Positions 1 to 64,000 of a DNA stretch of 64,000 bases are shown in pieces. Each line of letters begins with the position of its first letter. Positions within the stretch are counted from its first letter, which is position 1. The notes beneath the pieces were generated by a model. The model saw only the letters and a program-made list of their open reading frames with translations. It was not told the DNA's origin and did no database searches. The DNA is from Candidatus Poribacteria bacterium. Lineage in GTDB: Bacteria; Poribacteria; WGA-4E; GCA-2687025. The stretch covers positions 512,001 through 576,000 of the forward strand of contig OY762492.1 of the NCBI GenBank assembly GCA_963665845.2. The letters run 5' to 3'. The position numbers and the translations under genes are program-made.

Positions 1-73
1 CTTTCGGCGTCAAAAGGATCGGCTCAATGCGTCCGTTCCGCCGCCGCGCGCGCGTCAGATCACTCGTAAGCAA
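1..73 (-). CDS. DUF790/Bax1-like nuclease, N-terminus (runs off window)
   Basis: TTG start overlaps the helicase 3' end; reads MLTSDLTRARRRNGRIEPILL, resembling DUF790 N-termini; this family typically follows XPB-like helicases. Confidence 0.55.
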   Translation of the reverse strand, partial: MLTSDLTRARRRNGRIEPILLTPK

Positions 74-1430
74 TGTGCGACCTCCGCCGTTTGCTCGCAT
101 GCATCTCGGTTGTATCGTTTGCGACGATCTCGTACAGAACGGCTGTTTTGTCCTCCTGCTTGCGCAGAATGCGTCCAAGCCGCTGAACATGCTCCCGCGT
201 CGTTCCGCTGCCGGAGATGACGATCGCCACGTTGGCGGAGGGGATGTCGACGCCCTCGTTCAGCGCTTTGGAGGCGATCAGCGCGTTGTAGACGCCGTCC
301 GCAAAGTCTTTCAAGATGCGAGTCCGTTCCGACACTTTCGTTTGATGGGTGATGATCGGCGCCAGAAAGCGGCGGGAGAGCGCATGCGCCGCGCTGTTGC
401 GTTCGGTGAACAAGAGAGCGCGGTCGCGGCGGTGCTTCCACAGCAGCTTTTCAACATGGTCCATCTTGGACGGCGCCGCCATCGCCAGTTCGCGCCTTCG
501 CTGGTACGCCGCCATCGCGCGCCGCCCCTCCGCGCTGATCGATGTGCGGATGATAAACTGGCTCCAGCCCTCTCTTGTGGACATGCGTATGCCCTGCTTC
601 ATGACAAAATCGCGGTATGTCTTTTCCGCTTCATCATATTCTTTCCGCTCCTCGTCAGAAAGCTCCACGAAGTATCGGATCGTTTCATATTCGGCGAGGT
701 ATTCTCCCGACAGATCCACAATGCTTTTTCGATACGCGACCGGCCCGATCAGCGCCTCAAGCGCGGCATGCTTTCCGTCCTGGCGCTCCAGCGTCGCCGT
801 CAAGCCCAAGCGAAACGGGGCGATGCAGCGCTGCGCAGCGCGCGAATAGATTTCGCTCGGCAGATGATGGCATTCGTCAAAAATGACCAGCCCGAAGCGC
901 GCCCCGATGTTCTCCATGAAACGATGAGCGGAGTCATAGGTCGTAACGGTGATGGGCTGAAGGTCGTAGTCGCCGCCGCCGATGACGCCGATTTTTCGTT
1001 GGAACCTGTCGGCGAGCGTCATGCGCCACTGCGTTATCAGGTCCAGCGTCGGGGCGACGACGAGCGTATCGCGCCGGGCGGCGTCCATCGCTAGAAGGGC
1101 GGCTTCCGTTTTGCCGGAGCCTGTCGGCAGGACGACCACGGCGCGCCGCTGAGACGCTTCCCATGCCTTCACCGCCTCCGTCTGGAACGGGCGCGGCTCT
1201 CGGCGTATCTGGAGTCCCTTTTCGAGTTCGCCGTATTGGCGCGCTTCGTCTTCGTACGGTATTCGGTTTCGGAGAAGGGCAAGCGAGACAGGCGCGTATG
1301 CAGAGCCAGGGGCGCGGTACAGATTTTCCCGCTCATCCCAGAGGCATGCGCTCGGAAGCGGGGGCGACTCGGAACGTTCAAGCCCGCGCACCACGATGGC
1401 GCCCGCGTCAAAATGCAGCGAGACGGTCAA
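60..1430 (-). CDS. XPB/Ssl2-like SF2 DEAD/DEAH-box helicase
   Basis: Walker A LPTGSGKT, DECH box, GLTAT motif III, NEGVDIP, QRLGRILR motif VI. Confidence 0.9.
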   Translation of the reverse strand: MTVSLHFDAGAIVVRGLERSESPPLPSACLWDERENLYRAPGSAYAPVSLALLRNRIPYEDEARQYGELEKGLQIRREPRPFQTEAVKAWEASQRRAVVVLPTGSGKTEAALLAMDAARRDTLVVAPTLDLITQWRMTLADRFQRKIGVIGGGDYDLQPITVTTYDSAHRFMENIGARFGLVIFDECHHLPSEIYSRAAQRCIAPFRLGLTATLERQDGKHAALEALIGPVAYRKSIVDLSGEYLAEYETIRYFVELSDEERKEYDEAEKTYRDFVMKQGIRMSTREGWSQFIIRTSISAEGRRAMAAYQRRRELAMAAPSKMDHVEKLLWKHRRDRALLFTERNSAAHALSRRFLAPIITHQTKVSERTRILKDFADGVYNALIASKALNEGVDIPSANVAIVISGSGTTREHVQRLGRILRKQEDKTAVLYEIVANDTTEMHASKRRRSHIAYE

Positions 1431-1471
1431 ACGCTTTTCCTCTCCAACGATACTTCACGGCGTTTTCTAAG

Positions 1472-1652
1472 CATGATACTTAATCTGGGCAGTTGAACGA
1501 ACAAAACCTTTCTTTGTGGGAAACGGTTTCGCCAACCAAATCGTCATTCCCGCCCCCCACTTCGTCATTCCCGCGTAAGCGGGAATCCAGAGGCGCCGCA
1601 GAAACCGTCTGCCTTCGCATGCCGACATGTCGCAACTAAAGACTCAATCTCA
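1472..1652. repeat. Degenerate MITE-A copy with REP-like palindrome
   Basis: gtcattcccgcgtaagcgggaatccagaggcgccgcagaa...caactaaagact, matching 13621-13788. Confidence 0.75.
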
Positions 1653-1663
1653 ATAATTTCGAC

Positions 1664-1692
1664 TTGATTGCCGTTGGACGTTCGGTTATACT
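1664..1692 (+). promoter_or_regulatory. sigma70-like promoter of tRNA(CAT)
   Basis: TTGATT-17 nt-TATACT ending 10 nt upstream of the tRNA. Confidence 0.65.
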
Positions 1693-1701
1693 CATCTGTG
1701 T

Positions 1702-1778
1702 GGCTTCGTAGCTCAGTCGGTCAGAGCGAGCGACTCATAATCGCTAGGTCCTCGGTTCAAATCCGAGCGAAGCCACCA
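1702..1778 (+). tRNA. tRNA with CAT anticodon (elongator Met, possibly Ile2)
   Basis: GGCTTCG/CGAAGCC acceptor stem, AGCGA-CTCATAA-TCGCT anticodon arm, TTCAAAT T-loop, CCA end; G1-C72 paired so not initiator. Confidence 0.93.
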
Positions 1779-1792
1779 TCTCCGCCTTTCGT

Positions 1793-2134
1793 TTAGTTTC
1801 CGCGCCGTTTGCTGTCGATTTCGGCGACATGCTCGGCAAGTATTTCTTTCGGCGCCATGCGCAGAAAGACCCATCCCGGCAGCAGAATCACAAGCCCCGC
1901 CGCGACGAGAATGTCGTCAAACTTCCCGACGACAGGCACAAAGTCCGCGTCCATTTTCCAGACAAAATACGCGGTTGAAATGAGCAGCGCCGCGAATCCC
2001 GCCAGAACCGCCGCCGCTTTATGGTGGATCGGAACGCGCGAGTCTTTCCATAACGCGCGAAAAAGGCGCGCAAAGTTCGGCATATGATAGAGCAGCCGCG
2101 CGATTTTAAGCCCAGGGCCGCCGGTGAAGATCAT
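1793..2134 (-). CDS. YkvA/DUF1232 family membrane protein
   Basis: DSRVP...K and DFVPVVGKFDDI motifs; AGGAG RBS before ATG 2134. Confidence 0.8.
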   Translation of the reverse strand: MIFTGGPGLKIARLLYHMPNFARLFRALWKDSRVPIHHKAAAVLAGFAALLISTAYFVWKMDADFVPVVGKFDDILVAAGLVILLPGWVFLRMAPKEILAEHVAEIDSKRRGN

Positions 2135-2245
2135 CGTCGCTCCTAACATGATGCGCCTATGCTCATTGTAAATAAAACGGATCAAACGCGCAAGACAGGC
2201 GGGCGGCAGTACGCTCATACGGGGATATTCTTGGCGCCCGCGTCC

Positions 2246-2380
2246 AATTCCCCCTTGAAAAGGGGGCTAGGGGGGTTTCAGCGCGGCAGTTGCGCTGCCT
2301 TAAGATTCCCGCGCGTTTTACCGCAAGGGCGGAATGACGCTGCGCGCGGGAATGACGCCGAGGGCGGAGATGACGCCGAT
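2246..2380. repeat. Composite intergenic repeat (CCCCCTTGAAAAGGGGG hairpin module plus GGAATGAC units)
   Basis: Same modules at ~5330, ~8305, ~18985, ~40080, ~43245. Confidence 0.7.
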
Positions 2381-2422
2381 GCGAAAATGCGGCATACTTC
2401 CGCAAGAAAGGCGGAGAAGCGT

Positions 2423-3229
2423 ATGGCGCGCATTGCAATCGTGACGGATGAAATCAGCGGAGATCCGATCACCGCCGTGGAGCTGGGGCTTGAATGGGGC
2501 GTCCGTCGGTTTGAGCTGCGCAGCGTCTCGTCGGGGCGGCTGCCGTTTGTCTCCGATGCAGACCTGCGCAAGCTGGACTCGCTCGCGCGCCGCGGCGATA
2601 TAGAGCTGACCGTCATGTCGCCTGGCTTCTTCAAGGCGCCGCTCGACAGCGATGTTACGCGGCGGCAGCTGGAGGAGGGGCTTCCCCGCGCGATAGAGCT
2701 CGCGCACCGCCTCGGCATTCTGAAGATCGATTTCTTCGCCGGCAGAAAAAAGAGCGGCATCCCTAGAGCGGACGCCCACCGCAAAGCTGCCGACCTGCTG
2801 CGCCGGTGCGCCGAAGCGCTGGCGGACGCCGATCTCGGCATGCTGCTGGAAAATGAACATATCTGCTGGGCGGACACCGGAACGAACGCGAAAGCCATTC
2901 TGGACCTGACTGACCATCCGAACATGTCGCTGAACTGGGACCCTTGCAACGTTGTCTGGGCGGGCGGGTCGCCGTTTCCGCGCGAGTACGAACTAGTAAA
3001 GCCGCATATCGGACATCTGCATATTAAGGATACGGCGCGCGGGCGGTTGGGGCGTTTCCACGGGGCGCACATCGGCGAGGGGGAGGTCGGATGGGGCGCG
3101 ATTCTACGAGCGTTCGTTCAGAGCGGCTGGGACGGACTCTATACTGTCGAGACGCATTTTGAGCCGAAAGTCGCCGCGTCCAGGCGGTGCGTCCAGAACC
3201 TGCGCCGTCTGCTGATTGAGGCGCTTTAA
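2423..3229 (+). CDS. Sugar phosphate isomerase/epimerase (AP endonuclease 2 TIM barrel)
   Basis: ENEH, NWDPCN, HLHIKD, ETH metal motifs; start moved to ATG 2423 because the upstream extension is repeat DNA. Confidence 0.85.
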   Translation: MARIAIVTDEISGDPITAVELGLEWGVRRFELRSVSSGRLPFVSDADLRKLDSLARRGDIELTVMSPGFFKAPLDSDVTRRQLEEGLPRAIELAHRLGILKIDFFAGRKKSGIPRADAHRKAADLLRRCAEALADADLGMLLENEHICWADTGTNAKAILDLTDHPNMSLNWDPCNVVWAGGSPFPREYELVKPHIGHLHIKDTARGRLGRFHGAHIGEGEVGWGAILRAFVQSGWDGLYTVETHFEPKVAASRRCVQNLRRLLIEAL

Positions 3230-3248
3230 CCCAAGACAAGGGGATGGA

Positions 3249-3402
3249 TGACCTCACGTCTTAAGTTGGGACATGTCGGCATGCGAACGCGGACGTCTTC
3301 TGCGGCGCCTCTAGATTCCCGCTTACGCGGGAATGACAAAATGAGGCGTCGGGAATGACAAAATGAGGCGTCGGGAATGGCAAAATGAGGCGTCGGGAAT
3401 GG
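3249..3402. repeat. MITE-A half plus 22-nt tandem units (GGGAATGACAAAATGAGGCGTC x~3)
   Basis: TIR tgacctcacgtcttaagttgggaca, palindrome, then tandem array. Confidence 0.8.
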
Positions 3403-3442
3403 CGGTTTGCCGGGTTTCCGCGTTCCGCTGTTTATGCCGCGC

Positions 3443-4333
3443 TCACTCTTCCGCGTCAGGCTCTTTTTCCATGTTGAACGGCGGATCTATGCTGCGGGCT
3501 TGACCTATCCATGACGGAAGGCCGTTTTCAAGCGGATAGCTCCATGCCGTTTCATACAGGCGCGCTGTGAAAAGGGCGGCGGCGCGCATGCGTTCCACCG
3601 CAAACTCGCGCGGCAGATTCTCCTCATGATCGTAGACAAAATCGATCAGCTCGCGCGAGGCATGAATCTCTTCCACGATGCCTTTAAACAGATCCTCAAA
3701 CGGCTCAACAGGCTCCGTCAGCGCGAAATCGTCCGCGGTCAGCTCCAGCTTTTCAGGCAAGCCGTCCACCTTCGAGTGGATGCCCGTATGCGGCGAGGAG
3801 CCGTCCGGGTTCGCCCTGCCGTCGTAATGCACGGTGCAGTGAAGCGGGTTGCACAAATCCACCGCGTAATGGGACAGAACGCCCGCGATATAAAGCGCTT
3901 TGAACCGAATATACAGGTTGTCGGGAAAGCGGCGATGCTCCTCAAACGCAAACGCGAGCCGCTGCGTCCATTCCATGATCGCGTACGGAGCCGTTCCCGT
4001 TGTGGCGGGATTGATGCGCAGCTCTTGGCACAGGCGGTAGTATGCATAGCGCGTCTTCGGCAGCGCGCGTCCTTTCAGCAGCTCCAGATCGATAAAGTGT
4101 TCAGGGCGCTCCGCTTCTCTTAAGGCGGGGGCGGCGCGCCCGCGTATGATGTCGGGGTCGATGGATGCATGCGCGATCATCCCTTCGCCCTCTCGGAAAA
4201 ACACCGGGAGCTGTTCAGACGGGGCGCGGACCGCCGCTTTAGACGCTTCCACATGCGCCCCCGACCACCACGCTTCAGCGGAAAACGGAGCGGCGGCAAA
4301 GACGACCGCGAAAAGCAAGACAGCGCGTTTCAT
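3443..4333 (-). CDS. Secreted S1/P1 nuclease / Zn-phospholipase C fold protein
   Basis: Signal peptide then W-x4-H; PEHFID; HYAVDLCNPLH; GIH Zn ligands. Confidence 0.8.
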   Translation of the reverse strand: MKRAVLLFAVVFAAAPFSAEAWWSGAHVEASKAAVRAPSEQLPVFFREGEGMIAHASIDPDIIRGRAAPALREAERPEHFIDLELLKGRALPKTRYAYYRLCQELRINPATTGTAPYAIMEWTQRLAFAFEEHRRFPDNLYIRFKALYIAGVLSHYAVDLCNPLHCTVHYDGRANPDGSSPHTGIHSKVDGLPEKLELTADDFALTEPVEPFEDLFKGIVEEIHASRELIDFVYDHEENLPREFAVERMRAAALFTARLYETAWSYPLENGLPSWIGQARSIDPPFNMEKEPDAEE

Positions 4334-4344
4334 GGCGGATCCTT

Positions 4345-4785
4345 TCATCGTTCAGCCGAGGCGTTCTCTTTAGGCGGCCATTCAGCAAAGAGCTTCTGAA
4401 TGCGTTTCTGTATCTCATCGCGGACGGCGCGAAACCCGTTTAAAATATCGTCGTCGGTACCGCCTTTTCCCGCCGGGTCGGGGAGGGGCCAGGCGGCAAG
4501 TTTCACGGGGCGCGGAAAGACGGGGCATACCTCCTCCGCGCACAGCGTAACCGCCATATCGATCTCGTCAACAGGGATGTCGTCCACGCCTTTAGAGTAC
4601 TGGCCGGACGGGTCGAGACCGATCTCTTTGAGCGCCTTGACAGCGTACGGGTTGATTCGGCTGGGGCGGCTGCCGGCGCTGAACACCTGTACGCCTTCGG
4701 GCGCGGCGTTTCGGGCGATCGCTTCAGCCATCTGGCTTCGCGCGGAATTGGCGACGCACATAAACAGCAGATGCGTCATGTTCAT
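4345..4785 (-). CDS. arsC: Arsenate reductase (LMW-PTP fold)
   Basis: CVANSARSQMAE P-loop, TLC..EVCP, DPA. Confidence 0.85.
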   Translation of the reverse strand: MNMTHLLFMCVANSARSQMAEAIARNAAPEGVQVFSAGSRPSRINPYAVKALKEIGLDPSGQYSKGVDDIPVDEIDMAVTLCAEEVCPVFPRPVKLAAWPLPDPAGKGGTDDDILNGFRAVRDEIQKRIQKLFAEWPPKENASAER

Positions 4786-5198
4786 TTCTCCGATTCGTTT
4801 TGCAGAAAGCCAATCTCGCGCAGGTGCTGCGGGTACAGCTTCATTGCCGGCTTCATCAGCGGTATCAGCTCCATCATTTTTTTAAGGGGTCCGCGGTAAG
4901 CGATGCGCCCGGCAAGCGTTTCCGCCAAGATGTTCAGCTCGCCGAGCCAGAGGCGGTGCGCGGCGTCGGCGGACATGCTCAACTCAATGTCGGGCGCGGG
5001 TCCTTGATCGCCGAAACGTATCTCGTTGACGCCTTTGCGCGTGTCGATGACGATGACGGCGTCAGGGTCGCTGCATCGAAACCGCGCGACCAAGCCCGCG
5101 TCGGCAACATGCTTGTAAAGTTCAGGGTCATGCTTGATCTTCAGCAGCATACCGCCGACGCAAGCATAAAACTGATCTGAATCCTTAAAAACGCCCAT
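4782..5198 (-). CDS. SCP2 sterol/lipid-binding domain protein
   Basis: PDIELSMSADAAHRLWLGELN...GRIAYRG pattern typical of SCP2. Confidence 0.7.
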   Translation of the reverse strand: MGVFKDSDQFYACVGGMLLKIKHDPELYKHVADAGLVARFRCSDPDAVIVIDTRKGVNEIRFGDQGPAPDIELSMSADAAHRLWLGELNILAETLAGRIAYRGPLKKMMELIPLMKPAMKLYPQHLREIGFLQNESEK

Positions 5199-5279
5199 TG
5201 AGCATCGTCTCCTTACGCTGTGAATCGACTCCAAGAGAAAGTGTAGCGTTGCGAGCCGCATTTTGAAAGTTTATGTCCG

Positions 5280-5511
5280 ATTCCCCTTTGAAAGGCGTAC
5301 GCGGACATCTCCTGCGGCGCCTCGTCCGATTCCCCCTTGAAAAGGGGGGCTAGGGGGGTTTAAGGCGCGGACAGTTCCTGCGGCGCCTCTGGATTCCTGC
5401 TTGTGCAGGAATGCATGTCCTCGCGGAAGCGGGAACGGCTTGGTTGGCGGCGCCTTTCCCATGAATAAAGGCTTTAGTCGTCCAACTGTCCAACTTTCAG
5501 CATGAGGTCAG
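5280..5511. repeat. Composite repeat ending in MITE-A TIR
   Basis: Hairpin module, REP variant, ...aactttcagcatgaggtcag. Confidence 0.75.
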
Positions 5512-5586
5512 GCGGCAACATTTGCATAAAAGCCCGCTATCGTTTACCATATAAACGCAAGCGACTCGCGTTAACAAGGAGAGACG

Positions 5587-6993
<1,407 letters not shown>

Positions 6994-6995
6994 AC

Positions 6996-7595
6996 ATGGA
7001 ACCTTTTGTTGAACATACAGGTCTCGCCGCCCCGCTGGACGCCGCCAACGTCGATACGGATCAGATCATCCCGAAGCAGTTTTTGAAGCGCATCGAACGC
7101 GCCGGCTTTGGACAGTTTCTCTTTTTTGACTGGCGCTTTAAAGACGACGGCTCCGAAAACCCTGACTTCTCTTTAAACAAGCCTGAATACCGCGGCGCGT
7201 CCATTCTGATTGCGGGCGCCAACTTCGGCTGCGGCAGCTCGCGCGAACATGCCCCCTGGGCGCTTCTGGATTACGGCTTCCGCGTTCTGATTGCGCCTTC
7301 CTTCGCCGACATTTTCAGAAGCAACTGTTACAAAAACGGCATTCTTCCCATCGAACTGAACGCGGATGACGCCGCCCGTCTGCGCCGTCAAGCCGAAACG
7401 CGCCGCGGATTTCAGTTGACCGTCGACCTGCCGAAGCAGACCGTTTCGGACCCTGACGGCAAGACGTACACGTTTGAGATGGACTCGTTCCGTAAGGAGT
7501 TTTTGTTAAAAGGGCTGGACGACATCGGCTGGACGCTGCAGTTCGAGGACGCCATCGCTGAATATGAAAAGAAGCGCGACGCCCTTCCCGCCTGA
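6996..7595 (+). CDS. leuD: 3-isopropylmalate dehydratase small subunit
   Basis: [28 protein letters not shown]. Confidence 0.97.
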
Positions 7596-7653
7596 CCGGC
7601 GGAAGCGGCGTCATGCATAAAACGCTGGATTCGCGGGCGGAATGAAAGTTGGA

Positions 7654-7731
7654 TGGTGACCCCTACGGGATTTGAACCCGTGTCGCCAGCGTGAAAGGCT
7701 GGTGTCCTAGGCCAGGCTAGACGAAGGGGTC
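7654..7731 (-). tRNA. tRNA-Glu(TTC)
   Basis: Reverse complement GACCCCT...CCAGC-CTTTCAC-GCTGG...TTCAAAT...AGGGGTC-ACCA. Confidence 0.95.
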
Positions 7732-7750
7732 ACGCCGTTTCTGGTCAATG

Positions 7751-7779
7751 ATGTTAACCGCTTGCGCCGCAAGGGTCAA
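7751..7779 (-). promoter_or_regulatory. sigma70-like promoter of tRNA-Glu
   Basis: TTGACC-17 nt-TAACAT on minus strand. Confidence 0.65.
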
Positions 7780-7856
7780 CTTAAAATGCGAAAAATCCCG
7801 CTTTCCGCTGCGCAGAGGCGCATTTTTAAGCGGAAACGGACGAAAGGAGCGATACG

Positions 7857-8228
7857 ATGCGATACATAACGATCCCGATGGCTGCGTTGGCCGCCCTGTT
7901 CTTCATTTCATGCGCAGCCGCCCCGACAGGCTCCATGCCGCCGCCCGAAGAAGAGGAGCCTTGGGCGGAGGAGATACGGGAGGCGAAAAAAGCGGCGAAC
8001 AAAGAGGCGGAATACTTCGTCGTCCGCGTCAGAGAGCAGGGAGTGAGAGCGTTGGATGAACGAGCGCCGATCGTCGGGTATGAGCAGCAATGGCGAAAAA
8101 AGAAGCTTGAGTGGCTTGAGAAAGCAAGAGAGAAAGGGTTCACAGGGAGCGACGAGGAGGTGGAGCCGAAGTGGGCTGAAAAATGGAGGCAGCCCGGACC
8201 CAGAGAGCGGCGCGCCAATTCGGATTAG
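7857..8228 (+). CDS. Hypothetical lipoprotein
   Basis: GAAAGGAG RBS, hydrophobic signal with FISC lipobox, charged body. Confidence 0.6.
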   Translation: MRYITIPMAALAALFFISCAAAPTGSMPPPEEEEPWAEEIREAKKAANKEAEYFVVRVREQGVRALDERAPIVGYEQQWRKKKLEWLEKAREKGFTGSDEEVEPKWAEKWRQPGPRERRANSD

Positions 8229-8480
8229 CGGCGCCTTAAGATTCCCGCTTACGCGGGAATGACCCCCGTTTTCACGGGGGCAGGCTAGGGGCGGCGCGTC
8301 CGATTCCCCCCTTGAAAAGGGGGGCTAGGGGGGTTTTCGCGGACGCGGACAGCGCCTGCGGCGCCTAAGATTCCCGTTTTCACGGGAATGACGAGGAGGG
8401 GGGCGGGAATGCATGTCCTCGCGGAAGCGGGGGACGAGGAGGGAGGCGGGAATGCATGTCCTCGCGGAAGCGGGGGCGGC
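8229..8480. repeat. Composite REP-like repeat cluster
   Basis: gattcccgcttacgcgggaatgac, hairpin module, duplicated gggaatgcatgtcctcgcggaagcggg. Confidence 0.8.
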
Positions 8481-8483
8481 GGC

Positions 8484-9545
8484 TTACGGGGTGAAGTCTG
8501 TACCGCTGTCGACGGCGCGGATAAACTCGGCAAACAACGCCGCTGTCTGCTCCATGTCCTCCAGGCTGACAACCTCCACCGTCGTATGCATATACCGGTT
8601 CGGTATTTTAAACAGGCCTGCCGCCGTTCCGCCGCGCGCCACCTGTAAAGCCCGCGCGTCGGTCGGCGTCGCGGACGGATAGGCGGCGATCTGCATCGGT
8701 ATGTCCGCCTGTTGAGCCGCCTCGACCGCGATCTCAAAGACGCGCGGATTCACATTCGGTCCCCGCACGATGACCGGCCCTCCCCCAACAACCGTATGCC
8801 CGATCTTCTTTTTCTCGGCGTCAGGGGTGTCGGTTGAGTGATTCACATCGACCGCAATGCCTACATGCGGATTGATGGCATAGGCGGAGGTTTCGGCGCC
8901 TCGAACGCCCAGCTCCTCCTGGACGGTGGAGACGGCATAGACGGCGGCGTCAAAATCGCGCGTCTCGGCGAGCATCCGCGCCGCTTCGGTCATCGCCCAG
9001 ACGCCCGCCTTGTTGTCCAGCGCGGGGGAAGCGATGCGGTTGTTGCGCAGCTCCGTAACGCCCAGCCGAAACGTGACGGGGTCGCCGAGCGCGGCAACCG
9101 ACTCCGCCTCCTCCTTGTCCTTCGCGCCGATGTCGATCCACAGCTTGTCGATAGCGGGGGCTTTTCCGCGTTCTGAAGCGGAGAGCAGATGCACCGCTTT
9201 TCTGCCGATGACGCCGTTCACCGACCCGTCTTTCGTCCAGACAACGACCGGCTGCCCGACCAAAACGGTGTTGTCATGCCCGCCGACAGCCGAGAATGCG
9301 AGATACCCGTTCGAATCGATATGCTGAACGATGAACCCGATCTGGTCGCAGTGCGCGGCGAGCATGATGCGCGGCTGTCCCTCAGGGTTCAGGACAGCCG
9401 CGGCGTTGCCGTGAACGTCCGTATGAATCTCGTCTGCAAACGCGCTTGCGTATTCTCGGAAGGCCTGTTGAATCGGCTGCTCATAGCCGGAGACGCTGGG
9501 CGTTGTCAGCAGGCGGTCTAGGAACGTTCGGGAGTCGGCGTTCAT
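8484..9545 (-). CDS. M42 family aminopeptidase
   Basis: SVSGYE, AAHCDQIG, ALDNKAG, VQEELG, AVDV, RYMHT. Confidence 0.92.
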   Translation of the reverse strand: MNADSRTFLDRLLTTPSVSGYEQPIQQAFREYASAFADEIHTDVHGNAAAVLNPEGQPRIMLAAHCDQIGFIVQHIDSNGYLAFSAVGGHDNTVLVGQPVVVWTKDGSVNGVIGRKAVHLLSASERGKAPAIDKLWIDIGAKDKEEAESVAALGDPVTFRLGVTELRNNRIASPALDNKAGVWAMTEAARMLAETRDFDAAVYAVSTVQEELGVRGAETSAYAINPHVGIAVDVNHSTDTPDAEKKKIGHTVVGGGPVIVRGPNVNPRVFEIAVEAAQQADIPMQIAAYPSATPTDARALQVARGGTAAGLFKIPNRYMHTTVEVVSLEDMEQTAALFAEFIRAVDSGTDFTP

Positions 9546-9562
9546 GCTGGTCTCGCTTCGTT

Positions 9563-10324
9563 TTACTGCGTTTTCAGTTCCGCCCATGCGGACGCCATCT
9601 TGCCGTTCGGATCGACCGACAGCAGCGCGTCGAATCCGTCCGTATGGATAGAGGCGATCTCGTCTTCGGAGAGGGCGGAATGGAAGAAACCGACCTCGTC
9701 CAGTACGCCTTCCCAGGTTTCGGTACCCTGCCGTCCGATTTTCAGGAACTTGTAGGGTCCAAGCTCGCCCGCATAGTCGGCGGAGCCGACCTCTTCGCCG
9801 TTGACGTACTGCAGCGCTTTTCCGGCGTCGGCGTCCATGACCATGGCGACATGGAACCAGGTGTCCGCTTCCAGCTTTTTGTTTTTAGGCAGATTGACAT
9901 TCCCTCCGCCGGGCGGGATGAATCGACCCCAGAGCGTGTGGGAATTTTCAACCCAGATGCCGATGATCTTGGTGGCGGGGGCGCCTTCGTCCGTATCGGT
10001 CGCCTGGGCATGGAGCAGCCCTGGGTTGTTGCTGGGCAGGGCGGAGTATTTTGCCCAGATCACATAGGTGACCGTGTTCGAGTGCGGAACCGGCGCCAAG
10101 ACGTAGGAACCGTCCGCGGCGGCGAGCTGAACGCCTTTGCCCCAGTCGGTGTCAACGCGTTCGCCCCCGTTGACGAATTCGCCGTCGTTGCCGTTCCCGG
10201 ATGAGTCTACGGCGTCGTTCCCGTCTCCGTCGAACCGCCATAAACCGACGAGATCGTCTCGGGCGGCGAAGGCGTTCAGGGCGAGAGCCGCGATTCCAAT
10301 GATGCAGATGGCTGCGCGTTTCAT
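9563..10324 (-). CDS. Secreted LamG/concanavalin-like protein with conserved C-terminal motif
   Basis: Signal peptide; LVGLWRFD, DSSGNGNDG, WFHVAMV, YVNG, GVLDEV; ends LSVDPNGKMASAWAELK. Confidence 0.85.
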   Translation of the reverse strand: MKRAAICIIGIAALALNAFAARDDLVGLWRFDGDGNDAVDSSGNGNDGEFVNGGERVDTDWGKGVQLAAADGSYVLAPVPHSNTVTYVIWAKYSALPSNNPGLLHAQATDTDEGAPATKIIGIWVENSHTLWGRFIPPGGGNVNLPKNKKLEADTWFHVAMVMDADAGKALQYVNGEEVGSADYAGELGPYKFLKIGRQGTETWEGVLDEVGFFHSALSEDEIASIHTDGFDALLSVDPNGKMASAWAELKTQ

Positions 10325-10430
10325 ATCGTCTCCTCTTGCGTTATGCGGTGTTATCGTTTTTCATGATAGCGCATTGTCGGCGCGTTGTCTTTGAACGCTG
10401 CCGTTGCTGAAAACGAGGCGGGAGGCTTCT

Positions 10431-11303
10431 ATGCGCGTGGAGCGGTTTAAACAGAACCCGATCATCGTTCCGGACATGGACGAACGGATGGGCGGCAACA
10501 TCAACGGACCCTCGCTCATACGGGTTCCAGAATGGATCGAGAATCGGCTGGGGAACTATTATCTGTATTTTGCGCATCATGGCGGCAAATATATTCGCAT
10601 GGCGTATGCGGACGCCTTGGAGGGACCTTGGCAAACCTACGAGCCTGGCGTGTTGGATTTGGCGGATTCGTTTTCCCGAGGTCATATCGCGTCGCCGGAT
10701 GTCCATATCTATGAATCGAAGCGCGAGATTCGAATGTACTACCATGGTCCCGATCCGAAGGAGCCTGGGCAGGTGTCGAGAGTCGCGCTCTCGTCGGATG
10801 GGCTGAATTTCACGGCGCGCCCTGAAATTTTGGGCGTCTTTTACTTCCGCGTCTTTCAATGGAACGGCATGCATTACGCCCTCGGCATGCCGGGCATCTT
10901 CTACCGCTCCAAGGACGGGCTGACCAATTTTGAGGAAGGACCGCATCTGTTCACCCCAGACATGCGGCATTCCGCCGTCCGCCTTGAGCGCGGAGAGAAG
11001 GGGGAGCGGCTGCGCGTCTTTTTCTCCAACGTCGGCGACTGCCCAGAAAGCGTTTTGACGGCGACCATCGATCTGACGGAGGACTGGAACGAGTGGCGCG
11101 AATCGGAGTCGGAGACGGTCTTGGAGCCTGAAACGGAGTATGAAGGCGCCGACCTGCCCTTGAAACCGTCCCGACGCGGATGGATTCCCGTCCGCGCCCG
11201 ACAACTGCGCGACCCATGCCTCTTTGAAGAGGACGGAAAGCTGTACCTGCTCTACTCGGTCGCCGGCGAATCGGGCATCGCCATCGCGCGTTTAGATCAA
11301 TGA
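10431..11303 (+). CDS. Five-bladed beta-propeller glycoside hydrolase-like protein (GH43/GH130-like)
   Basis: NPII, NINGPS, YYLYFAHH, HIASPDV, LRDP, LYSVAGE. Confidence 0.65.
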   Translation: MRVERFKQNPIIVPDMDERMGGNINGPSLIRVPEWIENRLGNYYLYFAHHGGKYIRMAYADALEGPWQTYEPGVLDLADSFSRGHIASPDVHIYESKREIRMYYHGPDPKEPGQVSRVALSSDGLNFTARPEILGVFYFRVFQWNGMHYALGMPGIFYRSKDGLTNFEEGPHLFTPDMRHSAVRLERGEKGERLRVFFSNVGDCPESVLTATIDLTEDWNEWRESESETVLEPETEYEGADLPLKPSRRGWIPVRARQLRDPCLFEEDGKLYLLYSVAGESGIAIARLDQ

Positions 11304-11381
11304 AGCGCCGAAAGAACCGCGCTAACCAGCGGAAAAACCTTCGAGCCGCCCGGCGTCATTCCCGCGCCCTTCCTCGTCATT

Positions 11382-11528
11382 TGTATGTCGGCAATCCCAT
11401 CTTCTTGCAGCTCACGGCCGGAGCCTTGGAGCGCAATTTCCTTGCCGTCCGGGGACCACTCAGGGTACTCATAGGACGCGCCGCTGTTCGTTAGATTGAC
11501 GACGTTGCGCCCGTCCGAACTCCTCGTA
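11382..11528 (-). pseudogene. Fragment of TolB/PD40 beta-propeller gene
   Basis: Frame reads SDGRNVVNLTNSGASYEYPEWSPDGKEIA...DI; no start codon; fused to a REP repeat. Confidence 0.65.
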
Positions 11529-11704
11529 TAAGATTATCATACTTCGTCGTCTGTAGAGACTGCCCATTTTTACCCTAAAGCGTCCGCTCCGCGCCCATGC
11601 GGTAAGACGCGCGGTAAGACGGCTGTCAGATTCGCCCCAACCCAAAGCCTGTCTCTGTTCGACGCATGCGCCCCCGCCCGTTTTAGAGTACCATGCTTGC
11701 GTAT

Positions 11705-11800
11705 GGGGGCGGATAGGGTCCGGCGGCTCTACCGGTCTTCAAAACCGGATACGGGCGTTTAAACGTCTGTGGTGGGTTCGACTCCCACCCGCTCCCGCCA
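11705..11800 (+). tRNA. selC: tRNA-Sec(TCA)
   Basis: 8-bp acceptor GGGGGCGG/CCGCTCCC, CCGGT-CTTCAAA-ACCGG anticodon arm, long variable arm, GCCA end, 96 nt. Confidence 0.93.
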
Positions 11801-11817
11801 AGCGCCGCGCGCCGCCC

Positions 11818-12237
11818 TCACCCTGCAAAGACCCGATAAGCCCAATACGCCGCCAAAACCTGACGCAGCGGAAGCACAGGAATCCCCCAGCGCGGCAAAA
11901 AAATGTTCAGCGCATAACAGACCGAATAGGCGCCGCCGACCCAGATCGTATCCTTCCAAAACAGCCCTCCGATGAGAGCCAGCTCCCCGAACCGATCCGC
12001 CGCCCAGTCCACATGCGGGTTGTCTTCGCCGTTGCGCCGCGCGGCGACTCCGTCCGCGACATCCAACAGGAGGCATGCAATCAACAAGCCGAGCGCCCAG
12101 CCCAGCCGTCCGCCCATACATGCCCAGCCCGCCAAGAAGCAGCACCAAGCGCTGGCGCGGGTTACCTCTTCAGCCGAAAACGGAAGCGGCGCCCCCCCGA
12201 ACGCTCGATCCGCGAGCTGTTTGCGAATGTCGGTCAA
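11818..12237 (-). CDS. CDP-alcohol phosphatidyltransferase family protein
   Basis: LDVADGVAAR...DWAADR motif; TTG start overlaps the upstream stop. Confidence 0.75.
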   Translation of the reverse strand: MTDIRKQLADRAFGGAPLPFSAEEVTRASAWCCFLAGWACMGGRLGWALGLLIACLLLDVADGVAARRNGEDNPHVDWAADRFGELALIGGLFWKDTIWVGGAYSVCYALNIFLPRWGIPVLPLRQVLAAYWAYRVFAG

Positions 12238-12671
12238 CCTGCGAAGAAGAGCCACAGGGACAACCCCCCTATCAACGCCTCCTGCGCGATGCGCGTCGGC
12301 AAACTCTTGCCCATGTCGATGCCCGGCGCGGAGCAAATACGCTTGTACGGCTCGCTGTATCCGTTGATGAAATCGCAAAACAGATGCGCCGACAAACAGG
12401 CGATAAAAAGACAGCCGAACTGAAAATGGAACGCCATAATGCATAGCCCGACCGCCAGCCAGACCGCCGTTCCAAGCAGCTCATGCATGAAGGTGCGCGC
12501 ATGGCGCATGCCCCCGACCTTCAGCTTCATCGTCCTTAGGAACAGCAGATGGTCTAAGTCGGGCAGGAGCGAAAAGCCGACCGCGTAGAGGTAGACGGGT
12601 TGAACTTCGGGAACCTCTTTAAAAAAAGAGGCGACGCCTAAGCCGACCGCCGCGTGCGTGAAGCTTGTCAT
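12234..12671 (-). CDS. YdjM-like metal-dependent membrane hydrolase
   Basis: THAAVG, SLLPDLDH, RTFMH, HLFCD. Confidence 0.75.
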   Translation of the reverse strand: MTSFTHAAVGLGVASFFKEVPEVQPVYLYAVGFSLLPDLDHLLFLRTMKLKVGGMRHARTFMHELLGTAVWLAVGLCIMAFHFQFGCLFIACLSAHLFCDFINGYSEPYKRICSAPGIDMGKSLPTRIAQEALIGGLSLWLFFAG

Positions 12672-13532
12672 TTAACCGTCTTTAACCGCCTTTCGAGCCA
12701 AGCGCAGGCTTGCTGCGCCGAGCGCGGCTCCCGCCGCAATGTCCAGCAGATAATGGTAACGGGCGTACGCCGCGCCGAAGCACATCCCCGCGACGACGAC
12801 CCAAGCGGCGGCTCCCGCCTTCCAGCCCCAAATGCGTCCGCACCAGACGGCGAAGACGACTCCCGTGGAGGTGTGCGAACTGGGCATGGCTCCGCCTTTG
12901 AGCGCGACTCCGCCGTACTGAACATGGTTCAAGAAATCTGTGACGAACCCGCCTTTCAGCTGCTGCTCCGAAACGTCCAGCAGACCGGCGTCCACAAACG
13001 CCCAGCGCGGACCCCAGAGCGGAACAAGCGCAAAGACGATAAAGGACGCGGCGTACCCAAACGAGACGGCAAAGACCGCCTCTTCAAAACCCTTATACTC
13101 TTTTCGGCGGGTTAATGCAACGCCGAGCGTCAGCATATACAGATAATAGCTGGCGTAAAAAATGGAGGCTGCCTCGGTCAATATCGGGGAGCCGCCCTTC
13201 GCCATCCAGAGCGTCGGCTGCCCGATGCGCTGTTCGATAGCGATGAAGGCGGCGTCCCAGGTGTCGCCGGGCGGATGGAACGCATGCAGCGTCCACTCTG
13301 CCCAGCCGTAGCATATCCAGAATGCAACCGCCGGCAGCCATAAAACCGCCCAGCGGGCAGGTTCGCTTTTGAAGCCGCCGCGCCGGCCGCGCCTCAAGAG
13401 ATAAACGAAGGCGGCAATGGCAATCAGATTTGCCGCAAAAACCCAGACAGGGATAGGTACATAGCGGATTGCCAACGCCGATAAAAGCGTATGGGCAATG
13501 AGATAGACCAATGCCAGACGGATCCCCGCCAT
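12672..13532 (-). CDS. PAP2 superfamily (AUR1/IPC-synthase-like) membrane protein
   Basis: FYASYY, P..GPR, AMPSSH, RYHYLLDIAAG. Confidence 0.82.
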   Translation of the reverse strand: MAGIRLALVYLIAHTLLSALAIRYVPIPVWVFAANLIAIAAFVYLLRRGRRGGFKSEPARWAVLWLPAVAFWICYGWAEWTLHAFHPPGDTWDAAFIAIEQRIGQPTLWMAKGGSPILTEAASIFYASYYLYMLTLGVALTRRKEYKGFEEAVFAVSFGYAASFIVFALVPLWGPRWAFVDAGLLDVSEQQLKGGFVTDFLNHVQYGGVALKGGAMPSSHTSTGVVFAVWCGRIWGWKAGAAAWVVVAGMCFGAAYARYHYLLDIAAGAALGAASLRLARKAVKDG

Positions 13533-13620
13533 TCCGTTCAACCTCGCTAAAGGGGCGTAAGAATGAGCCGCGCTCTTCAAATGGTGCGCATATGATAGAG
13601 CGCCGCGGCAAGAATTCAAA

Positions 13621-13788
13621 CTGACCTCATGCCTAAAGTTGGGACATTTAAACGACCAAAGCCATTATTCATGGGAAAAAAGCCTCGCAGGCCAGATCGT
13701 CATTCCCGCGTAAGCGGGAATCCAGAGGCGCCGCAGAAGATGTCCGCGTTCGCATGCCGGCATGCCCCAACTAAAGACGTAAGGTCAG
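13621..13788. mobile_element. MITE-A, complete 168-bp copy with TTCAAA target duplication
   Basis: TIRs ctgacctcatgcctaaagttgggaca / tgccccaactaaagacgtaaggtcag; ttcaaa on both sides; central palindrome. Confidence 0.85.
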
Positions 13789-14103
13789 TTCAAACCGCGT
13801 TTCACGGGATGGTACGCCCATGCGGTGAACTTCATTTTGACCCTAGAGCGTCCGCGCCGCTGCGCCCGTCCTTTAAACCCCCTAGCCCCCTTTCAAGGGG
13901 AATCTGATCTCACGCCTAAAGTTGGGACATCCCGGCATGGAAACGCAGACGGTTTCTGCGACGCCTCTAGATTCCCGCTTGCGCGGGAGTATCTGTGTTC
14001 AAAGTCAATCATTTTGCGCTTTCCGTAGCGCCGAAAGTCGCCGCGGCGGATATTTTTCGGCAGTACCGAAGGAGCCGCCGCAGCGAGATTTCGGAAAGGG
14101 TTT

Positions 14104-15306
14104 TCATCTGCCTTGCGTCCTGTCGCTTGACTGCGGATCCGAAGACGCCGATGCCGGCGCTTCTCCAGGCGCCGGCAGCGCCTCCCCGACAGCCTCGTCA
14201 GAAGGCGCTGCGGCAGATGTTTTGATCGGCGCCGCGACCGACGCATCGGAAGACCCCAACTCTTCCGATGGCGCCTCAGCCTCAGTTTCATCCTGCTCAT
14301 CAGAAGACGCCGACTCTTCCGACGAAGCCAACGAATGCAGCTCATCCAAAGGAACCCAAGGCGTCTCCCGCTTCAGAATCGCGTTCGCAAGAACCGCCAG
14401 CTTCCGCATCACCGCCACAAGAGCCGCCTTCCCAGGCTTGCCGTTCTCCTTCAGACGCTCGTAAAACACCTTCATGTCCGGGTTGAAACGAATCGCCGAC
14501 ATCGCCGACATATACAGAAGCGCGCGAACATCGCTCCGACCGCCCCAAATATGACGCCGACCTGTCGACTTACCGCTCTCGCGCGCCCAAGGAGCCAAAC
14601 CAAGCAGGGAACAGATCTGACTCCCGCTGCGCCTGCCCAACTCCGGCACATGAAGAACCAGATACGCGGAAATGAGAACCCCGAAGCCCGGAATGCTCTC
14701 CAACAGGCTGAACTTCTCGCGAAGCTCTGCCTCTTTCTTGACCAATGCCAGAGCTTCCCGCTCCGCCGCGTCACGCTTCTCTTTCAGGGACTGGATGATC
14801 TCTTCGGTCGCATCCTTGGTCGCCTCGCCGTCCAGCAGATGCTTCCGATTGGTCCACTGAGTGATCGTTTTCACCAGCTGCATGCGTATCGTCATCCAGC
14901 GGCGAGCCTTTTTCACGACCGGATCGATCGGTTTCGTTGGTTTCAGATCGCGGCTCAGCCCATACAGCGCGAGCATCTTGGCGTCCAGCGCGTCGGTCTT
15001 GGCGCGGACGCTGTAGGAGCGGATGAAGTTATGGGCAAAGTTTGGATGGCAGCGGCGGTAAGGGATCTCTGCTTCGGCGAGCAGCGACGCCAGTTTCCGC
15101 TCGTATCCGCCGGTCGGTTCAAAGACGACCATGTTGATGTCGGGGCGGGTCGTCAGGAGGCGTTTGATGAACCGCTTGATGGGGCTCGCGGCGTTTTTGA
15201 TGGTGGAGGTTTTCCCGCTGTTGATGGAGATTTCAAGCGTGTCTTTGGACGCGTCGATTCCGGCGACGATTTTGTTGCTGTTTTCGTCGTGGCGTGGTAT
15301 GTTCAT
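14104..15306 (-). CDS. IS110 DEDD recombinase/transposase with acidic C-terminal tail
   Basis: GIDASK, FEPTG, KTDALDA (DEDD); SIPGFG; ARESG catalytic Ser; AVMRKL. Confidence 0.95.
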   Translation of the reverse strand: MNIPRHDENSNKIVAGIDASKDTLEISINSGKTSTIKNAASPIKRFIKRLLTTRPDINMVVFEPTGGYERKLASLLAEAEIPYRRCHPNFAHNFIRSYSVRAKTDALDAKMLALYGLSRDLKPTKPIDPVVKKARRWMTIRMQLVKTITQWTNRKHLLDGEATKDATEEIIQSLKEKRDAAEREALALVKKEAELREKFSLLESIPGFGVLISAYLVLHVPELGRRSGSQICSLLGLAPWARESGKSTGRRHIWGGRSDVRALLYMSAMSAIRFNPDMKVFYERLKENGKPGKAALVAVMRKLAVLANAILKRETPWVPLDELHSLASSEESASSDEQDETEAEAPSEELGSSDASVAAPIKTSAAAPSDEAVGEALPAPGEAPASASSDPQSSDRTQGR

Positions 15307-15324
15307 TTTCGTTCTCCTTTCGGG

Positions 15325-15525
15325 AGAAAAGGACAAGAAGGACCGGCCTCCTTACTTGTATTCTGTAACAAGAACACGGTATCTGTGCGGAGCCTCCGGT
15401 CTTTCTTGTCTTCTTTGCGCGGCTCTCGATACTCCCGCACGGCGCCGCTGCGAAGCAACGCGCCCAAGACGGTCTGGAGTCTGACCGCGCTACCCCTTAA
15501 GTATGCGCTTACTCGAGGGGCAAGA
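15325..15525 (-). ncRNA. Putative bridge RNA of IS110 copy 1 (ends approximate)
   Basis: Non-coding left end with two stem/internal-loop/stem domains whose loops match target and donor halves. Confidence 0.7.
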
Positions 15526-15722
15526 TCATCATACAAATGACGGTTGGATCGGCGGGCCGCCGCGCAAAAAATGAACGTTCTCGCCTGTAGAGACTTCCTT
15601 GAGCGCAAACGAATCTCCGCCGTGTCATGACCATAACCTAAGCGGAGTTTGCGGTTGCCCTTTACTACAGATTCATATAACGTGCGGCTTGAGTATTCAG
15701 GCGCGAAAGGGAGAGCGGTTGT

Positions 15723-16766
15723 ATGTTGAAAGCATGTGTGATCGGATGCGGGCGCATGGGCGCCACCATCGACGACGAAATACGCGGACATCCCACCAGG
15801 ACGCCGACGCTGCCATGGGCGCACGCGGCGGGGTTCGCTGAATCGGACAGGGCGGAGCTGACCGCCGTCTCCGATGTCGACCCAGAGAAAGCAAAGAGAA
15901 TTCGCGAGCGGTACGGGGCAAAGCGTTCCTATCTGGACTACCGCGAAATGATCTTGACCGAAAAACCGGACATCGTCTCCATTGCGACGCGCCCCGGCCC
16001 GCATGCCGAGATGACCGTCTTTGCGGCGGAAAACGGCGTCAAAGGAATCTACTGCGAAAAACCGCTCTGCTGCTCAATGGAAGAAGCGGACGCCATGGTC
16101 GAAGCGGTGGAACGCAGCGGCGCCAAATTCAACTACGGCGTCAACCGCCGATACACCCCGCTTTTCCGAAAAATGCGCCAGATGATCGATGAAGGCGCCG
16201 TCGGAAACGTTCAGGCATGCATCGCGTTCTGCGGCGTCGGCTCGGCAATGTGGTCGCACACGCATGCGGCAGACCTGCTGCTCAACATGGCGCAGGACTC
16301 GGAGGTTTCACATGTTCAGGGCGCCTTGCGCTGGGCGGAATCGGACCTGGACGGCAACTCTCTCCGAACCGACCCCGGCGTTGAGATGGGGTATGCGCGA
16401 TTCAAAAACGGCGTTCACGGCTATTTCACCGCCGCCTCCGGCTACGAGTTTGAGGTGAGCGGAACGAAGGGCAAACTGCGCACCCACAACGACTACTCAA
16501 CGCTGGAATGGCGCTCATACGACAAGTGGAGCGTCCTTCAACGGCAGGAGCTGGAGCCGATACCCGCGCAAAGCCCGACGCTGAACCTGATTGCGGAGCT
16601 GGCAGACGCGGTCGAGAACGACGGCGAGACGACCGGCAACATACAGATCGCGCGGCGCAGTCAGGAGATCATGTTCGGGCTGGTGGAGTCGCATCGTTTG
16701 GGCGGCGTTCCCGTTCCGCTTCCGCTTGAGAACCGCGGCTTGCGCGTCATGCCGGGCGGCTGGTAG
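15723..16766 (+). CDS. Gfo/Idh/MocA oxidoreductase
   Basis: IGCGRMG, DIVSIAT, CEKP. Confidence 0.9.
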   Translation: MLKACVIGCGRMGATIDDEIRGHPTRTPTLPWAHAAGFAESDRAELTAVSDVDPEKAKRIRERYGAKRSYLDYREMILTEKPDIVSIATRPGPHAEMTVFAAENGVKGIYCEKPLCCSMEEADAMVEAVERSGAKFNYGVNRRYTPLFRKMRQMIDEGAVGNVQACIAFCGVGSAMWSHTHAADLLLNMAQDSEVSHVQGALRWAESDLDGNSLRTDPGVEMGYARFKNGVHGYFTAASGYEFEVSGTKGKLRTHNDYSTLEWRSYDKWSVLQRQELEPIPAQSPTLNLIAELADAVENDGETTGNIQIARRSQEIMFGLVESHRLGGVPVPLPLENRGLRVMPGGW

Positions 16767-17949
16767 GCGGGGGCGTCACGCTTCCGAGAACGGCGGGCTG
16801 CGCCGCCCCGGTGGCGCGCGGCGCGTTGGCGGTCAACCCGCGCATCGTCTCCCTTGCGAGCAGGGCGAACAGCGCCGCCTCTTTCGACTCCGCCGAGACG
16901 CCCCATTCGTCGGGCTGTCGGAAACGGAGCGGCATGCCGCGTTTTTCCAGAGCCGTTTTCAGCATGCGCATGAGCGTTCTGTTGAGCGCGCCGCCTCCGC
17001 TCACAATTATCTCGCGCAGGTCGGGAGGTCCGTGCCGCTTTGCGGCGTCGGCGATCGTTTCGGCGGTGAACGCTGTCAGCGTCGCCATGAGGTCGTCGTC
17101 GGAGAGTCGGCGCCGCCGCCCCTCTTCGATGAGGGTACGGGCGTACGGCGCGCCGAACATTTCTCGACCTGTGCTTTTAGGCGGATCGCCGGCGCAGTAC
17201 GGGTGGAGCGTCCAGTTTTGGAGAAGAGACGGGTCGGACTTGCCTTGAGCGGCTTGCTCTCCGTTGTTGTCGTAAGGGCGTTTTCCGTTGGAAAAAAGAA
17301 CCGCCGCGGCGTCCATGAGCGCGTTGCCGGGGCCGGTGTCGAAAGCGGTCGTTTCGCTGAAATCGGCGCCTGCAGGCAGGAAAGCGATGTTGGCGATGCC
17401 GCCGATGTTGAGCAGCGCGCGGCTCGCCGTTCGTGAACGAAAAAGCGTCCAGTCGAGATACGGGGCGAGAGGCGCGCCTTGTCCGCCGAGGGCGACATCG
17501 ACCGCGCGAAAATTGTCGACAACAGGCAAACCCGACCGGACAGCGATGGCGGCGGGGCATCCGATCTGCAGCGTCGCATGGGGCGGCTCATGCCAGAGGG
17601 TCTGCCCGTGCGATCCGACGGCGAGCATTTCGTCGGTTGAGAAGCCCGCGTCCTGGACAATACGCCGCGCCGCATTTCCAAACGCATGCCCGATGTGAGC
17701 GTTCAGAAGGCAGATTTCGCGCGGATCGGCATCGCCTTCAAAGGCGCGCATGAGCCGCCCGCGCAGCCGCGGACGATGCGGCGTTTCGGCGTAATGCAGA
17801 ACGCGCAGGCGCGCCCGCCCATCATCGTCGTCGTCGATTTGGACGAGCGCGGCGTCGATCGCGTCGGCGGAGGTGCCGGACATGAGACCGACAACATGGA
17901 CGCTTTTCTGCTGCGCGCGCTGCGCGAGTTGTTGAAGCCAGTTGACCAT
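16747..17949 (-). CDS. anmK: Anhydro-N-acetylmuramic acid kinase
   Basis: GLMSGTSAD, GSHGQT, GGQGAPL, NIGGIAN, FDTGPGN, KSTGRE, KEA. Confidence 0.95.
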   Translation of the reverse strand: MVNWLQQLAQRAQQKSVHVVGLMSGTSADAIDAALVQIDDDDDGRARLRVLHYAETPHRPRLRGRLMRAFEGDADPREICLLNAHIGHAFGNAARRIVQDAGFSTDEMLAVGSHGQTLWHEPPHATLQIGCPAAIAVRSGLPVVDNFRAVDVALGGQGAPLAPYLDWTLFRSRTASRALLNIGGIANIAFLPAGADFSETTAFDTGPGNALMDAAAVLFSNGKRPYDNNGEQAAQGKSDPSLLQNWTLHPYCAGDPPKSTGREMFGAPYARTLIEEGRRRRLSDDDLMATLTAFTAETIADAAKRHGPPDLREIIVSGGGALNRTLMRMLKTALEKRGMPLRFRQPDEWGVSAESKEAALFALLARETMRGLTANAPRATGAAQPAVLGSVTPPPTSRPA

Positions 17950-18001
17950 GACGCCGGCATTGTAGCGCTGTCGGGAGCGATTTGCAGCCCGTCCCGCGGC
18001 G

Positions 18002-18727
18002 TCAAAATTCAGCGCCGGCTCTCTTTAAGGCTGCCCATACCGCCGCCGATTTGCCTGACGGATCGACCGACAGCGCGCCCGCCGGCCCGTATACCTTCAC
18101 ATCGTCGTAGGACGCCTGCGTCGCCCATGTCGCCACGCCGATGCGTCCAACGCCGTCCCGCGCCGCGTCTTTCATTTCGGCGACCTTCTCGTCGTTCAGG
18201 TAGAGCGTGTAGCCGTCTGCGCGGTTTTCGATGCGTATCTCGTACCATTCATTCGTTGCGATGGTATGGTTCGAGTGCGCGCCGGAAATTCCGCCGCCCC
18301 ACGCTTCGACCTGCGAGCGGGAGTTGTTCCATCCGCCGAGGTTCCACCAGTATTGCAGCCTTGCCTGTTCCGCCATGCGCGGCGGATGGTCTCGAAGCGC
18401 TTTTCCGCGCGGCTCCATCGTCCCCTGACAGCGAAACATGATCAGAAAGCCCTCGGCGCCGCCGGTCTTTTTGCCGCGCACTTCGTAGGTGTACTCCACC
18501 CAGCTCTCGTCCCAGTACTCGTCCGCGACGACCGACATGGCGTTCGATTCGCCGCTCTTTTGGAGGTATTCGCCCCCGTTGAATTCCCAGGTTCCCCAAA
18601 GGTCAACCCATTTCTTGTCGGACTCGTTCACATTGGAGAAGTCGTCCTCAAAGTACAATTGCGCGTCAGCAGAGATTGTCCACGCCGCCGTCAACAGAAC
18701 CATGATGAGCAAGATCGTTTTTTTCAT
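18002..18727 (-). CDS. Secreted DUF1080/lectin-fold protein with conserved C-terminal motif
   Basis: Signal peptide, FEDDF, NLGGWNN, GRIG..T, YDDVKV; ends LSVDPSGKSAAVWAALK. Confidence 0.7.
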   Translation of the reverse strand: MKKTILLIMVLLTAAWTISADAQLYFEDDFSNVNESDKKWVDLWGTWEFNGGEYLQKSGESNAMSVVADEYWDESWVEYTYEVRGKKTGGAEGFLIMFRCQGTMEPRGKALRDHPPRMAEQARLQYWWNLGGWNNSRSQVEAWGGGISGAHSNHTIATNEWYEIRIENRADGYTLYLNDEKVAEMKDAARDGVGRIGVATWATQASYDDVKVYGPAGALSVDPSGKSAAVWAALKRAGAEF

Positions 18728-18860
18728 GTCGACTCCTTTTATGCGGTTTTACAATGGCCGCATGTTAATGGACAAACGCTTTGGGCGCAACATGTAGGCT
18801 GGCATGGGCGTTCTTAGCAAACGGGGATAGGCATATTCGTCTTTTGTTCGAGGATTCTAA

Positions 18861-19022
18861 GATTCCCGCTTACGCGGGAATGACGGAATGGGAGGCGGGA
18901 ATGACGGAATGGGAGGCGGGAATGACGGAATGGGAGGCGGGAATGACGGAATGAGAGGCGGTTCGTTAAAGAGCGGGGCGGTTCGTTCCCCCCTTGAAAA
19001 GGGGGGTTAGGGGGGGTTTAAA
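18861..19022. repeat. REP palindrome, 21-nt tandem array (GGGAATGACGGAATGGGAGGC x4) and hairpin module
   Basis: Directly visible tandem units. Confidence 0.85.
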
Positions 19023-19050
19023 GAGCGGGAGCGGCAAACTGCGACGCCTT

Positions 19051-20109
19051 TTAAAAGCGCGTCTCGGCGCGTTTCTCGGCGGATTCATACAGCGCGCTGG
19101 TGATCTGGGCGACGATCATGCCGATGCGCCCTGTGTCGATCGGCTCAATCCGCTCTAAGACGCTCCACACAAAATGGCGCTGCGAATCCTCATACCCCGC
19201 CGAGCTTTGCCCCTGTTGCCGCAGGCGCCGCTCGTAGCTGTCCAGGTTGAAGGAGACATTCGCGTCCATTCCGTAAAGGTCGGTGTAGAAGGTGAACGGG
19301 TTCAGCCGCAGCCCGCCAAGCGATCCGAACAGCTTGTCGCCGTCGAACTCGCCGAACGCCGCCCATGCCTCTTCGACGATCATCGTCACATCGTTTTTAA
19401 AGCGGACGACGCCGGCGGCAAACTCTTCCACATCGAAGCCGCTGTCGGCGCGCCGTTTTTCGTCCATCGGAATCTCGGTGAAGACGGAGCCGCTTGCCGT
19501 TTCTGGTTCGGGCATGCCGAGAAGATACACCATGCGCGCCATGTTGTAGATGCCGGTGTCGGCGAGGGTTCCGCCGCCCGATTTTTCTTTCTGTACAAAA
19601 TGCGTTGTGGCGTACCCGTCCACATAGACGCGCCCTTTGCGCCTGCCGTGGCTCGTTTTCACATAATAGACGCGTCCGAGCGCGCCGTCCTCAATGAGCC
19701 GTTTTGCCGCTTTCGTCTCGCGCGTGAAGACGGTGCCCATCTGTACATGGAGCTGCTTGCCCGCTTTCTGGGCGGCTTCGTACATCGCCTGCGCTTCATC
19801 GCCGGTACGCGCCATCGGCTTTTCGCAGTAGACATGTTTGCCCGCCTCCAGCGCGGCGATGGACACGGGCGCATGCAAAAAGTTCGGCAGGCACACATCC
19901 ACCGTGTCGATCTCATCAACGGCGAGCAGGTCGCGGTAATCCGAAAAAACGCGCCCGATGCCGTTCGCCTGGGCGACGCGCCGCGCCTCCGCTTCGTTGA
20001 TGTCCGCCAGCGCGACCAGCTCCACATCGCCGCGCATCTCCATATACCGCCGAACATGCGACTTGCCGATAATGCCCGCGCCGACGACGCCCGCTTTCAG
20101 TGTTGGCAT
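19051..20109 (-). CDS. Gfo/Idh/MocA oxidoreductase
   Basis: GAGIIG, CLPNFLH, CEKP, SGGGTLADTG. Confidence 0.9.
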   Translation of the reverse strand: MPTLKAGVVGAGIIGKSHVRRYMEMRGDVELVALADINEAEARRVAQANGIGRVFSDYRDLLAVDEIDTVDVCLPNFLHAPVSIAALEAGKHVYCEKPMARTGDEAQAMYEAAQKAGKQLHVQMGTVFTRETKAAKRLIEDGALGRVYYVKTSHGRRKGRVYVDGYATTHFVQKEKSGGGTLADTGIYNMARMVYLLGMPEPETASGSVFTEIPMDEKRRADSGFDVEEFAAGVVRFKNDVTMIVEEAWAAFGEFDGDKLFGSLGGLRLNPFTFYTDLYGMDANVSFNLDSYERRLRQQGQSSAGYEDSQRHFVWSVLERIEPIDTGRIGMIVAQITSALYESAEKRAETRF

Positions 20110-20130
20110 GCTGTTTTCCTCTGCCTTTGC

Positions 20131-21180
20131 TTAAAACTGCTCATACTCGTCTGGGCGGAGCCGCTCGGAGGTACTTGTTTGTTTCATCTGTACCGTCACC
20201 GTTGCGATGGTACCGCTCTCTTCGCCTGTCATGGACATGACCGCGTTGTTGATGATCTTGGTTTTGACGGGCCACCGATCCTCCTTGGAGATATGGACGG
20301 TACCCTCCATGTCGTACGATTCCATGTTGAGCGCGAGATTCACGCCCTCAATCTGTAGCGAGGCGGTTCCCTCCGCCAGCTTGCCTTCGCCGGTCAGCTC
20401 TAAAACGTGGGACGGAATTTTTTTAACGACCTTGTCCCCTTGGCGCGACCAGTTGAGCTGAATATCGGTCGTTATGGAGGTACCTTCCAGCTCCTCCTCC
20501 ACCTGCATCTCCTCTTCCCAAAGGTACTCGTTCAGCTTTGGGTAAACGAGGCCGGGAGCGATGATGTTGTGCTTCAAGCTCGCCTCGTTAAGGAAATCGA
20601 GGCTGGGTCCGCCGCTGTCGCCGCCGATCGATTCCAGCGCTGTCAAGAATTCCTTCGCCGCCGTCTTTTTGATTTCGCCGCGCGGCGTCATCGTGATTTT
20701 AAACGGCTCGTTCAAAAGCGACTTCGCGGATTCGGTTATCTCTCGGCTCGTTTCCTCCTTCATCTGCTCAATCTCCCCCTGCGGAAGATCCGGCGGAAAA
20801 GCTCCGCTAATGCCCGTCAAGGCGACATCAAACTTCTTATACTTCGTTTCGATGATCCCGTTCCCGTTTTCGACAACCTCAACAACGCGCTGCTCAATCA
20901 CCGAGTCGATCTCAAATTTCATTTTGATCGCTCCGGCGGGAGTGTTGATCGTCATTTCGATTTTCTGCTTGTCGCGGTAGGCGAACAGATCCCCCTCCTG
21001 CAGCCGAAAGCGGAGCGGGCCGTCTGTCTGCTCTGTCAGCTCCGTCGGCGACAGCGGCTCAACAGCTTCCTCCGTCGGCGTCAACAGCCCGTCCGTCTGC
21101 CCCGCCGGCGGGAGCAGACCCAACATCGCCAGCGCCAAACCTGTCAACATATACCGCGCCATTCGCCGTTCGTTCATCAT
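20131..21180 (-). CDS. Secreted hypothetical protein (DUF6263-like), paralog A
   Basis: Signal peptide; LRFRLQEG...FKITMTPRGEI; tandem paralog of the next gene. Confidence 0.65.
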   Translation of the reverse strand: MMNERRMARYMLTGLALAMLGLLPPAGQTDGLLTPTEEAVEPLSPTELTEQTDGPLRFRLQEGDLFAYRDKQKIEMTINTPAGAIKMKFEIDSVIEQRVVEVVENGNGIIETKYKKFDVALTGISGAFPPDLPQGEIEQMKEETSREITESAKSLLNEPFKITMTPRGEIKKTAAKEFLTALESIGGDSGGPSLDFLNEASLKHNIIAPGLVYPKLNEYLWEEEMQVEEELEGTSITTDIQLNWSRQGDKVVKKIPSHVLELTGEGKLAEGTASLQIEGVNLALNMESYDMEGTVHISKEDRWPVKTKIINNAVMSMTGEESGTIATVTVQMKQTSTSERLRPDEYEQF

Positions 21181-21218
21181 TGCGCTCCTTCGCCGTTGCC
21201 GTTTTCCTCTGCCTTTGC

Positions 21219-22262
21219 TTAAAACTGCTCATACTCGTCTGGGCGGAGCCGCTCGGAGGTAATTGTCTGTTTCATCTGCGCCGTCACCGTATCGATGGCG
21301 CCGCACTGTTCGCCTGTCATGGATAAGACCTGGTTGCTGACGATCTTGGTTTTGACGGGCCACCGATCCTCCTTGGAAATATGGACGGTACCCTCCATGT
21401 CGTACGATTCCAGGCTGACCGCGACATCCACGCCGTCAATCTGTAGCGAGGCGGTTCCCTCCGCCATCTTGCCTTCGGCGGTGAATTCCAAAATGTGCGA
21501 CGGGATTTTTTTGACAACCTTGTCCCCCTGACGAGACCAATCGATCTTCACATCGGTCGTCACAGAGCTGCCTTCCATCTTTTCAACGACCTTCATCTCC
21601 GACTTCCAGACATACTCCTCCAGCTTTGGAAACTCGAGGCCAGGGACAATGCGGTTTATCTTCAAGGTCTCTTCGGCGAACCAATCCTTGAAGGCGATCG
21701 GCAAGCCCGCAGGGAGTTCTATCGATTCTACCGCCGCTAAGAACTCTTTTGCGTCCACTTTTTTGATTTCGCCGCGCGGCGTCATCGTAACTTTGTACGG
21801 CTCGTTCAGGATCGGCGTTAAAAGCTCGGTCATCATGCGGCTCGCGGTCTCCATCGCCTGGTCAATCTCCTCCTGCGAAATGCCTGGCGGAACAAGCCCG
21901 CCAATGCCCAACAAAACGATGTCAAACGTCTTAAACTTCGTTTCAATGATCCCGTATCCGTTTTCTGCCACCTCAACAACGCGCTGCTCAACCACCGAGT
22001 TGACCTCATACTTCATTTTCATCGGTCCGCCGGGAGTGTCAGCGTTGATTTCGATTTTCTGCTTGCTGCGGTAGGCGAACAGATCGCCCTCCTGCAGCCG
22101 AAAGCGGAGCGGTCCATCGACTTTCTCCGCCGGCGTCAGCGGCTCAACCGCTTCCTCTGTTGGCGTCAGCAGCCCGTCCGTCTGCCCCGCCGGCGGCAGA
22201 AGACCCAACATCGCCAGAGCCAAACCTGTCAACACATACCGCGCCATTCGCCGAGACCGCAT
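21219..22262 (-). CDS. Secreted hypothetical protein (DUF6263-like), paralog B
   Basis: N- and C-termini near-identical to paralog A. Confidence 0.65.
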   Translation of the reverse strand: MRSRRMARYVLTGLALAMLGLLPPAGQTDGLLTPTEEAVEPLTPAEKVDGPLRFRLQEGDLFAYRSKQKIEINADTPGGPMKMKYEVNSVVEQRVVEVAENGYGIIETKFKTFDIVLLGIGGLVPPGISQEEIDQAMETASRMMTELLTPILNEPYKVTMTPRGEIKKVDAKEFLAAVESIELPAGLPIAFKDWFAEETLKINRIVPGLEFPKLEEYVWKSEMKVVEKMEGSSVTTDVKIDWSRQGDKVVKKIPSHILEFTAEGKMAEGTASLQIDGVDVAVSLESYDMEGTVHISKEDRWPVKTKIVSNQVLSMTGEQCGAIDTVTAQMKQTITSERLRPDEYEQF

Positions 22263-22340
22263 CGCGCTCTCCTTTTCAAAACCTTCAACACCGTTTCTAC
22301 ATTTAAGCATATATGAAAGAGACCGGAAATGCAAACGAAG

Positions 22341-22424
22341 CTGACCTTATGCTAAAAGTTGGGACATTTGAGCCGACGATCGCTCTATTCATGGGAAAAA
22401 GGCGCCGCCAACCAATCCGTCATT
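22341..22424. repeat. MITE-A left half interrupted by IS110
   Basis: ctgaccttatgctaaaagttgggaca...ttcatgggaaaaa...ccgtcatt. Confidence 0.8.
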
Positions 22425-22434
22425 TGTATGATGA

Positions 22435-22635
22435 CATTGCCCCTAGAGTAAGCGCATACTTAAGGGGTAGCGCGGTGAGACTCCAGACCGTCTTGGGCGC
22501 GTTGCTTCGCAGCGGCGCCGTGCGGGAGTATCGAGAGCCGCGCAAAGAAGACAAGAAGAACCGGCGGCTCCGGACAGATGTTGTGCATTCGTGCAGAATA
22601 CAAGTAGGGAGGCCGGTCCTTCTCGTCCTTTTTCT
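22435..22635 (+). ncRNA. Putative bridge RNA of IS110 copy 2 (ends approximate)
   Basis: Target loop CAGACCGTC (22484-92) / GCGGGAGT (22522-29); donor loop ACAGAT (22574-79) / ATACAAGTA (22598-606). Confidence 0.7.
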
Positions 22636-22653
22636 CCAGAAAGGAGAACGAGC

Positions 22654-23847
22654 ATGAGTCTAACTCAGACCAAGACAAACAGCAACAAAATCGTCGCCGG
22701 AATCGACGTGTCCAAAGACACGCTTGAAATCTCCATCAACGGCGGGAAAACCTCCACCATTAAAAACGCCGCGAGCCCCATCAAGCGGTTCATCAAACGC
22801 CTCCTGACGACCCACCCCAACATCAACATGGTCGTCTTTGAACCGACCGGCGGATACGAGCGGAAACTGGCGTCGCTGCTCGCCGAAGCAGAGATCCCTT
22901 ACCGCCGCTGCCATCCAAACTACCCCCATCACTTCGCCCGCTCCCAGCGCGTCCGCGCCAAGACCGACCCGCTGGACGCCAAGATGCTCGCGCTGTATGG
23001 GCTGAAGAACGATCTGGAACCGACGAAGCCAATCGATCCGGTCGTGAAAAAGGCTCGCCGCTGGATGACGATACGCATGCAGCTGGTGAAAACGATCACT
23101 CAGTGGACCAATCGGAAGCATCTGCTGGACAGCGAGGCGACCAAGGATGCGACCGAAGAGATCGTCCAGTCCCTGAAAGAGAAGCGTGACGCGGCGGAGC
23201 AGGAATGTCTGGCATTGGTCAAGAAAAATGCCGATCTCCACGCAAAGTTCCGTCTGTTGGAGAGCATTCCGGGCTTCGGGGTTCTCATTTCCGCGTATCT
23301 GGTTCTTTATGTGCCGGAGTTGGGCGCGCGCAGCGGCCGTCAGATCTGTTCCCTGCTTGGTTTGGCTCCTTGGGCGCGCGAGAGCGGCAAGTCGACAGGT
23401 CGGCGCCGCATTTGGGGCGGTCGGAGCGATGTTCGCGCGCTTCTGTATATGTCGGCGATGTCGGCGATACAGTATAACCCGGACATGAAGGCGTTTTACG
23501 AGCGTCTGACGGATCGCGGCAAGCCTGGGAAGGTCGCGCTTACGGCGGTGATGCGGAAGTTGGCGGTTCTTGCGAACGCGATTCTGAAGCGTGGAACGCC
23601 TTGGGTTCCTTCGGATGAGTTGCCTTCTTTGGCGTTGTCGGAAGAGTCGGCGTCTTCCGATGAGCAGGATGAAACAGCGGCTGCGGCGCCATCGGAAGAG
23701 TCGGGGTCTTCCGATGCGTCGGTCGCGGCGCCGACCGGAACATCTGCGTCTTTGGATGAGGCTGACGGGGAGGCGCTGCCGGCGCCTGGAGAAGCGCCGG
23801 CAGCGGCGTCTTCGGATCCGCCGTCAAGCGACAGGACGCAAGGCTGA
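22654..23847 (+). CDS. IS110 DEDD recombinase/transposase with acidic C-terminal tail
   Basis: GIDVSK, FEPTG, KTDPLDA, ARESG, AVMRKL; GAAAGGAG RBS. Confidence 0.95.
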   Translation: MSLTQTKTNSNKIVAGIDVSKDTLEISINGGKTSTIKNAASPIKRFIKRLLTTHPNINMVVFEPTGGYERKLASLLAEAEIPYRRCHPNYPHHFARSQRVRAKTDPLDAKMLALYGLKNDLEPTKPIDPVVKKARRWMTIRMQLVKTITQWTNRKHLLDSEATKDATEEIVQSLKEKRDAAEQECLALVKKNADLHAKFRLLESIPGFGVLISAYLVLYVPELGARSGRQICSLLGLAPWARESGKSTGRRRIWGGRSDVRALLYMSAMSAIQYNPDMKAFYERLTDRGKPGKVALTAVMRKLAVLANAILKRGTPWVPSDELPSLALSEESASSDEQDETAAAAPSEESGSSDASVAAPTGTSASLDEADGEALPAPGEAPAAASSDPPSSDRTQG

Positions 23848-24151
23848 TGAAAACATCTTTCCGAGAGACAGCTGCGGCGGCTCCTTCGGCTCTTGCCGAA
23901 AAATATCCGCCGCGGCGACTTTCTGGACTACGGAGAACGAGATATGGTTGACTTTGAACACAGATACTCCCGCGCAAGCGGGAATCCAGAGTAGACACCC
24001 TCCGCATCCTAAAACGGCTTTAAAATCAAAATCATCGTCTATAGAGACCGCCTCTAGCAGCGCAGGCGGGCAAAAGGCGCTATACTATGCTTTCATGATG
24101 CTCATGGATATTCATGGGCTTGTCGCGGATTCCGCGGGGAAGGCTTGGAGC

Positions 24152-25531
24152 ATGAAACGAACGGCGCCGTTCATCGCGCTCGCACTGTTCGCGCCGCTCT
24201 GTATGTCGGAAGGCGTCCGCCTGTCTGCCGGCGTGGATTCGGCGGATCAGCGCGCGCCCGCCGCCGCCTTCTCCGACGGAAGACTCTTTGCGGTCTGGCA
24301 GGACGCGCGGGACGGCGGCAAGCTGTATGGGCAGGCGTACGACGCGGACGGCTCGCCTCTCTGGGAGGAGAACGGACGCGCTCTCGTCTCCGCGAAGGGC
24401 AACCAAGGGACTCCCGCTGTCGCGCCGGACGGAAGCGGCGGCTTCTTTCTCATCTGGATGGACATGCCGAACCGGCATCGAGAGCTGTACGCGCAGCGGT
24501 TCAACAAAGACGGGGAGCCTGTCTGGGAAAAAACCGCCGTCGCAAAGCACGGAGGCGGCATGGACGACCACCGCATCGCGCTTGACGGCAAGGGCGGGCT
24601 GTATATTATCTGGGAAGATTTGCGCAGCGGCAACCTAGACGTCTACGCGCAGCGGCTCTCGGCAAGCGGGGAGACACTCTGGGAAGCGAACGGAACGAAG
24701 CTCACCGCCTCGCCCGACAACCAGTACGACCCCGCCGTTTCAGCCGACGAGAAAGGTTGCGTCGTCGTTTGGTGGAATGTGCCGGCAGCGGAAGCATGGC
24801 AGGTATACGCCCAGCGGGTGTCGCCTGAAGGGAAGCCGCTATGGGGGGAGGGCGGAACGCGCGTATGTCTCAACACGAGCGGACAGACGCTGGGGGCGGT
24901 CGCCGCGGACGGAGCGGGCGGAGCCTTCGTCTTCTGGGTCGACCATCGAAACGAGCTGGATGCGCAGATGAATCTCGACATTTATGTACAGCAGTTGGAT
25001 CCGAGCGGCAAGCGTCTCTTGTCGGAGGAGGGGCGCGCCCTCTGCGAGGCGCCCGGCGCGCAGATCGAGATTGCGGCGCTGCCGGACGGAAACGGCGGCG
25101 CCTACGCCGTCTGGACAGACCTGCGCGACCGGTATGAAGACATCTACGCCCAGCGCGTCTTGCCGGACGGAAGCGACGCCTGGCAGGCGAACGGCGCGCC
25201 GGTATGCGTCGAAGGGGGGCGCCAGCGTTACCCGCGCATCGCCCCCGCCGAGGACGGCTTCTGGATCGCATGGTACGATTACAGGCGCGAACTGGAGGAG
25301 CAAACCTTTCAGGATGTGTATCTGCAGCGCATGCGGGCGGACGGGTCGACGGCGCTGCAGGAGGGGGGCTTCCCGATCGCCGAGCGTCCAGGGCAGCGCA
25401 TCGAAATGAGCGTCTACGCTGGAAAATCGCGCGCCGCCGCCTTCTGGACGGAGCAGGCGGACCAGTTTAGCGGCATGGACATTCGCGGATGGGTCTCCCC
25501 GCCCCGCGCCGCCGTTCCAAACAAGGAGTAA
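24152..25531 (+). CDS. Secreted repeat (probable beta-propeller) protein
   Basis: Signal peptide; about 7 repeats of DG.GG...W.D.R...D.YAQR....G..LW...G. Confidence 0.75.
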   Translation: MKRTAPFIALALFAPLCMSEGVRLSAGVDSADQRAPAAAFSDGRLFAVWQDARDGGKLYGQAYDADGSPLWEENGRALVSAKGNQGTPAVAPDGSGGFFLIWMDMPNRHRELYAQRFNKDGEPVWEKTAVAKHGGGMDDHRIALDGKGGLYIIWEDLRSGNLDVYAQRLSASGETLWEANGTKLTASPDNQYDPAVSADEKGCVVVWWNVPAAEAWQVYAQRVSPEGKPLWGEGGTRVCLNTSGQTLGAVAADGAGGAFVFWVDHRNELDAQMNLDIYVQQLDPSGKRLLSEEGRALCEAPGAQIEIAALPDGNGGAYAVWTDLRDRYEDIYAQRVLPDGSDAWQANGAPVCVEGGRQRYPRIAPAEDGFWIAWYDYRRELEEQTFQDVYLQRMRADGSTALQEGGFPIAERPGQRIEMSVYAGKSRAAAFWTEQADQFSGMDIRGWVSPPRAAVPNKE

Positions 25532-25541
25532 GGAGAAAGGC

Positions 25542-26708
25542 ATGCCAAGATTTGAATGGGTCACCGCGGGCGAATCGCATGGCAAGGGTCTCACCGCTGT
25601 GGTGTCGGGCGTTCCCGCCGGGCTGCCGCTTGAGCCGAAGCATGTGAACGTCGATCTCGCGCGGCGGCAGAAAGGTTACGGACGCGGCGGGCGCATGAAG
25701 ATCGAAAGCGACGCGGTCGAGTTTTTAGCGGGCGTACGCGCCGGCTTCGCGCTCGGAAGCCCGATCTCCATGTGGATACAGAACCGTGACTGGAAAAACT
25801 GGAGCCAGATCATGTCCCCAGAACCGGACGCGGTGACGGACCGGCGCACCATGACGCGCCCGCGCCCAGGACATGCCGATCTGGTCGGCGGCTTGAAATA
25901 CAACCATAAGGATCTGCGAAACGTATTGGAACGCGCCAGCGCGCGCGAAACGGCGGCGCGCTCCGCTGTCGGCGGAATCGCGAAACGGCTGCTGGACGAG
26001 TTCAACATAAAGATTTTCTCCGCTGTCCTGCAGATCGGACCTGTGAAAGCGGATGTGGACATCAACGCCTTAGAGAGCAATGCCGAGTTTGACGACTCGC
26101 CGCTGCGCTGCCCCGACAAAGAAGCGGAGCAGAAGATGATGGAGTATATCAACCAGCGGCAGCGCAACGGCGACACATGCGGCGGCGTCGCGGCGGTGAT
26201 TGCGCGGGGCGTCCCGCCGGGCTTGGGAAGCCACACCGCCTGGGACCGCAAGATGGACGGGCGGATCGCGCAGGCGATGACCAGCATACAGGCAATTAAG
26301 GGCGTCTCCATCGGGGAAGGCATGCGCGTCGCAGGCGTCCCAGGCTCCGAGGCGCATGACGAGATTTTTTACGACAACGACCGGCGCGCTTTCTACCGAG
26401 AAACGAACCGAGCGGGCGGCTTAGAAGGCGGCGTGACAAACGGCATGCCGGTCGTCGCGCAGATCTTCATGAAGCCGATCTCGACGCTGGCGCGCCCGCT
26501 TCAATCGGTCGATATTCAGACGAAGGAGCCGTTTATCGCCCAGAAGGAGCGCACCGACTCATGCGCCGTCCCGGCGGCGGGCGTCGTCGGCGAGGCGATG
26601 ATGGCGATTGTGCTGGCGCAGGCGATGCTGGACAAATTCGGCGGGGACAGCGTCAGCGAAATGAAACGAAATGTCGACGGATACCTGGAATATGCGCGCA
26701 ACTTCTGA
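25542..26708 (+). CDS. aroC: Chorismate synthase
   Basis: TAGESHG, RPRPGHAD, ERASARETA, NRAGGLEGG, MKPISTL. Confidence 0.97.
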   Translation: MPRFEWVTAGESHGKGLTAVVSGVPAGLPLEPKHVNVDLARRQKGYGRGGRMKIESDAVEFLAGVRAGFALGSPISMWIQNRDWKNWSQIMSPEPDAVTDRRTMTRPRPGHADLVGGLKYNHKDLRNVLERASARETAARSAVGGIAKRLLDEFNIKIFSAVLQIGPVKADVDINALESNAEFDDSPLRCPDKEAEQKMMEYINQRQRNGDTCGGVAAVIARGVPPGLGSHTAWDRKMDGRIAQAMTSIQAIKGVSIGEGMRVAGVPGSEAHDEIFYDNDRRAFYRETNRAGGLEGGVTNGMPVVAQIFMKPISTLARPLQSVDIQTKEPFIAQKERTDSCAVPAAGVVGEAMMAIVLAQAMLDKFGGDSVSEMKRNVDGYLEYARNF

Positions 26709-28311
26709 ACGCAATATCGTCCTGACCGGCTTTATGGGCAGCGGGAAAACCTCCGTCGGCAAATTGATTGCTGAAAAGACGGGGCGCGCCTTTGTCGACA
26801 CGGACGATCTGATCGAACAGCGCGCCGGGAAGTCGATACCGCGCATCTTTGAAGAGGAGGGCGAAACCGCCTTTCGAGACCTTGAAACCGAGGCGGTTCA
26901 ACGGGCGGCGCGGACGCATGCGCGCGTCATCGCTACAGGCGGCGGCGCCGTCATGCGTCCGCAGAACCGAGAGGCGCTGCGCAAAACAGGCGACGTCATA
27001 TTTTTAGACGCCGAGCCGGAGATTCTTCTGCGGCGCATTCAGAACGACGGAACGCGCCCGCTTCTTCAAACGGAGAACCCGCTGGAGCGCGCGCGCGCGC
27101 TTCTCAAAGAACGGCGGCCTGTGTATCTCCAGGCGGATATGACGATACAGACGGATCGGTTGACCGAAGAAGAGGCGGCGGACGCGGTACTTGAAGCGCT
27201 GCAGACCGGGGCGCGGCGCGTTCATGTGAACCTCGGCGAACGCTCCTACGCGATTCATATCGGGCGGGGGACGCTCTCCCGCCTCCCAGAGCTGCTCGAT
27301 TTTGCCCCTAAGGGCGCGAAGATCGCCGTCTGCGCCAACGCCCATATACAGCGGCTTTACGGCGCCGCGCTTGCCGACTCCCTAAACGCCGCAGGATACG
27401 ACGCATGGACGGCAGACCTGCCGGACGGCGAGCGGCATAAAACGCTTCAAGCCGCCGCGGATCTGTATGATCAGTTTGTGGAAAACCGCATGGGGCGCGA
27501 TTCGTTCGTCGCGGCGCTCGGCGGCGGCGTCGCGGGCGATGTCGCCGGCTTCGCCGCAGCAACCTACATGCGCGGCGTTCCGCTGATTCAGATCCCCACC
27601 TCGCTCATCGCCCAGGTCGACTCCAGCGTCGGCGGCAAAACGGCGGTCGACCATCCAAAAGGCAAAAACCTGATTGGCGCGTTCCATCAGCCGAAGCTGG
27701 TCGCGATTGATGTGGACACGCTGAAGACGCTGCCGGCGCGTGAGTACGCCGCCGGGATCGCCGAGGTCATGCGTTACGGCGTCATCGCGTCCGAGGGGCT
27801 GTTTCATACGCTGGAGACGCGCATGGAGGATATTTTGCGGCGCGATGCCTTATTGATGACGGAAATTGCGGCGGAGTGCTGCGCAATCAAGGCGCGCATC
27901 GTGGAGCAGGATGAGCGCGAATCGGGTCTCCGCGCGACGCTGAACTACGGGCATACGTTTGGACACGCGCTGGAGACGGTCACCGGCTACAAGCGCTTTC
28001 TGCATGGCGAGGCGGTCGGCGTCGGCATGGTGTGCGCCGCGGAGATGTCCGCCGCGAGGGGGCTTGTCGGCAGAGAATTCTGCGACCGACACCGCGCCTT
28101 GCTGCATTCGGCGGGTCTTCCGTCGACAATGCCGAGCGGCGTTGATCCGACGGCGATGGTTGACGCCATGAAGATGGATAAAAAAGCGGTCGTTTCATCG
28201 CGGGGGGTACAGCTGCGGTTTATCATTAGCCGAAAAATAGGCTCCGCCGAGATACGCGGCGACTTCACCGAAGAGGAAGCGCGGGCTGCCATCGAGGCGG
28301 CGAAGCGATGA
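26692..28311 (+). CDS. aroB: Shikimate kinase / 3-dehydroquinate synthase fusion (AroK-AroB)
   Basis: GFMGSGKT, FRDLE, TGGG; then GGGVAGD, QVDSSVGGKT, LNYGHTFGHA. Confidence 0.95.
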   Translation: MRATSERNIVLTGFMGSGKTSVGKLIAEKTGRAFVDTDDLIEQRAGKSIPRIFEEEGETAFRDLETEAVQRAARTHARVIATGGGAVMRPQNREALRKTGDVIFLDAEPEILLRRIQNDGTRPLLQTENPLERARALLKERRPVYLQADMTIQTDRLTEEEAADAVLEALQTGARRVHVNLGERSYAIHIGRGTLSRLPELLDFAPKGAKIAVCANAHIQRLYGAALADSLNAAGYDAWTADLPDGERHKTLQAAADLYDQFVENRMGRDSFVAALGGGVAGDVAGFAAATYMRGVPLIQIPTSLIAQVDSSVGGKTAVDHPKGKNLIGAFHQPKLVAIDVDTLKTLPAREYAAGIAEVMRYGVIASEGLFHTLETRMEDILRRDALLMTEIAAECCAIKARIVEQDERESGLRATLNYGHTFGHALETVTGYKRFLHGEAVGVGMVCAAEMSAARGLVGREFCDRHRALLHSAGLPSTMPSGVDPTAMVDAMKMDKKAVVSSRGVQLRFIISRKIGSAEIRGDFTEEEARAAIEAAKR

Positions 28312-28754
28312 CCCGCCTGAAACATATCCTGTTGATACATGGTCCCAATCTGCAGCTGCTCGGACAGCGGCGGACGGAGGTGTACGGGAAAACGACGTTG
28401 GAGCAGATCAACGCGCGGGCGCGAAAACAGGCGGACGAAGCGGGTTTGCGCCTCACCGCGTTTCAGTCCAACAGCGAGGGGGAGCTGGTCGACTTTATCG
28501 GGCGGCATCTGGGCAAGGCGGACGGCGCTGTCATCAACCCCGCCGCCTACACGCACACAAGCGTCGCCCTGCGGGACGCGCTGGAGGCGCTGGAGATTCC
28601 GGTCATTGAGGTTCACCTGTCGAACATCGCGGCGCGGGAGTCGTTTCGACAGCATTCGTATATCGCGCCGATTGCGGTCGGCTCCATCGCCGGCTTCGGC
28701 GCGGACAGCTATCGACTTGCATTGGACGCTATGATTCAGATACTCTGTAGTTAG
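28308..28754 (+). CDS. aroQ: Type II 3-dehydroquinate dehydratase
   Basis: HGPNL..LG.R..EVYG, QSNSEG, NPAAYTHTS, EVHLSN. Confidence 0.96.
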   Translation: MTRLKHILLIHGPNLQLLGQRRTEVYGKTTLEQINARARKQADEAGLRLTAFQSNSEGELVDFIGRHLGKADGAVINPAAYTHTSVALRDALEALEIPVIEVHLSNIAARESFRQHSYIAPIAVGSIAGFGADSYRLALDAMIQILCS

Positions 28755-28780
28755 TTGAAACGCATCAAGGAAAGGCGCAT

Positions 28781-29341
28781 ATGGCAACCACAGCAGACAT
28801 CCGAAACGGACTCGTCATTCGTCACAACGGGGAGCTTGTTCAGATCGACTCTTTTCAGCATGTGAAACCTGGGAAAGGCGGAGCGTTTATCCGCACGAAG
28901 CTGCGCCGCATATCGGACGGCTCGCCGCTTGAAAACACCTTTCGTTCGGGTCATGCCATCGACATTGTCCGCCTCAACACCAAGAAGATGAGCTACATCT
29001 ATTCGGAGGGCAATGCGCTGTATCTGATGGATATGGACACGTTTGAGCAGGTTCCGATACCGGCGTCGATGCTCCGCGAGCGGCTGCCGTACCTTAAAGA
29101 GGAGATGGAGCTGACGATTCAGTTTGACGAGGACAATACGCCTGTGACGGTGGAGCTGCCGGCTGTTGTGGAGCTGGAGGTCGTAGAGACCGGACCGAGC
29201 GACAAGGGCGACACGGCGAGCGGCGGTTCAAAGCCGGCGGTTCTTGAAAACGAGGTGAAGGCGCGGGTGCCGTTCTTCATCGCCGTCGGCAATGTTGTCA
29301 AGATCGACACGCGCACCGGCGACTATCTCGGAAGGGCATAA
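28781..29341 (+). CDS. efp: Elongation factor P
   Basis: [32 protein letters not shown]. Confidence 0.97.
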
Positions 29342-29343
29342 GG

Positions 29344-29835
29344 TTGCGCCGATCCACTCGTAACCCGATCAATATGGATGAGCTTGAGCGGTACGCGGAG
29401 TTCATGGAGAAGCATGACCTGTCCGAGCTGCGCATAGAGGAGGGGCGGGACAACCGCTCAATTGTGCTGCGGCGCGGGCCGGCGGAGGTTACTTACGCGG
29501 CGCCTCCCGCGGTTGCGGTCGCGCCGGCGGCGCCGGCTGCCGCGACAGAAACGCCCGAAAGCGCCGCCGCCGTCAACCAGAGCGGCGAGGGCTTAGACCT
29601 GATTAGGGCGCAGATGGTCGGAACGTTTTACCGCAGCCCCAGCCCGGATGAGCCGCCGTTCGTTGAGGCGGGCGCCAACGTGAAAGAGGGCGAGACGCTC
29701 TGCATCATCGAAGCGATGAAGTTGATGAACCTGATCGAGAGCGATTTCAACGCCGAAATTGTGGAGGTTTTGGTGGAAAACGCGGCGCCTGTGGAGTACG
29801 GGCAGCCTCTTTTCAGGGTGAAACGGCTCAACTAA
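29344..29835 (+). CDS. accB: Biotin carboxyl carrier protein
   Basis: Ala/Pro linker, [16 protein letters not shown]. Confidence 0.95.
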
Positions 29836-29861
29836 ACGACGCGCAACACCGAGGCGGTATC

Positions 29862-31259
29862 GTGTTTAAAAAAGTGCTTGTCGCCAACCGCGGCGAAATT
29901 GCCGTTCGCATTATCCGCGCCTGCAAGGAGCTGGGGGTGAAAACGGTCGCCGTCTACTCGGAGGCGGACCGCGACTCCATGCCGACGCAGCTGGCGGACG
30001 AGGCGGTCTGCATCGGACCGCCGCATCCGTCCAAGAGCTATCTGCATATACCGGCGGTCATCTCGGCGGCGGAGGTGACGAATGCGGACGCGATACATCC
30101 TGGAGCCGGTTTTTTGGCGGAGAATTCGCAGTTTGCGGAGATCTGCGGCGAATGCCGTATCGCGTTCATCGGTCCGACGCCTCAAAACATCGAGACGATG
30201 GGTAACAAGGTGGCCGCCCGTAAAGCCGCGCAGGCGGCGGGCGTCCCGCTGGTTCCCAGCTCTTCAAAGCCCCCGCGCCGGCGCCGGCGCATGCAGCAGG
30301 AAATGCGCGAAACGGTTGAAACCGAAGAGGAGGCGTTGAGCGTCGCCCGCGAAATCGGATACCCTGTCATGATCAAGGCGGCGGCGGGCGGCGGCGGAAG
30401 AGGCATGCGCGCCGCCCACAACGACGTCAGCCTCGCCAACCTGTTTAAAACAACCAGAGCGGAAGCGGAAGCCGCCTTCGGATCCGCAGAGGTGTACTTA
30501 GAAAAACTGATCGAAAAAGCGCGCCATATCGAAGTTCAGATACTCGCCGATCATCACGGCAACATCGTTCATCTCGGCGAACGGGACTGCTCGGTTCAGC
30601 GCAAACATCAGAAACTGATTGAAGAGACCCCGTCCGCGCTGGACGTAAAACGGCGCAATGAGATCGGATATGTGGCCGCTAAAGCCTCCAAAGCGATCCA
30701 GTACCGCAGCGCCGGGACGGTCGAGTTTCTGGTGGATGAGGAGATGAACTACTACTTTTTAGAGATGAACACGCGCATTCAGGTTGAGCATACCGTGACG
30801 GAGATGACGACGGGGCTTGACCTTGTGAAGTGGCAGATGCGCATTGCGGCGGGGGAGCGGCTCGATTTTGACCAGCGGGATGTGAAGCTGCAGGGGCATG
30901 CGATTGAATGCCGCATCAACGCGGAAGACCCGGCGAACGGGTTCGCGCCTTCGCCTGGGACGATTTCGCGGTACGACCCGCCGGGCGGTCCGGGGATACG
31001 GATCGACACGCATATTTACGCCGGTTATTCGACTCCGCCGTTTTACGATTCGCTGCTGGCGAAGCTGATTGCGCACGGCGCCGACCGAAACGAAGCGATC
31101 GCGCGAATGCGCCGCGCCTTAAACGAGTTTGTAATTGAGGGCGCGCATACGACGATCCCGTTTCACCGCGCCGTCATGGAGGACGCGACCTTCTTGGCGG
31201 CGAAGGCGCACACCGGCTTTCTGGAAACCTTCAACGCGCCGATTTCATCCCTGCGCTAA
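29862..31259 (+). CDS. accC: Biotin carboxylase
   Basis: ANRGEIA, GGGGRGMR, EMNTRIQVEH, ECRINAED. Confidence 0.96.
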   Translation: MFKKVLVANRGEIAVRIIRACKELGVKTVAVYSEADRDSMPTQLADEAVCIGPPHPSKSYLHIPAVISAAEVTNADAIHPGAGFLAENSQFAEICGECRIAFIGPTPQNIETMGNKVAARKAAQAAGVPLVPSSSKPPRRRRRMQQEMRETVETEEEALSVAREIGYPVMIKAAAGGGGRGMRAAHNDVSLANLFKTTRAEAEAAFGSAEVYLEKLIEKARHIEVQILADHHGNIVHLGERDCSVQRKHQKLIEETPSALDVKRRNEIGYVAAKASKAIQYRSAGTVEFLVDEEMNYYFLEMNTRIQVEHTVTEMTTGLDLVKWQMRIAAGERLDFDQRDVKLQGHAIECRINAEDPANGFAPSPGTISRYDPPGGPGIRIDTHIYAGYSTPPFYDSLLAKLIAHGADRNEAIARMRRALNEFVIEGAHTTIPFHRAVMEDATFLAAKAHTGFLETFNAPISSLR

Positions 31260-31954
31260 CCGCCGCCGATCGGACCCATGAATAGCCCGATGACATGCGG
31301 GGTGAACCAGTCGTTGACCAGAAACTCCACCCGCTGAATCAGCAGCGTGACGCGGTTCATGACCGTGTTGCCGAAGGCGGAGCCGAAACAGATCATCAGA
31401 AACCAGATGCCGAGGCGCGAGACGGAGCCGACGCCGCCCTTATGTTCAATAGAAAAGAAAAAGTAGGTGAGCGCCGCGAGCGTCCCGACTAGAACGATGG
31501 TGAGGTTCACCATCGGCCAAAACTCCTTCGCGCCCTCTTTGCTATACGGCGCGATGGTCGCGTACATCTGCTGAAAGATTTGGGAGCCGAGGATTAAAGG
31601 TATGGCGATGCCCGCGGCGGCGCCGAACAGGAACGCGAGCGGCAGACGGGTGAGCCATCCTTTCCCCGCCCAGAAACGCGCGAAAAACAGCAGCCCAATC
31701 AGAAACGGTATCAGAACGACAAACTCGATCCGCGCAGCAGGCTCGCCGTCAACGCCGACTGTCGCCCGTTGAAGCGGAACGATCCCATAGGGCCAAAGCC
31801 CGTTGAAGTAGCTGTAGACGATCCAGTAACCCTGGGACATGCCGACGAACAGATGCTCGGCGAATTTATAAAACGGGTTGTCCTTGTAAAGAAAGCTGTA
31901 GAGGCAGAGCGTCAAAAATGCGGCGATCCAGACGCCGATGGTTTCCCAGTTCAC
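31256..31954 (-). CDS. Conserved hypothetical multi-TM protein (membrane cluster gene 4)
   Basis: SFLYKDNPFYKFAEHLFVG, YFFFS, FGSAFGNTVMNR; about 6 TM segments. Confidence 0.8.
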   Translation of the reverse strand: MNWETIGVWIAAFLTLCLYSFLYKDNPFYKFAEHLFVGMSQGYWIVYSYFNGLWPYGIVPLQRATVGVDGEPAARIEFVVLIPFLIGLLFFARFWAGKGWLTRLPLAFLFGAAAGIAIPLILGSQIFQQMYATIAPYSKEGAKEFWPMVNLTIVLVGTLAALTYFFFSIEHKGGVGSVSRLGIWFLMICFGSAFGNTVMNRVTLLIQRVEFLVNDWFTPHVIGLFMGPIGGG

Positions 31955-32802
31955 GAGCCGTCCCTTTCGTCGAGTCGGCGCATCATATAGAGCGCGTTTC
32001 CAAAGACGACCAGACCGATGACGAGAAAATGCGCGAATGAGAGTACCGAAACGCGCTTCATGCCGTCGCCGGGGGCGTCCACTAGAGCTTCGTATTCGGC
32101 TCCGCCGAGCGCGCCGCCGAGCAAGCCCTGCAGCTGTCCGGAATCTAAAAACGGGTACATCTGCGAGACGATGACGCCTGTCACGCCGGCGGCAAGCGGA
32201 ACGCCATGCGGCTCATTGCCGTACTGAATCCAGGAGTCGACGCTGTCGCCCGCCGCAAAATCGATCACCAAGTTGACGTCGGCGAAGGTGGAGACGCCCG
32301 CCATCGCCGGCAGCGCGTCGAGAGCCTCGCCGCGCGTGTCCGTCTCAAAGAAGCCGGGTATGTTGCCTGCCATGCGCAAAATGACCAGATGAAATCCGAC
32401 CCTGTAACCGACATCCGCATAATGTTCGCCGGGCTTCAGGCGGCTTTCTTCTCCGTCCATGAACTCGTCGCTCGTCCGCACCTTCTCCAGCGCTTGAACC
32501 GCCAGCGCCGGCGAGTCCGCCGTCAGCGACATCATCATGACGCGCAGCTTTTTGCGGAAGCAGTGGCGCAGAACCGCCTCCACCTGCGGCTGCAGCTCCG
32601 CCATGGAGGACGGACCGTAACCGAAGGAGAGAATCACAAAATCGTTCTCGTTGAGCGATTCGATCTTGTCGTACACGCGCTGCGTCGCGTTCGAGACCGG
32701 CACAGGGAACGTGACGGAGAAGATGGTTGGAAGGATGACAAACAGAGCCATCAACAGAAACACCCAGCGCCGATCCATCTGTTTTGGCTGCTCGGCGTTC
32801 AT
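31951..32802 (-). CDS. Conserved hypothetical membrane protein (membrane cluster gene 3)
   Basis: N- and C-terminal TM; YPFLDSGQLQGLLGG..GGAEYE. Confidence 0.8.
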   Translation of the reverse strand: MNAEQPKQMDRRWVFLLMALFVILPTIFSVTFPVPVSNATQRVYDKIESLNENDFVILSFGYGPSSMAELQPQVEAVLRHCFRKKLRVMMMSLTADSPALAVQALEKVRTSDEFMDGEESRLKPGEHYADVGYRVGFHLVILRMAGNIPGFFETDTRGEALDALPAMAGVSTFADVNLVIDFAAGDSVDSWIQYGNEPHGVPLAAGVTGVIVSQMYPFLDSGQLQGLLGGALGGAEYEALVDAPGDGMKRVSVLSFAHFLVIGLVVFGNALYMMRRLDERDGS

Positions 32803-33755
32803 TCGTCTCCTCCTAGATAGGTTTGTTCAATTCCGAGTATGATTCGGAACGACTGCGCCAGCGCGCCGAGTCCAACGCCGAGAACAATCGCCCGGCGGGC
32901 GGCAAGGTTGGGAACCTCTAGCACCCAGTCCTTTGCTTCAGACGGGAACCCCTGCAGCGAGTCCGCAAAGCCGAACGCGCTGTTCCACCAGTGAATGAAC
33001 GGCGGGGTCAAGCCGAGAATGACGACGCATGCCGAGATGAGCAGCAGCGCCGCTTCAATGTTGCGCGCGCGAAAAGCGCGAAAAGCGGCGGACGCAATGA
33101 AAAACGCGAGCAGCGAAAACATGGTCGCGTCCAGCGGCACTTGGACATTCTCAAAGAGCCATAGAAACACATCCAAGCCGGGGCGGCGAATCGCGAAGGA
33201 ATCGCCTTGAACGGGAGGATCGCCGTTTCTCCATTTATCGACCTGAACGCGGACGACGGGCGGCGCGTCTTCCGCAGCCGCTTCGTCGGTCGGCTCCTCA
33301 ACAATTTTGCCTTCAAAAAAGGAACCGTCCGCCTTCGGGAGCTGGAGCCGATCCCCCTTCAAGATCGACTTGGCGGCGATGTTTTCGGCGCTGAGCATAA
33401 CGACCATGCCGTTGCGCTCATAGGACGCTTCCGCGCTGTACTCGGAGAGCTTCGATTTGACAATCTGCTTGGCGGGCTGGCGGTGTCCCTCAATGACGCC
33501 GACGGCCGTCATGCCAAACAGGGCGACCAGCGCGACAATGCTGTATTTCCAGTCGCCTTGGCGGCGGACGGCGCGCTGCCAGTGAAGCTTCACAAGGCTT
33601 GCGACGCCGAGAACCAGCGCGAACACTCCGATCAGGAGCATCCAGTCGTAGACGCGCCTGTTCAGCTCCTGAGACCACGCATGCGGCACAAAATATTGCG
33701 CCAGCATGACGGCGCCCATCACAAAGCAGACCGCGATCGGCAGCTGCATCCGCAT
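32799..33755 (-). CDS. Conserved hypothetical multi-TM protein (membrane cluster gene 2)
   Basis: PLDATMFSLLAFFIASAAFRAFRAR, PNLAARRAI, RIILGIE. Confidence 0.8.
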   Translation of the reverse strand: MRMQLPIAVCFVMGAVMLAQYFVPHAWSQELNRRVYDWMLLIGVFALVLGVASLVKLHWQRAVRRQGDWKYSIVALVALFGMTAVGVIEGHRQPAKQIVKSKLSEYSAEASYERNGMVVMLSAENIAAKSILKGDRLQLPKADGSFFEGKIVEEPTDEAAAEDAPPVVRVQVDKWRNGDPPVQGDSFAIRRPGLDVFLWLFENVQVPLDATMFSLLAFFIASAAFRAFRARNIEAALLLISACVVILGLTPPFIHWWNSAFGFADSLQGFPSEAKDWVLEVPNLAARRAIVLGVGLGALAQSFRIILGIEQTYLGGDE

Positions 33756-33756
33756 G

Positions 33757-35109
33757 CTACATCTCCACCTTAAAGATGTCGGCTAAATCCGGGGATCCGA
33801 ACAGCGCCATGACGACGCCGACAATCATCAGAATCATCAGAACCGCCTTGGCGACATCCTGGGCGCGAATGGCGCTCAAGAGCGGGGCGTCCTGGGAGAG
33901 GTAGGCGCTGGCGGCAAACAGCTCCTCGCCGATCAGCGTGTAGTCGCATGCGGCGATAAAGAACGGGAGCTGCGCGTCCCTGTCGGTGCCTGCAATCTGT
34001 ATCGCGCCGACGCTATGCCCAGTCTCCGCCAAGATGAGCGATTCGGCGTAAAAGACGCCCTGCAGGAAGATGGCGGCAGGCTCCTCGCGCACAATGATTC
34101 CGTCCACGCCGGCGGCGTACGCGAATTGACTTTCGGTCACAAAAAAGATGTTGTCGGGGTCGTATAGGTCCGGCCGCCCGATGCTTTGATAGGTTTGCTC
34201 TCCGACGGTGCGCATGACCTGCATGACGATCGGGTCGTAGCAAGGGACCATAATTCGCGTCGCATGTTCGGCTGCCGTTTTGATGACATGGCTGAAGATA
34301 TTGATGGAGGCGATGGTGGCCATCTGCTGAACGCTGCCGATGCCGGCGATGTAGAGAATGGGCTTGTCCATCTCGGCGCTGCGTCCGATCGCCTCTTCAA
34401 CCGCTTCCAGACCGTCAATGCGGCGTATGCGCGGCGGATCGCCTTCCCTGGAGCGGTAGGTCAAGACGACGAGCGTTCCGCAGAACAGCAGCGCCGCGGC
34501 GAGAAGCCATGAGCGCCCCGTGTGAAACCAGTTGGAGCGGGCGGCGGCGGGCGCGCTTTCCGCCGAGTTGACGGCGGAAGCCTCATACACTTCCTGAACG
34601 GCGTAAATATACGGAACCGCTTTTTCGCGGGTGAAGAGCGGATCTTTTCGGGCGGGCGCGGCGGAGGCGTCCCTGTAATCGCGCGCGGTCGGCGGAAGCG
34701 GCTCGGCGGTGATTTTCTCTAAACTGGAGCCTGGCGCGTCCGCGCGGCGCAGGATATGGAACCCAACGAGGCTCTCGCTCGGCTCGCCTTCATACTCCCA
34801 TACGACGTCCAAGCCCTTGCCGCTGTCGTCGTTTGGGACATCCGCCGCCCTTACATTCTTGACGGAAGAAGAGCTGTAAAGAGTGTAAAGAGTAATATCT
34901 TCCGCTGTGAATTCAGTCACGGATTCGTCAAATGTGATTGTGGACTCCAAGCCTTGTCCGCTGTCGTTCTGAGCATCGTCCTCTGTGACGGCATTATCGT
35001 CGGCGGATTCGATGGCGGTTTGCGCATGGCAAACAGATCCGCTCCAAACGCCGGCGAATAAAACCAGTAAGCCCGCCCAACGCAGCGTATGTCTCAAAAC
35101 GCTCTTCAT
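33757..35109 (-). CDS. FN3-like plus DUF6754-like membrane protein (membrane cluster gene 1)
   Basis: Signal peptide; ADVPNDDSG..W; IRRIDGLEAVEEAIGRSAEM; FYAESLILAE; QLPFFIAACDYTLIGEELFAA. Confidence 0.75.
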   Translation of the reverse strand: MKSVLRHTLRWAGLLVLFAGVWSGSVCHAQTAIESADDNAVTEDDAQNDSGQGLESTITFDESVTEFTAEDITLYTLYSSSSVKNVRAADVPNDDSGKGLDVVWEYEGEPSESLVGFHILRRADAPGSSLEKITAEPLPPTARDYRDASAAPARKDPLFTREKAVPYIYAVQEVYEASAVNSAESAPAAARSNWFHTGRSWLLAAALLFCGTLVVLTYRSREGDPPRIRRIDGLEAVEEAIGRSAEMDKPILYIAGIGSVQQMATIASINIFSHVIKTAAEHATRIMVPCYDPIVMQVMRTVGEQTYQSIGRPDLYDPDNIFFVTESQFAYAAGVDGIIVREEPAAIFLQGVFYAESLILAETGHSVGAIQIAGTDRDAQLPFFIAACDYTLIGEELFAASAYLSQDAPLLSAIRAQDVAKAVLMILMIVGVVMALFGSPDLADIFKVEM

Positions 35110-35143
35110 AACGCCTCCGACCCGTTCCGTACGGCTTGCCGCG

Positions 35144-35680
35144 TCAAAATGCGGCGTGTTCAACAAAGGTATCATACGCTTTCTCATTAAACAACGCAAA
35201 CAGAACCAGCTCAAGCGACGCATCCTCCGCCAAAAAAGCGGCGACTGCCGACGACGCCTCCGCCGCCGCTTTATCCGGCGGATAGCCGAAGACGCCTGTT
35301 GAGATCGCCGGAAAGGCGACCGTCTTGCATCCGAGTTCGACCGCCGTTTTGAGCGCGTTTCTATAGCAACTGCGCAGCTTTTCAGGTTCGCCGGCATCTC
35401 CGCCATGCCAGACCGGCCCGACGGTGTGAATCACATACCGGGCGGGCATGTCGCCGGCGGTTGTCGCCGCCGCCTCGCCGACCGGCAAACCGTTCCGATA
35501 TTTTGTGCGGCGCAGCGTTTTACATTCAGCCAAGATCGCAGGTCCCCCCGCGCGGTGGATGGCGCCGTCGACTCCTCCTCCGCCCATGAGAGTACCGTTC
35601 GCCGCGTTCACAACGGCGTCCACCTCCAGCTGCGTGATGTCCGCGACCTTCGCCGCGGCGCGTTCGCCGAAACGCTTCAT
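35144..35680 (-). CDS. Macrodomain O-acetyl-ADP-ribose deacetylase (YmdB-like)
   Basis: VNAAN..LMGGGGVDGAIHRAGG, HTVGP, FPAISTGVFGYP. Confidence 0.93.
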   Translation of the reverse strand: MKRFGERAAAKVADITQLEVDAVVNAANGTLMGGGGVDGAIHRAGGPAILAECKTLRRTKYRNGLPVGEAAATTAGDMPARYVIHTVGPVWHGGDAGEPEKLRSCYRNALKTAVELGCKTVAFPAISTGVFGYPPDKAAAEASSAVAAFLAEDASLELVLFALFNEKAYDTFVEHAAF

Positions 35681-36771
35681 CCTTCGCTCCCTTCCGCCTC
35701 ATACCCGTTCATCGTGAACGCAACGCCGAGCGCTTGATCGGGCGTCTGGATCAATTTTTCGCATGCTTCGGCGGCGTTGTCAATCGGAACCATGTCGGTG
35801 ATGAGCGTCTTGACATCCAGCCGCCCCTCCGCCATGAAGCGCAAAACCGTTTCTAAATTGCGCTGCGTCGGGCGCTCCACAAACACAGGCGGATAATGCG
35901 CCCCCCGTTCATACGCTTTATCATGGTAGCCTGGTCCGGTGCGCGCCGCGCTTATGACGTCGATATTGCCCGCGCCGGCGGCGAAGCTGTGCTGTATCGA
36001 CGCGCCGCCGACAATGACGATGCGCCCCGTCTTATGTCCGTCGGGGGTCGTTTTTAAAAGGGCGCGCAGCTGTTGAAACGCGCCGGTAGCGTCCCCGCCG
36101 AACGCGATGACGCCGGCGTCAAATCCGTACCCGTTTGTGAATTCGTCTCTCACATGGCTGACATCCATTTCCGCCGCGTTTTCGACTCGGTCGGCGCCCG
36201 CCCGCCGCGCCGTTTCTAGACGCAGCGCGTTCATATCCAGTCCGAGAACATGCGCGCCGGCGATGCGCGCCGTTTGACATACCAGCTGCCCGACCATGCC
36301 GAGTCCAGCGACGGCGACATTTTCGGCGATGCCGATGCGCCCGCGCTGTATGGCGTGGAGCGCCGTCGCGGCGAGATGGCACGCGGCGCCTTCCTCATAA
36401 GAGACGCCGTCCGGCATTTTGGCGCACAGGTTTTGAGGGATGTTCGCATGCGTCGCGTGGAGCGCGTATCCGCCGCCCATCCCTGCGATTCGGTCGCCGA
36501 TTTCAAACTGCCCGCAGCCCTCCCCCTTGCCAATCAGAACGCCCGCGTTGGAATATCCGAAGGCGCGTTTGCCGGGGTTTTCTTTATGCCGGCTGCGTCG
36601 GTTTTTCACGCCGCCCAGCTCGGTGCCGGGACTGACGAGAGAGGCGCGAACTTCGATCAAAAGCTCGCCAGCGCCGAGCGGAGGGAGAGGAGCCTCCTCC
36701 GTCCAGATGCGGCCGTTGTCGTCCATGAAGACAACCTTGCGGGAAGAGGTTGAAGGCGCGGATCGGCTCAT
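35677..36771 (-). CDS. MDR/Zn-binding alcohol dehydrogenase-like oxidoreductase
   Basis: SPGTE, GYSNAG, GLGMVG. Confidence 0.85.
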   Translation of the reverse strand: MSRSAPSTSSRKVVFMDDNGRIWTEEAPLPPLGAGELLIEVRASLVSPGTELGGVKNRRSRHKENPGKRAFGYSNAGVLIGKGEGCGQFEIGDRIAGMGGGYALHATHANIPQNLCAKMPDGVSYEEGAACHLAATALHAIQRGRIGIAENVAVAGLGMVGQLVCQTARIAGAHVLGLDMNALRLETARRAGADRVENAAEMDVSHVRDEFTNGYGFDAGVIAFGGDATGAFQQLRALLKTTPDGHKTGRIVIVGGASIQHSFAAGAGNIDVISAARTGPGYHDKAYERGAHYPPVFVERPTQRNLETVLRFMAEGRLDVKTLITDMVPIDNAAEACEKLIQTPDQALGVAFTMNGYEAEGSEG

Positions 36772-37436
36772 GGCGTTTCCTTTTCGGCAGATTCAGGGGC
36801 TTGAAGCTCCGAAGCGGCTTTGACGGCGTCCAGTATCTGCTTTGTGGTCGGGCGGTCATGCAGATTGGCGGACACATATTTCCATTGGATCGCTCCGTCG
36901 GGATCAACGACAAAAACTGCCGCTTTGGAGATGTTTGGATGAAGCGTGTCAGGGTCAAAAAACGGGTTGCTTTCAGGGTCCAGCGCCTTGTACGCCTTCG
37001 TTATTTTGCGCGATGCGTCGCTCAACAACGGGTAGTCGATCCTCAACCGCTCCGCCAGCGCGAGCGACACTTCAGGCGCGTCCACGCTGACCGCCAGGAC
37101 CGTTCCGCCGCGCTGTTGAAAACGGGCTTTCGCTTCGCGCAGCTCCACGAGCTGCTTCCTGCAGACCGGTCACCAATGCCCTCTGTAAAACACGAGCGCG
37201 AGCGTCTGTCCGCGGTAATCGGCAAGGGCGACGGGTCTTCCGTTCTGGTCGGGCAGGGAGAAGGGCGGGGCGTAGTCGCCCAGTTCCGCGCCGACCGGCT
37301 GCAGGTTCGCCTCGGCGCCGTTTTGTTGAGCGGTCGCGTCTCCGTTCTTTGCGGAGCCTCCGCAGGAGAGGCATGCCAAAAGAGCGTATGAGACGGCAAG
37401 CGCCGCGGTCAAACGGGCGGGGCGGATTCTGTTCAT
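36768..37436 (-). CDS. Selenocysteine-containing AhpC/TSA peroxiredoxin-like lipoprotein (UGA at 37170-37172)
   Basis: Two ORFs join in frame as FYRGHW-U-PVC; SECIS-like hairpin follows; tRNA-Sec present in window. Confidence 0.88.
37139..37155 (-). promoter_or_regulatory. Bacterial SECIS hairpin
   Basis: GCAGCTC-GTG-GAGCTGC starting after a 14-nt spacer downstream of the in-frame UGA. Confidence 0.75.
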
Positions 37437-37567
37437 GGGCAAAGCATAGCGTACTTGGCGCGGAGATGTTAACGTCCAGCTTGGAAAATGACGAAGAGGG
37501 CGAGGCGCTTGCGCGTCAGCGCGCCGCTGTATAGACTCCTCTCAACGACTTCTGCAGGACGCCCTTT

Positions 37568-39100
37568 ATGCAGCCGCCCGCCGTTCAAACCGTATCCGTC
37601 TCCAAGCGTTTCCCCGGCGTTCTGGCGCTGGACGACGTCTCCTTTGAGACCCGTTACGGCGAGATACACGCTCTCTGCGGAGAAAACGGAGCCGGCAAAT
37701 CGACCTTGATCGGAATTCTCAGTGGACGATGGGCGGTCGGTTCCTACGAGGGGGAGCTGCGTATCGACGGAGAAACGGCGCGCTTCCGAAATGCGCGCGA
37801 CTCGCAAAACGCCGGCGCCGCCGTCATCCACCAAGAGCTTGCCCTCGCCCCGATGATGTCGATTGAAGAGAACATCGCGCTTGGAAGAGAGCCGACGCGG
37901 CGCGGGCTTCTTGACAAACGGCGCATGCGAAACGAATGCGTCCGCCTGATGGAGACGCTTCAACTGGACGCCGACCCCGCGGAGCCTGTTTCGCAGCTGG
38001 GCGTCGGACAGCGGCAGATGGTGGAGATTGCAAAGGCTCTCGCAAGGGACGCCAAGATACTCGCGCTGGATGAGCCGACCTCCGCCTTAACCCAGACCGA
38101 AAAGGAGACGCTGTTTGCCGTCCTTCAACGTCTCAAACGGAGCGGAACGGCGCTGATCTACATCTCGCACCGCTTAGAGGAGCTGTTTGAGATCGCCGAC
38201 CGCGCGACCGTTCTGCGCGACGGGCAAAGCGTCGGCACATGGAAAATGGACGAATTGACGCCGCCTTTTCTGGTGGAAAAGATGATCGGGCGCGAGCTGA
38301 AAAACCGTACGCATGTGAAAAAAGCGTCCGAGGCGCCGCCCGCCTTGACGCTTCAAAACTGGTCGGCGTACGCTGGCGCGGGTCGGGCGAAGGTCGATAA
38401 CTTGTCCCTTGAGGCGCGCCCTGGCGAGATACTGGGCTTGGCGGGGATGATGGGCTGCGGCAGCTCCGAGCTGCTGTTGAGCCTCTTCGGCGCATGGAGA
38501 GGGCGGACGGAGGGGCGGATGGAGATCGACGGCAAGCCCGCGCGCATACGCAGCCCGATAGAAGCGATGCGGGCGGGCATGGCGCTCCTCACCGAAGACC
38601 GCAAACGGGACGGACTCTGGCTGGATGAAAGCGTTGAGACGAACCTGACAGCGCCGATACTGAATGAAATCGCGCCGCATGGCGTCTTGAACCGCAAGGA
38701 GCGGCGGCGGCGCGCCGAAGAGACAGCGCGGCGGTTGGACATACGCCCGCCCGATGTTCAGGCGCAGGCGCGCAGCCTCAGCGGCGGCAATCAGCAGAAA
38801 ACGGCGATCGGAAAGGCGCTCATGACGCAGCCGCGCATACTGCTGTTGAACGAGCCGACGCGCGGCGTGGATGTCGGCGCGAAGGCGGAGATACACGGGC
38901 TGACGCGCCGTCTGGCGAAGCAGGGCGCCGCCGTTCTCATGGCGTCGTCCGACATGACCGAGATACTTCACCTTTCCGACCGCGTACTTGCGATGCGAAA
39001 CGGGCGCGCCGCGGCGCGTTTTGACGACATGGCGCAGGCGTCGGCGGAAGCGGTCTTGGCGGCGGCCGTCGGCGCCGATACGCGCGAGAATGAACCTTAA
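37568..39100 (+). CDS. Sugar ABC transporter ATP-binding protein (XylG/RbsA-like)
   Basis: GENGAGKST, LDEPT, TEDRK, LSGGNQQK. Confidence 0.93.
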   Translation: MQPPAVQTVSVSKRFPGVLALDDVSFETRYGEIHALCGENGAGKSTLIGILSGRWAVGSYEGELRIDGETARFRNARDSQNAGAAVIHQELALAPMMSIEENIALGREPTRRGLLDKRRMRNECVRLMETLQLDADPAEPVSQLGVGQRQMVEIAKALARDAKILALDEPTSALTQTEKETLFAVLQRLKRSGTALIYISHRLEELFEIADRATVLRDGQSVGTWKMDELTPPFLVEKMIGRELKNRTHVKKASEAPPALTLQNWSAYAGAGRAKVDNLSLEARPGEILGLAGMMGCGSSELLLSLFGAWRGRTEGRMEIDGKPARIRSPIEAMRAGMALLTEDRKRDGLWLDESVETNLTAPILNEIAPHGVLNRKERRRRAEETARRLDIRPPDVQAQARSLSGGNQQKTAIGKALMTQPRILLLNEPTRGVDVGAKAEIHGLTRRLAKQGAAVLMASSDMTEILHLSDRVLAMRNGRAAARFDDMAQASAEAVLAAAVGADTRENEP

Positions 39101-39101
39101 A

Positions 39102-40052
39102 ATGAGAAGGATGAAAAAACCGGGCGCCTACGCCATGGCGGCGGCGCTGCTGCTCATTTGGACATACTTTGCCGTCGCGACAGGCGGGCTGTTTTTATCG
39201 CCGCGCAACCTCGCCAACCTGACCCGCCAATCCTCCGTCACAGCGGTACTCGCCGTCGGAATGACGCTTGTCATCGCGGCGGGGCATATCGATCTGTCGG
39301 TCGGTTCGCTGGCTGGATTTTTAGGCGCGGCGCTGGCGGTTGCGGTCGTTCGGCTCGGCTTGCCTTCCGGCTTGGCTGCCGCGGGCGTTCTGGTTTTAGG
39401 CGCGGGGATCGGCGCGTTTCACGGCTTTTTGACCGCGTATCAGCGCATACCCTCCTTCATCGTCACGCTGGGCGGGTTGATGGCGTATAAAGGCGGGATG
39501 CTGGCGCTCACCGGCGGATTGACGATACCGCTGCCGGCGGACGCCTGGGCGCGCTCGCTTGGGAACGCGAATGTGCCGCCGGGGTGGGGGTTGCCGGCGC
39601 CGCTTGTGGCGGTGGCGGTTCTGGCGGCGCTGTTTTGGGGAATGAGCGTCTGGACGCCGTTTGGACGGCGGATTTACGCGGCGGGCGGCAACGAAGAGGC
39701 GGCGCGCCTTGCCGGCATCAACACGCGCCGAATCGCGCTCGCCGTCTTTAGCCTGATGGGCGCGGTCGCCGGCGCGGCGGGCGTCATCTTGACGGCGCGC
39801 GTCGGCAGCGCCAGCCCAGAGGCGGGAAAGCTGCTGGAGCTGGACGCCATCGCCGCATGCGTCATCGGCGGCGCCAGCCTGATGGGCGGACGCGGCGGGG
39901 TGCCGGGGTCGCTGCTCGGCGCGCTCGTCATGACAAGCCTCGACAACGGCATGAGCCTCGCCAACTGGGGGCCGTTCTGGCAGGACATCATGAAAGGAGG
40001 CGCGCTCGTCGCCGCGGTCTGGTTCGATATGCGGGGGCAGGCTGAACGGTAA
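39102..40052 (+). CDS. Sugar ABC transporter permease (XylH-like); start approximate
   Basis: IDLSVGS, PSFIVTLG, GGNEEAARLAGI, ELDAIAACVIGG. Confidence 0.9.
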   Translation: MRRMKKPGAYAMAAALLLIWTYFAVATGGLFLSPRNLANLTRQSSVTAVLAVGMTLVIAAGHIDLSVGSLAGFLGAALAVAVVRLGLPSGLAAAGVLVLGAGIGAFHGFLTAYQRIPSFIVTLGGLMAYKGGMLALTGGLTIPLPADAWARSLGNANVPPGWGLPAPLVAVAVLAALFWGMSVWTPFGRRIYAAGGNEEAARLAGINTRRIALAVFSLMGAVAGAAGVILTARVGSASPEAGKLLELDAIAACVIGGASLMGGRGGVPGSLLGALVMTSLDNGMSLANWGPFWQDIMKGGALVAAVWFDMRGQAER

Positions 40053-40074
40053 AGGCATCGCAGCCGCCGCGCCC

Positions 40075-40269
40075 GCTAAACCCCCTAGCCCCCTTTTCAA
40101 GGGGGAGTCTTGTTGCGCCCCTTTTCAAGGGGGAACGATCTGACCTCATGCTTAAAGTTGGGACATTTGAACCAACGATCGCTCTATTCATGGGAAAAAG
40201 GCTTCGCCAACCAGACCGTCATTCCCGCGGAAGCGGGGACGACCATCGGCGCCAACGCTTTAAGGTCAA
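40075..40269. repeat. Hairpin module plus internally deleted MITE-A
   Basis: ctgacctcatgcttaaagttgggaca...cagaccgtcattcccgcggaagcggg...taaggtca. Confidence 0.75.
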
Positions 40270-40396
40270 ATGAAGTTCATCGCATAAGCGTACTGCCTCG
40301 TCGTGTAAAAGTTGAAACGGGGCGCGTTTGCGGCTATCGTATACGTTCCCGCGCCTTCATCAATGAAACAAACGGGCGGGTTAGACCGGAGGGTAT

Positions 40397-41419
40397 GTGG
40401 AACTGACATGGCTATGGGTTCAGCTGGCGTCTGCCGCTGCGCTGATATTGGTTGCGGCGCACTTTATGGCGAAGTCGGTTGATCATATCTCCGACGCGAC
40501 AGGTCTCGGAAAATCGTTTGCGGGGGTCGTCATGCTGGCGACCGCCACCTCCCTCCCGGAGCTTGGAACGGGCGTCAGCTCCATCGTCATTGTTGAAGAC
40601 ATAAATGAGGGGGTCAACCTTGCCGCAGGCTCCGCCTTCGGGAGCAACCTGTTCAACCTGCTCATCATCGCCCTTCTCGATATCGCGTGGCGAAAAAAAC
40701 CTTTTCTTGCGTCGGTGAGCCGCTCCTCGCTGCTGATCGGCGTTCTCGGCATGCTGATCATCAGCCTCTCCGCCGGCGCGACTCTGCTTTACCGCCTTGA
40801 CACGCCGACGGCGTCATGGCGCGTCAGTCCGATGTCGATCGGCATTTTCTGCGTCTTTATCGCTTCCATGTATCTCATTTACATGTCGGATCGACGCGGT
40901 CAAGCGGACGGCGCAGGCGCGCCTAAAGAGGCGAACAAACCCAGCGTTGGCCTCTCCAGATCGGTCGTCGTCTATTTCATCACCGCGGCGATAGTGGTCG
41001 GCGCGGCGGTCTGGCTCGCCAAAACAGGCGAGCATATCGTCGAAATGACCGAATTGAGCAGCAGTTTTGTCGGGACGCTGTTTCTGGCGCTCAGCACGTC
41101 GCTGCCGGAGTTGGCGGCGTCGTTTGCGGCGCTGCGCCTCGGTTCGTCGGAGCTGGCGATCACCAACGTTCTCGGCAGCAACCTTTTCAACATGGGATTT
41201 GTCCTGTTTCTAAACGACGCGGCGTTGTCGGGCGGGACTCTCTGGGCGAAGATCTCCAACACGCATGCGGTCACTGGCGCCGCCGGGGTCGCCATGACAG
41301 CGGTCGTCATCGCCGGCATCTACGCGCGGAAAGAGAAACAGCAGCGGCTTCCCGTCACGCCTGAAAGCGCGCTGCTTATTCTTCTTTACATCGCCGCGAT
41401 GGTTTTCATCGTCCGTTGA
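40397..41419 (+). CDS. Sodium:calcium antiporter family protein
   Basis: Two alpha repeats ATSLPE...GSNLFN. Confidence 0.92.
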   Translation: MELTWLWVQLASAAALILVAAHFMAKSVDHISDATGLGKSFAGVVMLATATSLPELGTGVSSIVIVEDINEGVNLAAGSAFGSNLFNLLIIALLDIAWRKKPFLASVSRSSLLIGVLGMLIISLSAGATLLYRLDTPTASWRVSPMSIGIFCVFIASMYLIYMSDRRGQADGAGAPKEANKPSVGLSRSVVVYFITAAIVVGAAVWLAKTGEHIVEMTELSSSFVGTLFLALSTSLPELAASFAALRLGSSELAITNVLGSNLFNMGFVLFLNDAALSGGTLWAKISNTHAVTGAAGVAMTAVVIAGIYARKEKQQRLPVTPESALLILLYIAAMVFIVR

Positions 41420-41475
41420 GTTGACGCGCGCGCCGTTTTCAAGTACGCTGCTCAAAATAAATTGAGAGGACAATC

Positions 41476-42063
41476 ATGAAACGTCAATTCGGTCTAGCGG
41501 CGTTCGGATGTTTTACCGCGGCGGCGCTTCTAGTTTCACTTCACGGCTGCGGAGATGACACGCACGACCATGAACCGCACACCACCCCCTTCGAAGAGAT
41601 CGCAAACGCGATCGCCGTCATTCATCCGACTGAAGGCAATACGGCGTCAGGCGTTGTGAAATTCATGGCGATGGAAGGCGGCGTCCATGTTACCGCGCAG
41701 GTCACAGGTCTCACGCCGAACGCGTCGCACGGGTTCCATATTCACCAGTACGGCGACTGCTCCGCCGCGGACGGGACGAGCGCCGGCGGGCATTACGACC
41801 CTGAAATGACCGGCCGCCATGGCTTGCCGGACAGCGAGGAGCCGATACACGCCGGCGACCTCGGCAACCTGGACGCCGACGAAAACGGCGAAGCGACCTA
41901 CGACAAAATGATCATGGGCATCAGCATCGGCGGAACCGACAGCCCGATTTTGGGGCGGGGAGTCATTGTACATGCGCTGCCGGACGACGGCGGTCAGCCG
42001 ACAGGCAACGCCGGCGCGCGCATCGGGTGCGGCGTCATCGGGGTCGCCAACCCTGGCAACTGA
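41476..42063 (+). CDS. sodC: Cu/Zn superoxide dismutase lipoprotein
   Basis: LHGC lipobox, HGFHIH, SAGGHY, HAGDLGN, GNAGARIGCG. Confidence 0.95.
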   Translation: MKRQFGLAAFGCFTAAALLVSLHGCGDDTHDHEPHTTPFEEIANAIAVIHPTEGNTASGVVKFMAMEGGVHVTAQVTGLTPNASHGFHIHQYGDCSAADGTSAGGHYDPEMTGRHGLPDSEEPIHAGDLGNLDADENGEATYDKMIMGISIGGTDSPILGRGVIVHALPDDGGQPTGNAGARIGCGVIGVANPGN

Positions 42064-42100
42064 GGCGGCGTCTCAACGAAACGCGAACGTCGGCGCCAAC

Positions 42101-42269
42101 CTGACCTCATGCAGAAAGTTGGGACATCATGACGAAAGAACCGCGATGATCTGCGGGAAAGCTGTCGCGCCAACTCGCCGTCATTCCCGCGTAAGCGGGA
42201 ATCTAGAGGCGCCGAAGAAGACATCCGCGTTCACTAGGCAGAATGTCCCAACTAAAGACTCAAGGTCAG
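42101..42269. mobile_element. MITE-A, complete copy with CGCCAAC target duplication
   Basis: TIRs ctgacc...ggtcag; cgccaac on both sides. Confidence 0.85.
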
Positions 42270-42279
42270 CGCCAACCGC

Positions 42280-42308
42280 TTGACATATGTTTCTTAAAAG
42301 CGTACAAT
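42280..42308 (+). promoter_or_regulatory. sigma70-like promoter
   Basis: TTGACA-17 nt-TACAAT. Confidence 0.75.
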
Positions 42309-42345
42309 GCCGCTCAACATCAACTCAATGTAACGAGGAGACACG

Positions 42346-43137
42346 ATGAAAGCGACAATGTCAACATGGACGGCGGCAGGCGCGTTCGCCCTCGCCGCGC
42401 TTTTCCTTTTCCAAACAACGCTCCACGCGGGGCGGGAAGACTGCGGCGAATTGCCGAAAAACTTCCCCGTGCCTGCCGTTGAAGCGGCGAATGAAGACCT
42501 GAACACGCCGAACGACTACTCCTCGGTGGTCGAAGAAGATGAACGCGCCGGCGTCGTCTATCTGGCGCTCTCCAACGGTTCCTCCCCGAACGCGAACGAC
42601 TGCGGCTTAAGCCCGTCCAACGACCAAGGCGCATGGACAGGCTGGGGCGGTCCCATCGACCTTGAGAACGTGACAATCGGCGAAGGCGGCGGAACGCGCA
42701 ACGAAATCGTCATCGGCGGCGTCTATTACAAACGCGGCCTCGGCGCGCATGCGGTCAGCACGCTCGAATACGACTTGTCCGGCGCCAACTATGTCCAGTT
42801 TGAAGCGTGGGTCGGAATGTCGGACGAAAAAGATCCCGGCGGCTGCGGACACGGAGGAACGAGCGACTTCACCTTCTCCATTGACGGAACCGAAATCGTC
42901 AAAACGCCGACGCTCCCCGGAGCGGACGGCGGAGAAAATGTCGCGCCCTTCGAGGTGAAATTCGACATACCGGCGAACGCAGAAAAGCTGACGATCGTCA
43001 TGGGCGACGGCGGAGACGGCATCGGCTGCGACCACTCCAGCATCGGAGACGCGAAGCTGCTGACTTCCGAGGCTCTCTCGGTCGACCCGAACGGCAAAGC
43101 CTCCGCGCTGTGGGGAACGCTCAAGTCAACCCGATAA
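42346..43137 (+). CDS. Secreted NPCBM/NEW2-domain protein with conserved C-terminal motif
   Basis: IVIGGVYYKRGLGAHA, FEAWVG, DGGDGIGCDH; ends LSVDPNGKASALWGTLK. Confidence 0.85.
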   Translation: MKATMSTWTAAGAFALAALFLFQTTLHAGREDCGELPKNFPVPAVEAANEDLNTPNDYSSVVEEDERAGVVYLALSNGSSPNANDCGLSPSNDQGAWTGWGGPIDLENVTIGEGGGTRNEIVIGGVYYKRGLGAHAVSTLEYDLSGANYVQFEAWVGMSDEKDPGGCGHGGTSDFTFSIDGTEIVKTPTLPGADGGENVAPFEVKFDIPANAEKLTIVMGDGGDGIGCDHSSIGDAKLLTSEALSVDPNGKASALWGTLKSTR

Positions 43138-43148
43138 GACGCCTCCGA

Positions 43149-43516
43149 TTTAACTCCATGCGGCGGATCTGCTCAATCTGGGCGTCCGCCGCTTCTCTTT
43201 TCCGCCTTTCCGTCATGCGGGGATATTCGCGGCGCCGAGTCCGATTCCCCCCTTGAAAGGGGGCTAGGGGGGTTTAAAGGGCGGGCGCAGCGGCTGCGGC
43301 GCCTTAAGATTCCCGCTTACGCGGGAATGACAGCTTTAACTCCATGCGGCGGATCTGCTCAATCTGGGCGTCCGCCGCTTCTCCTTTCCGCCTTTCCGTC
43401 ATGCGGGCAATTCGAGGCGCTGAGTCCGATTCCCCCTTGAAAAGGGGCTAGGGGTTTAAAGCGCGGGCGCAGCGGCTGCGATGCCTTAAGATTCCCGCTT
43501 ACGCGGGAATGACAGC
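43149..43516. repeat. ~186-bp tandem duplication (terminator plus REP modules)
   Basis: Units 43149-43334 and 43335-43516. Confidence 0.88.
43160..43202 (+). terminator. Probable Rho-independent terminator of the NPCBM gene
   Basis: gcggcgga...tccgccgc stem followed by ttctctttt. Confidence 0.55.
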
Positions 43517-43648
43517 ATAGATCAGCCGCCGCGCAAAACTGAATGTCATCGCCTATAGAGACTGCCGCTCAAGGCGAAGGCTTGACAACGCCTGCAGATT
43601 CGATGTAAAAAAGGATGTCTAAAGAAGCGAATGAAAGGCGGGCGTAGC

Positions 43649-43894
43649 ATGAAGATCGCCGTACGGTTCTTTGCCGGCTGCAGAGAAGCGGTTCAACAAA
43701 ACGAGACGGAGCTGGAGCTGCCGGAAGGCTCCCGCGTCGCCGACCTTCAACGCGAACTGGCGCGCCGTTTTCCGCCGCTTGCCGGGCGCGTGGAACGGGT
43801 CCGATACGCCGTCAACGGAACCTACGCGCAGCCCGGCGACCCGCTCAACGACGGGGACGAAGCGGCGGTGATACCTCCTGTGGCGGGCGGCTGA
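43649..43894 (+). CDS. moaD: Molybdopterin synthase sulfur carrier subunit
   Basis: FFA..RE, AVN, C-terminal PPVAGG. Confidence 0.93.
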   Translation: MKIAVRFFAGCREAVQQNETELELPEGSRVADLQRELARRFPPLAGRVERVRYAVNGTYAQPGDPLNDGDEAAVIPPVAGG

Positions 43895-43897
43895 AAC

Positions 43898-44344
43898 ATG
43901 GCGGAATGCTGGATAACGGATCAGCCGCTGCGCGAATCGGAGATACTTGACCTTGTGAAAACGCCGAGGGCGGGCGCCGCCGTTCTCTTTATCGGAACGG
44001 CGCGCAACCATGCCGAAGGGCGCCCCGTCGCCGCGCTGGAGTATGAAGCGTACGCCGCCATGGCTGAAGCCGAAATGCGCGCCCTCGCCGAGGAGGCGCT
44101 GCGGCGGTGGCCGGCGGAGAAGATCGCCGTCGTTCACCGCACAGGGCGGCTCGACATCGGCGAAGCGGCGGTGATGGCGGCTGTCTCCTCCGCCCACCGA
44201 AAAGAGGCGTTTGAAGCCTGCGCCTTCCTGATGGACGCGCTCAAGGAACGAGTCCCGATCTGGAAAAAAGAACACTGGGCGGACGGCGGCGCCCGATGGG
44301 TCAACGACGATCAACAGGACGATCAACCGAACAAGGAGGCATGA
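43898..44344 (+). CDS. moaE: Molybdopterin synthase catalytic subunit
   Basis: GA...FIG..R, LEYEAY, HRTGRL, HRKEAF, PIWKKE. Confidence 0.95.
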   Translation: MAECWITDQPLRESEILDLVKTPRAGAAVLFIGTARNHAEGRPVAALEYEAYAAMAEAEMRALAEEALRRWPAEKIAVVHRTGRLDIGEAAVMAAVSSAHRKEAFEACAFLMDALKERVPIWKKEHWADGGARWVNDDQQDDQPNKEA

Positions 44345-44345
44345 G

Positions 44346-44696
44346 ATGCCGATCATCGCCTGGGAGGACGCGCCGTCTCGTCCGCGCGCGAACGACCCCG
44401 ACGGATTTTTCAAGCCGTTTGTGAACAAGGAAACGGGAGCCGCGCGCCTACAGATGCATGTCTCATGCGTCGGCGCCGGCAAGCGGGCGCATCCGCCCCA
44501 TCAGCATGCCGAGGAGGAGATCATCTATGTCCTGGACGGGCGCGGAATCGTCCAGCTGGACGATGAGCGGACGGAGGTGGAGCCGAACGCCGCCGTTTTC
44601 ATACCGTCCTGGGTCTTTCACGGCATTGAAAGCGCGGGGGACGGACCGCTGCGGTATATGGTGATCTTGGAGCCGAACCGGGAGGAGAGCGGCTAA
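44346..44696 (+). CDS. Cupin domain protein
   Basis: HPPHQHAEEE, FIPSWVFHG. Confidence 0.85.
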   Translation: MPIIAWEDAPSRPRANDPDGFFKPFVNKETGAARLQMHVSCVGAGKRAHPPHQHAEEEIIYVLDGRGIVQLDDERTEVEPNAAVFIPSWVFHGIESAGDGPLRYMVILEPNREESG

Positions 44697-45292
44697 AACT
44701 CCGGCATGACGCCTGTCCGTTCGCCGTCCGCGCCGTAGACGCGCACGGAGCCTGCTTCGTCGGGCGAGACGCTGACGGAGGCTCTGCGTTCGCCGTCGGA
44801 TCCGAGCAGCGACAATTCCGCCCCGACCGGCAGCGCGAGCCATGCGCCCCGAAGCGTTTCGTCCGCGGAGTAGAGCGAGACGCCGCCGCCGTCCGCGGTC
44901 GCTTCCACTGCCGCCTGCTTGGAGCCGTCCGCGCCGAGGAGCCAGAGAGCGCCGCCGTCTTCAATGCGGAGCGCGCCTCGGCTGCCGTCTTTCGGCGAGC
45001 GCACGATGACGGTTCCGCCCCGTTCGTCCGCCCCGACGACCGCGGCCAGCGCGCCGCTTTTGTCCCAAATCGCCGCGAACCCGCCATGGTCGGTCGAGAA
45101 GAGGCTCAACTGGCGCCGCCCTTCAGCGTCCAGAACCTCCAGAGAGTTGCATGTGAGTTGGTTAAAATGGGTCGCTTTCTCCTCCGCCGCCTCCTCTTGC
45201 CCGACAGCGTTTGTCCAAAGCAGCGGAGCCAGCAGCTGTCCTAAAAGTATCAGCCCAGCGCCGACGATCATATACAGAACGCGCGTTTTCAT
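44693..45292 (-). CDS. Membrane-anchored hypothetical protein with ~22-aa beta repeats
   Basis: N-terminal TM; recurring G.L.L...DG..RA.V units. Confidence 0.65.
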   Translation of the reverse strand: MKTRVLYMIVGAGLILLGQLLAPLLWTNAVGQEEAAEEKATHFNQLTCNSLEVLDAEGRRQLSLFSTDHGGFAAIWDKSGALAAVVGADERGGTVIVRSPKDGSRGALRIEDGGALWLLGADGSKQAAVEATADGGGVSLYSADETLRGAWLALPVGAELSLLGSDGERRASVSVSPDEAGSVRVYGADGERTGVMPEF

Positions 45293-45405
45293 CCCGATCC
45301 CTCCAGCAGTCAAGTTTCATCTTCTTGCCATGATCGTTTAAAAGGCGCATTTTCGCATGTCGAAGCGTTTCAAGCGGATATGTCCGATATGAACAGGTTT
45401 TTCTA

Positions 45406-46260
45406 TGACCTTACGTCTTTAGTTGGGACATGCCGGCGGGCGAACGTGGACGGTTTCTGTGGCGCCTCTGGATTCCCGCACGTTTTACCGCAAGGGCAGG
45501 AATGACGAGTAGCCCAATGAAGCCGGGTAGGGCGGGAGGTTTCTAGACTCCCCCTTGAAAAGGGCCTGGGGGTTTGAGCGCGCGGGCTGCGCTTGGTTTT
45601 GAACTAGGATTGAAGGATTAGTAAGATTTTCAGGACAGCGTTTTCGGGAATTCTCTTGGCAATCTTTTCAATCCTGGAAATCCTAGTTCAGACAGCATCT
45701 AAGATTCCTGATTGCGCGGGGAATAACTGGGAGGCGGACGCGGGCGGTTTCGGGTCTGCCTCTGGATTCCCGCTTGCGCGGGAATGACGATCTGGTTGGC
45801 GGGGCTTTTTCCATAAATAGAGCGATCGTCGGTTCATGTTCTGACATTGTGTCTTTAGTAGGGATATGTCGGCATGACGTCTTACCGCAAGGCGGACGTC
45901 GTTTGCGGCGCCCTTAGGTCTGCGGGCTGCGCTTGGTTTTGAACTAGGATTGAAGGATTAGTAAGATTTTCAGGACAGCGTTTTCGGGAATTCTCTTGGC
46001 AATCTTTTCAATCCTGGAAATCCTAGTTCAGACAGCATCTAAGATTCCTGATTGCGCGGGAATGACTGGGAGGCGGACGCGGGCGGTTTCGGGTCTGCCT
46101 CTGGATTCCCGCTTGCGCGGGAATGGCGACCTGGTTGGCGGGGCTTTTTCCATAAATAGAGCGATCGTCGGTTCATGTTCTGACATTGTGTCTTTAGTAG
46201 GGACATGTCAGCATGACGTCTTACCGCAAGGCGGACGTCGTCTGCGGCGCCTTTAGATCT
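45406..46260. repeat. Composite repeat region including a 340-bp tandem duplication (45582-45921 / 45922-46260)
   Basis: Near-identical units offset by 340 nt; MITE-A pieces. Confidence 0.88.
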
Positions 46261-46294
46261 GTTGAAATGGCGCGGAAGCGTCTAGCCGACCGCC

Positions 46295-47320
46295 CTAAAC
46301 GCTAAACCGAAACAGCATCGCGTCCCCGTCCTGAACGACGTACTCTTTCCCTTCCAGCCGAAGCTTCCCGCTGGAGCGCAGTTTGGAGAAGGACCCCGTC
46401 TCGGCGAGTTCGTCCCAGCGGCATGTCTCCGCGCGGATGAACCCTTTCGCCATGTCCGTATGCACCGACTCCGCCGCCTCTAGCGCCGTCGCGCCGCGCG
46501 GCAGGAGGCGCATGCGCGTCTCGTCTTCATTCGCCGTGAAAAAGGCGCACACCCCCAGCGCTTCATACGCCGCTGCCGTCAACCGCTTCATCGCCGACTC
46601 TTCAGGCAGACCCAGATCGGCTCGAAATGCAAGCGCCTCCTCCTCTGGCAGCTGCGCCAGCTCCGCCTCCAGCTCCGCGCACACCTCAACGCAAACCCCC
46701 TCAACCGCCGCGTCCGATTGGGGTTCCGCCTCCTCCGCCGTATTTAAAACGGCGATGAGCGGCTTCATCGACAAAAACTGAAACCCGCGCGTGAGCCGCT
46801 CCTCCTCGGCAGACGCCTTGATGTCTCGCAGCGGACGCCCCGCCTCCAGCGCCTCCTGAAAACGCAGCAGAACATCCCGCTCTTTCAAATGCTCAGGGTC
46901 TTTCTTGACCTGTATCTCCCGTTTCAGGCTCGTCAAGCGGTTCTCGATGATCTGCAGATCCGCCAGCGCAAACTCATCCTCCAACGTCTGCGCGTCACGC
47001 TTCGGATCGACCGACCCGGCGATATGCGGCGCGGCGTCGTTTTCAAACGCGCGCAGCGTATGCGCGAGCGCGTCCGCCGTCCGCGCGTCTGGATTCACAT
47101 ACCCCTTCGCCGCCGGCGCCAGATCGACAAACGTGAACGCGGCGCGGCGAACCTTCGATACGCCGACCCCCTCCGCAATCGCCGACAGCCGCGGATCATC
47201 GATGGGAACGGTCGCGGCGCGGTTTTGACGCTGCCCGTCCGGCGGTACAGACGTTCCGGTGAGCGCATGAAAGAGCGTCGTTTTGCCTGAAAACGGCAGT
47301 CCAACCAGAGCGATTTCCAT
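46295..47320 (-). CDS. YchF/Obg-like ATPase, divergent
   Basis: GLPFSGKTT, ELEAEL, FFT, HTDMAKGFIRAE, LRLEGKEYVVQDGD. Confidence 0.85.
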   Translation of the reverse strand: MEIALVGLPFSGKTTLFHALTGTSVPPDGQRQNRAATVPIDDPRLSAIAEGVGVSKVRRAAFTFVDLAPAAKGYVNPDARTADALAHTLRAFENDAAPHIAGSVDPKRDAQTLEDEFALADLQIIENRLTSLKREIQVKKDPEHLKERDVLLRFQEALEAGRPLRDIKASAEEERLTRGFQFLSMKPLIAVLNTAEEAEPQSDAAVEGVCVEVCAELEAELAQLPEEEALAFRADLGLPEESAMKRLTAAAYEALGVCAFFTANEDETRMRLLPRGATALEAAESVHTDMAKGFIRAETCRWDELAETGSFSKLRSSGKLRLEGKEYVVQDGDAMLFRFSV

Positions 47321-47332
47321 CAGCGGCTCAAC

Positions 47333-48448
47333 TCATTCATGCCATTCCGCCTTGGGCGGATGGACGAAATTATGAAACGCGCCCTCAATGTCCGCTTCCA
47401 GATGTCCGCCCGCATGCGCCGCCGCCTGATACCGAAACGTCATTGTCTCTCCCGCTTTGAGCGTGAAGCTCCCGTCCCCGTCGATCAGCTGCCCGCCGCG
47501 CTGGAAGCTTCCGCGCCCAAAGATGTTCGTCCCCATCAAGCCGTAATTTCGCACATGCCAGTGGCACGGGTAGCGCGGGTTGGAGATATGGTCAAGCGTT
47601 GCAATGCCGATGCGGACGCCGTCGGCGAGTCCGGAATAGTCGCACCAGTTGGCGCGTTTGCCCCAGGTTTCCGCCTCGTTGACGCCGCCGAACGAATTCA
47701 CGATCCGCCCCGTGTTCGACACCTTCAAGTTCGGCGCGACGCGGACGCACAGGATGCCCGCTTCTTTCGTGTCGCCGAAGACGACGTCCCCCTCGCTCGC
47801 CTTGAAGATGATCTTCGCCTCAATGATGCGGCGCGTGGAGGGCAGGTTGTAGATGCGCCAGACGATCTCGTCGGTCATGAGCGCCTTGCCATCCTTGTCC
47901 TGCCAGACGCTTTCGGCGTGGATCTGGGCGAAGACGGCGCCGCCCGTTCCGCTTGCCGATGCAACCTTTACGCTGCCGGAATGTTTGCCTTCGCCCCAGC
48001 AGTCGGCGCCGTTCACTTCGCCGTAGGCGACATAGAACGAGCGGTGATGGATATGATCGGACGGGTCCTCTTCGGTCAGCTCTTTTCCGCCCGGTCCGAG
48101 GACGGGGTAGAAGTACGGCCGCTTCTGTTCGGCGGAGTACTTGTAGGTTGTGAACGGCTCCCCGCCGACGCTGACGCGCATGCTCTCGCCGTCCTCCTCC
48201 AGTTGTACGAGTTCAGGCGAGGGGTACGGCTGCGTTTCATAGGTACGAGTTTCCCCCGCCGAGAGACTGTCCGCGATGAAGGCGAGATGCCCGTCCGAGG
48301 TGGTCTGCGCAGGCAGTGACGCGCCTGTAGATTTGTCCAAGACGCGGACGGGTCCTTCAACAGGACGGGGCGTTTTCACAAAAACGGGGCATTGGCGGCG
48401 GTCATGCTCCCCAGCGTTCACAGTGATATGCGGCATCAAAAGCTCCAT
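47333..48448 (-). CDS. DUF6807/PmoA-family (Pfam name only) hypothetical protein
   Basis: RPYFYPV.GP.G, DHIHHRS, FGDTKE, WCDYSG, WHVRNYG. Confidence 0.75.
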   Translation of the reverse strand: MELLMPHITVNAGEHDRRQCPVFVKTPRPVEGPVRVLDKSTGASLPAQTTSDGHLAFIADSLSAGETRTYETQPYPSPELVQLEEDGESMRVSVGGEPFTTYKYSAEQKRPYFYPVLGPGGKELTEEDPSDHIHHRSFYVAYGEVNGADCWGEGKHSGSVKVASASGTGGAVFAQIHAESVWQDKDGKALMTDEIVWRIYNLPSTRRIIEAKIIFKASEGDVVFGDTKEAGILCVRVAPNLKVSNTGRIVNSFGGVNEAETWGKRANWCDYSGLADGVRIGIATLDHISNPRYPCHWHVRNYGLMGTNIFGRGSFQRGGQLIDGDGSFTLKAGETMTFRYQAAAHAGGHLEADIEGAFHNFVHPPKAEWHE

Positions 48449-48525
48449 CTCATAAGCGGCGCGGTTATGTCGTCACGCGCTTATCATAAACCGACGCCGC
48501 CTCTAACGCAAGGGGCGGCGATGCC

Positions 48526-48646
48526 GGGCAGTCTTTATCCGGCGGATCGTCATTCCCGCGCAAGCGGGAATCCAGAGTTTTCCCAGCCGCCTCCGCATTC
48601 CAAACCGGAACCTTCAAAATCAAAGCTTCGCCTATAGAGACTACCC
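48526..48646. mobile_element. MITE-B-like element with central REP palindrome
   Basis: Ends gggcagtcttta / tagagactaccc; related ends at ~11550, ~15580, ~24035, ~43550, ~56400. Confidence 0.65.
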
Positions 48647-48667
48647 AAGCGATCAGCTTTGTGGAAT

Positions 48668-49216
48668 TTATTCCTCATCAGCCGCGCCGCCGAGCGTCGC
48701 AGCGGCAGAAAGGTCTGGGGGCATCTTGATAGTCGGAGCGGCGATCAGGGGCGGTTCCCATGACAGCAGCCCCGCTAAATCGGGCGATTCTATTCTCCCT
48801 GCCCAGTACGCTCTCGAAGGCGTATAGGACACGAGTTGCCATTTTCCGCCGCGCCAACGTCGATTCGATGCGGAAACCGCCTGCACATAGATGTCCTGTC
48901 CGATCGGAACATTCTTGAAGCGGTAAAATCCGTTTTGATCGGTGTTTGCTGTCCTTGTTTTACCGCCGGCGGAGTATTGCACAATGCATGCGTTATTCCA
49001 ACGCCCCCGCAATGACCGGCGCTCTCCTGTGTCTAGCGGAGTCTCGTCGGATGCGCATATCACCGACCCGACCAGCTCGCCGGTGAGAACGACATCGCGC
49101 AAACCTGCAGCCGCAGCCGCCAAAGCCAGAACCGCCAAACCGGCAGCAACCGCCGCTAAAAACCATTTTTCAGCGGAAGACAGCTTTTGAAACCAAACGC
49201 GAATTTCAATGCGCAT
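48668..49216 (-). CDS. Membrane-anchored hypothetical protein (carboxypeptidase-regulatory-like beta domain)
   Basis: N-terminal TM; TDQNGFYRFKNVP motif; upstream TTGACA-17-TAAAAT promoter (49284-49312). Confidence 0.55.
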   Translation of the reverse strand: MRIEIRVWFQKLSSAEKWFLAAVAAGLAVLALAAAAAGLRDVVLTGELVGSVICASDETPLDTGERRSLRGRWNNACIVQYSAGGKTRTANTDQNGFYRFKNVPIGQDIYVQAVSASNRRWRGGKWQLVSYTPSRAYWAGRIESPDLAGLLSWEPPLIAAPTIKMPPDLSAAATLGGAADEE

Positions 49217-49308
49217 CGGCTAAATCCCTTCGCAGCGCTATGGCGATGGAAGCGTCATGACGTCTAGAGCCGCGGCTTTAGCAATTTTAACGAAGACATA
49301 TCTCTGTG

Positions 49309-50424
49309 TCAAGCGCGTGTACTGACCTCACGTCTTAAGTTGGGACATCCCGGCATATGAGAAATTTCCACCTGATGAAAGCCCTCCTCTTTATTCAGCG
49401 CCACAGCGTTCGTCCCAATCGCAAGTTGTGTTTGAGCAGCACAAAAAGCGGAGAATAGCTCAACCGTTTTTTTACTGCAGACCTCCTCCCGCGCCGCCTC
49501 GCCAATGATATACGCCAGCGAATACGCAATCAGCGTCAGCGCGATCATCGTTTCCGCCCGATCCCGGCGCCTGTTCATCAGTTTGGAAAGGCGAAGAAGC
49601 GATTTCAGATCCTTGAAACTCTCCTCAATCGTCATCCGGCCCCTGTAAATCTCCAGCCCCTTCTGCGGATCCTCCAAAGAGGTCATCACCCAGAGCGGCT
49701 GCGAGCAACCCGCCTCCCAAACACCAGCCAAATGAACCGGTATCCGCCCCTTGTAATACACATTCTTCAAGACGCACACTTTCCCCCTCGAAATGTTCAA
49801 CTGCGCGGGATTGCCGGACTTGTCCGTGAACTTCACGCCGCTGCCCGTATTGAGACGAATCACAAATGGCTGCTTCTTCGCGCGCAACTGCTCGAGAAAC
49901 CCTTCGTAACTGAACTCGCGGTCGAAGACAAGAGGGACATCCTCAATCAGTTTCCAGACCTTCTCCAGCGCCCGGATATGCTCAGTATTCCGAGACACGC
50001 ATTCAGAATGGATCGTTTTCGAGGAATAAACAGTGGCGTAGAACGGGATCACGCGCCCGCCGCGCGGTGTCCCTAGCATCAGCATCCAATAGCCGCGCCG
50101 GTTGTCTTTCAATCTGCCGACATATTCTGTCCGCTTCGCATGCGGGCGTTCGATTTCGGTCACATCGCCCACAACAAAGGGCGCGTCTTCATCGAATAAT
50201 CGCATCAGCGGCATGCAGGGATCCACGGTATTCAAGAAGCGGTTGAGAGCTTTGTTGTTTGCATTGGGGCTGGTTCCTTCCATCGCATGGCTGATGTCGG
50301 ACAGCCGGGGCGAGCCTGCTTTGAGGATCCCATGGAGAACGCGCGAGACGAGATTCGCGCCTTCGGCGAATATCTGTTGAACGAACGGAACGAGATCGGC
50401 GGGTCGTACCCTATTTTTCAGCAT
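49309..50424 (-). CDS. IS4-like DDE transposase (possibly frameshifted near C-terminus)
   Basis: VGDVT, VFDREF, YRGRMTIEESFKDLK (YREK); ORF runs past the TIR. Confidence 0.85.
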   Translation of the reverse strand: MLKNRVRPADLVPFVQQIFAEGANLVSRVLHGILKAGSPRLSDISHAMEGTSPNANNKALNRFLNTVDPCMPLMRLFDEDAPFVVGDVTEIERPHAKRTEYVGRLKDNRRGYWMLMLGTPRGGRVIPFYATVYSSKTIHSECVSRNTEHIRALEKVWKLIEDVPLVFDREFSYEGFLEQLRAKKQPFVIRLNTGSGVKFTDKSGNPAQLNISRGKVCVLKNVYYKGRIPVHLAGVWEAGCSQPLWVMTSLEDPQKGLEIYRGRMTIEESFKDLKSLLRLSKLMNRRRDRAETMIALTLIAYSLAYIIGEAAREEVCSKKTVELFSAFCAAQTQLAIGTNAVALNKEEGFHQVEISHMPGCPNLRREVSTRA

Positions 50425-50588
50425 CTGGATGATTCCTGTTGGAGAGCCTGTAAAGTAGAGTTCCGAAGCAGACGGTTGATCTGCCTCTCCATATCGTAAT
50501 TGTCCACAGCCGGGACTTCAAGATGCGCGAAGCGCGGTCGTTAGCCGAATCCTAAAGCGGAATGTCCCAACTTTAGGCATGAGGTCAG
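49322..50588 (-). mobile_element. IS4-like DDE insertion sequence
   Basis: TIRs ctgacctcacgtcttaagttgggacat / atgtcccaactttaggcatgaggtcag. Confidence 0.88.
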
Positions 50589-50599
50589 AGACAAACCGC

Positions 50600-50628
50600 T
50601 TGAACGGCGCGGCGGTTTGCCGTATCAT
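50600..50628 (+). promoter_or_regulatory. sigma70-like promoter
   Basis: TTGAAC-17 nt-TATCAT. Confidence 0.6.
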
Positions 50629-50665
50629 GCTCCGAACATCAACATAAACGAAGGAGCGCAACCCT

Positions 50666-51430
50666 ATGAAGTTCGGAATCCGCGACGGAATGCTGCGAGT
50701 TCCGTTTGAAGAACGGTTTCAAAAAGCGGGCGAGCTGGGATTTGACGGCGTGGAGCTGTGCCTCGGCGGCGACTACCGGCAGCACCCGCTTTTCTCGGAT
50801 GAAGGCGTTGAGAAGCTGCTGAAGCTGTCTGAAGAGGCGGGCGTCGCCGTCTCATCCTTCTCGCCGGGCGCGTTTACCGGCGTTTCATACCTGAACCCTG
50901 ACGACGACAAGCGGCGGGAAGGCATTGAAAAGCTGAATCATCTGTCGAACGTCGCGCCGCAATTCGGCGTGGAAGCGATACTGGTGCCGTTCTTCGGCGG
51001 AGGCGCCATACCCGCCGACCGCGTGACCGATCAGCGGCTCATCGACGGCGTCAGGGAAACTGCGGAGACCGCCGCAGAAAACGGCGTCACGCTCGCGCTG
51101 GAAACGACCCTGAACGCGGAGCAGCATATCGCGCTCATCGACGCCGCCGACTGCGGATCGGTCGCCGTCTATTACGACATGGGCAACGCGACCAGCGCCG
51201 GCTACGACTCGCCCAGCGAAATACGCCGACTCGGCTCCAAGTATATCGGCAGGATTCACATGAAAGACACGGGCGGCAACCACCTCGGCGAAGGCGGCGT
51301 CGACTTTGACGCGGTCGGGCAAGCGATCAAGGCGATTGGTTACGACTCATGGCTGGTGCTGGAGACGCCGGCTCCGGGGGACGCATCGAACCGCAAAAAT
51401 CTTGATTTCACGCGCAATCTTGCGGCGTGA
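50666..51430 (+). CDS. Sugar phosphate isomerase/epimerase
   Basis: GFDGVEL, ALET, YYDMGN, IHMKD, LETP. Confidence 0.88.
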   Translation: MKFGIRDGMLRVPFEERFQKAGELGFDGVELCLGGDYRQHPLFSDEGVEKLLKLSEEAGVAVSSFSPGAFTGVSYLNPDDDKRREGIEKLNHLSNVAPQFGVEAILVPFFGGGAIPADRVTDQRLIDGVRETAETAAENGVTLALETTLNAEQHIALIDAADCGSVAVYYDMGNATSAGYDSPSEIRRLGSKYIGRIHMKDTGGNHLGEGGVDFDAVGQAIKAIGYDSWLVLETPAPGDASNRKNLDFTRNLAA

Positions 51431-51442
51431 CTGGACGCGCGC

Positions 51443-53047
51443 ATGACCCTGGAGGCTGTGTGGCCCGCGCTTCTGCTTGGGGCGTTGACATTGTCGCTCG
51501 GCTGGGGCGTTCGCGGCAATTTTGGACATGAATCGGGGGCGGCTCTGCCCGGCGCGCTGGCGGCAATGGCGCTGGTCCTGGCGTCCGGCCGCCCCGACTG
51601 GATGGAGCGGATTCATCTGATCGCGCTCGCCGCCGCCCTCGGATGGTCAATCGGCGGCAGCATGTCCTACATGCAGGTTGTCGGATACACCCATTCTGGA
51701 CATGCGCCAACCGTTCTCTACGGATTTGCGAACCTGTTTGCGATCGGTTTTCTGTGGGCATTTCCCGGCGGAATCGGCTTCGGCATGGCGGCGTCGCTTC
51801 CCGCTGAACAGATAACGCTCTTCCTAACGCCGATCGGAGCGGCTGTCGGCGGCTGGATTTTACAGGAGGCGCTGGTCGACAGGTTCGTCAAAACGCCCTC
51901 CAACCGGCGCCATGAAAGCCCGCTTTACTGGCGCGACTCCGACTGGCTAGAGGCGTTGACCGCCGCGGCGGCTTTCGGACTTGTCGCGCTGTTTCGCGGC
52001 GGCTTTGACATCGCCACCTCATTTCTGACGCATCTGGCGGTCGGCTGGTACGGCGGCTTTCTTGTTCTGGCGATGGCGCTCAACTGGCGCATGACGCCCC
52101 CGCGCGGAGACAACTGGGCGGGCTGCGTCGGCGTATGCGCCGGCGCGGCGGTCTTCTGCCTGCGCGAATCGATGACCGGCATACTCGCCGCCGCGCTCAT
52201 CGCGGCGCTGATTGGCGGCGTCGGTTTCGCCTTCGCCCAGATACTGAAACTGATCTGGATACGAACAGGCTTGCAGGCGAACTGGCACAGCGGCATGGAG
52301 CAGAAACAGGGCGCGTTCTTCGGTTTAGGCTTCGCCGCCGCGATGCTGTTTTTGGCGGGGCGCGCGCCGATCCGTCTGGGAGAGAGGCTGCCGCTCGGCG
52401 CGCATCTGTTCGCGCTCGCGTTTCTACTGGTTGCGCTGCTATACGTGAACCACCGCAAAGCGGCCGGCGCATGGGTTCAACAGATCGACTCGCTGCCTGA
52501 ACGCATGTACGGGCTGCCGGTTGTGGGATGGCTGCGCGGCTCGCGCGGCTGGTTGGGCTGGTTTGAACTGCTGTATCTATGCGTCGGGGCGGTCGTTTTA
52601 GGGCTGACATGGGCGCATGACAAGATCGGTCTGCCGTTCGTTCCGTCGTCCGCGTTCGGACGCGGTCAGGCGCTTTGCTTGCTGTTTATGTTCTGGATCG
52701 TTCTCTTTAATTTCGAACGCGCCCTTCCCAGTTTCGCTCCCGGCCGTTTGATGACGGAGGGAACCATCGCGCTGAACGCCCTTGTCTGCGCGGCGCTGAT
52801 CGGTCTTCTGCCGCTGTGGACAGCGGAGCGGACGGTTTCGTCGGCTCACGAGCTGACAGGCGCCTTTTTTGGTTCTGTTTTAGGTTACGGCTTCCTCGCC
52901 GCGGCCGGCGTCACGGCGCTGGGATGGACGGTCTCCCGCGCCTTGTTCGGCAAGAAACATGCGCCCGGCGCCGGGCTGCATATCCGCTTTGGACCTGACC
53001 GAAACGCCATCGCAGAGAAACCGAAACGCGGCTCCCGTCATCCTTAG
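51443..53047 (+). CDS. Conserved hypothetical polytopic membrane protein
   Basis: GWGVRGNFGHESGA, GGSMSY; many TM segments. Confidence 0.75.
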   Translation: MTLEAVWPALLLGALTLSLGWGVRGNFGHESGAALPGALAAMALVLASGRPDWMERIHLIALAAALGWSIGGSMSYMQVVGYTHSGHAPTVLYGFANLFAIGFLWAFPGGIGFGMAASLPAEQITLFLTPIGAAVGGWILQEALVDRFVKTPSNRRHESPLYWRDSDWLEALTAAAAFGLVALFRGGFDIATSFLTHLAVGWYGGFLVLAMALNWRMTPPRGDNWAGCVGVCAGAAVFCLRESMTGILAAALIAALIGGVGFAFAQILKLIWIRTGLQANWHSGMEQKQGAFFGLGFAAAMLFLAGRAPIRLGERLPLGAHLFALAFLLVALLYVNHRKAAGAWVQQIDSLPERMYGLPVVGWLRGSRGWLGWFELLYLCVGAVVLGLTWAHDKIGLPFVPSSAFGRGQALCLLFMFWIVLFNFERALPSFAPGRLMTEGTIALNALVCAALIGLLPLWTAERTVSSAHELTGAFFGSVLGYGFLAAAGVTALGWTVSRALFGKKHAPGAGLHIRFGPDRNAIAEKPKRGSRHP

Positions 53048-53108
53048 CTTGACGAAACGCGCTCATGTCCCATTTCGTTATGAGAGGCAAAGATGAGCGT
53101 TCAAAACG

Positions 53109-54824
53109 ATGGACAAGAAAAAGTACCGCGTACTGCGCAGCCTGTCCGAACTGGAGCCGTATCCTGTACTGGCGGTCGACACGGAGTGCGATTCGCTCAA
53201 TAAGATGCAAGCGCGCCTGTCGGGCGTCTCCTTCTGCGGAGAGCCTGGGCGCGCCTTCTGGCTCCCAGCCGAACATCTGCGCCCCCGACCCTTAGAGCGG
53301 CTGCTGCGCTCCAAACGGCTCATCTTCCACCATGCCAAATTCGACCTGACGCTCCTGCAGCGCCACGGCGTGGACTTAACCGACGCGGACCTCTTCGACA
53401 CGCTCATCGCGGCTCATCTGCTGGACGAAAACCGTTCAAAGTCGCTCAAACGGCTCGCGCATGACCTCCTCGGCGACGCCTCGGCGTTAGAAAACGAAGG
53501 CTATTTTGACGACCTGTATCAACGCCGCCTCTTCGGCGACAAGCCGACGCTGGAGCAATACGCCTGCGCGGACGCCGACTACACCTTTCAGCTTTATCTG
53601 CGGTTGAAGCCGCATATTGACCTGGAGCCGACGCTCGCGCACCTGTACTACACATGCGAACTGCCGACGATGCGCGTCCTGCGCAAGATGGAAATGACCG
53701 GCTTTCTGATCGATACGGAGCATCTAAAGCGGATCGGAAACGCTTACCGCCGGCGCATGCAGACGCTAGACCTGGAAATATGGGGGGCGGCGGGCAGGCA
53801 TTTCCGCGTCAACTCGCCCGTAGAAATCGCCCGCATCCTCTACACAGAACTAGACCTCCCATCAACGCGGCAAACCCGCCGGGGGCGTCCGTCGGTCAAC
53901 CAATGGGCTTTAGAAGCGCTTCGCCACCGCCATCCTGTCGTCCCCCTGCTGTTAGAGCGTCGGGAACTGAAAACGCTGCTGGACAATTATATCGACAAAC
54001 TGCCCCAGCTTACCCACCCCAAAACGGGGCGCATCCACTGCAGCTTCAACCAAACAGGTACAGTGACCGGCAGGCTCTCCTCCAACGACCCGAATCTGCA
54101 GGCGATACCGAGGGGCGACGCGGTGCGCTCCGCGTTTGTGGCAGGCGAAGGGCGCGTTCTGATCGATGTCGACTTTTCCCAAGTAGAGCTCCGCTGCGCC
54201 GCCCATTATGCGCAGGACCCGAAGATGATGGCGGCGTTTCAGCAGGAGGTGGACCTTCACAAGAAAACGATCGCCGATATGCTCCATAAGCCCATCGAAG
54301 ACGTGACCCCCGAAGAGCGCGCCCTCGCCAAAGCGATCAACTTTGGACTCATCTACGGCATGGGGGCAAAGTCGCTCTCGGCGACGACGGGGCTGTCGTT
54401 GACCGAAGCGGAAGCGTTTATCGACGCCTATTTCACCGCCTACAAAAAACTGCGCAGCATACGCAAGGAGGTCTTGGCATACACGCGCAAGCGGCGTTAT
54501 ATCGTCAGCATGTTTGGACGGCGGCGCCGTTTCCCGACAGGCGACGCGCGAACCGCCTTCAACTCCATGTTACAGGGAACGGCGGCGGACATCTGCCGCG
54601 CAAAGATGATCCGCCTAGACAGCGAGCTGCCGCCCGACACGCAGATGCTGGCGCAAATCCATGACGAGATCGTCTTTGAAGCGCCAGCCGAATGCGCCGA
54701 AGAGCGCGTCCAGCAGATCGTGGACATCATGCAGGCCCCGGTGCGCGGCTACAACAACCGCCCCTTCCGCGTCCCGATCCGCGTTGAAGCGGGCTACGGA
54801 CCCAACTGGGGCGCCGCCAAATAA
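53109..54824 (+). CDS. Family A DNA polymerase lacking the 5'-3' exonuclease (Klenow-like)
   Basis: Exo DTE, HAKFD, YACAD; TGRLSS..PNLQ; motif A DFSQVELR, motif B RALAKAINFG, motif C IHDE. Confidence 0.92.
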   Translation: MDKKKYRVLRSLSELEPYPVLAVDTECDSLNKMQARLSGVSFCGEPGRAFWLPAEHLRPRPLERLLRSKRLIFHHAKFDLTLLQRHGVDLTDADLFDTLIAAHLLDENRSKSLKRLAHDLLGDASALENEGYFDDLYQRRLFGDKPTLEQYACADADYTFQLYLRLKPHIDLEPTLAHLYYTCELPTMRVLRKMEMTGFLIDTEHLKRIGNAYRRRMQTLDLEIWGAAGRHFRVNSPVEIARILYTELDLPSTRQTRRGRPSVNQWALEALRHRHPVVPLLLERRELKTLLDNYIDKLPQLTHPKTGRIHCSFNQTGTVTGRLSSNDPNLQAIPRGDAVRSAFVAGEGRVLIDVDFSQVELRCAAHYAQDPKMMAAFQQEVDLHKKTIADMLHKPIEDVTPEERALAKAINFGLIYGMGAKSLSATTGLSLTEAEAFIDAYFTAYKKLRSIRKEVLAYTRKRRYIVSMFGRRRRFPTGDARTAFNSMLQGTAADICRAKMIRLDSELPPDTQMLAQIHDEIVFEAPAECAEERVQQIVDIMQAPVRGYNNRPFRVPIRVEAGYGPNWGAAK

Positions 54825-54827
54825 GGT

Positions 54828-56015
54828 TTACGCCAGCGCCTTGGCGATCCGCTTTACGCCTTCCTCAATCGTCTCCGCCGACGCCGCAAACGACAGGCGA
54901 ATGCATCGGTCGTCCCCGAACGCGCCGCCCGGAACGACCGCCGTCTGAACCGCCTCCAAAAGATAATCGGCGAGATCGAAGGAGCTTTCGATCCGCTTGC
55001 CGCCCAGCTCCCGCCCGTAATGCGCCGAGACGTTCGGGAACACATAAAACGCCCCCTGCGGACGCGCATAGGTGACGCCCTCGATGCCGTCCAGCAGCCC
55101 GCAGATCAGATCGCGCCGCTCTTGAAACGCTTCGCGCATGACGGCGACCGCGTCCTGCGGTCCGGTCAACGCTTCCAGCGCCGCTTTCTGCGCGATGGAG
55201 GTCGGGTTGGAGGTGCTGTGGCTCTGAATGCCCGCCATCGCCTTGACAAGAGACGCCGGACCGACCGTCCAGCCGACGCGCCAGCCCGTCATGGAGTAGG
55301 TCTTGGAGACGGCGTTGAAAATGACCGTCAGCGACTCCATCCCAGGACGCAGCGCCGCAAGGCTGTAAAACGGCAGATTGTCAAAAACCAGCTCATCGTA
55401 AATCTCGTCCGCGACAACATACAGATCATGTTCCAGCGCCAGCTCCGCCAGCGCTTCCAGCCGTTCCAGCGAATACATGGTGCCGGTCGGGTTGCTGGGG
55501 CTGTTGACGATGAACGCCTTCGTTCGGTCGGTTACGGCGGCGCGGGCGGCGTCCGGCGAGAGGGTGTAATTGTCCGCCTCCTCCGTCTCCACGACGACCG
55601 GGACGCCCCCCGCCAGTTTCACCATCTCGGTGTAGCTGACCCAGTAAGGCGCGGCGATGATCACCTCGTCGCCAGGGTCGCAGACGGCTTGAAAAAAGTT
55701 GTAAAGGGCATGCTTGCCGCCGCATGAGATCAGCACGTTTTCGGCGGCGTAATCGATGCCGTGCGTTTTTTGGAACCGCGCGGCGACCGCGTTTTTCAGC
55801 TCAACGGTTCCGGAAGCGGGGGTGTATTTGGTGAAGCCCGCGTCCAGCGCGTCTTTGGCGGCGTCTTTGATGTTGTCGGGCGTGTCAAAATCAGGCTCGC
55901 CCGCTCCAAAACCGATCACATCCAGCCCCTCGGCTTGCATCGCTTTCGCTTTGGCGCTGATGGCGAGCGTCGCCGAGGGGGTGACTCCCTGCGCCCGTTT
56001 CGATAATGCTTTGAT
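54828..56015 (-). CDS. Class I PLP-dependent (aspartate-type) aminotransferase; apparent ATC start
   Basis: GAGEPDF, NSPSNPTG, DEIY, SKTYSMTGWRVG; homology-like N-terminus LSKRAQGVTPSATLAI upstream of the first ATG. Confidence 0.9.
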   Translation of the reverse strand: MKALSKRAQGVTPSATLAISAKAKAMQAEGLDVIGFGAGEPDFDTPDNIKDAAKDALDAGFTKYTPASGTVELKNAVAARFQKTHGIDYAAENVLISCGGKHALYNFFQAVCDPGDEVIIAAPYWVSYTEMVKLAGGVPVVVETEEADNYTLSPDAARAAVTDRTKAFIVNSPSNPTGTMYSLERLEALAELALEHDLYVVADEIYDELVFDNLPFYSLAALRPGMESLTVIFNAVSKTYSMTGWRVGWTVGPASLVKAMAGIQSHSTSNPTSIAQKAALEALTGPQDAVAVMREAFQERRDLICGLLDGIEGVTYARPQGAFYVFPNVSAHYGRELGGKRIESSFDLADYLLEAVQTAVVPGGAFGDDRCIRLSFAASAETIEEGVKRIAKALA

Positions 56016-56062
56016 GGTTCCGCCCTTTCTTCTCTCTTCAAGTACGGCGTCAACTCAATAAA

Positions 56063-56230
56063 CTGACCGCATGTCTAAAATTGGGACAGCTGAACGACCA
56101 AAGCCTTTATTCATGGGAAAAAGGCGTTGCCGACCAGTTCGTCATTCCCGCGTAAGCGGGAATCTAGGGGCGCCTTAGAGGCAGTCCGCGTTCGCCTTCC
56201 GACATGTCCCAACTAAAGACGTAAGGTCAG
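56063..56230. mobile_element. MITE-A, complete 168-bp copy with ATAAA duplication
   Basis: TIRs ctgacc...ggtcag; ataaa on both sides. Confidence 0.85.
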
Positions 56231-56264
56231 ATAAAACGCTAACGCGCGCGGCGGCGAAGGTCAA

Positions 56265-56348
56265 TAAAAAATCCCCTGCCCGTAGCGGAGGGGAGGGGAT
56301 CAAACAAACCAAGGTTTCCACGAAGGAAACCAACTAGAAAGGAGATTA
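56265..56348 (-). ncRNA. Candidate small RNA (~84 nt)
   Basis: Promoter TTGACT-17-TATGCT (56383-56355), CTCCTTTC tract, GGTTTCC/GGAAACC hairpin, terminator ATCCCCT...AGGGGAT followed by a T run. Confidence 0.6.
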
Positions 56349-56397
56349 CGGTTGAGCATACATGGGCTTGGGGCGGGAGTCAAGAAAAAGATTCTGA

Positions 56398-56490
56398 CAG
56401 CAGTACCTATAGGCGATGATCTTTATTTGCGCGGCGGCCCGCCGATCCAGGCCGTCATTCCCGCGCAAGCGGGAATCCAGAGTTTCCCAA
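56398..56490. repeat. MITE-B left part with intact REP (empty IS110 target)
   Basis: tttgcgcggcggcccgccgatcca..ccgtcattcccgcgcaagcgggaatccagag, nearly identical to the IS110 copy 1 flank. Confidence 0.75.
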
Positions 56491-56606
56491 ACAGCCGCTT
56501 GCCCCGCCGCTATAAGCATAGGCAAACCGCGCAAACATGCAACGGCAGAAAGTAACTTGACGTCTATTGCGGTAAGCGGTATACAAACAGAGCGGGGAAG
56601 GAGACG

Positions 56607-57560
56607 ATGATGGAATCTAGCGAAACGGTCAAGGACAGAGCAGTCAACTGTATTTTGACGGGCGACGCCAGGGATCATATTCCCGGTCTGCCTCCTGTTG
56701 ACTTGAGTTTCTGGTCGCCTCCTTACTATGTCGGCAAATCCTATGAGCATGATTGGACATTTAACGACTGGCAAACTTTATTGCGGGATGTGATCGCTCT
56801 GCATGCGGACGCGGTCAAGCCTGGCGGATTTATGGTAGTGAACATTGGAGACATCCTCTGCTTTGCCGATCCCGCGATGCCGCGATTCCAGGCTGATAAT
56901 GTTCGCCGAAAGAGATGCCCCGTAACGAGGGAAGACGTTCTTGCGGCGATGGCTGAAAATCCAGACTGGAACCGATACCAGATCGCGGCGTTTCTTGGCT
57001 GCTCCGAGCAGACTGTCCAAAGGCGGCTTGAAGGCAACAATGTTCGGGGAGGCAAAAACGGAGTCCAGACGCGAGTCCTGTTGACAGGCCATATGGTATG
57101 CGAGTGGGCAACCAATACAGGCTTCTACCTGTATGATCGGCGCATCTGGCACAAGGATCCCTGTTGGGCGAACAGCCGCTGGCACTCGAATTCCTACCGG
57201 GCGGTAGACGAGTTTGAGTACATCTATGTTTTTTGGCGTCCTGGGGTTGTGAAGTACGACCGCGAACGCCTGGACGCCGAAGAATGGGCGCAATGGGGGT
57301 CGCGCGGAGTATGGTCCATTCCCTCGGTGCCGCGCAATGATCGGCACGAAGCCGAATTCCCCGAAGAATTGGCAAGGCGCGTGATCCTTTTATTTTCGCC
57401 TCATGCCGGAACCGTGTTGGACCCGTTTGTTGGAAGCGGAACGACCACCTCGGTTGCCCGCCGTCTAGGGCGCGAGTGGATCGGAATAGATAGGGACCCC
57501 AAGAGCGCCTGCATCGCAGAACGGCGAACGATGCAAGAACGGAATAATTGTGCATCCTGA
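56607..57560 (+). CDS. Beta-class DNA methyltransferase (probably N4-cytosine) with internal HTH
   Basis: SPPY motif IV near the N-terminus; HEAEFP; DPFVGSGTT motif I near the C-terminus. Confidence 0.9.
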   Translation: MMESSETVKDRAVNCILTGDARDHIPGLPPVDLSFWSPPYYVGKSYEHDWTFNDWQTLLRDVIALHADAVKPGGFMVVNIGDILCFADPAMPRFQADNVRRKRCPVTREDVLAAMAENPDWNRYQIAAFLGCSEQTVQRRLEGNNVRGGKNGVQTRVLLTGHMVCEWATNTGFYLYDRRIWHKDPCWANSRWHSNSYRAVDEFEYIYVFWRPGVVKYDRERLDAEEWAQWGSRGVWSIPSVPRNDRHEAEFPEELARRVILLFSPHAGTVLDPFVGSGTTTSVARRLGREWIGIDRDPKSACIAERRTMQERNNCAS

Positions 57561-58194
57561 CCGCATAGAACTTCTGGAGCGCGCAGCGCTGTCTCTCGTA
57601 GTTCAGGCGTTAAAAGATTATCGCACCACAGCCGCGACGATTTTTCGTGAAGAAACAGATGAGCCGCAAGACATTGCGGAGGATGTGACCCGAGAGGCGC
57701 TGGAGGAAATGGGAGTCTCAGGAATTAAGGAGCGGCTATACGGCAAGGTGGACGTGAAGAAGGCCATCTACCTCTTCCTCCCTGAAGTTCAACCCGTCGC
57801 GCTCATGCTTGACGCCAAGGCCGAAAAAGGCGACGAGCGTTCTGCCACGATACAGATGTCCCAAACATCCATGCGGGTTCGAATGTACCGCAAGGGTCAG
57901 GCGATAGACGAGGCAGGCAAACTGGATACGGTTATCAGACGGGGAAATCGCGATCTTGTTGTTGTGACGATCGTGGCAAAGTACCTCTACCAAGAACCTG
58001 GCGCTCTGAAAAAGATCATCGTTGCCTGCATTCCGAACGGCCTCCTCCAGAATCGATATAATCCCACCGCGGACGACACAATCTGGCGGATTGGTCGAGA
58101 CGCGCCCACGCTAGGCGAGGATTTTCGGGTTCGGCTCAGCTATCCGAAGCTCCGCCATAAGGCTGAGTGGCGGGTAGTTGAGGTGATCGTATGA
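57550..58194 (+). CDS. SfiI-family type II restriction endonuclease
   Basis: LVVQAL..Y, AED.T..AL, G.VD.K, LDAKA, Q.RYNP, GE..RVR...L....WR, as recalled for R.SfiI; overlaps the MTase. Confidence 0.8.
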   Translation: MHPDRIELLERAALSLVVQALKDYRTTAATIFREETDEPQDIAEDVTREALEEMGVSGIKERLYGKVDVKKAIYLFLPEVQPVALMLDAKAEKGDERSATIQMSQTSMRVRMYRKGQAIDEAGKLDTVIRRGNRDLVVVTIVAKYLYQEPGALKKIIVACIPNGLLQNRYNPTADDTIWRIGRDAPTLGEDFRVRLSYPKLRHKAEWRVVEVIV

Positions 58195-58246
58195 CGACAG
58201 CTGGGACCGCGGAGTCGGCATGTTCCGGACCTTGTTGATGACGATC

Positions 58247-60367
58247 TTATGAAGCGGAATTGTGAGAATCAACAAAAGCGCTCCAGTCGAAATTGCGAAA
58301 GCTGGCGCGGTATTCGCCCGGCTCAAGCCGCTTCGACTCGCCTTCCCAATGGACCGCCGCGGCGGTTTCAACATGAAGCGTTCCGTCGCCGCTCGCCCAT
58401 TCAACCTGAAAGTCGATCGGCTCTTCGGCTCGCAGCTCCGTTTTTCCGTTGATGCGCAGTTCGCGGAACCCGACGCATTGCATGCCGTTTTCAGAAACGC
58501 AGTAGGCGTCCGCGTCCATGAAGGCGCCGCGCTCGTTGAAGACGCCGAAGGCGCATCGTTCATCTCCTGCGCGAAAGCGGTTGGGACCGCCGCGCTCTAG
58601 TTGAAGGTTCGGCTCTATCGTGAAGAGGAGCGCGTGAACGGCGTCTTCACTGCGCCATTCGTCTGGAGTTTGGCCGTCTAAAGCGCAGACGCGCAATCGG
58701 TTCTGTCCGCTTTGGACAGCCCATTCATGCCCGGTTTTTTCAAAGGCGGCGTCCGGGTCGGTCGGTTCAAAGAGGCGCGCGAGGGAGGCGGGGCGTTGTT
58801 CGCCCGTCCGTTCGTCCGCAATCAAAATGTAGCGGTTGAAGCGCCAGAAGACGCGGCGCGTCCATGTATCAAACGCGAGGCGCATATACGCAAAATCGGA
58901 CATGTCCGCTGTGCGGAGGAGGCGTCCGCCGCCCGGCTCCTCTGTCCATGCCCCCGCTTTGAGCCATGCGCGTCCGCGCCAGGAGAGGCGGTTCATCTCT
59001 GCCCCGACGGAGAGATATTCGCCGTTTGGGCTAAGGTCCTGACGCAGCGCGGCGCGCGCCGTTTTTCCGCCAGGAGCGGGGACGGCGGATATGCGCGGGA
59101 TATTGCGCGGCTCTTCGGGAAGGCGGTCGGGCATGTAGGGGCTTGTCGTCCAGCTGGCGGCGATGTTCGCGTCCTCCGTTTCAAACCACCGCCGCAGCCA
59201 GAGCGGTTTGCCGTCGTTTGTAAAGGCTGCAATCTTGGAGAGCAGATTATGGGCATGCGGAGCCGCGTCTTCGCCGACGATACGGCGTTTTTCGTTGTCC
59301 GCGTCTGCCAGTATCGACTGCGCCATTTCGTTCAGCGGCGCCTCGTCCAGCCGCTCGTAATTCTCCGTCCTGAGCAGATAGGTCATCCATATGTCTAGGA
59401 TGGCGGGGTCTCTTGTGTCAGGGTCGTTCACATTGAACATGCGCTCAACCGCCTTTTCATGCTGCCGAAACGGGTTTTGTCCGTAGAGGCGGTTCAGACA
59501 GCTCCCGATATGGACGAGCGCCATCGCCTGCGCGCATGCGCCCCGCGTCAAGGGGCGGACAGGTTCAAAGGCGTTTGCGGCGTCTCTGCCGGCGCTCAGG
59601 AGCGTTCTGTCCATCTGGAGGCGAAACGGGTCATCGAAGTAGGGGCTGTCGTGTACGAGCGTCCATGCGAGCGCCAGTTTCCATGCATTTTCGGCGGGGA
59701 GAGGGCTGTTAAAGGCGCCGTTTAGCAGGCGGCGCGCCAGTTCCGCCCAGGCGGCTTGGTCCGTTTGATAATGGTAAAAGAGCGCGTCAACGGCGCGTTG
59801 TATCCGCGAATCGGGTTCGTTTTTGGCGGTTTGGAGAATGCGTTCCAGTTCAGCCTCGTTTGGAAGGGCGCGCTGGTTTTTTTCAGAGACGCAGAAGTTG
59901 AGACGGCGCAGATAAAGCGTTCCATCGCGTTCGGCGGTTACCTGTGAAAAGGAGCGGTGGAGGCCGATGACCGCTTCATGCGTCTGTTGATAGTCGGATC
60001 CGCCAATCAGGAGTATGTTTTTGCCGAGTCCGAGAGGGTTTGAAAGAGACCGTATCTCCACGCCGCGCGGGCCGGGATACGCCGCGTCGGTGAAACATAA
60101 GCTGCGTTGGTATAACTTTAGGATCGCTGGGTTGTCTAGAATGCTGCCGAAAAGGACGAGATGAAAATCGGCGAAGTCGTCGTCGGTAAGTTCGTCGGGC
60201 GCGACCTGGGCAGGTTCGGTTCGCGTGTATTCTCGGACGCGGACGCAGAAACGATGCGCAAGCTGGCTCCAGTTCGGCTTGTCCGGAGCCGCGACCTTGC
60301 AGTACGGGCGGGATTCGTCCGCGAGCGGGATCTCGGTCAAGCGGGGCGCTGGCGCGTCTATGTTCAT
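58247..60367 (-). CDS. Large hypothetical protein
   Basis: 706 aa; N-terminal LFGSILDN..YPG..G..IRS..NPLGLGKNILLIGGSD; ATGA overlap with tsaB. Confidence 0.7.
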   Translation of the reverse strand: MNIDAPAPRLTEIPLADESRPYCKVAAPDKPNWSQLAHRFCVRVREYTRTEPAQVAPDELTDDDFADFHLVLFGSILDNPAILKLYQRSLCFTDAAYPGPRGVEIRSLSNPLGLGKNILLIGGSDYQQTHEAVIGLHRSFSQVTAERDGTLYLRRLNFCVSEKNQRALPNEAELERILQTAKNEPDSRIQRAVDALFYHYQTDQAAWAELARRLLNGAFNSPLPAENAWKLALAWTLVHDSPYFDDPFRLQMDRTLLSAGRDAANAFEPVRPLTRGACAQAMALVHIGSCLNRLYGQNPFRQHEKAVERMFNVNDPDTRDPAILDIWMTYLLRTENYERLDEAPLNEMAQSILADADNEKRRIVGEDAAPHAHNLLSKIAAFTNDGKPLWLRRWFETEDANIAASWTTSPYMPDRLPEEPRNIPRISAVPAPGGKTARAALRQDLSPNGEYLSVGAEMNRLSWRGRAWLKAGAWTEEPGGGRLLRTADMSDFAYMRLAFDTWTRRVFWRFNRYILIADERTGEQRPASLARLFEPTDPDAAFEKTGHEWAVQSGQNRLRVCALDGQTPDEWRSEDAVHALLFTIEPNLQLERGGPNRFRAGDERCAFGVFNERGAFMDADAYCVSENGMQCVGFRELRINGKTELRAEEPIDFQVEWASGDGTLHVETAAAVHWEGESKRLEPGEYRASFRNFDWSAFVDSHNSAS

Positions 60368-61071
60368 GAGGCGTCCTTCTGTTGAGCGGCCAATTCCGCT
60401 TCGGGCTTGCGGATGTAGATCGGCGCGGCGGCATGAATATCCCGATACGCTTTCGGGTTTTCGCTGTAGGCGAAAGATCCGATGTCGGCGACATCCGCGG
60501 GGCTGATCCAGTCGGTCGGTCCGCTGTTGAAATGGGCGAGCTTTTTGAGCTTCGACCAAATCTGCATGCGGTATGTTTCGGCTCCGCTTCCGACAAACAG
60601 CGTCTCCTCCTCAATGCTCTCCACAACCTCTTCGACGGATCGGCAGCGCGCCGGTCCGACCCGTTCCAGCTCATCGCCGGAGGCGGAAGGGCGGTAATGC
60701 CCCTCGTACACCTCATTTTTGCGCGCGTCGAACAGAACGCAGATGGGGCGGCGCGCATGCCGATACCGATGCGCCGCCGCATCCAGCGACGGGACGCAGA
60801 CGAGCGGCAAACCGCATGCATACGCCAGAGCCTTCGCGCAGGACATGCCGATGCGAACGGCGGTGAACGATCCCGGACCCGCCGACACGCAGACCAGATC
60901 CAGCGACTTGGGCGTCCATCCGACAAGCCGCATGAGATTGTCAAGGGCGGGCGTCAACCTTTCGGCATGACGCCGCTCCATATCGGCGACCGTTTGACCC
61001 GCGATCCGCCCGTTTTCTACGAGAGCGGCGCCGCCCGTTTGCGCAGATGTATCGATTCCAAGGACGCGCAT
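60364..61071 (-). CDS. tsaB: tRNA t6A biosynthesis protein TsaB
   Basis: LGIDTS, HAERL, GPGSFT.VRIG, DARKNEVY, PIYIR. Confidence 0.93.
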   Translation of the reverse strand: MRVLGIDTSAQTGGAALVENGRIAGQTVADMERRHAERLTPALDNLMRLVGWTPKSLDLVCVSAGPGSFTAVRIGMSCAKALAYACGLPLVCVPSLDAAAHRYRHARRPICVLFDARKNEVYEGHYRPSASGDELERVGPARCRSVEEVVESIEEETLFVGSGAETYRMQIWSKLKKLAHFNSGPTDWISPADVADIGSFAYSENPKAYRDIHAAAPIYIRKPEAELAAQQKDAS

Positions 61072-61073
61072 CG

Positions 61074-62279
61074 TTACGCCCGCGCCCCGTCCAAGATCGA
61101 CCGGTAAACCGAGTAGGTTTCCAGCTCTTGAGGGAGGAGAACCGCTTTTTTCAGGTAAAGCCCCTTGTTCCGTTTTCCGCGTTCGCGGGCGATCTGTCCG
61201 CGCGATTTCATTTGGTCTAGGCTTGCGCCTGCATGCGCCACTTCGCCGTCGTAGAGACCGATGAACTGATTTGGAAATCGGCGCACGTAGTCGTCCCTGT
61301 TTTCTTCAAACAGCTCCGCTTGATCAGCGATGGATCGGCGTATCTCGTCCAGCAGGCTTGGCTCGTTGTTGCGGTCGGCGAAGTAGCCTTCAGCCGCGCG
61401 GAGCGGATCGCCGCGCAGGTCAATCTCTTCCAGCTCGGCCGGTCCGAGACCGCGTTCCGCCGCCAACTTGACAGGGTTGCGGTCGAAGTGGAAGGGAGAG
61501 TCGGGGTAGTCGCCAAGCGGATCGAAACCCATGATGTGCATGGCGGCGGCGTCCGCGGCGATCGTGTTGTTGCCGGCGATGAGCCATCCTGGTTCAACCG
61601 CTTCGGCATGCCATTCGGCGCGCGTCTGCCCGACGATTCCGTCGATGACGCACAGGGAAGGGCGCAAAATCAGCCCAAGATCCGCGATGACGCGCGGCAG
61701 GCGGATCGGCGCATGAAGATAACGGCGCGGGCAGCCGTAAGCGCTGGTGGGCGGTATCCCGAACAGATTTTTGAGCGTCAAGGTCGCCCCGGTGGAGAGG
61801 TGCGCCTTCATCTTGGCGATGGAGACGACCGCGTCTGCCGCCGCCATCTCTTCGCTCATCACATATTCACTGAACATGAGTCCGCCGCCAGGAACCTCAA
61901 AGTTGGCGTACGGCTCGTCGTTGTAGTCGACGATCTCGACATTCAGCCGTTTGAGCGGTTCGGTGATGCCGACCGCCTCCGCCACCTCTTCGCATCGTAT
62001 GCCGGTGGAAGCGTCCCCTAGAACGATGCGCGCGTCGGTACAGCCGCGCAGCCATGCGGCCGTCGCTGCGACGACGGAGGCGTCCGCCAGCGCGATCTGC
62101 CGCCCCCGTTTCAACCGCACATCCTTGATGCCCAAATTCGATTTAATGGCGATCCGCTCCATAGAGCCGAACGACTCCGCCATGCCGTCCATGTTGTCGA
62201 GCATGTCGAACAGCGCGGCGCGTATTTTCTCGTCGCTTGCGTCGGAGCCGCAGTATCGGGCGTTCACAATCGGTTTCAT
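61074..62279 (-). CDS. DUF362 domain protein
   Basis: IKSN, KMKAH...GATLTLKNLFG, VIDGI, AADAA. Confidence 0.82.
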   Translation of the reverse strand: MKPIVNARYCGSDASDEKIRAALFDMLDNMDGMAESFGSMERIAIKSNLGIKDVRLKRGRQIALADASVVAATAAWLRGCTDARIVLGDASTGIRCEEVAEAVGITEPLKRLNVEIVDYNDEPYANFEVPGGGLMFSEYVMSEEMAAADAVVSIAKMKAHLSTGATLTLKNLFGIPPTSAYGCPRRYLHAPIRLPRVIADLGLILRPSLCVIDGIVGQTRAEWHAEAVEPGWLIAGNNTIAADAAAMHIMGFDPLGDYPDSPFHFDRNPVKLAAERGLGPAELEEIDLRGDPLRAAEGYFADRNNEPSLLDEIRRSIADQAELFEENRDDYVRRFPNQFIGLYDGEVAHAGASLDQMKSRGQIARERGKRNKGLYLKKAVLLPQELETYSVYRSILDGARA

Positions 62280-62310
62280 CGTCTCCTCCTATTCATCTCC
62301 TGTCCGCGCG

Positions 62311-64000
62311 TCAGGCGTCCAGCTGCATTCCGCCGGCGCTTCTGACAAACGCGACCGTTTTCAATCCTCTCGTCAATCCGTTCATCTGATCTACGTCCTG
62401 CTCGTCGGCGTCGTCAATGCGCGGGAATCCGACGAAGGTGAGCGCCGCGTCTTTCGACTCGCGCCGCAGAGCCGCCCCGGCGTCGCTTGAAACGGCGACG
62501 ACCGGCTCCGCCTCAATGCGCGCCAATTCGGACAGCTCCCTTAGGTTCTGGAGCGTCTCTTCGCGCTCCGATTCGTTTGCTGCGACTCGAATAAGCCGAA
62601 TGGGGCGCGCCCTCCATTCCGAGCTTTGCGTCAAGAGATGCGCCAAAAGCAGCATGAGCGACCCGTTCGCGCCGCCGCTCCACCACACATCGACCGGCCC
62701 GTCGGGCGTCTGCCATGGATCGCCGTTGTCCTCTTCATAACGCATGGCGACGACGCTGCAGTCCAGCTGCGTCACCGTATGCAGCGTCCGGCAGAGCGTC
62801 TGCGCCGCCTCTGAAGTGATTTCGTTCGGCCACTGAATGAGCGTCGTATTCGGACGAATGCCGCCGATGCCGTGGCACTGCGCCAGGGAACGAATGCCTT
62901 CATCAACGTCAGGCGACACCACCGCGACGGTGAAGGCGGAAACGCCCTGCTCTTGAATGAATTCGCGCAGCTCCCGCTCCTGAATGTCTCGGCTCCGCAT
63001 CCAGTGGTTCGGGTCGCCGACGATGATCTGCGCCAACGACAGAATGCCGCGATTGCTTGCAAACCAGTGTCCGTAAGCCGCCAGCTTCCGCTGATCCCAC
63101 TCGCCGCTCATCGGCGCAAGGATGGTCGGGCGCCAATTTTTGGGATGGTATTTGACCTCTTCCAGCCTGAGCAGATTTCGGCGGGCGCGTTCATACATCC
63201 CGCCGCTCTGAACGTCCCCCCAGTGCCATTCGATCTCATGCCGGCGGATCAGATAGTAGATGACGCCCATGACAGCGATGGAGACGATTGCCCAGACAGG
63301 CTCCACAAGAAACATGGCGGCTGCGCAGCCCGCCGCGCCCAGAAGCGCCGTTGACCAGTGAGAGAAGCGGAAGCGGGGGCGGTAACTCGGGTTGCGGGCA
63401 AACGCTTCGCTGAAGGTGGCAAAGTTCAAAACCCCGTAGGTGATCAGAAAAAACATGGTGATGACAGGCGCGATGGCGTCCAGATCGCCGACCATGATCC
63501 CGATCTGCGCGATGCCAAAGGTGAGAACAATGGCGCGGCGCGGCTCGTTCGCTTTTCCGCTGCCATGTCCAAAGAAACGGAGAACGCGGAACACGTCGTC
63601 CACGCCGAACTGCTGGAGTATTCTGGGCGCGCCCATCATGCTGCCGAGGGCGGAGGAGGCTGTCGCCGCCAACGCCCCCGCGGTGATGAGCGGCGTCCAT
63701 TTCGCCAGATCTGCCATAGCGCGTTTGCCTTCCGCCAGCGCGGGAAGCGAACGCGCCGCGCTCATGCAAACAACAATGCCCGCATACACGACTGTTGTCA
63801 CGCCGATGGCAAGCAGCGTCCCGCGTGGAATCGACCGCCCAGGGTCTTTCAAGTCGCCCGACATGTTTGCGCCCGCCATGATGCCGGTCACCGCTGGGAA
63901 GAAGATGGCGAACACATCAAAAAAACCGTCCCCTTGAGCATAGTTCGTTCCGACATTCTCCCGCAGCTGTCCAAGGTCAATCTGCGGCGCAACCCCGACA
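62311..64000 (-). CDS. Amino acid permease / cation-chloride cotransporter (SLC12-like), 5' part outside window
   Basis: FAIFFPAVTGIMAGANMSGDL, NEPRR, KNWRP, GIGGIRPNT, DVWW..NGSLMLLLAHLL. Confidence 0.9.
   Translation of the reverse strand, partial: VGVAPQIDLGQLRENVGTNYAQGDGFFDVFAIFFPAVTGIMAGANMSGDLKDPGRSIPRGTLLAIGVTTVVYAGIVVCMSAARSLPALAEGKRAMADLAKWTPLITAGALAATASSALGSMMGAPRILQQFGVDDVFRVLRFFGHGSGKANEPRRAIVLTFGIAQIGIMVGDLDAIAPVITMFFLITYGVLNFATFSEAFARNPSYRPRFRFSHWSTALLGAAGCAAAMFLVEPVWAIVSIAVMGVIYYLIRRHEIEWHWGDVQSGGMYERARRNLLRLEEVKYHPKNWRPTILAPMSGEWDQRKLAAYGHWFASNRGILSLAQIIVGDPNHWMRSRDIQERELREFIQEQGVSAFTVAVVSPDVDEGIRSLAQCHGIGGIRPNTTLIQWPNEITSEAAQTLCRTLHTVTQLDCSVVAMRYEEDNGDPWQTPDGPVDVWWSGGANGSLMLLLAHLLTQSSEWRARPIRLIRVAANESEREETLQNLRELSELARIEAEPVVAVSSDAGAALRRESKDAALTFVGFPRIDDADEQDVDQMNGLTRGLKTVAFVRSAGGMQLDA

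Follow-up and report, generated by a model that had tools for sequence, protein, structure and literature searches.

A short tryptophan-bearing C-terminal tag on predicted exported proteins of Poribacteria and its possible link to type IX-like secretion

Three tails in one window and the tag they define

What is the function of a short tail that recurs at the ends of proteins whose bodies are unrelated? The question arises from a stretch of 64,000 nucleotides of a Poribacteria genome, hereafter the window, in which the first-pass annotation had noted three secreted proteins with similar C-termini and had proposed a portable signal for export, anchoring or scaffold docking, served by unknown machinery. 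We recovered all three open reading frames with the tails as quoted and with different Pfam bodies, and Sec signal peptides were predicted on all three:

9563..10324, minus strand: LamG (Laminin_G_3) protein, 253 aa, with predicted signal peptide and C-terminal tag (open frame and Pfam)
9572..9622, minus strand: tag copy 1, 17 codons, 2 residues before the stop (profile, 36.0 bits)
10262..10324, minus strand: predicted Sec signal peptide of the LamG protein, about 21 aa, boundary approximate (read by eye and crude heuristic)
18002..18727, minus strand: DUF1080/3keto-disac_hyd-like protein, 241 aa, with predicted signal peptide and C-terminal tag (open frame and Pfam)
18023..18073, minus strand: tag copy 2, 17 codons, 6 residues before the stop (profile, 29.7 bits)
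18662..18727, minus strand: predicted Sec signal peptide of the DUF1080-like protein, about 22 aa, boundary approximate (read by eye and crude heuristic)
42346..43137, plus strand: NPCBM/NEW2 protein, 263 aa, with predicted signal peptide and C-terminal tag (open frame and Pfam)
43075..43125, plus strand: tag copy 3, 17 codons, 3 residues before the stop (profile, 31.2 bits)
42346..42429, plus strand: predicted Sec signal peptide of the NPCBM protein, about 28 aa, boundary approximate (read by eye and crude heuristic)

In each protein the Pfam match to the body stops before the tail (Laminin_G_3, PF13385, E 1e-19; DUF1080/3keto-disac_hyd, PF06439, E 1.5e-7; NPCBM, PF08305, E 1.8e-23), NCBIfam had no family for any of the three at full length, and no copy of the tag beyond these three turned up when the window was scanned for the motif in six frames. 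By body clustering the LamG protein is one of 24 tagged LamG proteins of the genome, the DUF1080-like protein belongs to a cluster of 17 and the NPCBM protein is a singleton.

The alignment defines a tag of 17 residues in which Val, Pro, Gly, Lys, Trp and Lys are near-invariant; it opens with Leu/Thr followed by Ser/Ala-Val-Asp/Glu and has a core of Trp-Gly/Ala-x-Leu/Ile-Lys. In stand-alone tags this opening is as conserved as the Trp core, and among tags outside a TolB-like family described below Ser occupies W-11 in 63 of 77 and Val occupies W-10 in 72 of 77. The tag is kept by 118 of the 120 NPCBM homologs listed, down to 54% identity, and Tyr stands at W+7 in 99 of the 120 listed from Poribacteria.

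How widely is the tag used? The count by profile that the first-pass annotation had suggested gave, in the source genome at ≥12 bits, 111 matches among 76,112 six-frame ORFs and none in the same ORFs reversed, and none of the 111 is more than 26 residues from the stop, whereas uniform placement would put 13.2 within the last 30. With crude gene calls, about 119 of roughly 3100 genes encode tagged proteins, which fall into 22 unrelated body clusters, and a crude heuristic predicted signal peptides for 102 of the 119 relative to 822 of 3001 background ORFs, several of the misses being split or mis-started ORFs. The annotation's picture of a portable module at the C-terminus of otherwise unrelated proteins that have predicted signal peptides is thus borne out, and the motif does not occur equally often internally or on cytoplasmic proteins, a pattern that the annotation had named as counting against a sorting signal. 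The bodies, where scanned (58 of 119), include many lectin-like or carbohydrate-binding folds and one AhpC/TSA-like protein, and a single TolB-like paralog family accounts for 42 tagged proteins, in which 7-26 extra, mostly acidic residues follow the tag.

Tagged genes are frequently in tandem (44 adjacent pairs <400 bp apart among the 119), and this, together with the 42 members of one paralog family, is what might be expected if the tag had no sorting role and were a piece of a single fold, a repeat in the DNA at the ends of genes, or a passenger of gene duplication. We regard this as scarcely credible given the 22 unrelated body clusters and the retention of the tag among genomes and homologs. 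Codon choice at conserved tag positions is that of the genome and the 40 bases 3' of the stop are not conserved, and on these data the DNA-repeat reading was rejected; the conservation is at the protein level. The notion of a fold part was rejected on structural models: in the AlphaFold model of the NPCBM protein the body has pLDDT mostly of 80-97 and the tail <50, with a low-confidence helix at 219-233 that is not packed on the cargo, so the tail lies outside the fold. In a natural fusion of the tag to a type IX CTD (29 rows) the CTD was modeled confidently and residues 1-38 had pLDDT <50, and packing of the tag on the CTD therefore gains no support. The tail, helix or coil in these models, is predicted to pack on neither cargo nor CTD.

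Comparison with databases gave the tag no name. NCBIfam had no model matching any of 65 or 61 tails, Pfam and NCBIfam together gave scattered weak matches at most (best E 0.034), and neither the 65 tails nor the three full window proteins matched TIGR04183, PF18962 or PF13860. The tag profile found nothing relevant among PDB sequences (best E 0.31), and ESM Atlas, queried with the tail alone, returned uninformative unnamed clusters (best score 0.85). We found the tag described nowhere in a literature search outside which most subscription articles lay, nor in Pfam, NCBIfam or the PDB.

Does the tag belong with the tripartite sorting tags (PEP-CTERM/exosortase, PGF-CTERM, GlyGly-CTERM, MYXO-CTERM, LPXTG), to which the first-pass annotation had likened it through PEP-CTERM? 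It resembles them as a short near-C-terminal signature with a basic end, occurring many times per genome on unrelated bodies with signal peptides, and these properties correspond to PEP-CTERM criteria 1-3 and 5-7 as listed in a preprint (bioRxiv 10.1101/2023.06.07.544157). Proteins bearing a related tag in other phyla, the sister tag considered below, also include DUF4114, LTD and Spondin_N bodies. However, the tag may be internal, no transmembrane segment is found at its end in the 119 proteins (best 15-residue window of the last 45 residues: median hydropathy 0.58, maximum 1.41), no NCBIfam model matched the tails, and exosortase (PF09721) was present in 1 of 31 Poribacteria genomes, with a positive control that matched. 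As membership the analogy fails, the exosortase reading was rejected, and processing by an exosortase or other intramembrane protease is largely refuted and very improbable.

Fusion to the type IX CTD and a candidate type IX-like machinery

The first-pass annotation mentioned similar tails in Poribacteria proteomes, and rightly: the tag is phylum-wide, in 151 of 151 genomes. Its position is more varied than the annotation supposed: stand-alone tags are near the stop, as claimed, but others precede a CTD, at about 90-105 residues from the C-terminus, and in one Patescibacteria genome the tag is near the N-terminus. The Trp core is 3-13 residues before the start of a T9SS type A CTD in 89 of 151 genomes, representing 7 of 22 genera; the reversed pattern gave 0, and the whole tag precedes the CTD at 29 of the 31 loci read. 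The bodies of these fusions, where scanned (14 of 22 proteins), are WD40, FG-GAP/ASPIC, GSDH, BNR, CARDB and subtilase.

The source genome encodes 45 type A-like CTD proteins (median 918 aa), and the tag is carried there by small proteins (94-486 aa, median 267), whereas true CTDs are on large ones. The Trp half of the tag is upstream of the CTD in 17 of the 45, relative to 1 of 1628 background windows; these 17 represent 4 of 13 upstream families and have retained the Trp half and lost the putative cut-site half. Tag and CTD have also been exchanged for each other, in that a 409-aa tagged protein and a 1504-aa CTD-ending protein have a common signal peptide and first 207 residues (84% identity). 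A cut-site-like 4-mer precedes tag-less CTDs in 11 of 45 versus 47 of 1643 background windows, an enrichment that comes from only 2 of 13 families and that we therefore set aside as support.

Is there a machine that could read such a signal? An SprA-like homolog was found in 61 of 61 Poribacteria at E≤1e-10, none of them above the curated cut-off (182 bits versus 200 in the source genome). The source genome also encodes two PorU-like C25 proteins of about 2000 aa with a Gly-His-Gly...Cys catalytic motif (320 bits versus the NF033707 cut-off of 420) and 12 matches to the PorV/PorQ family NF033709, five above cut-off; each of nine other tag-bearing genomes has 7-18 such matches. GldN (PF19841) gave no match in the source genome (90% complete), where the positive control was also silent. 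Since the SprA- and PorU-like proteins score under their curated cut-offs and GldN was not found, the T9SS-like machine remains a candidate. The "unknown machinery" of the first-pass annotation thus needs amendment, as a divergent T9SS-like set is present and relatives fuse the tag to its CTD; no receptor was identified.

No gene neighborhood points to a receptor. A tblastn search of tag loci with T9SS parts matched CTDs only, with no SprA, PorV or C25 linkage within 1.2-1.5 kb, and no PorV paralog was a regular neighbor of tagged genes (0 of 30 loci). One conserved orphan PorV-family barrel (C1:3740834-3741820 in the source genome) was chosen for complex prediction because 40 of 41 Poribacteria have a single match to it and, in genome G031, three tagged genes flank it. 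A strict pattern detected no tag closer than 1.5 kb at any of its 30 other loci but also missed the G031 copies; the predicted complex of the barrel with the tag (31-row alignment) scored 0.01, which we count neither for nor against. The PorV-family tree was a quick one in which at least seven rows (L227, L275, L279, L282, L283, L290, L317) are from the wrong frame, and it was consequently used only to suggest clades, followed by a BLAST check; no tag-specific PorV clade could be defined in this tree, which lacks tag-less controls.

What the tag may do

We tentatively favor, at slightly less than even confidence, the explanation that the tag is a short address read by the type IX-like outer-membrane machine of the phylum, carrying small proteins to the surface. 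The portability of the tag, its terminal position, its protein-level conservation, its lack of a membrane helix, its fusion to the CTD and the co-presence of SprA-, PorU- and PorV-like genes are established. Tagged proteins are predicted to be exported first by Sec. Their arrival outside the outer membrane is the most confidently proposed of three further steps; with less assurance, the Trp-Gly/Ala-x-Leu/Ile-Lys core may bind one of the many PorV-family barrels or SprA; and, least confidently, the opening of the tag could be a PorU-type cut site, where the cargo would be cut free and joined to a glycolipid of the cell surface. The opening resembles the cleavage consensus PT/GI with a small residue at +1 that is given for PorU in PMC11969387, which also describes short T9SS signals (43-55 aa), and T9SS signals can come with dedicated shuttles according to PMC12618676. 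As PorU cleavage is described as sequence-independent in PMC4804311, the putative cut-site step is weakened.

Like the T9SS type A CTD (TIGR04183/PF18962; PF13860-type in these phyla), the tag is C-terminal and portable, has cargo predicted to be Sec-exported, and is found in hosts with SprA-, PorV- (shuttle) and PorU-like (sortase) genes; in the fusions it occupies the linker/cleavage-site position of the CTD. In contrast, it has 17 rather than 43-100 residues, lacks the Ig fold and motifs B, D and E, can stand away from the extreme C-terminus and occurs outside Bacteroidota, with no GldN detected. The short CTDs of Prevotella intermedia (43-55 aa, with three beta-strands and motifs B, D and E; PMC11969387) are a precedent for a shortened T9SS signal beside long CTDs in one genome, although the tag has neither their strands nor their motifs and is about one third as long. 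Several observations count against a T9SS address. PorV reads the terminal beta-strand of the CTD (PMC10202324 and PMC11969387), which the tag lacks along with motifs B, D and E, and the TolB-like paralogs have residues beyond the tag. A secretion signal next to a CTD would duplicate the work of the CTD, yet it is the Trp half that has been kept there; the AhpC/TSA-like cargo has a typically periplasmic fold; and the co-occurrence of tag and SprA is confounded by kinship.

Could the tag instead be a docking peptide? In the dockerin-cohesin system the dockerin, with its duplicated Ca-binding loop-helix, docks on a scaffold, and an uncleaved analogue is the main rival reading here, though less likely than not: its Trp core would bind a conserved envelope scaffold or receptor and hold small binding proteins there, with export by another route or alongside the CTD. 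Like a dockerin, the tag is small and terminal and could bring many carbohydrate-binding proteins together on one scaffold. Its independence of position (terminal, before a CTD, before acidic tails, N-terminal in Patescibacteria genome G162) and its degenerate copies with the Trp core alone (four among 34 untagged homologs, and in WD40-CTD proteins) agree with docking; its low-confidence, unpacked helix is what a motif folding upon binding would be expected to show, and its retention beside a CTD implies a job that the CTD does not do. Unlike a dockerin, it has no Ca-binding repeats or predicted independent fold, no Asp/Asn-rich repeat appears in the alignment, no dockerin Pfam match was found on 65 tails, and no candidate scaffold carrying a repeated domain to match was found. 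Docking would also leave unexplained how stand-alone cargo crosses the outer membrane and why an opening that resembles a T9SS cleavage site is as conserved as the core.

The Trp and basic residues at its end, its predicted helicity and the TolB-like and AhpC/TSA-like cargo, classic periplasmic folds, could also suit retention in the periplasm or a membrane leaflet by a short basic amphipathic helix, or a signal to a chaperone or protease of the periplasm, independent of type IX secretion. This is unlikely. The test for an amphipathic helix was negative, with a helical hydrophobic moment of 0.301 over 76 tag cores (W-5 to W+5) versus 0.306 +/- 0.017 for shuffles; the near-invariant residues of the alignment suggest that the partner is a particular protein; and a retention signal directly before a secretion CTD would make little sense.

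Sister tags in other phyla and significance

A sister tag, hitherto undescribed, ends proteins in records of Eisenbacteria, Krumholzibacteria, Fermentibacteria, Latescibacteria and Zixibacteria, whose genomes have SprA (above cut-off in 9 of 10 sister-tag genomes) and many PorV paralogs. It shares with the Poribacteria tag a start of small residue-Val/Thr-Glu, a Thr-Trp-Gly-x-Ile-Lys core, a terminal position and an aromatic residue at W+7, but its Val-to-Trp spacing is five residues shorter and lacks the Pro-x-Gly-Lys insert; profile-profile comparison related the two at 73% (E 3e-5), a modest and partly circular result. No longer homologs of the Zixibacteria tagged protein were found. Three features of its distribution and sequence also weigh against a T9SS address. 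Pro is common before Val and occupies the position equivalent to +1 in 62 of 127 sister tags, and Pro is a poor cleavage residue; a tag match is missing from many SprA-positive genomes of the Zixibacteria phylum (102 of 151); and the Patescibacteria genome G162, which lacks SprA, has three sister tags, two of them directly after the signal peptide, one of these two belonging to an M23 peptidase and the other to a further exported protein.

What would a short type IX address mean for these bacteria? A 2014 single-cell study reported TIGR04183 domains in Poribacteria and no structural Por secretion genes, leaving the export route open (PMC3909097); with the SprA-like, PorU-like and PorV-family genes and the tag-CTD fusion described here, that question is directly testable in a dominant, uncultured sponge symbiont. 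With about 119 of roughly 3100 genes tagged, and the tag in every Poribacteria genome sampled, it organizes a large share of the exported proteome, and its HMM can be used to annotate surface proteins in several candidate phyla. If the address is real, it would be an undescribed protein-sorting signal, one of 17 residues with neither fold nor membrane helix and far shorter than the T9SS signals in the literature cited, and it would extend T9SS-like sorting beyond Bacteroidota. More speculatively, and on balance improbably, Poribacteria and at least four other uncultured phyla may have a motor-less type IX-like system with peptide-sized signals (a 12-17-residue Trp tag) and a dedicated PorV-family barrel, which would bring up to hundreds of small lectin-like and beta-propeller proteins to the surface of each cell, and some Patescibacteria may have taken over the tag for their peptidoglycan hydrolases, as a means of docking on or entering such hosts.

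The C-terminal tag in the window and its source genome

Three proteins of the window end in the same motif of about 17 residues, hereafter the tag:

9563-10324, minus strand, LamG protein with tag
18002-18727, minus strand, DUF1080/3keto-disac_hyd-like protein with tag
42346-43137, plus strand, NPCBM protein with tag

ORF reading and Pfam searches confirmed the first-pass annotation's description of all three ORFs, including the tails and the differing bodies; a motif scan found no further copy in any other frame of the 64-kb window, and none of the three proteins has an NCBIfam family. An AlphaFold model of the NPCBM protein (118 rows) had a confident body and pLDDT below 50 at residues 221-234, and the tail therefore lies outside the fold and is not an integral part of it. 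The strict tag pattern was kept in 118 of 120 listed NPCBM homologs, the remaining two deviating at the Val, and all seven of the 120 that bore an organism label were from Poribacteria, in keeping with the annotation's remark on similar tails in that phylum.

In the source genome (Candidatus Poribacteria; 3.98 Mb, three contigs, 90% complete) a position-blind pattern gave 92 matches, from which we built a profile. Counting profile matches per proteome, as the first-pass annotation had proposed, gave 111 matches in ORFs at 12 bits or more versus none in reversed ORFs; all 111 ended within 26 residues of the stop, the chance expectation for the last 30 residues being 13.2. Our working set comprised 119 ORFs (at least 9 bits, at least 100 aa and at most 30 residues after the match; short or weak matches excluded), which without their ends fell into 22 BLAST clusters: 42 TolB-like propellers, 24 LamG proteins, 17 DUF1080-like proteins and 19 small clusters or singletons. 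A Pfam scan of 58 of the 119 added CBM9, CBM4/9, GH43_C2-like, PKD with weak cohesin, DUF4960 and AhpC/TSA bodies, and found no family for many of the 58. By a crude rule, 102/119 have a predicted signal peptide (versus 822/3001 other crudely called ORFs), and none of the 119 has a membrane helix after that region. Tagged proteins are 94-486 aa long (median 267). A 65-row alignment of the tag shows no variation at Val and Trp and at least 90% conservation of Pro, Gly and the final Lys; because codons at conserved positions match genome usage and the DNA 3′ of the stop is not conserved, selection acts on the peptide. All LamG homologs found by BLAST in the genome are tagged (24, plus one with a divergent tag), one of the tagged LamG proteins being 81% identical to a Candidatus Poribacteria protein, and four further proteins retain chiefly the Trp core (Trp-Gly/Ala-x-Leu/Ile-Lys). 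The 42 exported TolB-like propellers are a lineage expansion, often in tandem (e.g., L033:7533-9799, L035:13-1173), with a mostly acidic tail of 7-26 residues after the tag.

The tag is not of the PEP-CTERM type, one of the suggested analogues: it lacks a membrane helix, and exosortase was found in 1/31 Poribacteria genomes. Nor is the tag detectably an amphipathic membrane helix. It has no match in Pfam, NCBIfam or PDB, and we found no description of it in the literature searched, a collection of incomplete coverage. A tripartite sorting-tag definition has been published (bioRxiv 10.1101/2023.06.07.544157), the available portion of which mentions neither Poribacteria, Eisenbacteria nor T9SS.

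Several other features lie in or near the window. A Cu/Zn superoxide dismutase whose N-terminus looks like that of a lipoprotein (41476-42063, plus) lies directly 5′ of the NPCBM gene, and a fourth small tagged protein without Pfam family (contig positions 507609-508100, L008) lies 4 kb ahead of the window. There are three transposases, two IS110-family and one DDE_Tnp_1 (14107-15336, minus; 22654-23844, plus; 49312-50424, minus); a tandem pair of paralogs of 349 and 363 aa (20134-22310, minus), signal-like at the N-terminus and almost the same at the C-terminus, lacking a Pfam family or tag; chorismate synthase with a 546-aa shikimate kinase-dehydroquinate synthase fusion downstream of it (25542-28754, plus); a membrane-protein gene run around a DUF6754 protein, three of its genes without Pfam family (31259-36771, minus); a family A DNA polymerase of 571 aa that has a 3′-5′ exonuclease domain but no match for a 5′-3′ exonuclease (53109-54821, plus); and, at 56607-58191 (plus), an N6/N4 DNA methyltransferase and after it a partial match to an SfiI-like restriction endonuclease (PF11487, model positions 118-291).

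Distribution in Poribacteria and a sister tag in other phyla

The profile matched all 151 Poribacteria genomes sampled; with at most 52 candidates scored per genome, most genomes had 52 matches or nearly so, the lowest counts being 9 and 13. From a library of 1.84 billion proteins 121 passed E 0.001, and 119 of these show the tag, always within 19 residues of the end.

A pattern run over genome contigs matched at least 129 stretches carrying a related, shorter motif, the sister tag; organism-labelled matches among the 80 listed were mostly from Eisenbacteria, Krumholzibacteria, Fermentibacteria, Latescibacteria or Gemmatimonadota. Outside the search pattern, a stop follows within two residues in 111/127, and Pro (62/127), Val/Thr (75/127) and Glu (56/127) are enriched upstream. 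Comparison of the two profiles gave 73% (E 3e-5), a partly circular result; independently of it, Tyr stands seven residues after the Trp, where the sister tag has Tyr/Phe, in 99/120 NPCBM homologs, and in only 8/118 other representatives. The sister profile matched 60/61 genomes in the phylum of an Eisenbacteria genome (G157), 49/151 in that of G164, once each on a small exported protein with one member named from Zixibacteria, and 1/301 in a Patescibacteria sample. The single-copy protein (L244, L252-L260; about 135-145 aa, no Pfam family) is preceded by a gene that we take to be Rex-like in all ten loci read, and followed in eight by presumably STAS-like and RsbW-like genes.

Candidate type IX components and tag fusions to a C-terminal domain

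A type A-like T9SS C-terminal domain (CTD) ends 45 proteins of the source genome (median 918 aa), and PF18962 is present in 31/31 Poribacteria genomes. The SprA homolog scored 182 bits (cut-off 200); such homologs occur in 61/61 Poribacteria at E≤1e-10, 0/61 above the cut-off. Two PorU-like C25 proteins (320 bits, cut-off 420) retain the Gly-His-Gly...Cys motif, and five of 12 PorV/PorQ-family matches exceed their cut-off. A GldN search of this genome gave no match, nor did any control. TIGR04183 domains were noted in Poribacteria in 2014, the available part of that study reporting no structural Por genes (PMC3909097). The SprA/Sov homolog (about 2150 aa; contig positions 935094-941555, L064) adjoins a dcw-like cell-division gene cluster.

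A DNA pattern placing the Trp core 3-13 codons 5′ of the CTD start matched in 89/151 genomes and 7/22 genera, mostly once or twice each; the reversed pattern gave none. The whole tag precedes the CTD in 29/31 loci read, and since the bodies vary (WD40, FG-GAP/ASPIC, GSDH, BNR, CARDB and subtilase, in 14 of 22 proteins scanned), the fusion is not confined to one family. The source genome has no full fusion; the Trp half lies upstream of the CTD in 17 of its 45 CTD proteins (4/13 families) versus 1/1628 background windows. Tag and CTD are also swapped: a 409-aa tagged protein is 84% identical to a 1504-aa protein over the signal peptide and first 207 residues, and 79% identical to a 1604-aa protein over 214 residues; each of the two longer proteins has a CTD at its end and no tag. 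In an AlphaFold model of tag plus CTD the tag was not packed on the CTD.

Two WD40 tandem arrays (L041, 949686-963938; L042, 1881487-1902675) carry type A-like CTDs with only the Trp half; sprA is some 8 kb away from one of them, and the other has a PorU-like gene and two PorV-family genes nearby. Giant proteins of 1976-4014 aa, exported and ending in divergent CTD-like sequence (contig positions 829876-838211, 1858843-1865773, 2312519-2325634 and 3638941-3651578), each have a PorV/PorQ-family gene of their own behind them, immediately or one gene on, resembling type B CTD/PorP cargo-shuttle pairs but with PorV-family barrels.

A possible address or docking peptide

Our tentative reading is that the tag is a short T9SS-linked address. 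Tagged cargo is predicted to cross the inner membrane via Sec, after which SprA or some barrel of the numerous PorV family would recognise the Trp core, as the fusions, the tag/CTD swap, the size split and co-presence suggest. At the weakest step, a PorU-like enzyme may cleave ahead of Ser/Ala-Val and fix cargo to the surface; the tag start resembles T9SS cleavage sites, PT/GI with a usually small +1 residue in Prevotella intermedia (PMC11969387) and the S664-I665-A-D-V-A-N stretch of the RgpB linker (PMC4804311). The tag lacks CTD motifs B, D and E, which make the PorV contact (PMC10202324); T9SS is known to use dedicated shuttles for different signals (PMC12618676). We found no PorV paralog linked to tagged genes and no receptor for the tag.

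SprA is above the cut-off in 9/10 sister-tag genomes, the exception being the Patescibacteria genome G162, with three sister tags:

L246:928-1707, minus strand, sister-tag locus
L250:868-1707, minus strand, sister-tag locus
L242:1498-2430, minus strand, sister-tag locus

One is C-terminal, on an NHL protein, and two lie just past the signal peptide of neighbouring exported proteins that share an N-terminus, one of them an M23 peptidase. There is no SprA match in this 1.1-Mb genome and no sister tag in 300 others of its phylum. Barring mis-binned genes or mimicry of a host signal, either of which is possible, these copies count against a signal that is always terminal and always dependent on SprA. 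They fit better with the main rival, an uncleaved docking peptide, as do the acidic extensions after the tag and the Pro at the sister-tag +1 site; it also accounts better for the Trp half kept beside CTDs. However, this rival, which we consider rather unlikely, leaves the export of stand-alone cargo unexplained. The T9SS-linked address and the docking peptide are compatible if the docking partner is itself a T9SS part.

Follow-up and report, generated by a model that had tools for sequence, protein, structure and literature searches.

Bridge recombinases such as IS621 and ISCro4 insert into a repeated extragenic palindrome, as does the IS110 element described here. Both have a DEDD and a serine domain, no terminal repeats or target duplication, a left-end bridge RNA (predicted in our case) with two guide loops and a promoter across the joined ends (PMC11208160, PMC11208158). 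In contrast to IS621/ISCro4, our element targets the NTS/dRS3 hairpin rather than the E. coli REP, pairs a TT target core with a CT donor core, has a left target guide that is mismatched to the target at position 7 in 9/10 copies, carries an acidic low-complexity tail of ~75 residues and finds some of its targets within a MITE. TT cores are tolerated by IS621-type recombination (PMC11208158).

The NTS/dRS3 (CGTC-1) repeat is described as forming mosaic arrays, with intergenic copies numbering in the hundreds, together with a repeat-bracketed gene for SsnA, a single-domain GIY-YIG protein (PMC11893778, PMC3733652). The same arrangement and consensus occur here. According to PMC3733652, CGTC repeats have no dedicated transposase, whereas here one repeat copy is fixed within a MITE bounded by terminal inverted repeats (TIRs), so that a minority of repeats gains a transposase. 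Spread of the repeat by the SsnA protein is a hypothesis in PMC11893778 as well. In Neisseria, an IS110-family enzyme is likewise tied to integration of the Nf1/MDA prophage in the dRS3 repeat family; Nf1 uses a CT motif located in the loop region of one dRS3 subtype (PMC7058167), whereas the IS110 element here cuts within the left arm of the stem (ATT^CCC) and mobilizes nothing but itself.

We analysed a 64,000-nt stretch of Candidatus Poribacteria DNA (assembly GCA_963665845.2, contig OY762492.1, positions 512,001-576,000, forward strand), hereafter the window, together with its source genome (G000, ~90% complete), a sister species (G001) and a further genome (G003). The explanation that we favor, and consider probable, is that a 168-bp MITE with IS4-type ends and an internal hairpin jumps to positions 9-10 bases upstream of predicted promoters, and that IS110 hits a fixed base of this hairpin inside and outside MITEs.

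A MITE bearing IS4-type ends

The IS4 family is defined by a Y-2-R-3-E-6-K motif and by DDE spacing (PMC2266710). The window contains one element of this type.

49322..50588, minus strand: IS4-type element, 1267 bp, the sole copy in G000, with no target duplication
49309-50424, minus strand: DDE transposase ORF of this element with YREK motif

The element has 27-bp TIRs that are alike at 24/27 positions. Its transposase has the motif residues Y260, R263, E267 and K274, the DDE residues D87, D168 and E267, and a Tn5-like fold; its family matches are IS4-like, yet fall under every NCBIfam IS4 cut-off. YREK, DDE spacing, 5'-CT ends, the 1267-bp length and the fold are shared with the IS4 family, the IS10 and IS50 subgroups being nearest by ends and size, whereas the duplication is 6-7 bp rather than ~9, the target is promoter-linked and the tail lies in another frame (PMC2266710). 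Instead of the single ORF of IS4, both the G000 and the G003 copies have the conserved tail in another frame; relatives either stop at an A run or read past it, and an in-frame TGA interrupts the frame holding the tail in the G000 copy. The element works like IS4/Tn5, although we do not claim formal membership of the IS4 family. A related IS in G003, 61% identical, resembles it in the type of its ends and is flanked by a 6-bp duplication. The databases contain 175 homologs of the transposase. Relatives of the IS4-type element were found in 3/176 genomes of the phylum and in 1/401 genomes of another group; none was found in plasmids or viral contigs. The G001 assembly contains MITEs but no full transposase.

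The preliminary description stated that the IS shares its ~27-nt TIRs with 168-bp MITE copies. We identified the following whole and partial copies.

13621..13788, plus strand: full MITE, 168 bp, 6-bp target duplication TTCAAA
42101..42269, plus strand: full MITE, 169 bp, 7-bp target duplication CGCCAAC
56063..56230, plus strand: full MITE, 168 bp, 5-bp duplication ATAAA; the empty orthologous site in G001 has a single copy of the duplicated bases
13904..13987, minus strand: MITE right arm and right half of the hairpin, adjoining the right end of IS110 copy 1
22341..22424, plus strand: MITE left arm and left part of the hairpin, adjoining the left end of IS110 copy 2
40140..40237, plus strand: half MITE, consisting of the left arm with a damaged hairpin at its end
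45405..45479, minus strand: half MITE, right arm
3248..3337, minus strand: MITE right arm and hairpin, closing a tandem hairpin array located beyond the span first described

The consensus left end of the MITE is identical to that of the IS4-type element at 28/28 bases and the right ends agree at 26/27, in line with the shared TIRs of the preliminary description; the palindrome that it placed within the MITE, GTCATTCCCGC, begins at position 79 of the 168-bp form. A search with the TIR gave 456 matches, compared with 3, 3 and 0 for three shuffled TIRs. Exact duplications of 5-9 bp flank 48 of 103 MITEs (0.8 with shuffled flanks), with lengths of 6 bp (22), 7 bp (17), 8 bp (4), 5 bp (3) and 9 bp (2), and are absent at 55; IS4-family duplications span roughly a helix turn, 7-13 bp depending on the subgroup. 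Thus TIRs of a cognate IS, lack of coding capacity, target duplication and a copy number of about 100 identify the element as a MITE. We also found 19 MITE pairs that were 97-100% identical at different loci with different flanks, and the MITE was missing in G001 at 7 of the 8 MITE loci that were collinear in the G001 sample. Empty sites and near-identical dispersed copies together point to recent mobility, and the empty sites show movement of the MITE with its hairpin. From the agreement in ends, in target bias and in the length of the duplication, we infer that the cognate transposase mobilizes the MITE in trans; to judge from these sequences, it is very likely the IS4-type transposase family that moved the MITE, with the hairpin carried along. 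Since the lone IS4-type copy lacks a duplication and contains the in-frame TGA, the youngest jumps may be the work of a different copy or allele.

The many half MITEs are likely products of later recombination at the hairpin. We considered whether the two half MITEs of the window once formed a single MITE that was divided when the inverted IS110 copies recombined into an inversion, and rejected this, as their outer flanks share no duplication.

Placement upstream of predicted promoters

TnGBS, ISLre2 and ISKra4, which are Mutator-like, insert at a constant distance ahead of the −35 box in housekeeping promoters (PMC3942029). Predicted promoters also flank the IS4-type element in the window, and both were identified from their sequence.

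49284..49312, minus strand: predicted sigma70-like promoter TTGACA-17-TAAAAT, starting 9 bases outside one IS4-type end and facing away
50600..50628, plus strand: predicted sigma70-like promoter TTGAAC-17-TATCAT, starting 11 bases outside the other end and facing away

MITE ends and related IS ends lie 9-10 bases upstream of predicted sigma70-like −35 boxes. Among 408 TIR ends, 97 matches to a −35/−10 motif fell at offsets 9-12 and 17 at the other offsets between 0 and 39, whereas only 3 of 42 matches fell at offsets 9-12 in a control of 1156 free-hairpin ends. The spacing recurred in G001 (17/22 matches at offsets 9-10; 53 ends) and in G003 (7/12 IS ends). Both ends are used, the left at 59/172 and the right at 50/130; the promoter motif is absent from the majority of TIR ends. 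The spacing of 9-10 bases and the use of both ends differ from TnGBS, ISLre2 and ISKra4, which insert 15-17 bases upstream and belong to another transposase superfamily (PMC3942029); the Tn5-like fold and IS4-like matches also place our element outside the Mutator-like group. The word "promoter" is absent from the main text of the IS4 family paper PMC2266710, and we found no direct precedent for promoter-upstream insertion by IS4-type elements in the open-access literature, in which we found only the Mutator-like case described.

This spacing might arise because the transposase simply prefers certain DNA sequences and selection acts on the insertions, with neither RNA polymerase nor sigma factor guiding it. 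Reading of target arms is frequent among DDE enzymes (PMC2266710), and the flank logo has CAA-SSS directly adjoining the duplication. However, the motif is one-sided, being present on both sides in 5/103 MITEs where ~10 were expected, which also rules out a symmetric palindromic target. Furthermore, alignment on the −35 box alone reveals an unselected TATAAT-like −10 box at 17 bases, motif-bearing MITE sides face a gene start in 55/65 cases versus 80/141, and a peak only two bases wide is not expected from selection alone. We therefore regard a mere sequence preference as rather unlikely. The reading that we favor is that the IS4-type transposase family likely places the MITE 9-10 bases ahead of predicted sigma70 promoters. 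It was originally proposed that these insertions are safely intergenic; called genes indeed contain only 1/408 TIRs and 21/979 hairpins, and the spacing upstream of −35 boxes is the likely reason for the safe placement of the MITE.

The NTS/dRS3 hairpin and IS110 insertion

13698..13725, plus strand: NTS/dRS3-type hairpin in a MITE, an unoccupied IS110 target, with the motif as in PMC11893778
23969..23992, plus strand: right hairpin half following IS110 copy 2, with no MITE arm beyond it
13988..15535, minus strand: IS110 copy 1, 1548 bp, recombinase ORF at about 14104-15306
15332..15522, minus strand: predicted bridge RNA of copy 1 (LTG 15465-15473, RTG 15430-15439, LDG 15378-15386, RDG 15354-15361)
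22425..23968, plus strand: IS110 copy 2, 1544 bp, recombinase ORF at about 22654-23847
22438..22627, plus strand: predicted bridge RNA of copy 2 (LTG 22487-22495, RTG with handshake bases 22521-22530, LDG 22574-22582, RDG 22598-22605)

The hairpin fits the published NTS consensus, with 709 exact pattern matches in G000 and none for a reversed control. By its sequence it is the known Neisseria-type NTS/dRS3 repeat, present at 979 sites, of which 746 are intact IS110 targets. G000 also has a 102-aa single-domain GIY-YIG gene (ssnA-like; C1 2298872-2299180) that is bracketed by inward-facing hairpins, and its product is 59% identical to a Neisseria ORF in the same repeat-flanked setting. The gene is also present in G001; a search of G003, which has 11 hairpins, did not find it. 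We considered RAYT as the hairpin source and rejected it, as no Y1 tyrosine transposase (PF01797) match was found in G000 at its ~90% completeness, with controls matched in 6/14. The hairpin is likely the base layer, at ~980 sites, spreading and reshuffling on its own, probably in association with the ssnA-like gene.

If free hairpins were decayed MITEs, then the MITE would be the source of all hairpins. In keeping with this, 170/746 intact hairpins retain a right-arm piece without a left arm. However, 443/746 have no MITE arm at all, and MITE likeness drops abruptly at the hairpin edge rather than fading. Moreover, only the hairpin part of the MITE matches in G003, and the repeat is widespread in other phyla. 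An origin of all hairpins from MITEs is thus very improbable. Instead, one hairpin would have been captured by the MITE, whose jumps would add a minority of new targets.

The recombinase of IS110 copy 2 has PF01548 (RuvC-like DEDD) and PF02371 (serine domain), and scores 189 bits against NF033542 (cut-off 140); the IS110 recombinase also matches PDB entries 9t56 and 8wt6. The observation that both copies in the window sit at the same nucleotide of the palindrome and carry guides in their non-coding end proved correct, both being inserted at GTCATT^CCCGC. This point was used by 10/10 G000 copies, a count that leaves out a degenerate 150-bp left-end piece at C1 2788199 without an intact junction. 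In G001 the IS110 copies are collapsed at contig ends and were scored as contig-end junctions; all of them (8/8 left, 7/7 right) are at the same hairpin base, and none is orthologous to a G000 site. P0132, a relative 53% identical, reads through the same junction. IS110 is strictly hairpin-specific. A metagenome scan by junction pattern matched 103 stretches, 80 of which became loci, none encoding an IS110 relative, and GTDB contigs contained relatives at 2 distant loci that were uninformative.

The element has no terminal inverted repeats and no duplication, and 10/10 junctions rebuild an unchanged hairpin with TT as target core and CT as donor core. The left junction retains the target core and the right junction the donor core, as predicted from the IS621 cleavage position. 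The left non-coding end has a predicted fold with four guide segments that match target and donor; the right guides match fully with one wobble, and the left target guide matches 6/7 non-core bases of the commonest site. These features make a bridge RNA encoded by the left end the likely guide of insertion. From the junctions, IS110 likely circularizes, forming a predicted TTGACT-17-TATGAT promoter across the joined ends, and its donor core CT likely recombines with the target core TT. The insertion of IS110 into a repeat is in itself established biology.

Relation between the MITE, the hairpin and IS110

The preliminary description proposed a relay in which one transposase spreads landing pads that the RNA-guided element exploits. 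Two points of it are supported, namely that the transposase family very likely spread the MITE with its hairpin and that IS110 is hairpin-bound, but the MITE is not the main supplier: only 91/746 intact hairpins (~1 in 8) lie between two TIR arms. The two IS110 copies in the window are not within a whole MITE either, copy 1 having only the right arm and copy 2 only the left arm. We examined whether the MITE might nonetheless be the working supplier, with IS110 tuned to the MITE-borne hairpin. A MITE-derived arm touches 10/10 G000 copies (background, 303/746), and 8/10 are beside a TIR arm (190/746; p 0.0005), which is above the prediction of a MITE-blind model. In addition, the left guide starts with ACCGTC, the commonest MITE flank (53/133 sites with a left arm versus 38/613 without), and this sequence occurs at 5/10 insertions versus 91/746 (p 0.0045). 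Genome-wide, however, just 2/10 copies are in a whole MITE, against 91/746 in the background (p 0.35), and no excess of MITEs remains once ACCGTC is taken into account (4/5 versus 53/91, p 0.32). The excess was not repeated among the 15 junctions of the sister species: left arms were found at 4/8 (p 0.47) and right TIRs at 4/7 (p 0.36), each against 20/48, and one G001 copy is in the hairpin upstream of ssnA. Such a relay is therefore unlikely. Because most hairpins are outside the MITE, the three layers are nested known parts rather than a dependent three-step system. The favored explanation would have the IS621-type IS110 land in hairpins within or outside MITEs, with a bridge RNA likely steering, so that two separate targeting habits, not one relay, would give safe placement.

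Hitch-hiking, by which the IS4-type transposase would move IS110-loaded MITEs as 1.7-kb composites, had also been suggested. Two G001 composites, paired via G000 synteny, keep duplications (an exact one of 6 bp and one of 7 bp that differs at a single base), and the G000 site of the second is empty; the same duplications are expected from sequential insertion, however. The left arms linked to IS110 in G001 are all of one subtype (4/4 versus 8/38 IS-free arms, p 0.004, for a feature picked post hoc), and those in G000 resemble one another beyond random expectation (permutation p 0.03), but right arms differ between the two G001 composites (overall arm similarity not significant, p 0.11), right-arm similarity in G000 is not significant (p 0.19) and the duplication is absent at both whole composites in G000. 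Taken together, hitch-hiking appears quite doubtful. For IS110 inside MITEs, too, we found no direct precedent in the open-access literature.

As for the proposed role in inversions, 159/402 synteny break ends are near a hairpin versus 6.8% at random. With an intergenic control, free hairpins were not special rearrangement points (93/163 versus 60/118 repeat-free long spacers, p 0.33), and only spacers with a TIR were raised at breaks (68/92, p 0.001). A role as rearrangement substrate has modest support.

A more elaborate chain would have the transcription machinery guide a Tn5/IS4-like clade to the upstream edge of sigma70 promoters, the MITE seed NTS hairpins there, and an IS110 with a guide drifted toward the MITE flank land in them and at times ride along, creating rearrangement hot spots before genes. 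If true, a promoter-seeking DDE, a hairpin nuclease repeat and a bridge RNA, which are unrelated as targeting systems, would work in series; we give this chain little credence. The favored explanation of two separate habits documents, from hundreds of ends in two genomes, apparent promoter-upstream targeting by a Tn5-like transposase, which could yield a gene-sparing insertion tool. It also adds a predicted bridge recombinase from nature that pairs a TT with a CT core and whose target repeat is common across many bacteria. For NTS/CGTC hairpins, which are said to lack a dedicated transposase, the MITE is one route to new sites.

The IS4-type element and mobility of the MITE

Every component was mapped across the source genome (G000; 3.98 Mb, three contigs, about 90% complete) and then set against relatives, chiefly a sister species (G001; of the same genus, aligned blocks on average 88% identical) and a member of the same family (G003). 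The window corresponds to C1:512001-576000 of G000. The preliminary description had reported that an IS and a MITE share TIRs, that the MITE contains a palindrome, and that IS110 lies at one nucleotide of that palindrome with matching guides; all three are present in the sequence. The IS is listed here.

Window 49322-50588: IS4-type element, the sole copy in G000 by blastn and tblastn

Its ORF matches PF01609, and IS4-type NCBIfam models match with scores below their cut-offs. The Y-2-R-3-E-6-K motif is present when the query is aligned with 15 of the 120 listed homologs (16 sequences in all), and the best structural match of the predicted structure (pLDDT 78) is Tn5 transposase. The family's conserved transposase tail lies in a different frame, past an A run; this frame has a TGA in the G000 copy and is open in the G003 copy. 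Because both A-run states are seen among close relatives, the A run alone does not mark a dead copy. No target duplication was found at the element, its flanks fall on two different G001 contigs, and at one of these flanks a MITE left arm occupies the corresponding position in G001.

A TIR search of G000 that tolerated up to 7 mismatches gave 456 matches, as compared with 3, 3 and 0 for shuffled TIRs. There were 130 facing pairs, 79 at 160-169 bp and 24 at 180-199 bp. The consensus of 59 MITE copies equals the left end of the IS at 28/28 bases and its right end at 26/27; as left corresponds to left and right to right, the match is end-specific. Of 103 MITE copies, 48 lie between exact 5-9-bp duplications (0.8 in flank shuffles), and 19 pairs that are 97-100% identical occupy separate loci with differing flanks. 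When the 103 loci were compared with a sample of the G001 genome, 64 were without a flank, 31 were split or one-sided, and 8 were collinear, with the MITE missing in G001 at 7 of these 8. For the window copy at 56063, the corresponding G001 site is cleanly empty. Moreover, in G003 an element whose transposase is 61% identical has ends of this kind and is flanked by a 6-bp duplication. From the end match, duplications, dispersed pairs, empty sites and G003 element we conclude that the MITE and its hairpin transpose as one unit, and that this IS4-type transposase family very likely moves them.

MITE placement relative to predicted promoters

Genes called by a purpose-built codon model contain 1 of the 408 TIRs and 21 of the 979 hairpins. 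MITEs favour divergent spacers (40/103 versus 343/1499 spacers). TTG(A/C) occurs about 10 bases outward, on one side only, at 65 of 206 full-MITE ends, as compared with an intergenic background of 3.4%. A -10-like box follows at 16-18 bases in 37 of these 65 ends (background 9.7%), and 55 of the 65 face a gene start. All 408 TIR ends taken together gave 97 full motif matches at offsets 9-12 (77 at 9-10) versus 17 elsewhere; the ends of free hairpins, which lack a MITE arm, gave 42 scattered matches, 3 at offsets 9-12. The spacing is repeated in G001, at 7 of 12 IS ends in G003, at single ends in two further genomes (G004 and G031) and, as read by eye, at one end in a genome of another group (G201). 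It is also found at both ends of the window IS, where the promoters are predicted. Fixed-distance promoter targeting, at 15-17 bases, is described for Mutator-like elements (PMC3942029); we found no report in the open literature of such targeting by IS4-type elements.

A second abundant short inverted repeat of the CCCC-TTTTCAA-GGGG type (window 13880-13903 and genome-wide, >300 exact matches) often adjoins MITEs and contains the word TTGAA, near which MITEs land.

The hairpin repeat layer and gene order

The hairpin conforms to the NTS consensus published by Chenal et al. (PMC11893778), a type described as the dRS3/CGTC-1 repeat (PMC3733652). Contig C1 of G000 has 979 hairpin sites, 746 with an intact 11-base IS110 target. 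Among the latter, 91 lie between two TIR arms (99 when the search span was widened to 700 bases), a TIR arm is present on one side or both at 190, and 443 are without a MITE arm. The palindrome had been correctly placed in the MITE, but the NTS/dRS3 repeat layer had been overlooked. No RAYT gene was found in the roughly 90% of the genome represented in G000. A 102-aa GIY-YIG gene (ssnA-like) lies between inward-facing hairpins, and its protein is 59% identical to a Neisseria ORF located in a dRS3 cluster. The exact hairpin pattern occurs in 4 of 31 genomes (709, 165, 11 and 1 occurrences), and both rich genomes have the GIY-YIG gene.

At an orthologous locus of G001 (L223, C16:144603-145244) and G000 (L001), the ssnA cassette has a MITE left arm next to it. 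Since the G001 copy at L223, which has an IS110 in its upstream hairpin, is frameshifted and G001 also has an intact copy at another place, the cassette appears to have moved. The 188-190-bp MITE form is defined by a 21-22-base mini-hairpin that interrupts the hairpin's left part at a fixed spot and has 99 exact matches genome-wide (e.g. L001:1187-1211). Because this insert removes the IS110 left target, it may shield sites from IS110. Tandem duplications at window 43149-43516 (186 bp, 94%) and 45582-46261 (340 bp, 97%) have one hairpin per unit.

In right-arm-only copies the MITE likeness ends just upstream of the hairpin, and some MITEs hold internal hairpin arrays with the duplication retained. 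We therefore infer that half MITEs likely arise by exchange at the hairpin.

Gene order is strongly scrambled between G000 and G001 despite 88% nucleotide identity (collinear blocks, median 3.2 kb, from 1.07 Mb of the 3.6 Mb of G001). By a measure that scores missing genes as breaks and may include assembly error in either genome, breaks affected 60/118 long spacers without repeats, 93/163 with hairpins only (p 0.33 versus repeat-free) and 68/92 with hairpin and TIR (p 0.001). Breaks are thus somewhat commoner at MITE loci, in modest support of their proposed part in rearrangement, but scrambling is general, and hairpin-only spacers resembled the repeat-free ones. A tandem duplicate at window 20109-22334 (80% DNA identity), which is also in G001, consists of two genes of roughly 350 aa that match no Pfam family.

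IS110 insertion and its relation to the MITE

G000 has ten IS110 copies, not counting one further degenerate fragment; nine are 1537-1552 bp, five have an open ORF, and one is 444 bp. A protein search did not reveal IS110 in G001, where its ends lie at the edges of contigs, with 8 left and 7 right junctions that are not orthologous to any G000 site; an eighth right-end match (L233, two mismatches) was excluded, having no element behind it. The shared nucleotide reported for the two window copies extends to all 10 G000 copies (GTCATT^CCCGC) and, at one and the same base, to the 15 G001 junctions. A database relative (53%) reads through the same junction.

Target TT is kept at the left junction and donor CT at the right, as expected if cleavage falls after the core; TT is described as a tolerated core (PMC11208158). 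The left end is predicted to fold into a 5' hairpin and two guide loops. Eight copies have ACCGTC-T-core as the left target guide and two have variants of it; its position 7 is mismatched in 9/10. Two donor-complementary bases, which resemble handshake guides, follow the right target guide, itself paired with the hairpin's right half. The donor guides match the joined ends, which from a sequence reading would give a TTGACT-17-TATGAT promoter-like motif; a promoter across joined ends is likewise described for IS621 (PMC11208160).

About 75 residues at the end of the recombinase form an acidic tail rich in Ala and Ser (window 23640-23847 and 14104-14320), which relatives of 53-67% identity also have, as judged by length. 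The 444-bp remnant, inside a whole MITE (G000 C1:469909-470372), ends at an internal donor-like site fused exactly at the CT core to the hairpin's right half. This fits a recombinase-made deletion by partial match, for which a comparison is available (bioRxiv 10.64898/2026.08.31.748434), or a short-homology deletion.

The MITE had been proposed as the IS110 landing pad. A TIR arm lies beside IS110 in 8/10 G000 copies versus 190/746 intact targets (p 0.0005); both arms are present at 2/10, left sequence only at 3/10 and right only at 5/10. However, the whole-MITE share in G000 was not raised (2/10; p 0.35), and G001 IS110 showed no MITE excess (4/8 and 4/7 versus 20/48). The guide's first six bases are the commonest MITE flank and are carried by 5/10 insertion sites (p 0.0045); given those bases, there was no further MITE excess (p 0.32). 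Thus a mild guide-level bias toward the MITE-type flank is possible, and dependence on the MITE is not borne out.

IS110-loaded MITEs could also move as composites, as duplications kept at two G001 composites and one left-arm subtype common to four would suggest; such hitch-hiking is unlikely, however: divergence between arms is 7-19%, and the two duplication-bearing composites have unlike right arms. One G001 IS110 site (C7:41392 region, L238/L231) has a flanking direct repeat of about 24 bases in place of the left MITE arm; the matching G000 locus has a whole MITE.

REP-targeting IS110 elements are described as established (PMC11208160; PMC3184786), an IS110-bearing Neisseria prophage is reported to target dRS3 (PMC7058167), and target hairpins are reported to matter for ISPpu10 (bioRxiv 10.64898/2026.03.19.712850). 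As judged from sequence, what is particular here is the stack, in which an apparently promoter-seeking IS4-type MITE carries an NTS hairpin that doubles as the IS110 target.

Follow-up and report, generated by a model that had tools for sequence, protein, structure and literature searches.

Together with ISCro4/IS622 (10.1101/2025.05.14.653916), IS621 is the described system closest to the element reported here. IS621 recombination cuts the top strand of each partner behind position 9 and its bottom strand between positions 5 and 6, with T9 being strictly read (PMC11208158), and TT cores work if both partners are changed. The IS621 template gives each guide strand as an anchor G followed by 11 nt (PMC11208160, supplement 7). 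Published accounts disagree about the final step, as bottom-strand cutting is described to complete IS110 recombination (PMC11208158), whereas other work describes a mostly top-strand process (10.1101/2025.10.25.684509; 10.64898/2026.08.31.748434). Partial excision using the left donor only is known as well (10.64898/2026.08.14.744561; 10.64898/2026.08.31.748434). Partners that differ inside positions 6–9 mark strand origin for free, and the element described in the following has such partners.

The window, a stretch of 64,000 nucleotides from a Candidatus Poribacteria contig, carries an IS110 element with an intact recombinase at 22425–23968 (Table 1). The recombinase aligns with IS621 (8WT6, E 2e-27) and ISCro4 (9T56, E 2.5e-29), and the catalytic residues of the IS110 group listed in Table 1 were placed by alignment with both. 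Close recombinase proteins exist at 57–73 % identity; with this clade, but not with relatives at 40 % identity, the recombinase shares a C-terminal tail of ~80 aa (23610–23847) that is acidic and of low complexity. Translation suggests that one protein of the clade, P0012, reads through into a peptide fitting the same right junction. Seven close, near-full copies in the genome (G000, 3.98 Mb) show 88–93 % identity to the copy in the window, and there are also two distant copies that have decayed, a 5' partial copy and a bridge RNA remnant; four of the nine full-length copies retain the full ORF, both window copies among them. The left end measures 229 nt and the right end 121 nt. Scans of metagenomes and genomes for homolog loci suited to broad covariation returned only relatives at 26–34 % identity, and among 176 genomes of the phylum the right junction was found only in G000, in the assembly of its sister species G001 and at one site of G064 (C104:85–107), where it lies at the start of a contig; G064 belongs to a different family of this phylum. 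Decayed right junctions at G000:C1:3739056 and G001:C9:106232 were seen with no element body found nearby. Upstream of the element, tandem paralogous genes occupy 20131–22334 on the minus strand, and a selenocysteine tRNA is located at 11705–11796.

Table 1. Features of the element and its surroundings (window positions, except for the last line).
Feature	Position	Strand	Basis
Second intact element copy, ~90 % identical, 400-aa recombinase	13988–15535	-	
Left arm of host REP cassette; 22416–22424 = left target half (positions 1–9, ending TT)	22341–22424	+	repeat families D2/D7/D20; junction alignment
Element start: right donor half 22425–22429 and predicted -10 box 22427–22432	22425–22432	+	position identical in 10/10 copies
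Predicted bridge RNA 5' stem-loop	22438–22469	+	fold; 96.7 % of cells paired, 10 copies
Predicted target-binding loop: LTG 22487–22494, inner hairpin 22496–22519, RTG 22522–22528, handshake 22529–22530	22470–22543	+	fold, copy conservation, guide variants in other samples
Predicted donor-binding loop: LDG 22574–22581, RDG 22598–22604, handshake 22605–22606	22560–22619	+	
Predicted hairpin over recombinase ribosome-binding site	22632–22648	+	fold; kept with changed bases in distant copies
IS110 recombinase, 397 aa, D18/E63/D105/D108/S244	22654–23847	+	PF01548 and PF02371
Element right end; predicted -35 box 23948–23953; left donor half with core CT 23960–23968	23848–23968	+	
Right half of split REP; right target half 23969–23973	23969–23990	+	
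Empty target site, matches left guide at positions 1–6 and 8	40215–40228	+	
G-TACT empty REPs	G000 C1:630785, 2683231, 758334		

Judged by its predicted fold, the left end probably codes for a bridge RNA of the IS621 type. An earlier note on this DNA, made without database searches, had read the IS621 bridge RNA layout from the letters, and its outer stem (22470–22476/22537–22543) and inner hairpin are indeed seen directly. Folding of 22425–22655 gave -98.1 kcal/mol (z -4.93), which was equalled by 0 of 200 shuffles. Across the 10 copies 97.7 % of cells pair, including three pairs with double changes, as compared to 36–54 % when slid, although conserved pairing is modest evidence, the copies being related. 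Placed in IS621 order, the four guides score 27.5 of 30, where the best of 3000 shuffles scored 26 and none of 1298 other window stretches reached 27.5; with the window's own flank as target they score 26.5, a value reached by no shuffle of 3000 and by one stretch of 1298. Prediction and conservation describe a structured RNA with two internal loops in the long left end, as in the IS110 group. Members of the IS1111 group carry their RNA in the long right end, whereas all four guides are found here inside the left end. The loops of the second domain match the circle junction as the earlier note had proposed, with the left donor guide (LDG) of copy 1 reading ACAGATAC, and the IS621 donor that it had given for comparison agrees with the authors' code. 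The LDG region of the window copy (22574–22582) can pair, with wobbles, with positions 6–9 of both donor and target, which may ease bottom-strand exchange. An Rfam search of the window returned no family in the bridge RNA region and three tRNA matches elsewhere.

The computed circle junction reads TTGACT-17-TATGAT, a predicted -35/-10 promoter by sequence, and where the right end varies, in runs X1, X3 and X4, it keeps TTGAC at the same spacing. A linear promoter scan gave one 9/12 match, which is chance level. By analogy with IS621, circle formation would rebuild the -35/17/-10 promoter, and the RNA would start near 22437. The circle junction was not among the joints in contigs of the four runs X1–X4, contigs being a form of data that drops rare forms. 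Contigs of the RNA run X10, a run that may hold DNA, cover 22418–22552 only and none lies over the donor loop. In one of them (record 6, at 22492–22552) a REP half runs straight into the inner stem of the target loop, which may reflect a deletion or an assembly chimera.

The host REP palindrome, named as the target in the earlier note, is where the element is found: all left junctions, 10/10 in G000 and 8/8 in G001, lie inside CGTC-type REPs in one orientation. The G001 assembly is without an element body, and its contig ends supply the eight left and nine right junctions, which have the same form as those of G000. In G000 the element is preceded on its left by target ..CGTCATT (10/10), and on its right ..ACAGATACT leads into the REP right half (9/9); target positions 8–9 are therefore TT, donor positions 8–9 are CT, and the crossover falls after position 9. 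The TT/CT asymmetry that the note had called unusual holds at 10/10 left and 9/9 right junctions of G000 and at 8/8 and 9/9 of G001. Only the second core base, T, is common to target and donor, contrary to the equal-core rule at 18/18 left and 18/18 right junctions. Exact copies of the CGTC-type REP number 705 in G000 and 163 in G001. CGTCATT precedes 10/10 insertions, compared to 612 of 1708 TT-preceded REP halves (p ~3e-5), and position 2 is C at 8/10 insertions versus 238 of these 612 (p 0.011); in G001, TGTCATT is found at 3/8 insertions versus 13/141 empty sites (p 0.04). The empty site that the note had cited near 40213 is present. Orthologous sites of the two genomes yielded no clean pre-insertion allele, as the REP cassettes have turned over between them. 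The REP is often embedded in a ~170-bp cassette whose ends are inverted (CTGACC...GGTCAG), seen in the window at 22341–22424, from 23969 onward and at 40140–40300 and also genome-wide. The cassette differs at orthologous sites of G000 and G001 and looks like a mobile, MITE-like unit.

The left target guide was described in the earlier note as offset or mismatched near the core. The mismatch is real, the main lineage having U opposite target position 7, but the offset was not confirmed: counted from the conserved CC(G/A)-N anchor found ahead of a guide in IS621, the guide pairs target positions 1–8 in the usual register. Among older copies and relatives, a matching A at guide position 7 is carried by the 746k copy, by the 2788k remnant and by contigs of runs X5, X6 and X7. 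The remnant (G000:C1:2788100–2788350) is a lone bridge RNA without recombinase, and its left guide is exact at target positions 2–8. From the anchor to the inner stem the left target strand measures 10 nt in every variant seen, as opposed to 11 nt in the other three guide strands, and position 9 is therefore unpaired or absent. The flank matches guide position 1 in only 5/10 G000 copies, the window's own flank giving no match there, and the 746k guide mismatches its own flank at positions 2–3. Two other explanations were rejected, namely pairing of the position-7 U with the linker AAGAC, since the 1533k copy has the U without AAGAC, and a register in which the guide CT is the core and the target has a two-base insert, which disagrees with the handshake match and the variants.

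A left guide that is bulged or shifted would be a further way to read this strand. A 9-nt guide starting one base earlier (GACCGTCTT) would then place its TT on the TT core with target base 7 looped out, and the bottom-strand cut would move one base further left, leaving scars one base short. Counting back from the inner stem with IS621 spacing does put TT on the core positions, and the base before position 1 is G in 6/10 flanks and G or A in 8/10. Most variants, however, keep CCG-A right before position 1 and A opposite target A7, so that no bulge is needed, and we regard this arrangement as unlikely.

Changes of guide and partner together were observed on both sides of the reaction. Record 14 of run X5 carries guide CCTGTCAT and flank CCTGTCATT on one contig with 8/8 matches, the placement on one contig being judged from loose-end lengths; on the donor side, the 746k copy changes donor positions 11–12 together with the right donor guide (RDG). 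This covariation comprises one contig for the target, one copy for the donor and the 10 related copies. It bears on the idea that targeting works mainly via the protein or the REP hairpin structure, with the RNA match being secondary. That idea draws on the mismatches of the left guide at positions 7 and 9, on the loose flank matches at positions 1–2 and on ISPpu10, for which a target stem-loop is described to add specificity (10.64898/2026.03.19.712850). It is at odds with the joint change of guide and flank in X5, with that of donor and donor guide, and with the strict orientation, which is kept though the right half of the palindrome reads alike both ways. We consider it very improbable, and hold with high confidence that this is a real bridge RNA IS110, its RNA being predicted, aimed at the host REP.

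Our main reading, to which we assign a probability of roughly 0.85, is that of an IS110 element whose predicted IS621-type bridge RNA would guide the recombinase to the CGTC-type REP, with junctions crossing over just after the common T. The element, guides, junctions, REP orientation and TT/CT asymmetry are read directly from the DNA. By analogy with IS621, the top strands would be cut after position 9 and swapped. With the cut placed there, the mismatch at position 8 is unsurprising. It should also cost little, because the G of the right guide would pair with C8 as a Watson–Crick pair or with T8 as a wobble, and it is symmetric, since each right guide ends in G. Positions 6–9 are non-identical between target and donor anyway. 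H87 of the recombinase aligns with N84 of IS621, and H is kept in 10/11 clade proteins aligned; a link between H87 and the relaxed position 8 is speculation. The handshake of the target loop matches donor positions 6–7 in 10/10 copies. In the main lineage both loops have UA handshakes, which gives equal pairing before and after exchange, whereas the handshakes of other lineages favour insertion.

The junctions also report on the strands involved. Double-stranded insertion predicts bottom-strand junctions in half of the copies, and 0/18 were seen, the target bases running through position 9 in 18/18 left junctions. Insertion therefore likely fixes the top-strand product. This pattern is not peculiar to the present element, as positions 6–7 also differ in IS621.

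A different pattern was encountered in empty REPs. Among 942 REP halves classed, nine lie two edits from the consensus, and three of these nine have the same form, G-TACT, out of 582 possible. G-TACT corresponds to target 1–4 plus donor 6–9, or target 1–5 plus donor 7–9, followed by the right target half, and is one base short. Single-step intermediates, either substitution-only (CGTCACT) or deletion-only (CGTATT), were absent among the REP halves. Top-strand exchange alone cannot give this form, while bottom-strand exchange with a one-base slip can. These REPs are likely rare outcomes of an excision or rearrangement that exchanged the bottom strands as well and slipped by one base, which is the least secure step of our main reading. 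A fourth candidate scar, in a related repeat type, lies at C1:1160295 and is duplicated on C2. The bulged guide would account for the missing base if the scar is divided as target 1–4 plus donor 6–9; the division into target 1–5 plus donor 7–9 serves equally, T being common there.

Whether recombination made these scars is, in our estimate, an evenly balanced question. The competing view is that the G-TACT REPs go back to one variant, created by mutation or by template switching from a right junction, which conversion then carried from cassette to cassette; we give this view somewhat less than an even chance. REP cassettes are mosaic and turn over fast, the sample is small (n=3, where one event could spread by gene conversion), and G001 has the element yet none of the G-TACT sites, which were sought there in 2.56 of 3.6 Mb and by exact pattern genome-wide. 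A single origin is harder to reconcile with the flanks, both of which differ among the three sites, and with the missing intermediates, and the replaced bases are exactly donor 6–9, which in the IS621 structure lie between the two cuts, top and bottom. Moreover, both scars with mappable flanks lie at synteny breaks, like other element-linked sites. Relative to G001 (2.56 of 3.6 Mb), breaks were found at 5/5 mapped element-linked sites versus 108/278 REP clusters (p 0.01), a comparison covering sites with both flanks mapped, in which 257 clusters and nine linked sites are unmapped and 17 contig-end clusters were set aside. As a control, four of five E. coli chromosomes, with 0, 3, 7 and 10 IS621 right junctions, were searched for scars. 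The 12 REP variants comprised 11 single C-to-T changes and one full-length hybrid (strain HS), none being one base short; the HS hybrid is weak, since it is a single change from a common variant.

Other incomplete forms were seen at REPs. At three G001 loci (L060, L071 and L072), 12 bp of the element left end, one base shorter at one site, remain between the REP halves. In G000 a partial copy (C1:469929–470373) ends at an internal CT and is joined directly to the REP right half, a joint also present in run X3. The 12-bp footprints and this copy fit partial excision of the left-donor-only type, or deletion between 4-bp repeats. The copy at G000:C1:1533503 has a chimeric RNA, its 5' half being of the main type and its 3' half of the distant one, showing that copies recombine; the flanks of the 746k and 1264k copies adjoin each other in G001, suggesting that copies have swapped flanks.

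The genome could be a natural record of both strands, in which insertions fix the top strand (18/18) and the neutral-handshake lineage sometimes excises by double-strand exchange, leaving donor 6–9 behind; we offer this tentatively, with yet less confidence than the single-origin explanation of the scars. The differences between target and donor at positions 6 and 8 make strand origin readable, and in the both-strands reading the scar would lack one base because the left target strand lacks one relative to IS621. Were this true, IS110 excision would leave scars, and the bottom-strand cut would be placed by loop length. With the candidate scars there is a precisely defined junction to search for, and if the TT/CT pair works, the rule that bridge editors be designed with equal cores would be relaxed.

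Bridge RNA and REP targeting are in themselves known biology; what makes the element a variant are its unequal core, its short left strand and its neutral handshake. New here, as a candidate finding, are the three empty REPs reading target-left, donor 6–9 and target-right, one base short. Papers describing a naturally unequal core or hybrid empty sites did not turn up in our literature search, though unequal-core elements may be present in the large supplements of PMC11208160 and in those of bioRxiv papers; the searchable text of six PMC11208160 supplements did not contain the target motif.

Compared with known systems, the element shares with IS621 the DEDD-plus-serine recombinase (PMC11208160, PMC11208158, PMC13626964), the long left end with 5' stem-loop, target loop, donor loop and CC(G)-N-guide layout (PMC11208160), the predicted junction promoter, the REP target and the handshake pair matching donor 6–7, and its donor differs from that of IS621 only in the order of two bases (positions 5–7, ATA vs TAT). 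In contrast to IS621, it combines target TT with donor CT, where the IS621 design code rejects unequal cores (PMC11208160, supplement 7), and its left target strand measures 10 nt instead of 11. Its right target guide is naturally 7 nt long and its right donor guide has no flipped-out UU. The handshake of the main lineage is neutral, whereas in IS621 a single pair before exchange gives way to three afterwards (PMC13626964). H replaces N84, the IS621 residue reading the G opposite C8, and the acidic tail of about 80 aa is a further difference. ISPpu10 of Pseudomonas putida (10.64898/2026.03.19.712850) is likewise an IS110 element in a REP, with a junction-promoter bridge RNA, natural guide mismatches and large rearrangements, but it has a CT core, a stem-loop 5' of the target, and a different host and repeat. 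The top-strand-dominated insertion described for CazIS110-1 (10.1101/2025.10.25.684509) fits the 18/18 junctions found here, whereas the accessible text on CazIS110-1, half matches and partial circles describes no chromosomal site with donor 6–9 between target halves. The target itself resembles the CGTC-tagged REPs of PMC3733652 in its CGTC/TGTC tag, its stem starting with AT and its CCA-like tail; the accessible text of that paper has no mention of IS110, and the REP described here differs in often being part of the larger, ~170-bp cassette with inverted ends.

Follow-up and report, generated by a model that had tools for sequence, protein, structure and literature searches.

Does the in-frame TGA that divides two open reading frames of a Candidatus Poribacteria bacterium encode selenocysteine (Sec), and, if so, what kind of protein does the joined frame produce? 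The frames lie in a stretch of 64,000 nucleotides (contig OY762492.1, positions 512,001 to 576,000; hereafter the window). A sequence-only reading had joined ORFs 37170-37442 and 36768-37148 into one selenoprotein reading FYRGHW-U-PVC, without giving a strand. Both ORFs exist, and they form a single frame on the minus strand, split by the TGA at 37172-37170. Translation with TGA as U gave the same joined protein, ...FYRGHW-U89-PV-C92..., in which the UGA sits, as had been claimed, where the CxxC motif has its first Cys (U89-P-V-C92) and C92 is the second. The likely start is the ATG at 37436, with a TTG two codons upstream at 37442, and the frame stops at 36768.

36768–37436, minus strand: full selenoprotein gene, 222 codons with TGA read as U, encoding a signal peptide, a low-complexity linker and an AhpC/TSA (Prx-like) domain
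37170–37172, minus strand: Sec89, the in-frame TGA, first position of UxxC; in genome G004, Cys codons occupy the aligned site
37161–37163, minus strand: Cys92, second and predicted resolving residue of UxxC; Cys in 56 of 58 aligned rows and Ser in two
37182–37184, minus strand: Arg85, four residues N-terminal of Sec and invariant in 58/58 aligned domains

In a Pfam profile search, the AhpC-TSA match (PF00578) extended over the TGA (E 1.6e-33; 115.7 bits against a cut-off of 26), and a second Arg of the Prx-like domain was kept in 56/58 aligned rows. The database records give another picture of the gene. The four closest database proteins are C-terminal fragments of 126 aa, a word-based protein search gave mostly fragments, and the closest named record (Ca. 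Poribacteria, 86% identity) corresponds to the C-terminal part. The 126-aa tail of the window is itself present, with the GUG of the hairpin loop described below as its start codon, while an exact look-up of the N-terminal piece found no record. If these fragments and the usable GUG were taken at face value, the TGA would be a real stop or an error, leaving a pseudogene or two short genes. We consider this very improbable, as the PF00578 match runs over the TGA, the loop GUG is not conserved among homologs, and TGA occupies the same codon in other phyla as well as across the class. In an independent study, a second one, a contig (depth approximately 5) is identical to 37137-37326 without any difference, and a genome of the same genus has TGA at the aligned site, so that an assembly error does not account for the TGA; the TGC or TGT reads against which the sequence-only reading had cautioned did not appear in that contig.

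We compared 41 genomes, namely, the source genome and 40 relatives. The protein was matched in at least 39 of them (among the best 150 of 434 matches), and selA was over the cut-off in 36. TGA was found at 72 of the 80 aligned sites in the fetched loci; 41 of these TGA sites belong to the class (Poribacteria) and the remainder to Acidobacteria, Gemmatimonadota and Armatimonadota.

The source genome also carries the machinery for Sec insertion. The genes selA, selB and selD were above their cut-offs, selD carrying a TGA of its own, so the lack of selAB that had been named as a possible objection does not apply. The tRNA-Sec gene reported in the same window is present, yet its position there is incidental and unlinked.

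11705–11800, plus strand: tRNA-Sec (selC), anticodon UCA (RF01852, 70.6 bits; cut-off 47), approximately 25 kb away and acting in trans

A second selA-selB copy, with selA split over two frames, was observed on a small contig (G000:C3:1436-3984) and could be a copy of C1:1287780-1291053 produced by the assembly. We found no evidence in the Prx-like gene for reading of the UGA as Trp or Cys via an alternative code or suppression. Only one tRNA-Trp, with anticodon CCA, was present among the 48 tRNAs found in the genome, tRNA-Trp(UCA) was absent among them, and TGA was the commonest stop codon (1225/2603 long ORFs). In addition, copies with TGA have a locked SECIS element whereas those with Cys have a broken one, as detailed below, which makes decoding as Trp or Cys extremely improbable. 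Taken together, these comparisons suggest that the in-frame UGA at codon 89 is very likely decoded as Sec.

Downstream of the UGA, the sequence-only reading had described a 7-bp hairpin with a GUG loop at a distance of about 21 nt.

37139–37155, minus strand: bSECIS hairpin, 7-bp stem (37155-37149 with 37145-37139) closed by a GUG loop that starts 21 nt past the UGA

The bSECIS model, as stated in a 2026 review, consists of a loop of 3–9 nt with G in its two opening positions and a stem of 4–16 bp, located 16–37 nt from the UGA and with a minimum free energy of at most −7.5 (PMC13188914). The hairpin of the window lies within all four constraints (GUG loop of 3 nt, stem of 7 bp, spacing of 21 nt, −11.5 kcal/mol), and both its geometry and its energy thus fit the model as proposed. 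The energy of −11.5 kcal/mol, obtained for a 25-nt piece, corresponded to a z-score of −2.1, and 9 of 200 shuffles were equally good; in pieces of 41, 63 and 93 nt, the hairpin was no better than shuffles (z −0.82, 0.65 and 0.64), and in the 93-nt piece it was displaced by another fold. No Rfam family matched at the hairpin at three loci with E up to 1, and the terminal UGA of the gene has no bSECIS-type hairpin. A single hairpin is weak evidence, and it is the comparative evidence that raises this one above chance.

In 39 of the 41 in-class TGA domains, 6–7 of the 7 stem pairs were kept, the two exceptions being UxxS genes. Stem cells were paired at 91%, compared with 18–49% for slid partners, and 12 two-sided stem changes were observed against 4.3 in shuffles; since the genomes compared are kin, these pair counts are not to be read as a probability. 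The codons of the overlapping QLxxL peptide were also constrained. Its first Leu was CTC in all 38 copies, compared with 2/37 background QLxEL peptides (a codon background taken from this one genome only), and the codon after CTC was GAG in 37 of 38. The Gln/Leu codon pairs (n=38) were CAA/TTG in 24, CAG/CTG in 10, CAG/TTG in 4 and CAA/CTG in 0. Acidobacterial copies formed 2–3 pairs in this register, indicating that the hairpin register is not shared with them. The DNA around the site is highly conserved, and the 37 bases at 37139-37175 alone match many unrelated metagenome contigs.

Alignment with Cys homologs, the check that the sequence-only reading had suggested, yielded Cys codons at the Sec site in four copies of genome G004 and in one Abditibacterium locus. 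The four G004 copies keep 5, 3, 4 and 3 of the 7 stem pairs, and none of selA, selD and tRNA-Sec was over the cut-off in this genome, which is 61% complete. G004 can serve as a natural control, its Cys copies and broken hairpins occurring where these three components were not found. In an unrooted tree of 63 rows (no outgroup, eight Acidobacteria rows kept, short rows dropped), the G004 Cys copies fell among the Sec copies, three of the four as long branches; because of these long branches and the unrooted tree, a change from Sec to Cys is only an inference.

Family matches of more than 140 bits numbered 3, 6, 5, 4 and 2 in five genomes, with TGA inside the match in 20/20. Judged by these copies, the family is a Poribacteria lineage expansion of 2–6 members per genome that share one hairpin. 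Tandem UxxC paralogs occur at G000:C1:2982341-2983332 (L045, L046, L095), one with a lipoprotein signal and one with a cleavable-type signal; they are joined by an ATGA overlap and carry the same hairpin as the window gene, and a similar pair is found in G005-G007. At L025 (G020:C1:1502471-1505971), one frame contains two tandem UxxC domains with a hairpin each, as in a double-Sec protein. A UxxS subfamily of the class (L038, L042, L110, L111, L113, L114) has neither a signal nor this hairpin register and groups as a single clade in the tree.

A script that scanned the whole genome for read-through TGA codons recovered the three Prx-like genes together with two further candidates; as selD was missed, its output is not a census. 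Two further loci with possible Sec codons were observed. At G000:C1:944066-945376 (L093:367-1677, plus strand), a secreted 437-aa candidate selenoprotein combines a CxU motif with a hairpin of 7 bp, with TGA at the site in 5/5 covering loci from four genomes. It had no Pfam or NCBIfam match. Most of its 109 database homologs were tails starting downstream of the site; W was read there in the two homologs that cover it, and a Cys form was not seen among them; this candidate stands further from known kinds than the Prx-like UxxC gene does. At about G000:C1:855700-856900 (L092, minus strand), a ResA-like protein of the WAxxUGC type with TPR repeats has an in-frame TGA and scored 160.9 bits against NF041054, below the cut-off of 300.

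Next to the question of decoding stands that of location. The sequence-only reading had noticed an N-terminal lipobox, LLAC/CLSC, and both motifs are present, ending at C22 and C25.

37362–37436, minus strand: predicted lipoprotein signal peptide, with three Arg and a hydrophobic core, and with two candidate Cys, Cys22 in LLAC and Cys25 in CLSC

A same-genus ortholog reads LLTC-LSC, so that LLAC is changed and C25 kept, and in family orthologs the signal closes with GC or AC, the next residue being S, A or G. For these two reasons, Cys25 is the likelier residue to be lipidated. Signals were called with a heuristic of our own, a loosened PROSITE-like rule, in which at least one lipobox (L021) was false by eye. 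By this heuristic, 40 of the 44 in-class UxxC domains carry export signals (30 lipobox, 10 signal or anchor), two have none and two are cut by the locus end; by the same heuristic, signals were called in 1/30 UxxC genes of other phyla, with 0/30 lipoprotein calls, and in 0/6 UxxS genes. Both lgt and lspA are present in the genome, which also encodes a full DsbD, in which the N-terminal, membrane and thioredoxin domains are all present. The product is likely to be a membrane-anchored envelope lipoprotein as judged from its predicted signal. The earlier claim of an extracytoplasmic Sec enzyme therefore stands as regards the lipobox and the presence of Lgt and LspA, with the location itself a prediction. 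Secreted proteins encoded at 42346-43137 of the window and at L046, as well as paralogs in G005-G007, have a similar K-x-A-x-x-W-x-x-L-K-S tail that resembles a C-terminal sorting signal specific to the lineage.

We also considered the transcription unit, in which the Prx-like gene had been proposed as the first gene of an operon whose downstream translation is gated by selenium-dependent readthrough.

37443–37472, minus strand: sigma70-like promoter match (9/12), whose −10 box lies 6 nt upstream of the ATG at 37436
36768–36781, minus strand: junction, where the true stop overlaps the next gene as ATGA and an SD-like AGGA is found
35677–36771, minus strand: zinc-binding dehydrogenase-family gene (PF00107), a context gene and not a conserved partner

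The first position in the unit agrees with our findings, since the upstream gene (37568-39100) lies on the other strand. The −10 box is also kept in the same-genus genome, and the message is possibly leaderless; this is unproven because −10 boxes so close to starts showed no genome-wide enrichment. The gating proposal was not supported. In its strong form, the UGA would be a selected selenium switch, at which failed readthrough shuts down the dehydrogenase, macrodomain and DUF6754 genes. The ATGA overlap fits such a switch, rho is present in the genome, the fdhF transcript of Treponema primitia is described as truncated in a selenium-dependent manner at its Sec codon (PMC3892789), and in one of 12 ortholog loci the dehydrogenase directly follows selA (L158, G014:C342:305-4333). 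However, only 2/12 ortholog loci, both of this genus, place the dehydrogenase after the Prx-like gene, and no dehydrogenase lies near the homologs in G003-G007 (loci of 7–10 kb, two of which reach a contig end). ATGA overlaps are ordinary (234 of the 1164 closely spaced pairs on one strand), an SD-like AGGA belongs to the next gene itself, and a promoter-like match of 10/12 precedes the macrodomain gene. A selected switch is thus unlikely, and we give it little credence, although a passive, incidental polar effect on the downstream genes could occur without selection. Further along the same strand, at 31256-35109 of the window, four consecutive genes encode membrane proteins, one of them DUF6754 and three without a Pfam match.

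To what enzyme type, then, does the domain belong? An AlphaFold2 model of the Prx-like domain had a pLDDT of 93, and the best sequence and fold matches were BCP/PrxQ/AhpE, placing the domain in the Prx fold. All 30 of the Foldseek matches listed were Prx-family entries, and the sequence match was better for BCP/AhpE (E 1e-21) than for ResA (3e-11). The fold is shared with PDB 2cx3, 2ywn, 3hjp and 1xvw (TM-score 0.87 for 3hjp), and Cys92 aligns with the peroxidatic Cys of BCP/PrxQ. Compared with the PxxxT/SxxC motif of true peroxiredoxins, however, Pro is replaced by Arg and Thr/Ser by Sec, and Ala stands in place of the catalytic Arg (the column holds Pro in 52, Ala in 3 and Val in 3 of 58 rows). 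The known Sec-Prx motif is TxxU, whereas that of the Poribacteria protein is UxxC. A true peroxiredoxin of the BCP/PrxQ/AhpE type was rejected on these residues, and the protein scored under every NCBIfam cut-off, those for Prx included. The label 'peroxiredoxin-like', given in the sequence-only reading, therefore holds for the fold and not for the catalytic triad.

Two other assignments were rejected. NF040769, the SelL-related redox protein, was the best NCBIfam match and was matched by 58/58 members, but the window gene, at 68.5 bits, falls short of the cut-off of 120 and is not a member. Membership in ResA/TlpA failed, the scores being 56.7 bits (cut-off 170) and 30.2 bits (cut-off 230), and the cis-Pro column is Ala in the window gene.

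A parallel for the active site is the motif of PRXL2B type, which we take to be CDD PRX_like2 (cd02970). Like the Poribacteria protein, human PRXL2B, or prostamide/prostaglandin F synthase, is described as having a Trx/Prx-like fold without the Prx triad; it has Arg40, Cys44 and Cys47, with the Arg four residues before CxxC as in R85-x-x-x-U89-x-x-C92, and reduces an endoperoxide (PMC12938796). As described there, it differs in being eukaryotic and Cys-only, and in having a second Arg (Arg41) where the Poribacteria protein has Gly (PMC12938796). The parallel between Arg85 and Arg40 rests on spacing rather than alignment, since PRXL2B was not among the PDB matches listed. A further comparison is the envelope peroxide pathway of Caulobacter, which is fed by a DsbD-class protein and in which the exported Prx-fold proteins of ScsB-TlpA-PprX and PrxL are reduced by a DsbD-class transporter (PMC3322552), similar to what is proposed here. 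In the same account, PprX and PrxL are Cys-based, PprX being a true Prx, and PrxL belongs to another Prx-like subfamily (cd02969) with distant cysteines and had no detectable peroxidase activity (PMC3322552).

The explanation that we favour, at about even confidence, is that one UGA-Sec gene would encode an envelope lipoprotein of Prx-type fold with an R-x-x-x-U-x-x-C site, predicted to act as a selenol-based reductase. SelB and Sec-tRNA would read the hairpin 21 nt downstream and insert Sec89, a step with strong comparative support. The precursor would be exported, lipidated at Cys25 by Lgt and cleaved by LspA, as predicted from the presence of both genes. From the motif, the Sec89 selenolate would attack the oxidant and Cys92 would resolve it into an Se-S bond, with Arg85 possibly taking the role of Arg40 in human PRXL2B. 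DsbD may then recharge the Sec protein, either directly or via a TlpA/ResA-like protein of the same genome. Peroxides or similar small oxidants may be the likeliest substrates, a proposal that we regard as evenly balanced.

The same Sec lipoprotein could instead be a TlpA/ResA-like protein-disulfide reductase or electron relay of the envelope that does not act on peroxides. Sec occupies the nucleophile position of thioredoxin, and the cis-Pro column is Pro in 52/58 rows, as in thioredoxin-type proteins, although the window gene and its closest orthologs carry Ala or Val there. The ResA model was matched by 58/58 members (best E 3.5e-23) with the window gene below the cut-off, whereas BCP/AhpE is nearer than ResA in both the sequence and Foldseek comparisons given above. 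The inactivity of PrxL as a peroxidase and the name thiol:disulfide oxidoreductase, which the 2026 review gives to the family (PMC13188914), also favour a disulfide substrate; on the other hand, the related UxxS subfamily manages without the second Cys. This role is a real but lesser possibility, and we rank the peroxide-type substrate above it. Both roles would cycle through the U89-C92 bond and draw on DsbD.

By domain and motif, the window protein is of the known 'Prx-like UxxC' (PF00578) selenoprotein type. This type was defined by a UxxC motif rather than TxxU in the 2005 Sargasso Sea survey, which counted 22 sequences of a 'Prx-like protein' (PMC1088965), and the GOS survey lists 225 sequences as 'Prx-like 1' (PMC2398784). 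The 2026 review gives WP_010940744.1 as the published type sequence and describes the Prx-like thiol:disulfide oxidoreductase (UxxC/UxxU) as predicted with high confidence and not experimentally shown (PMC13188914). The surveyed proteins and ours share PF00578, UxxC, an in-frame UGA with a downstream bSECIS and Cys homologs; signal peptides and Poribacteria do not figure in the surveys' accounts of Prx-like proteins, whereas the present protein is a predicted lipoprotein with 2–6 copies per genome and one hairpin. Exported selenoproteins are also on record. MccSep of Geobacter has been shown to be periplasmic (PMC13510729), and SaoB and the Sec forms of the lipoprotein SaoX are predicted to be exported (bioRxiv 10.1101/2022.07.06.499078); these combine Sec with a signal peptide and are extracytoplasmic like the Poribacteria protein, but are unrelated in fold and function. 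The novelty implied by the sequence-only reading is thus not upheld, as both the family and exported selenoproteins had been published. Among the papers listed for Poribacteria and selenocysteine or selenoproteins, none dealt with this family, although the supplements of the large surveys may include Poribacteria.

These results correct the annotation of a gene for which database records cover no more than the 126-aa tail and lack both signal peptide and active site. They provide a clean case of a SECIS element that synonymous codons keep fixed and whose pairing is disrupted in copies with Cys in place of Sec, and the 37-base stretch of UGA plus hairpin (37139-37175) is usable as a probe for the family. 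As the Prx-like UxxC family, in the wording of the 2026 review, is still predicted rather than experimentally shown after twenty years, an assay would be useful. Somewhat speculatively, Poribacteria may possess a set of envelope Sec peroxidases, that is, an expanded and exported group with the R-x-x-x-U-x-x-C site and one codon-locked SECIS, in which Cys would have taken the place of Sec in every copy of a lineage that lost Sec. If this is true, the window gene would offer a first opportunity to test a PRXL2-type selenoperoxidase of the bacterial envelope.
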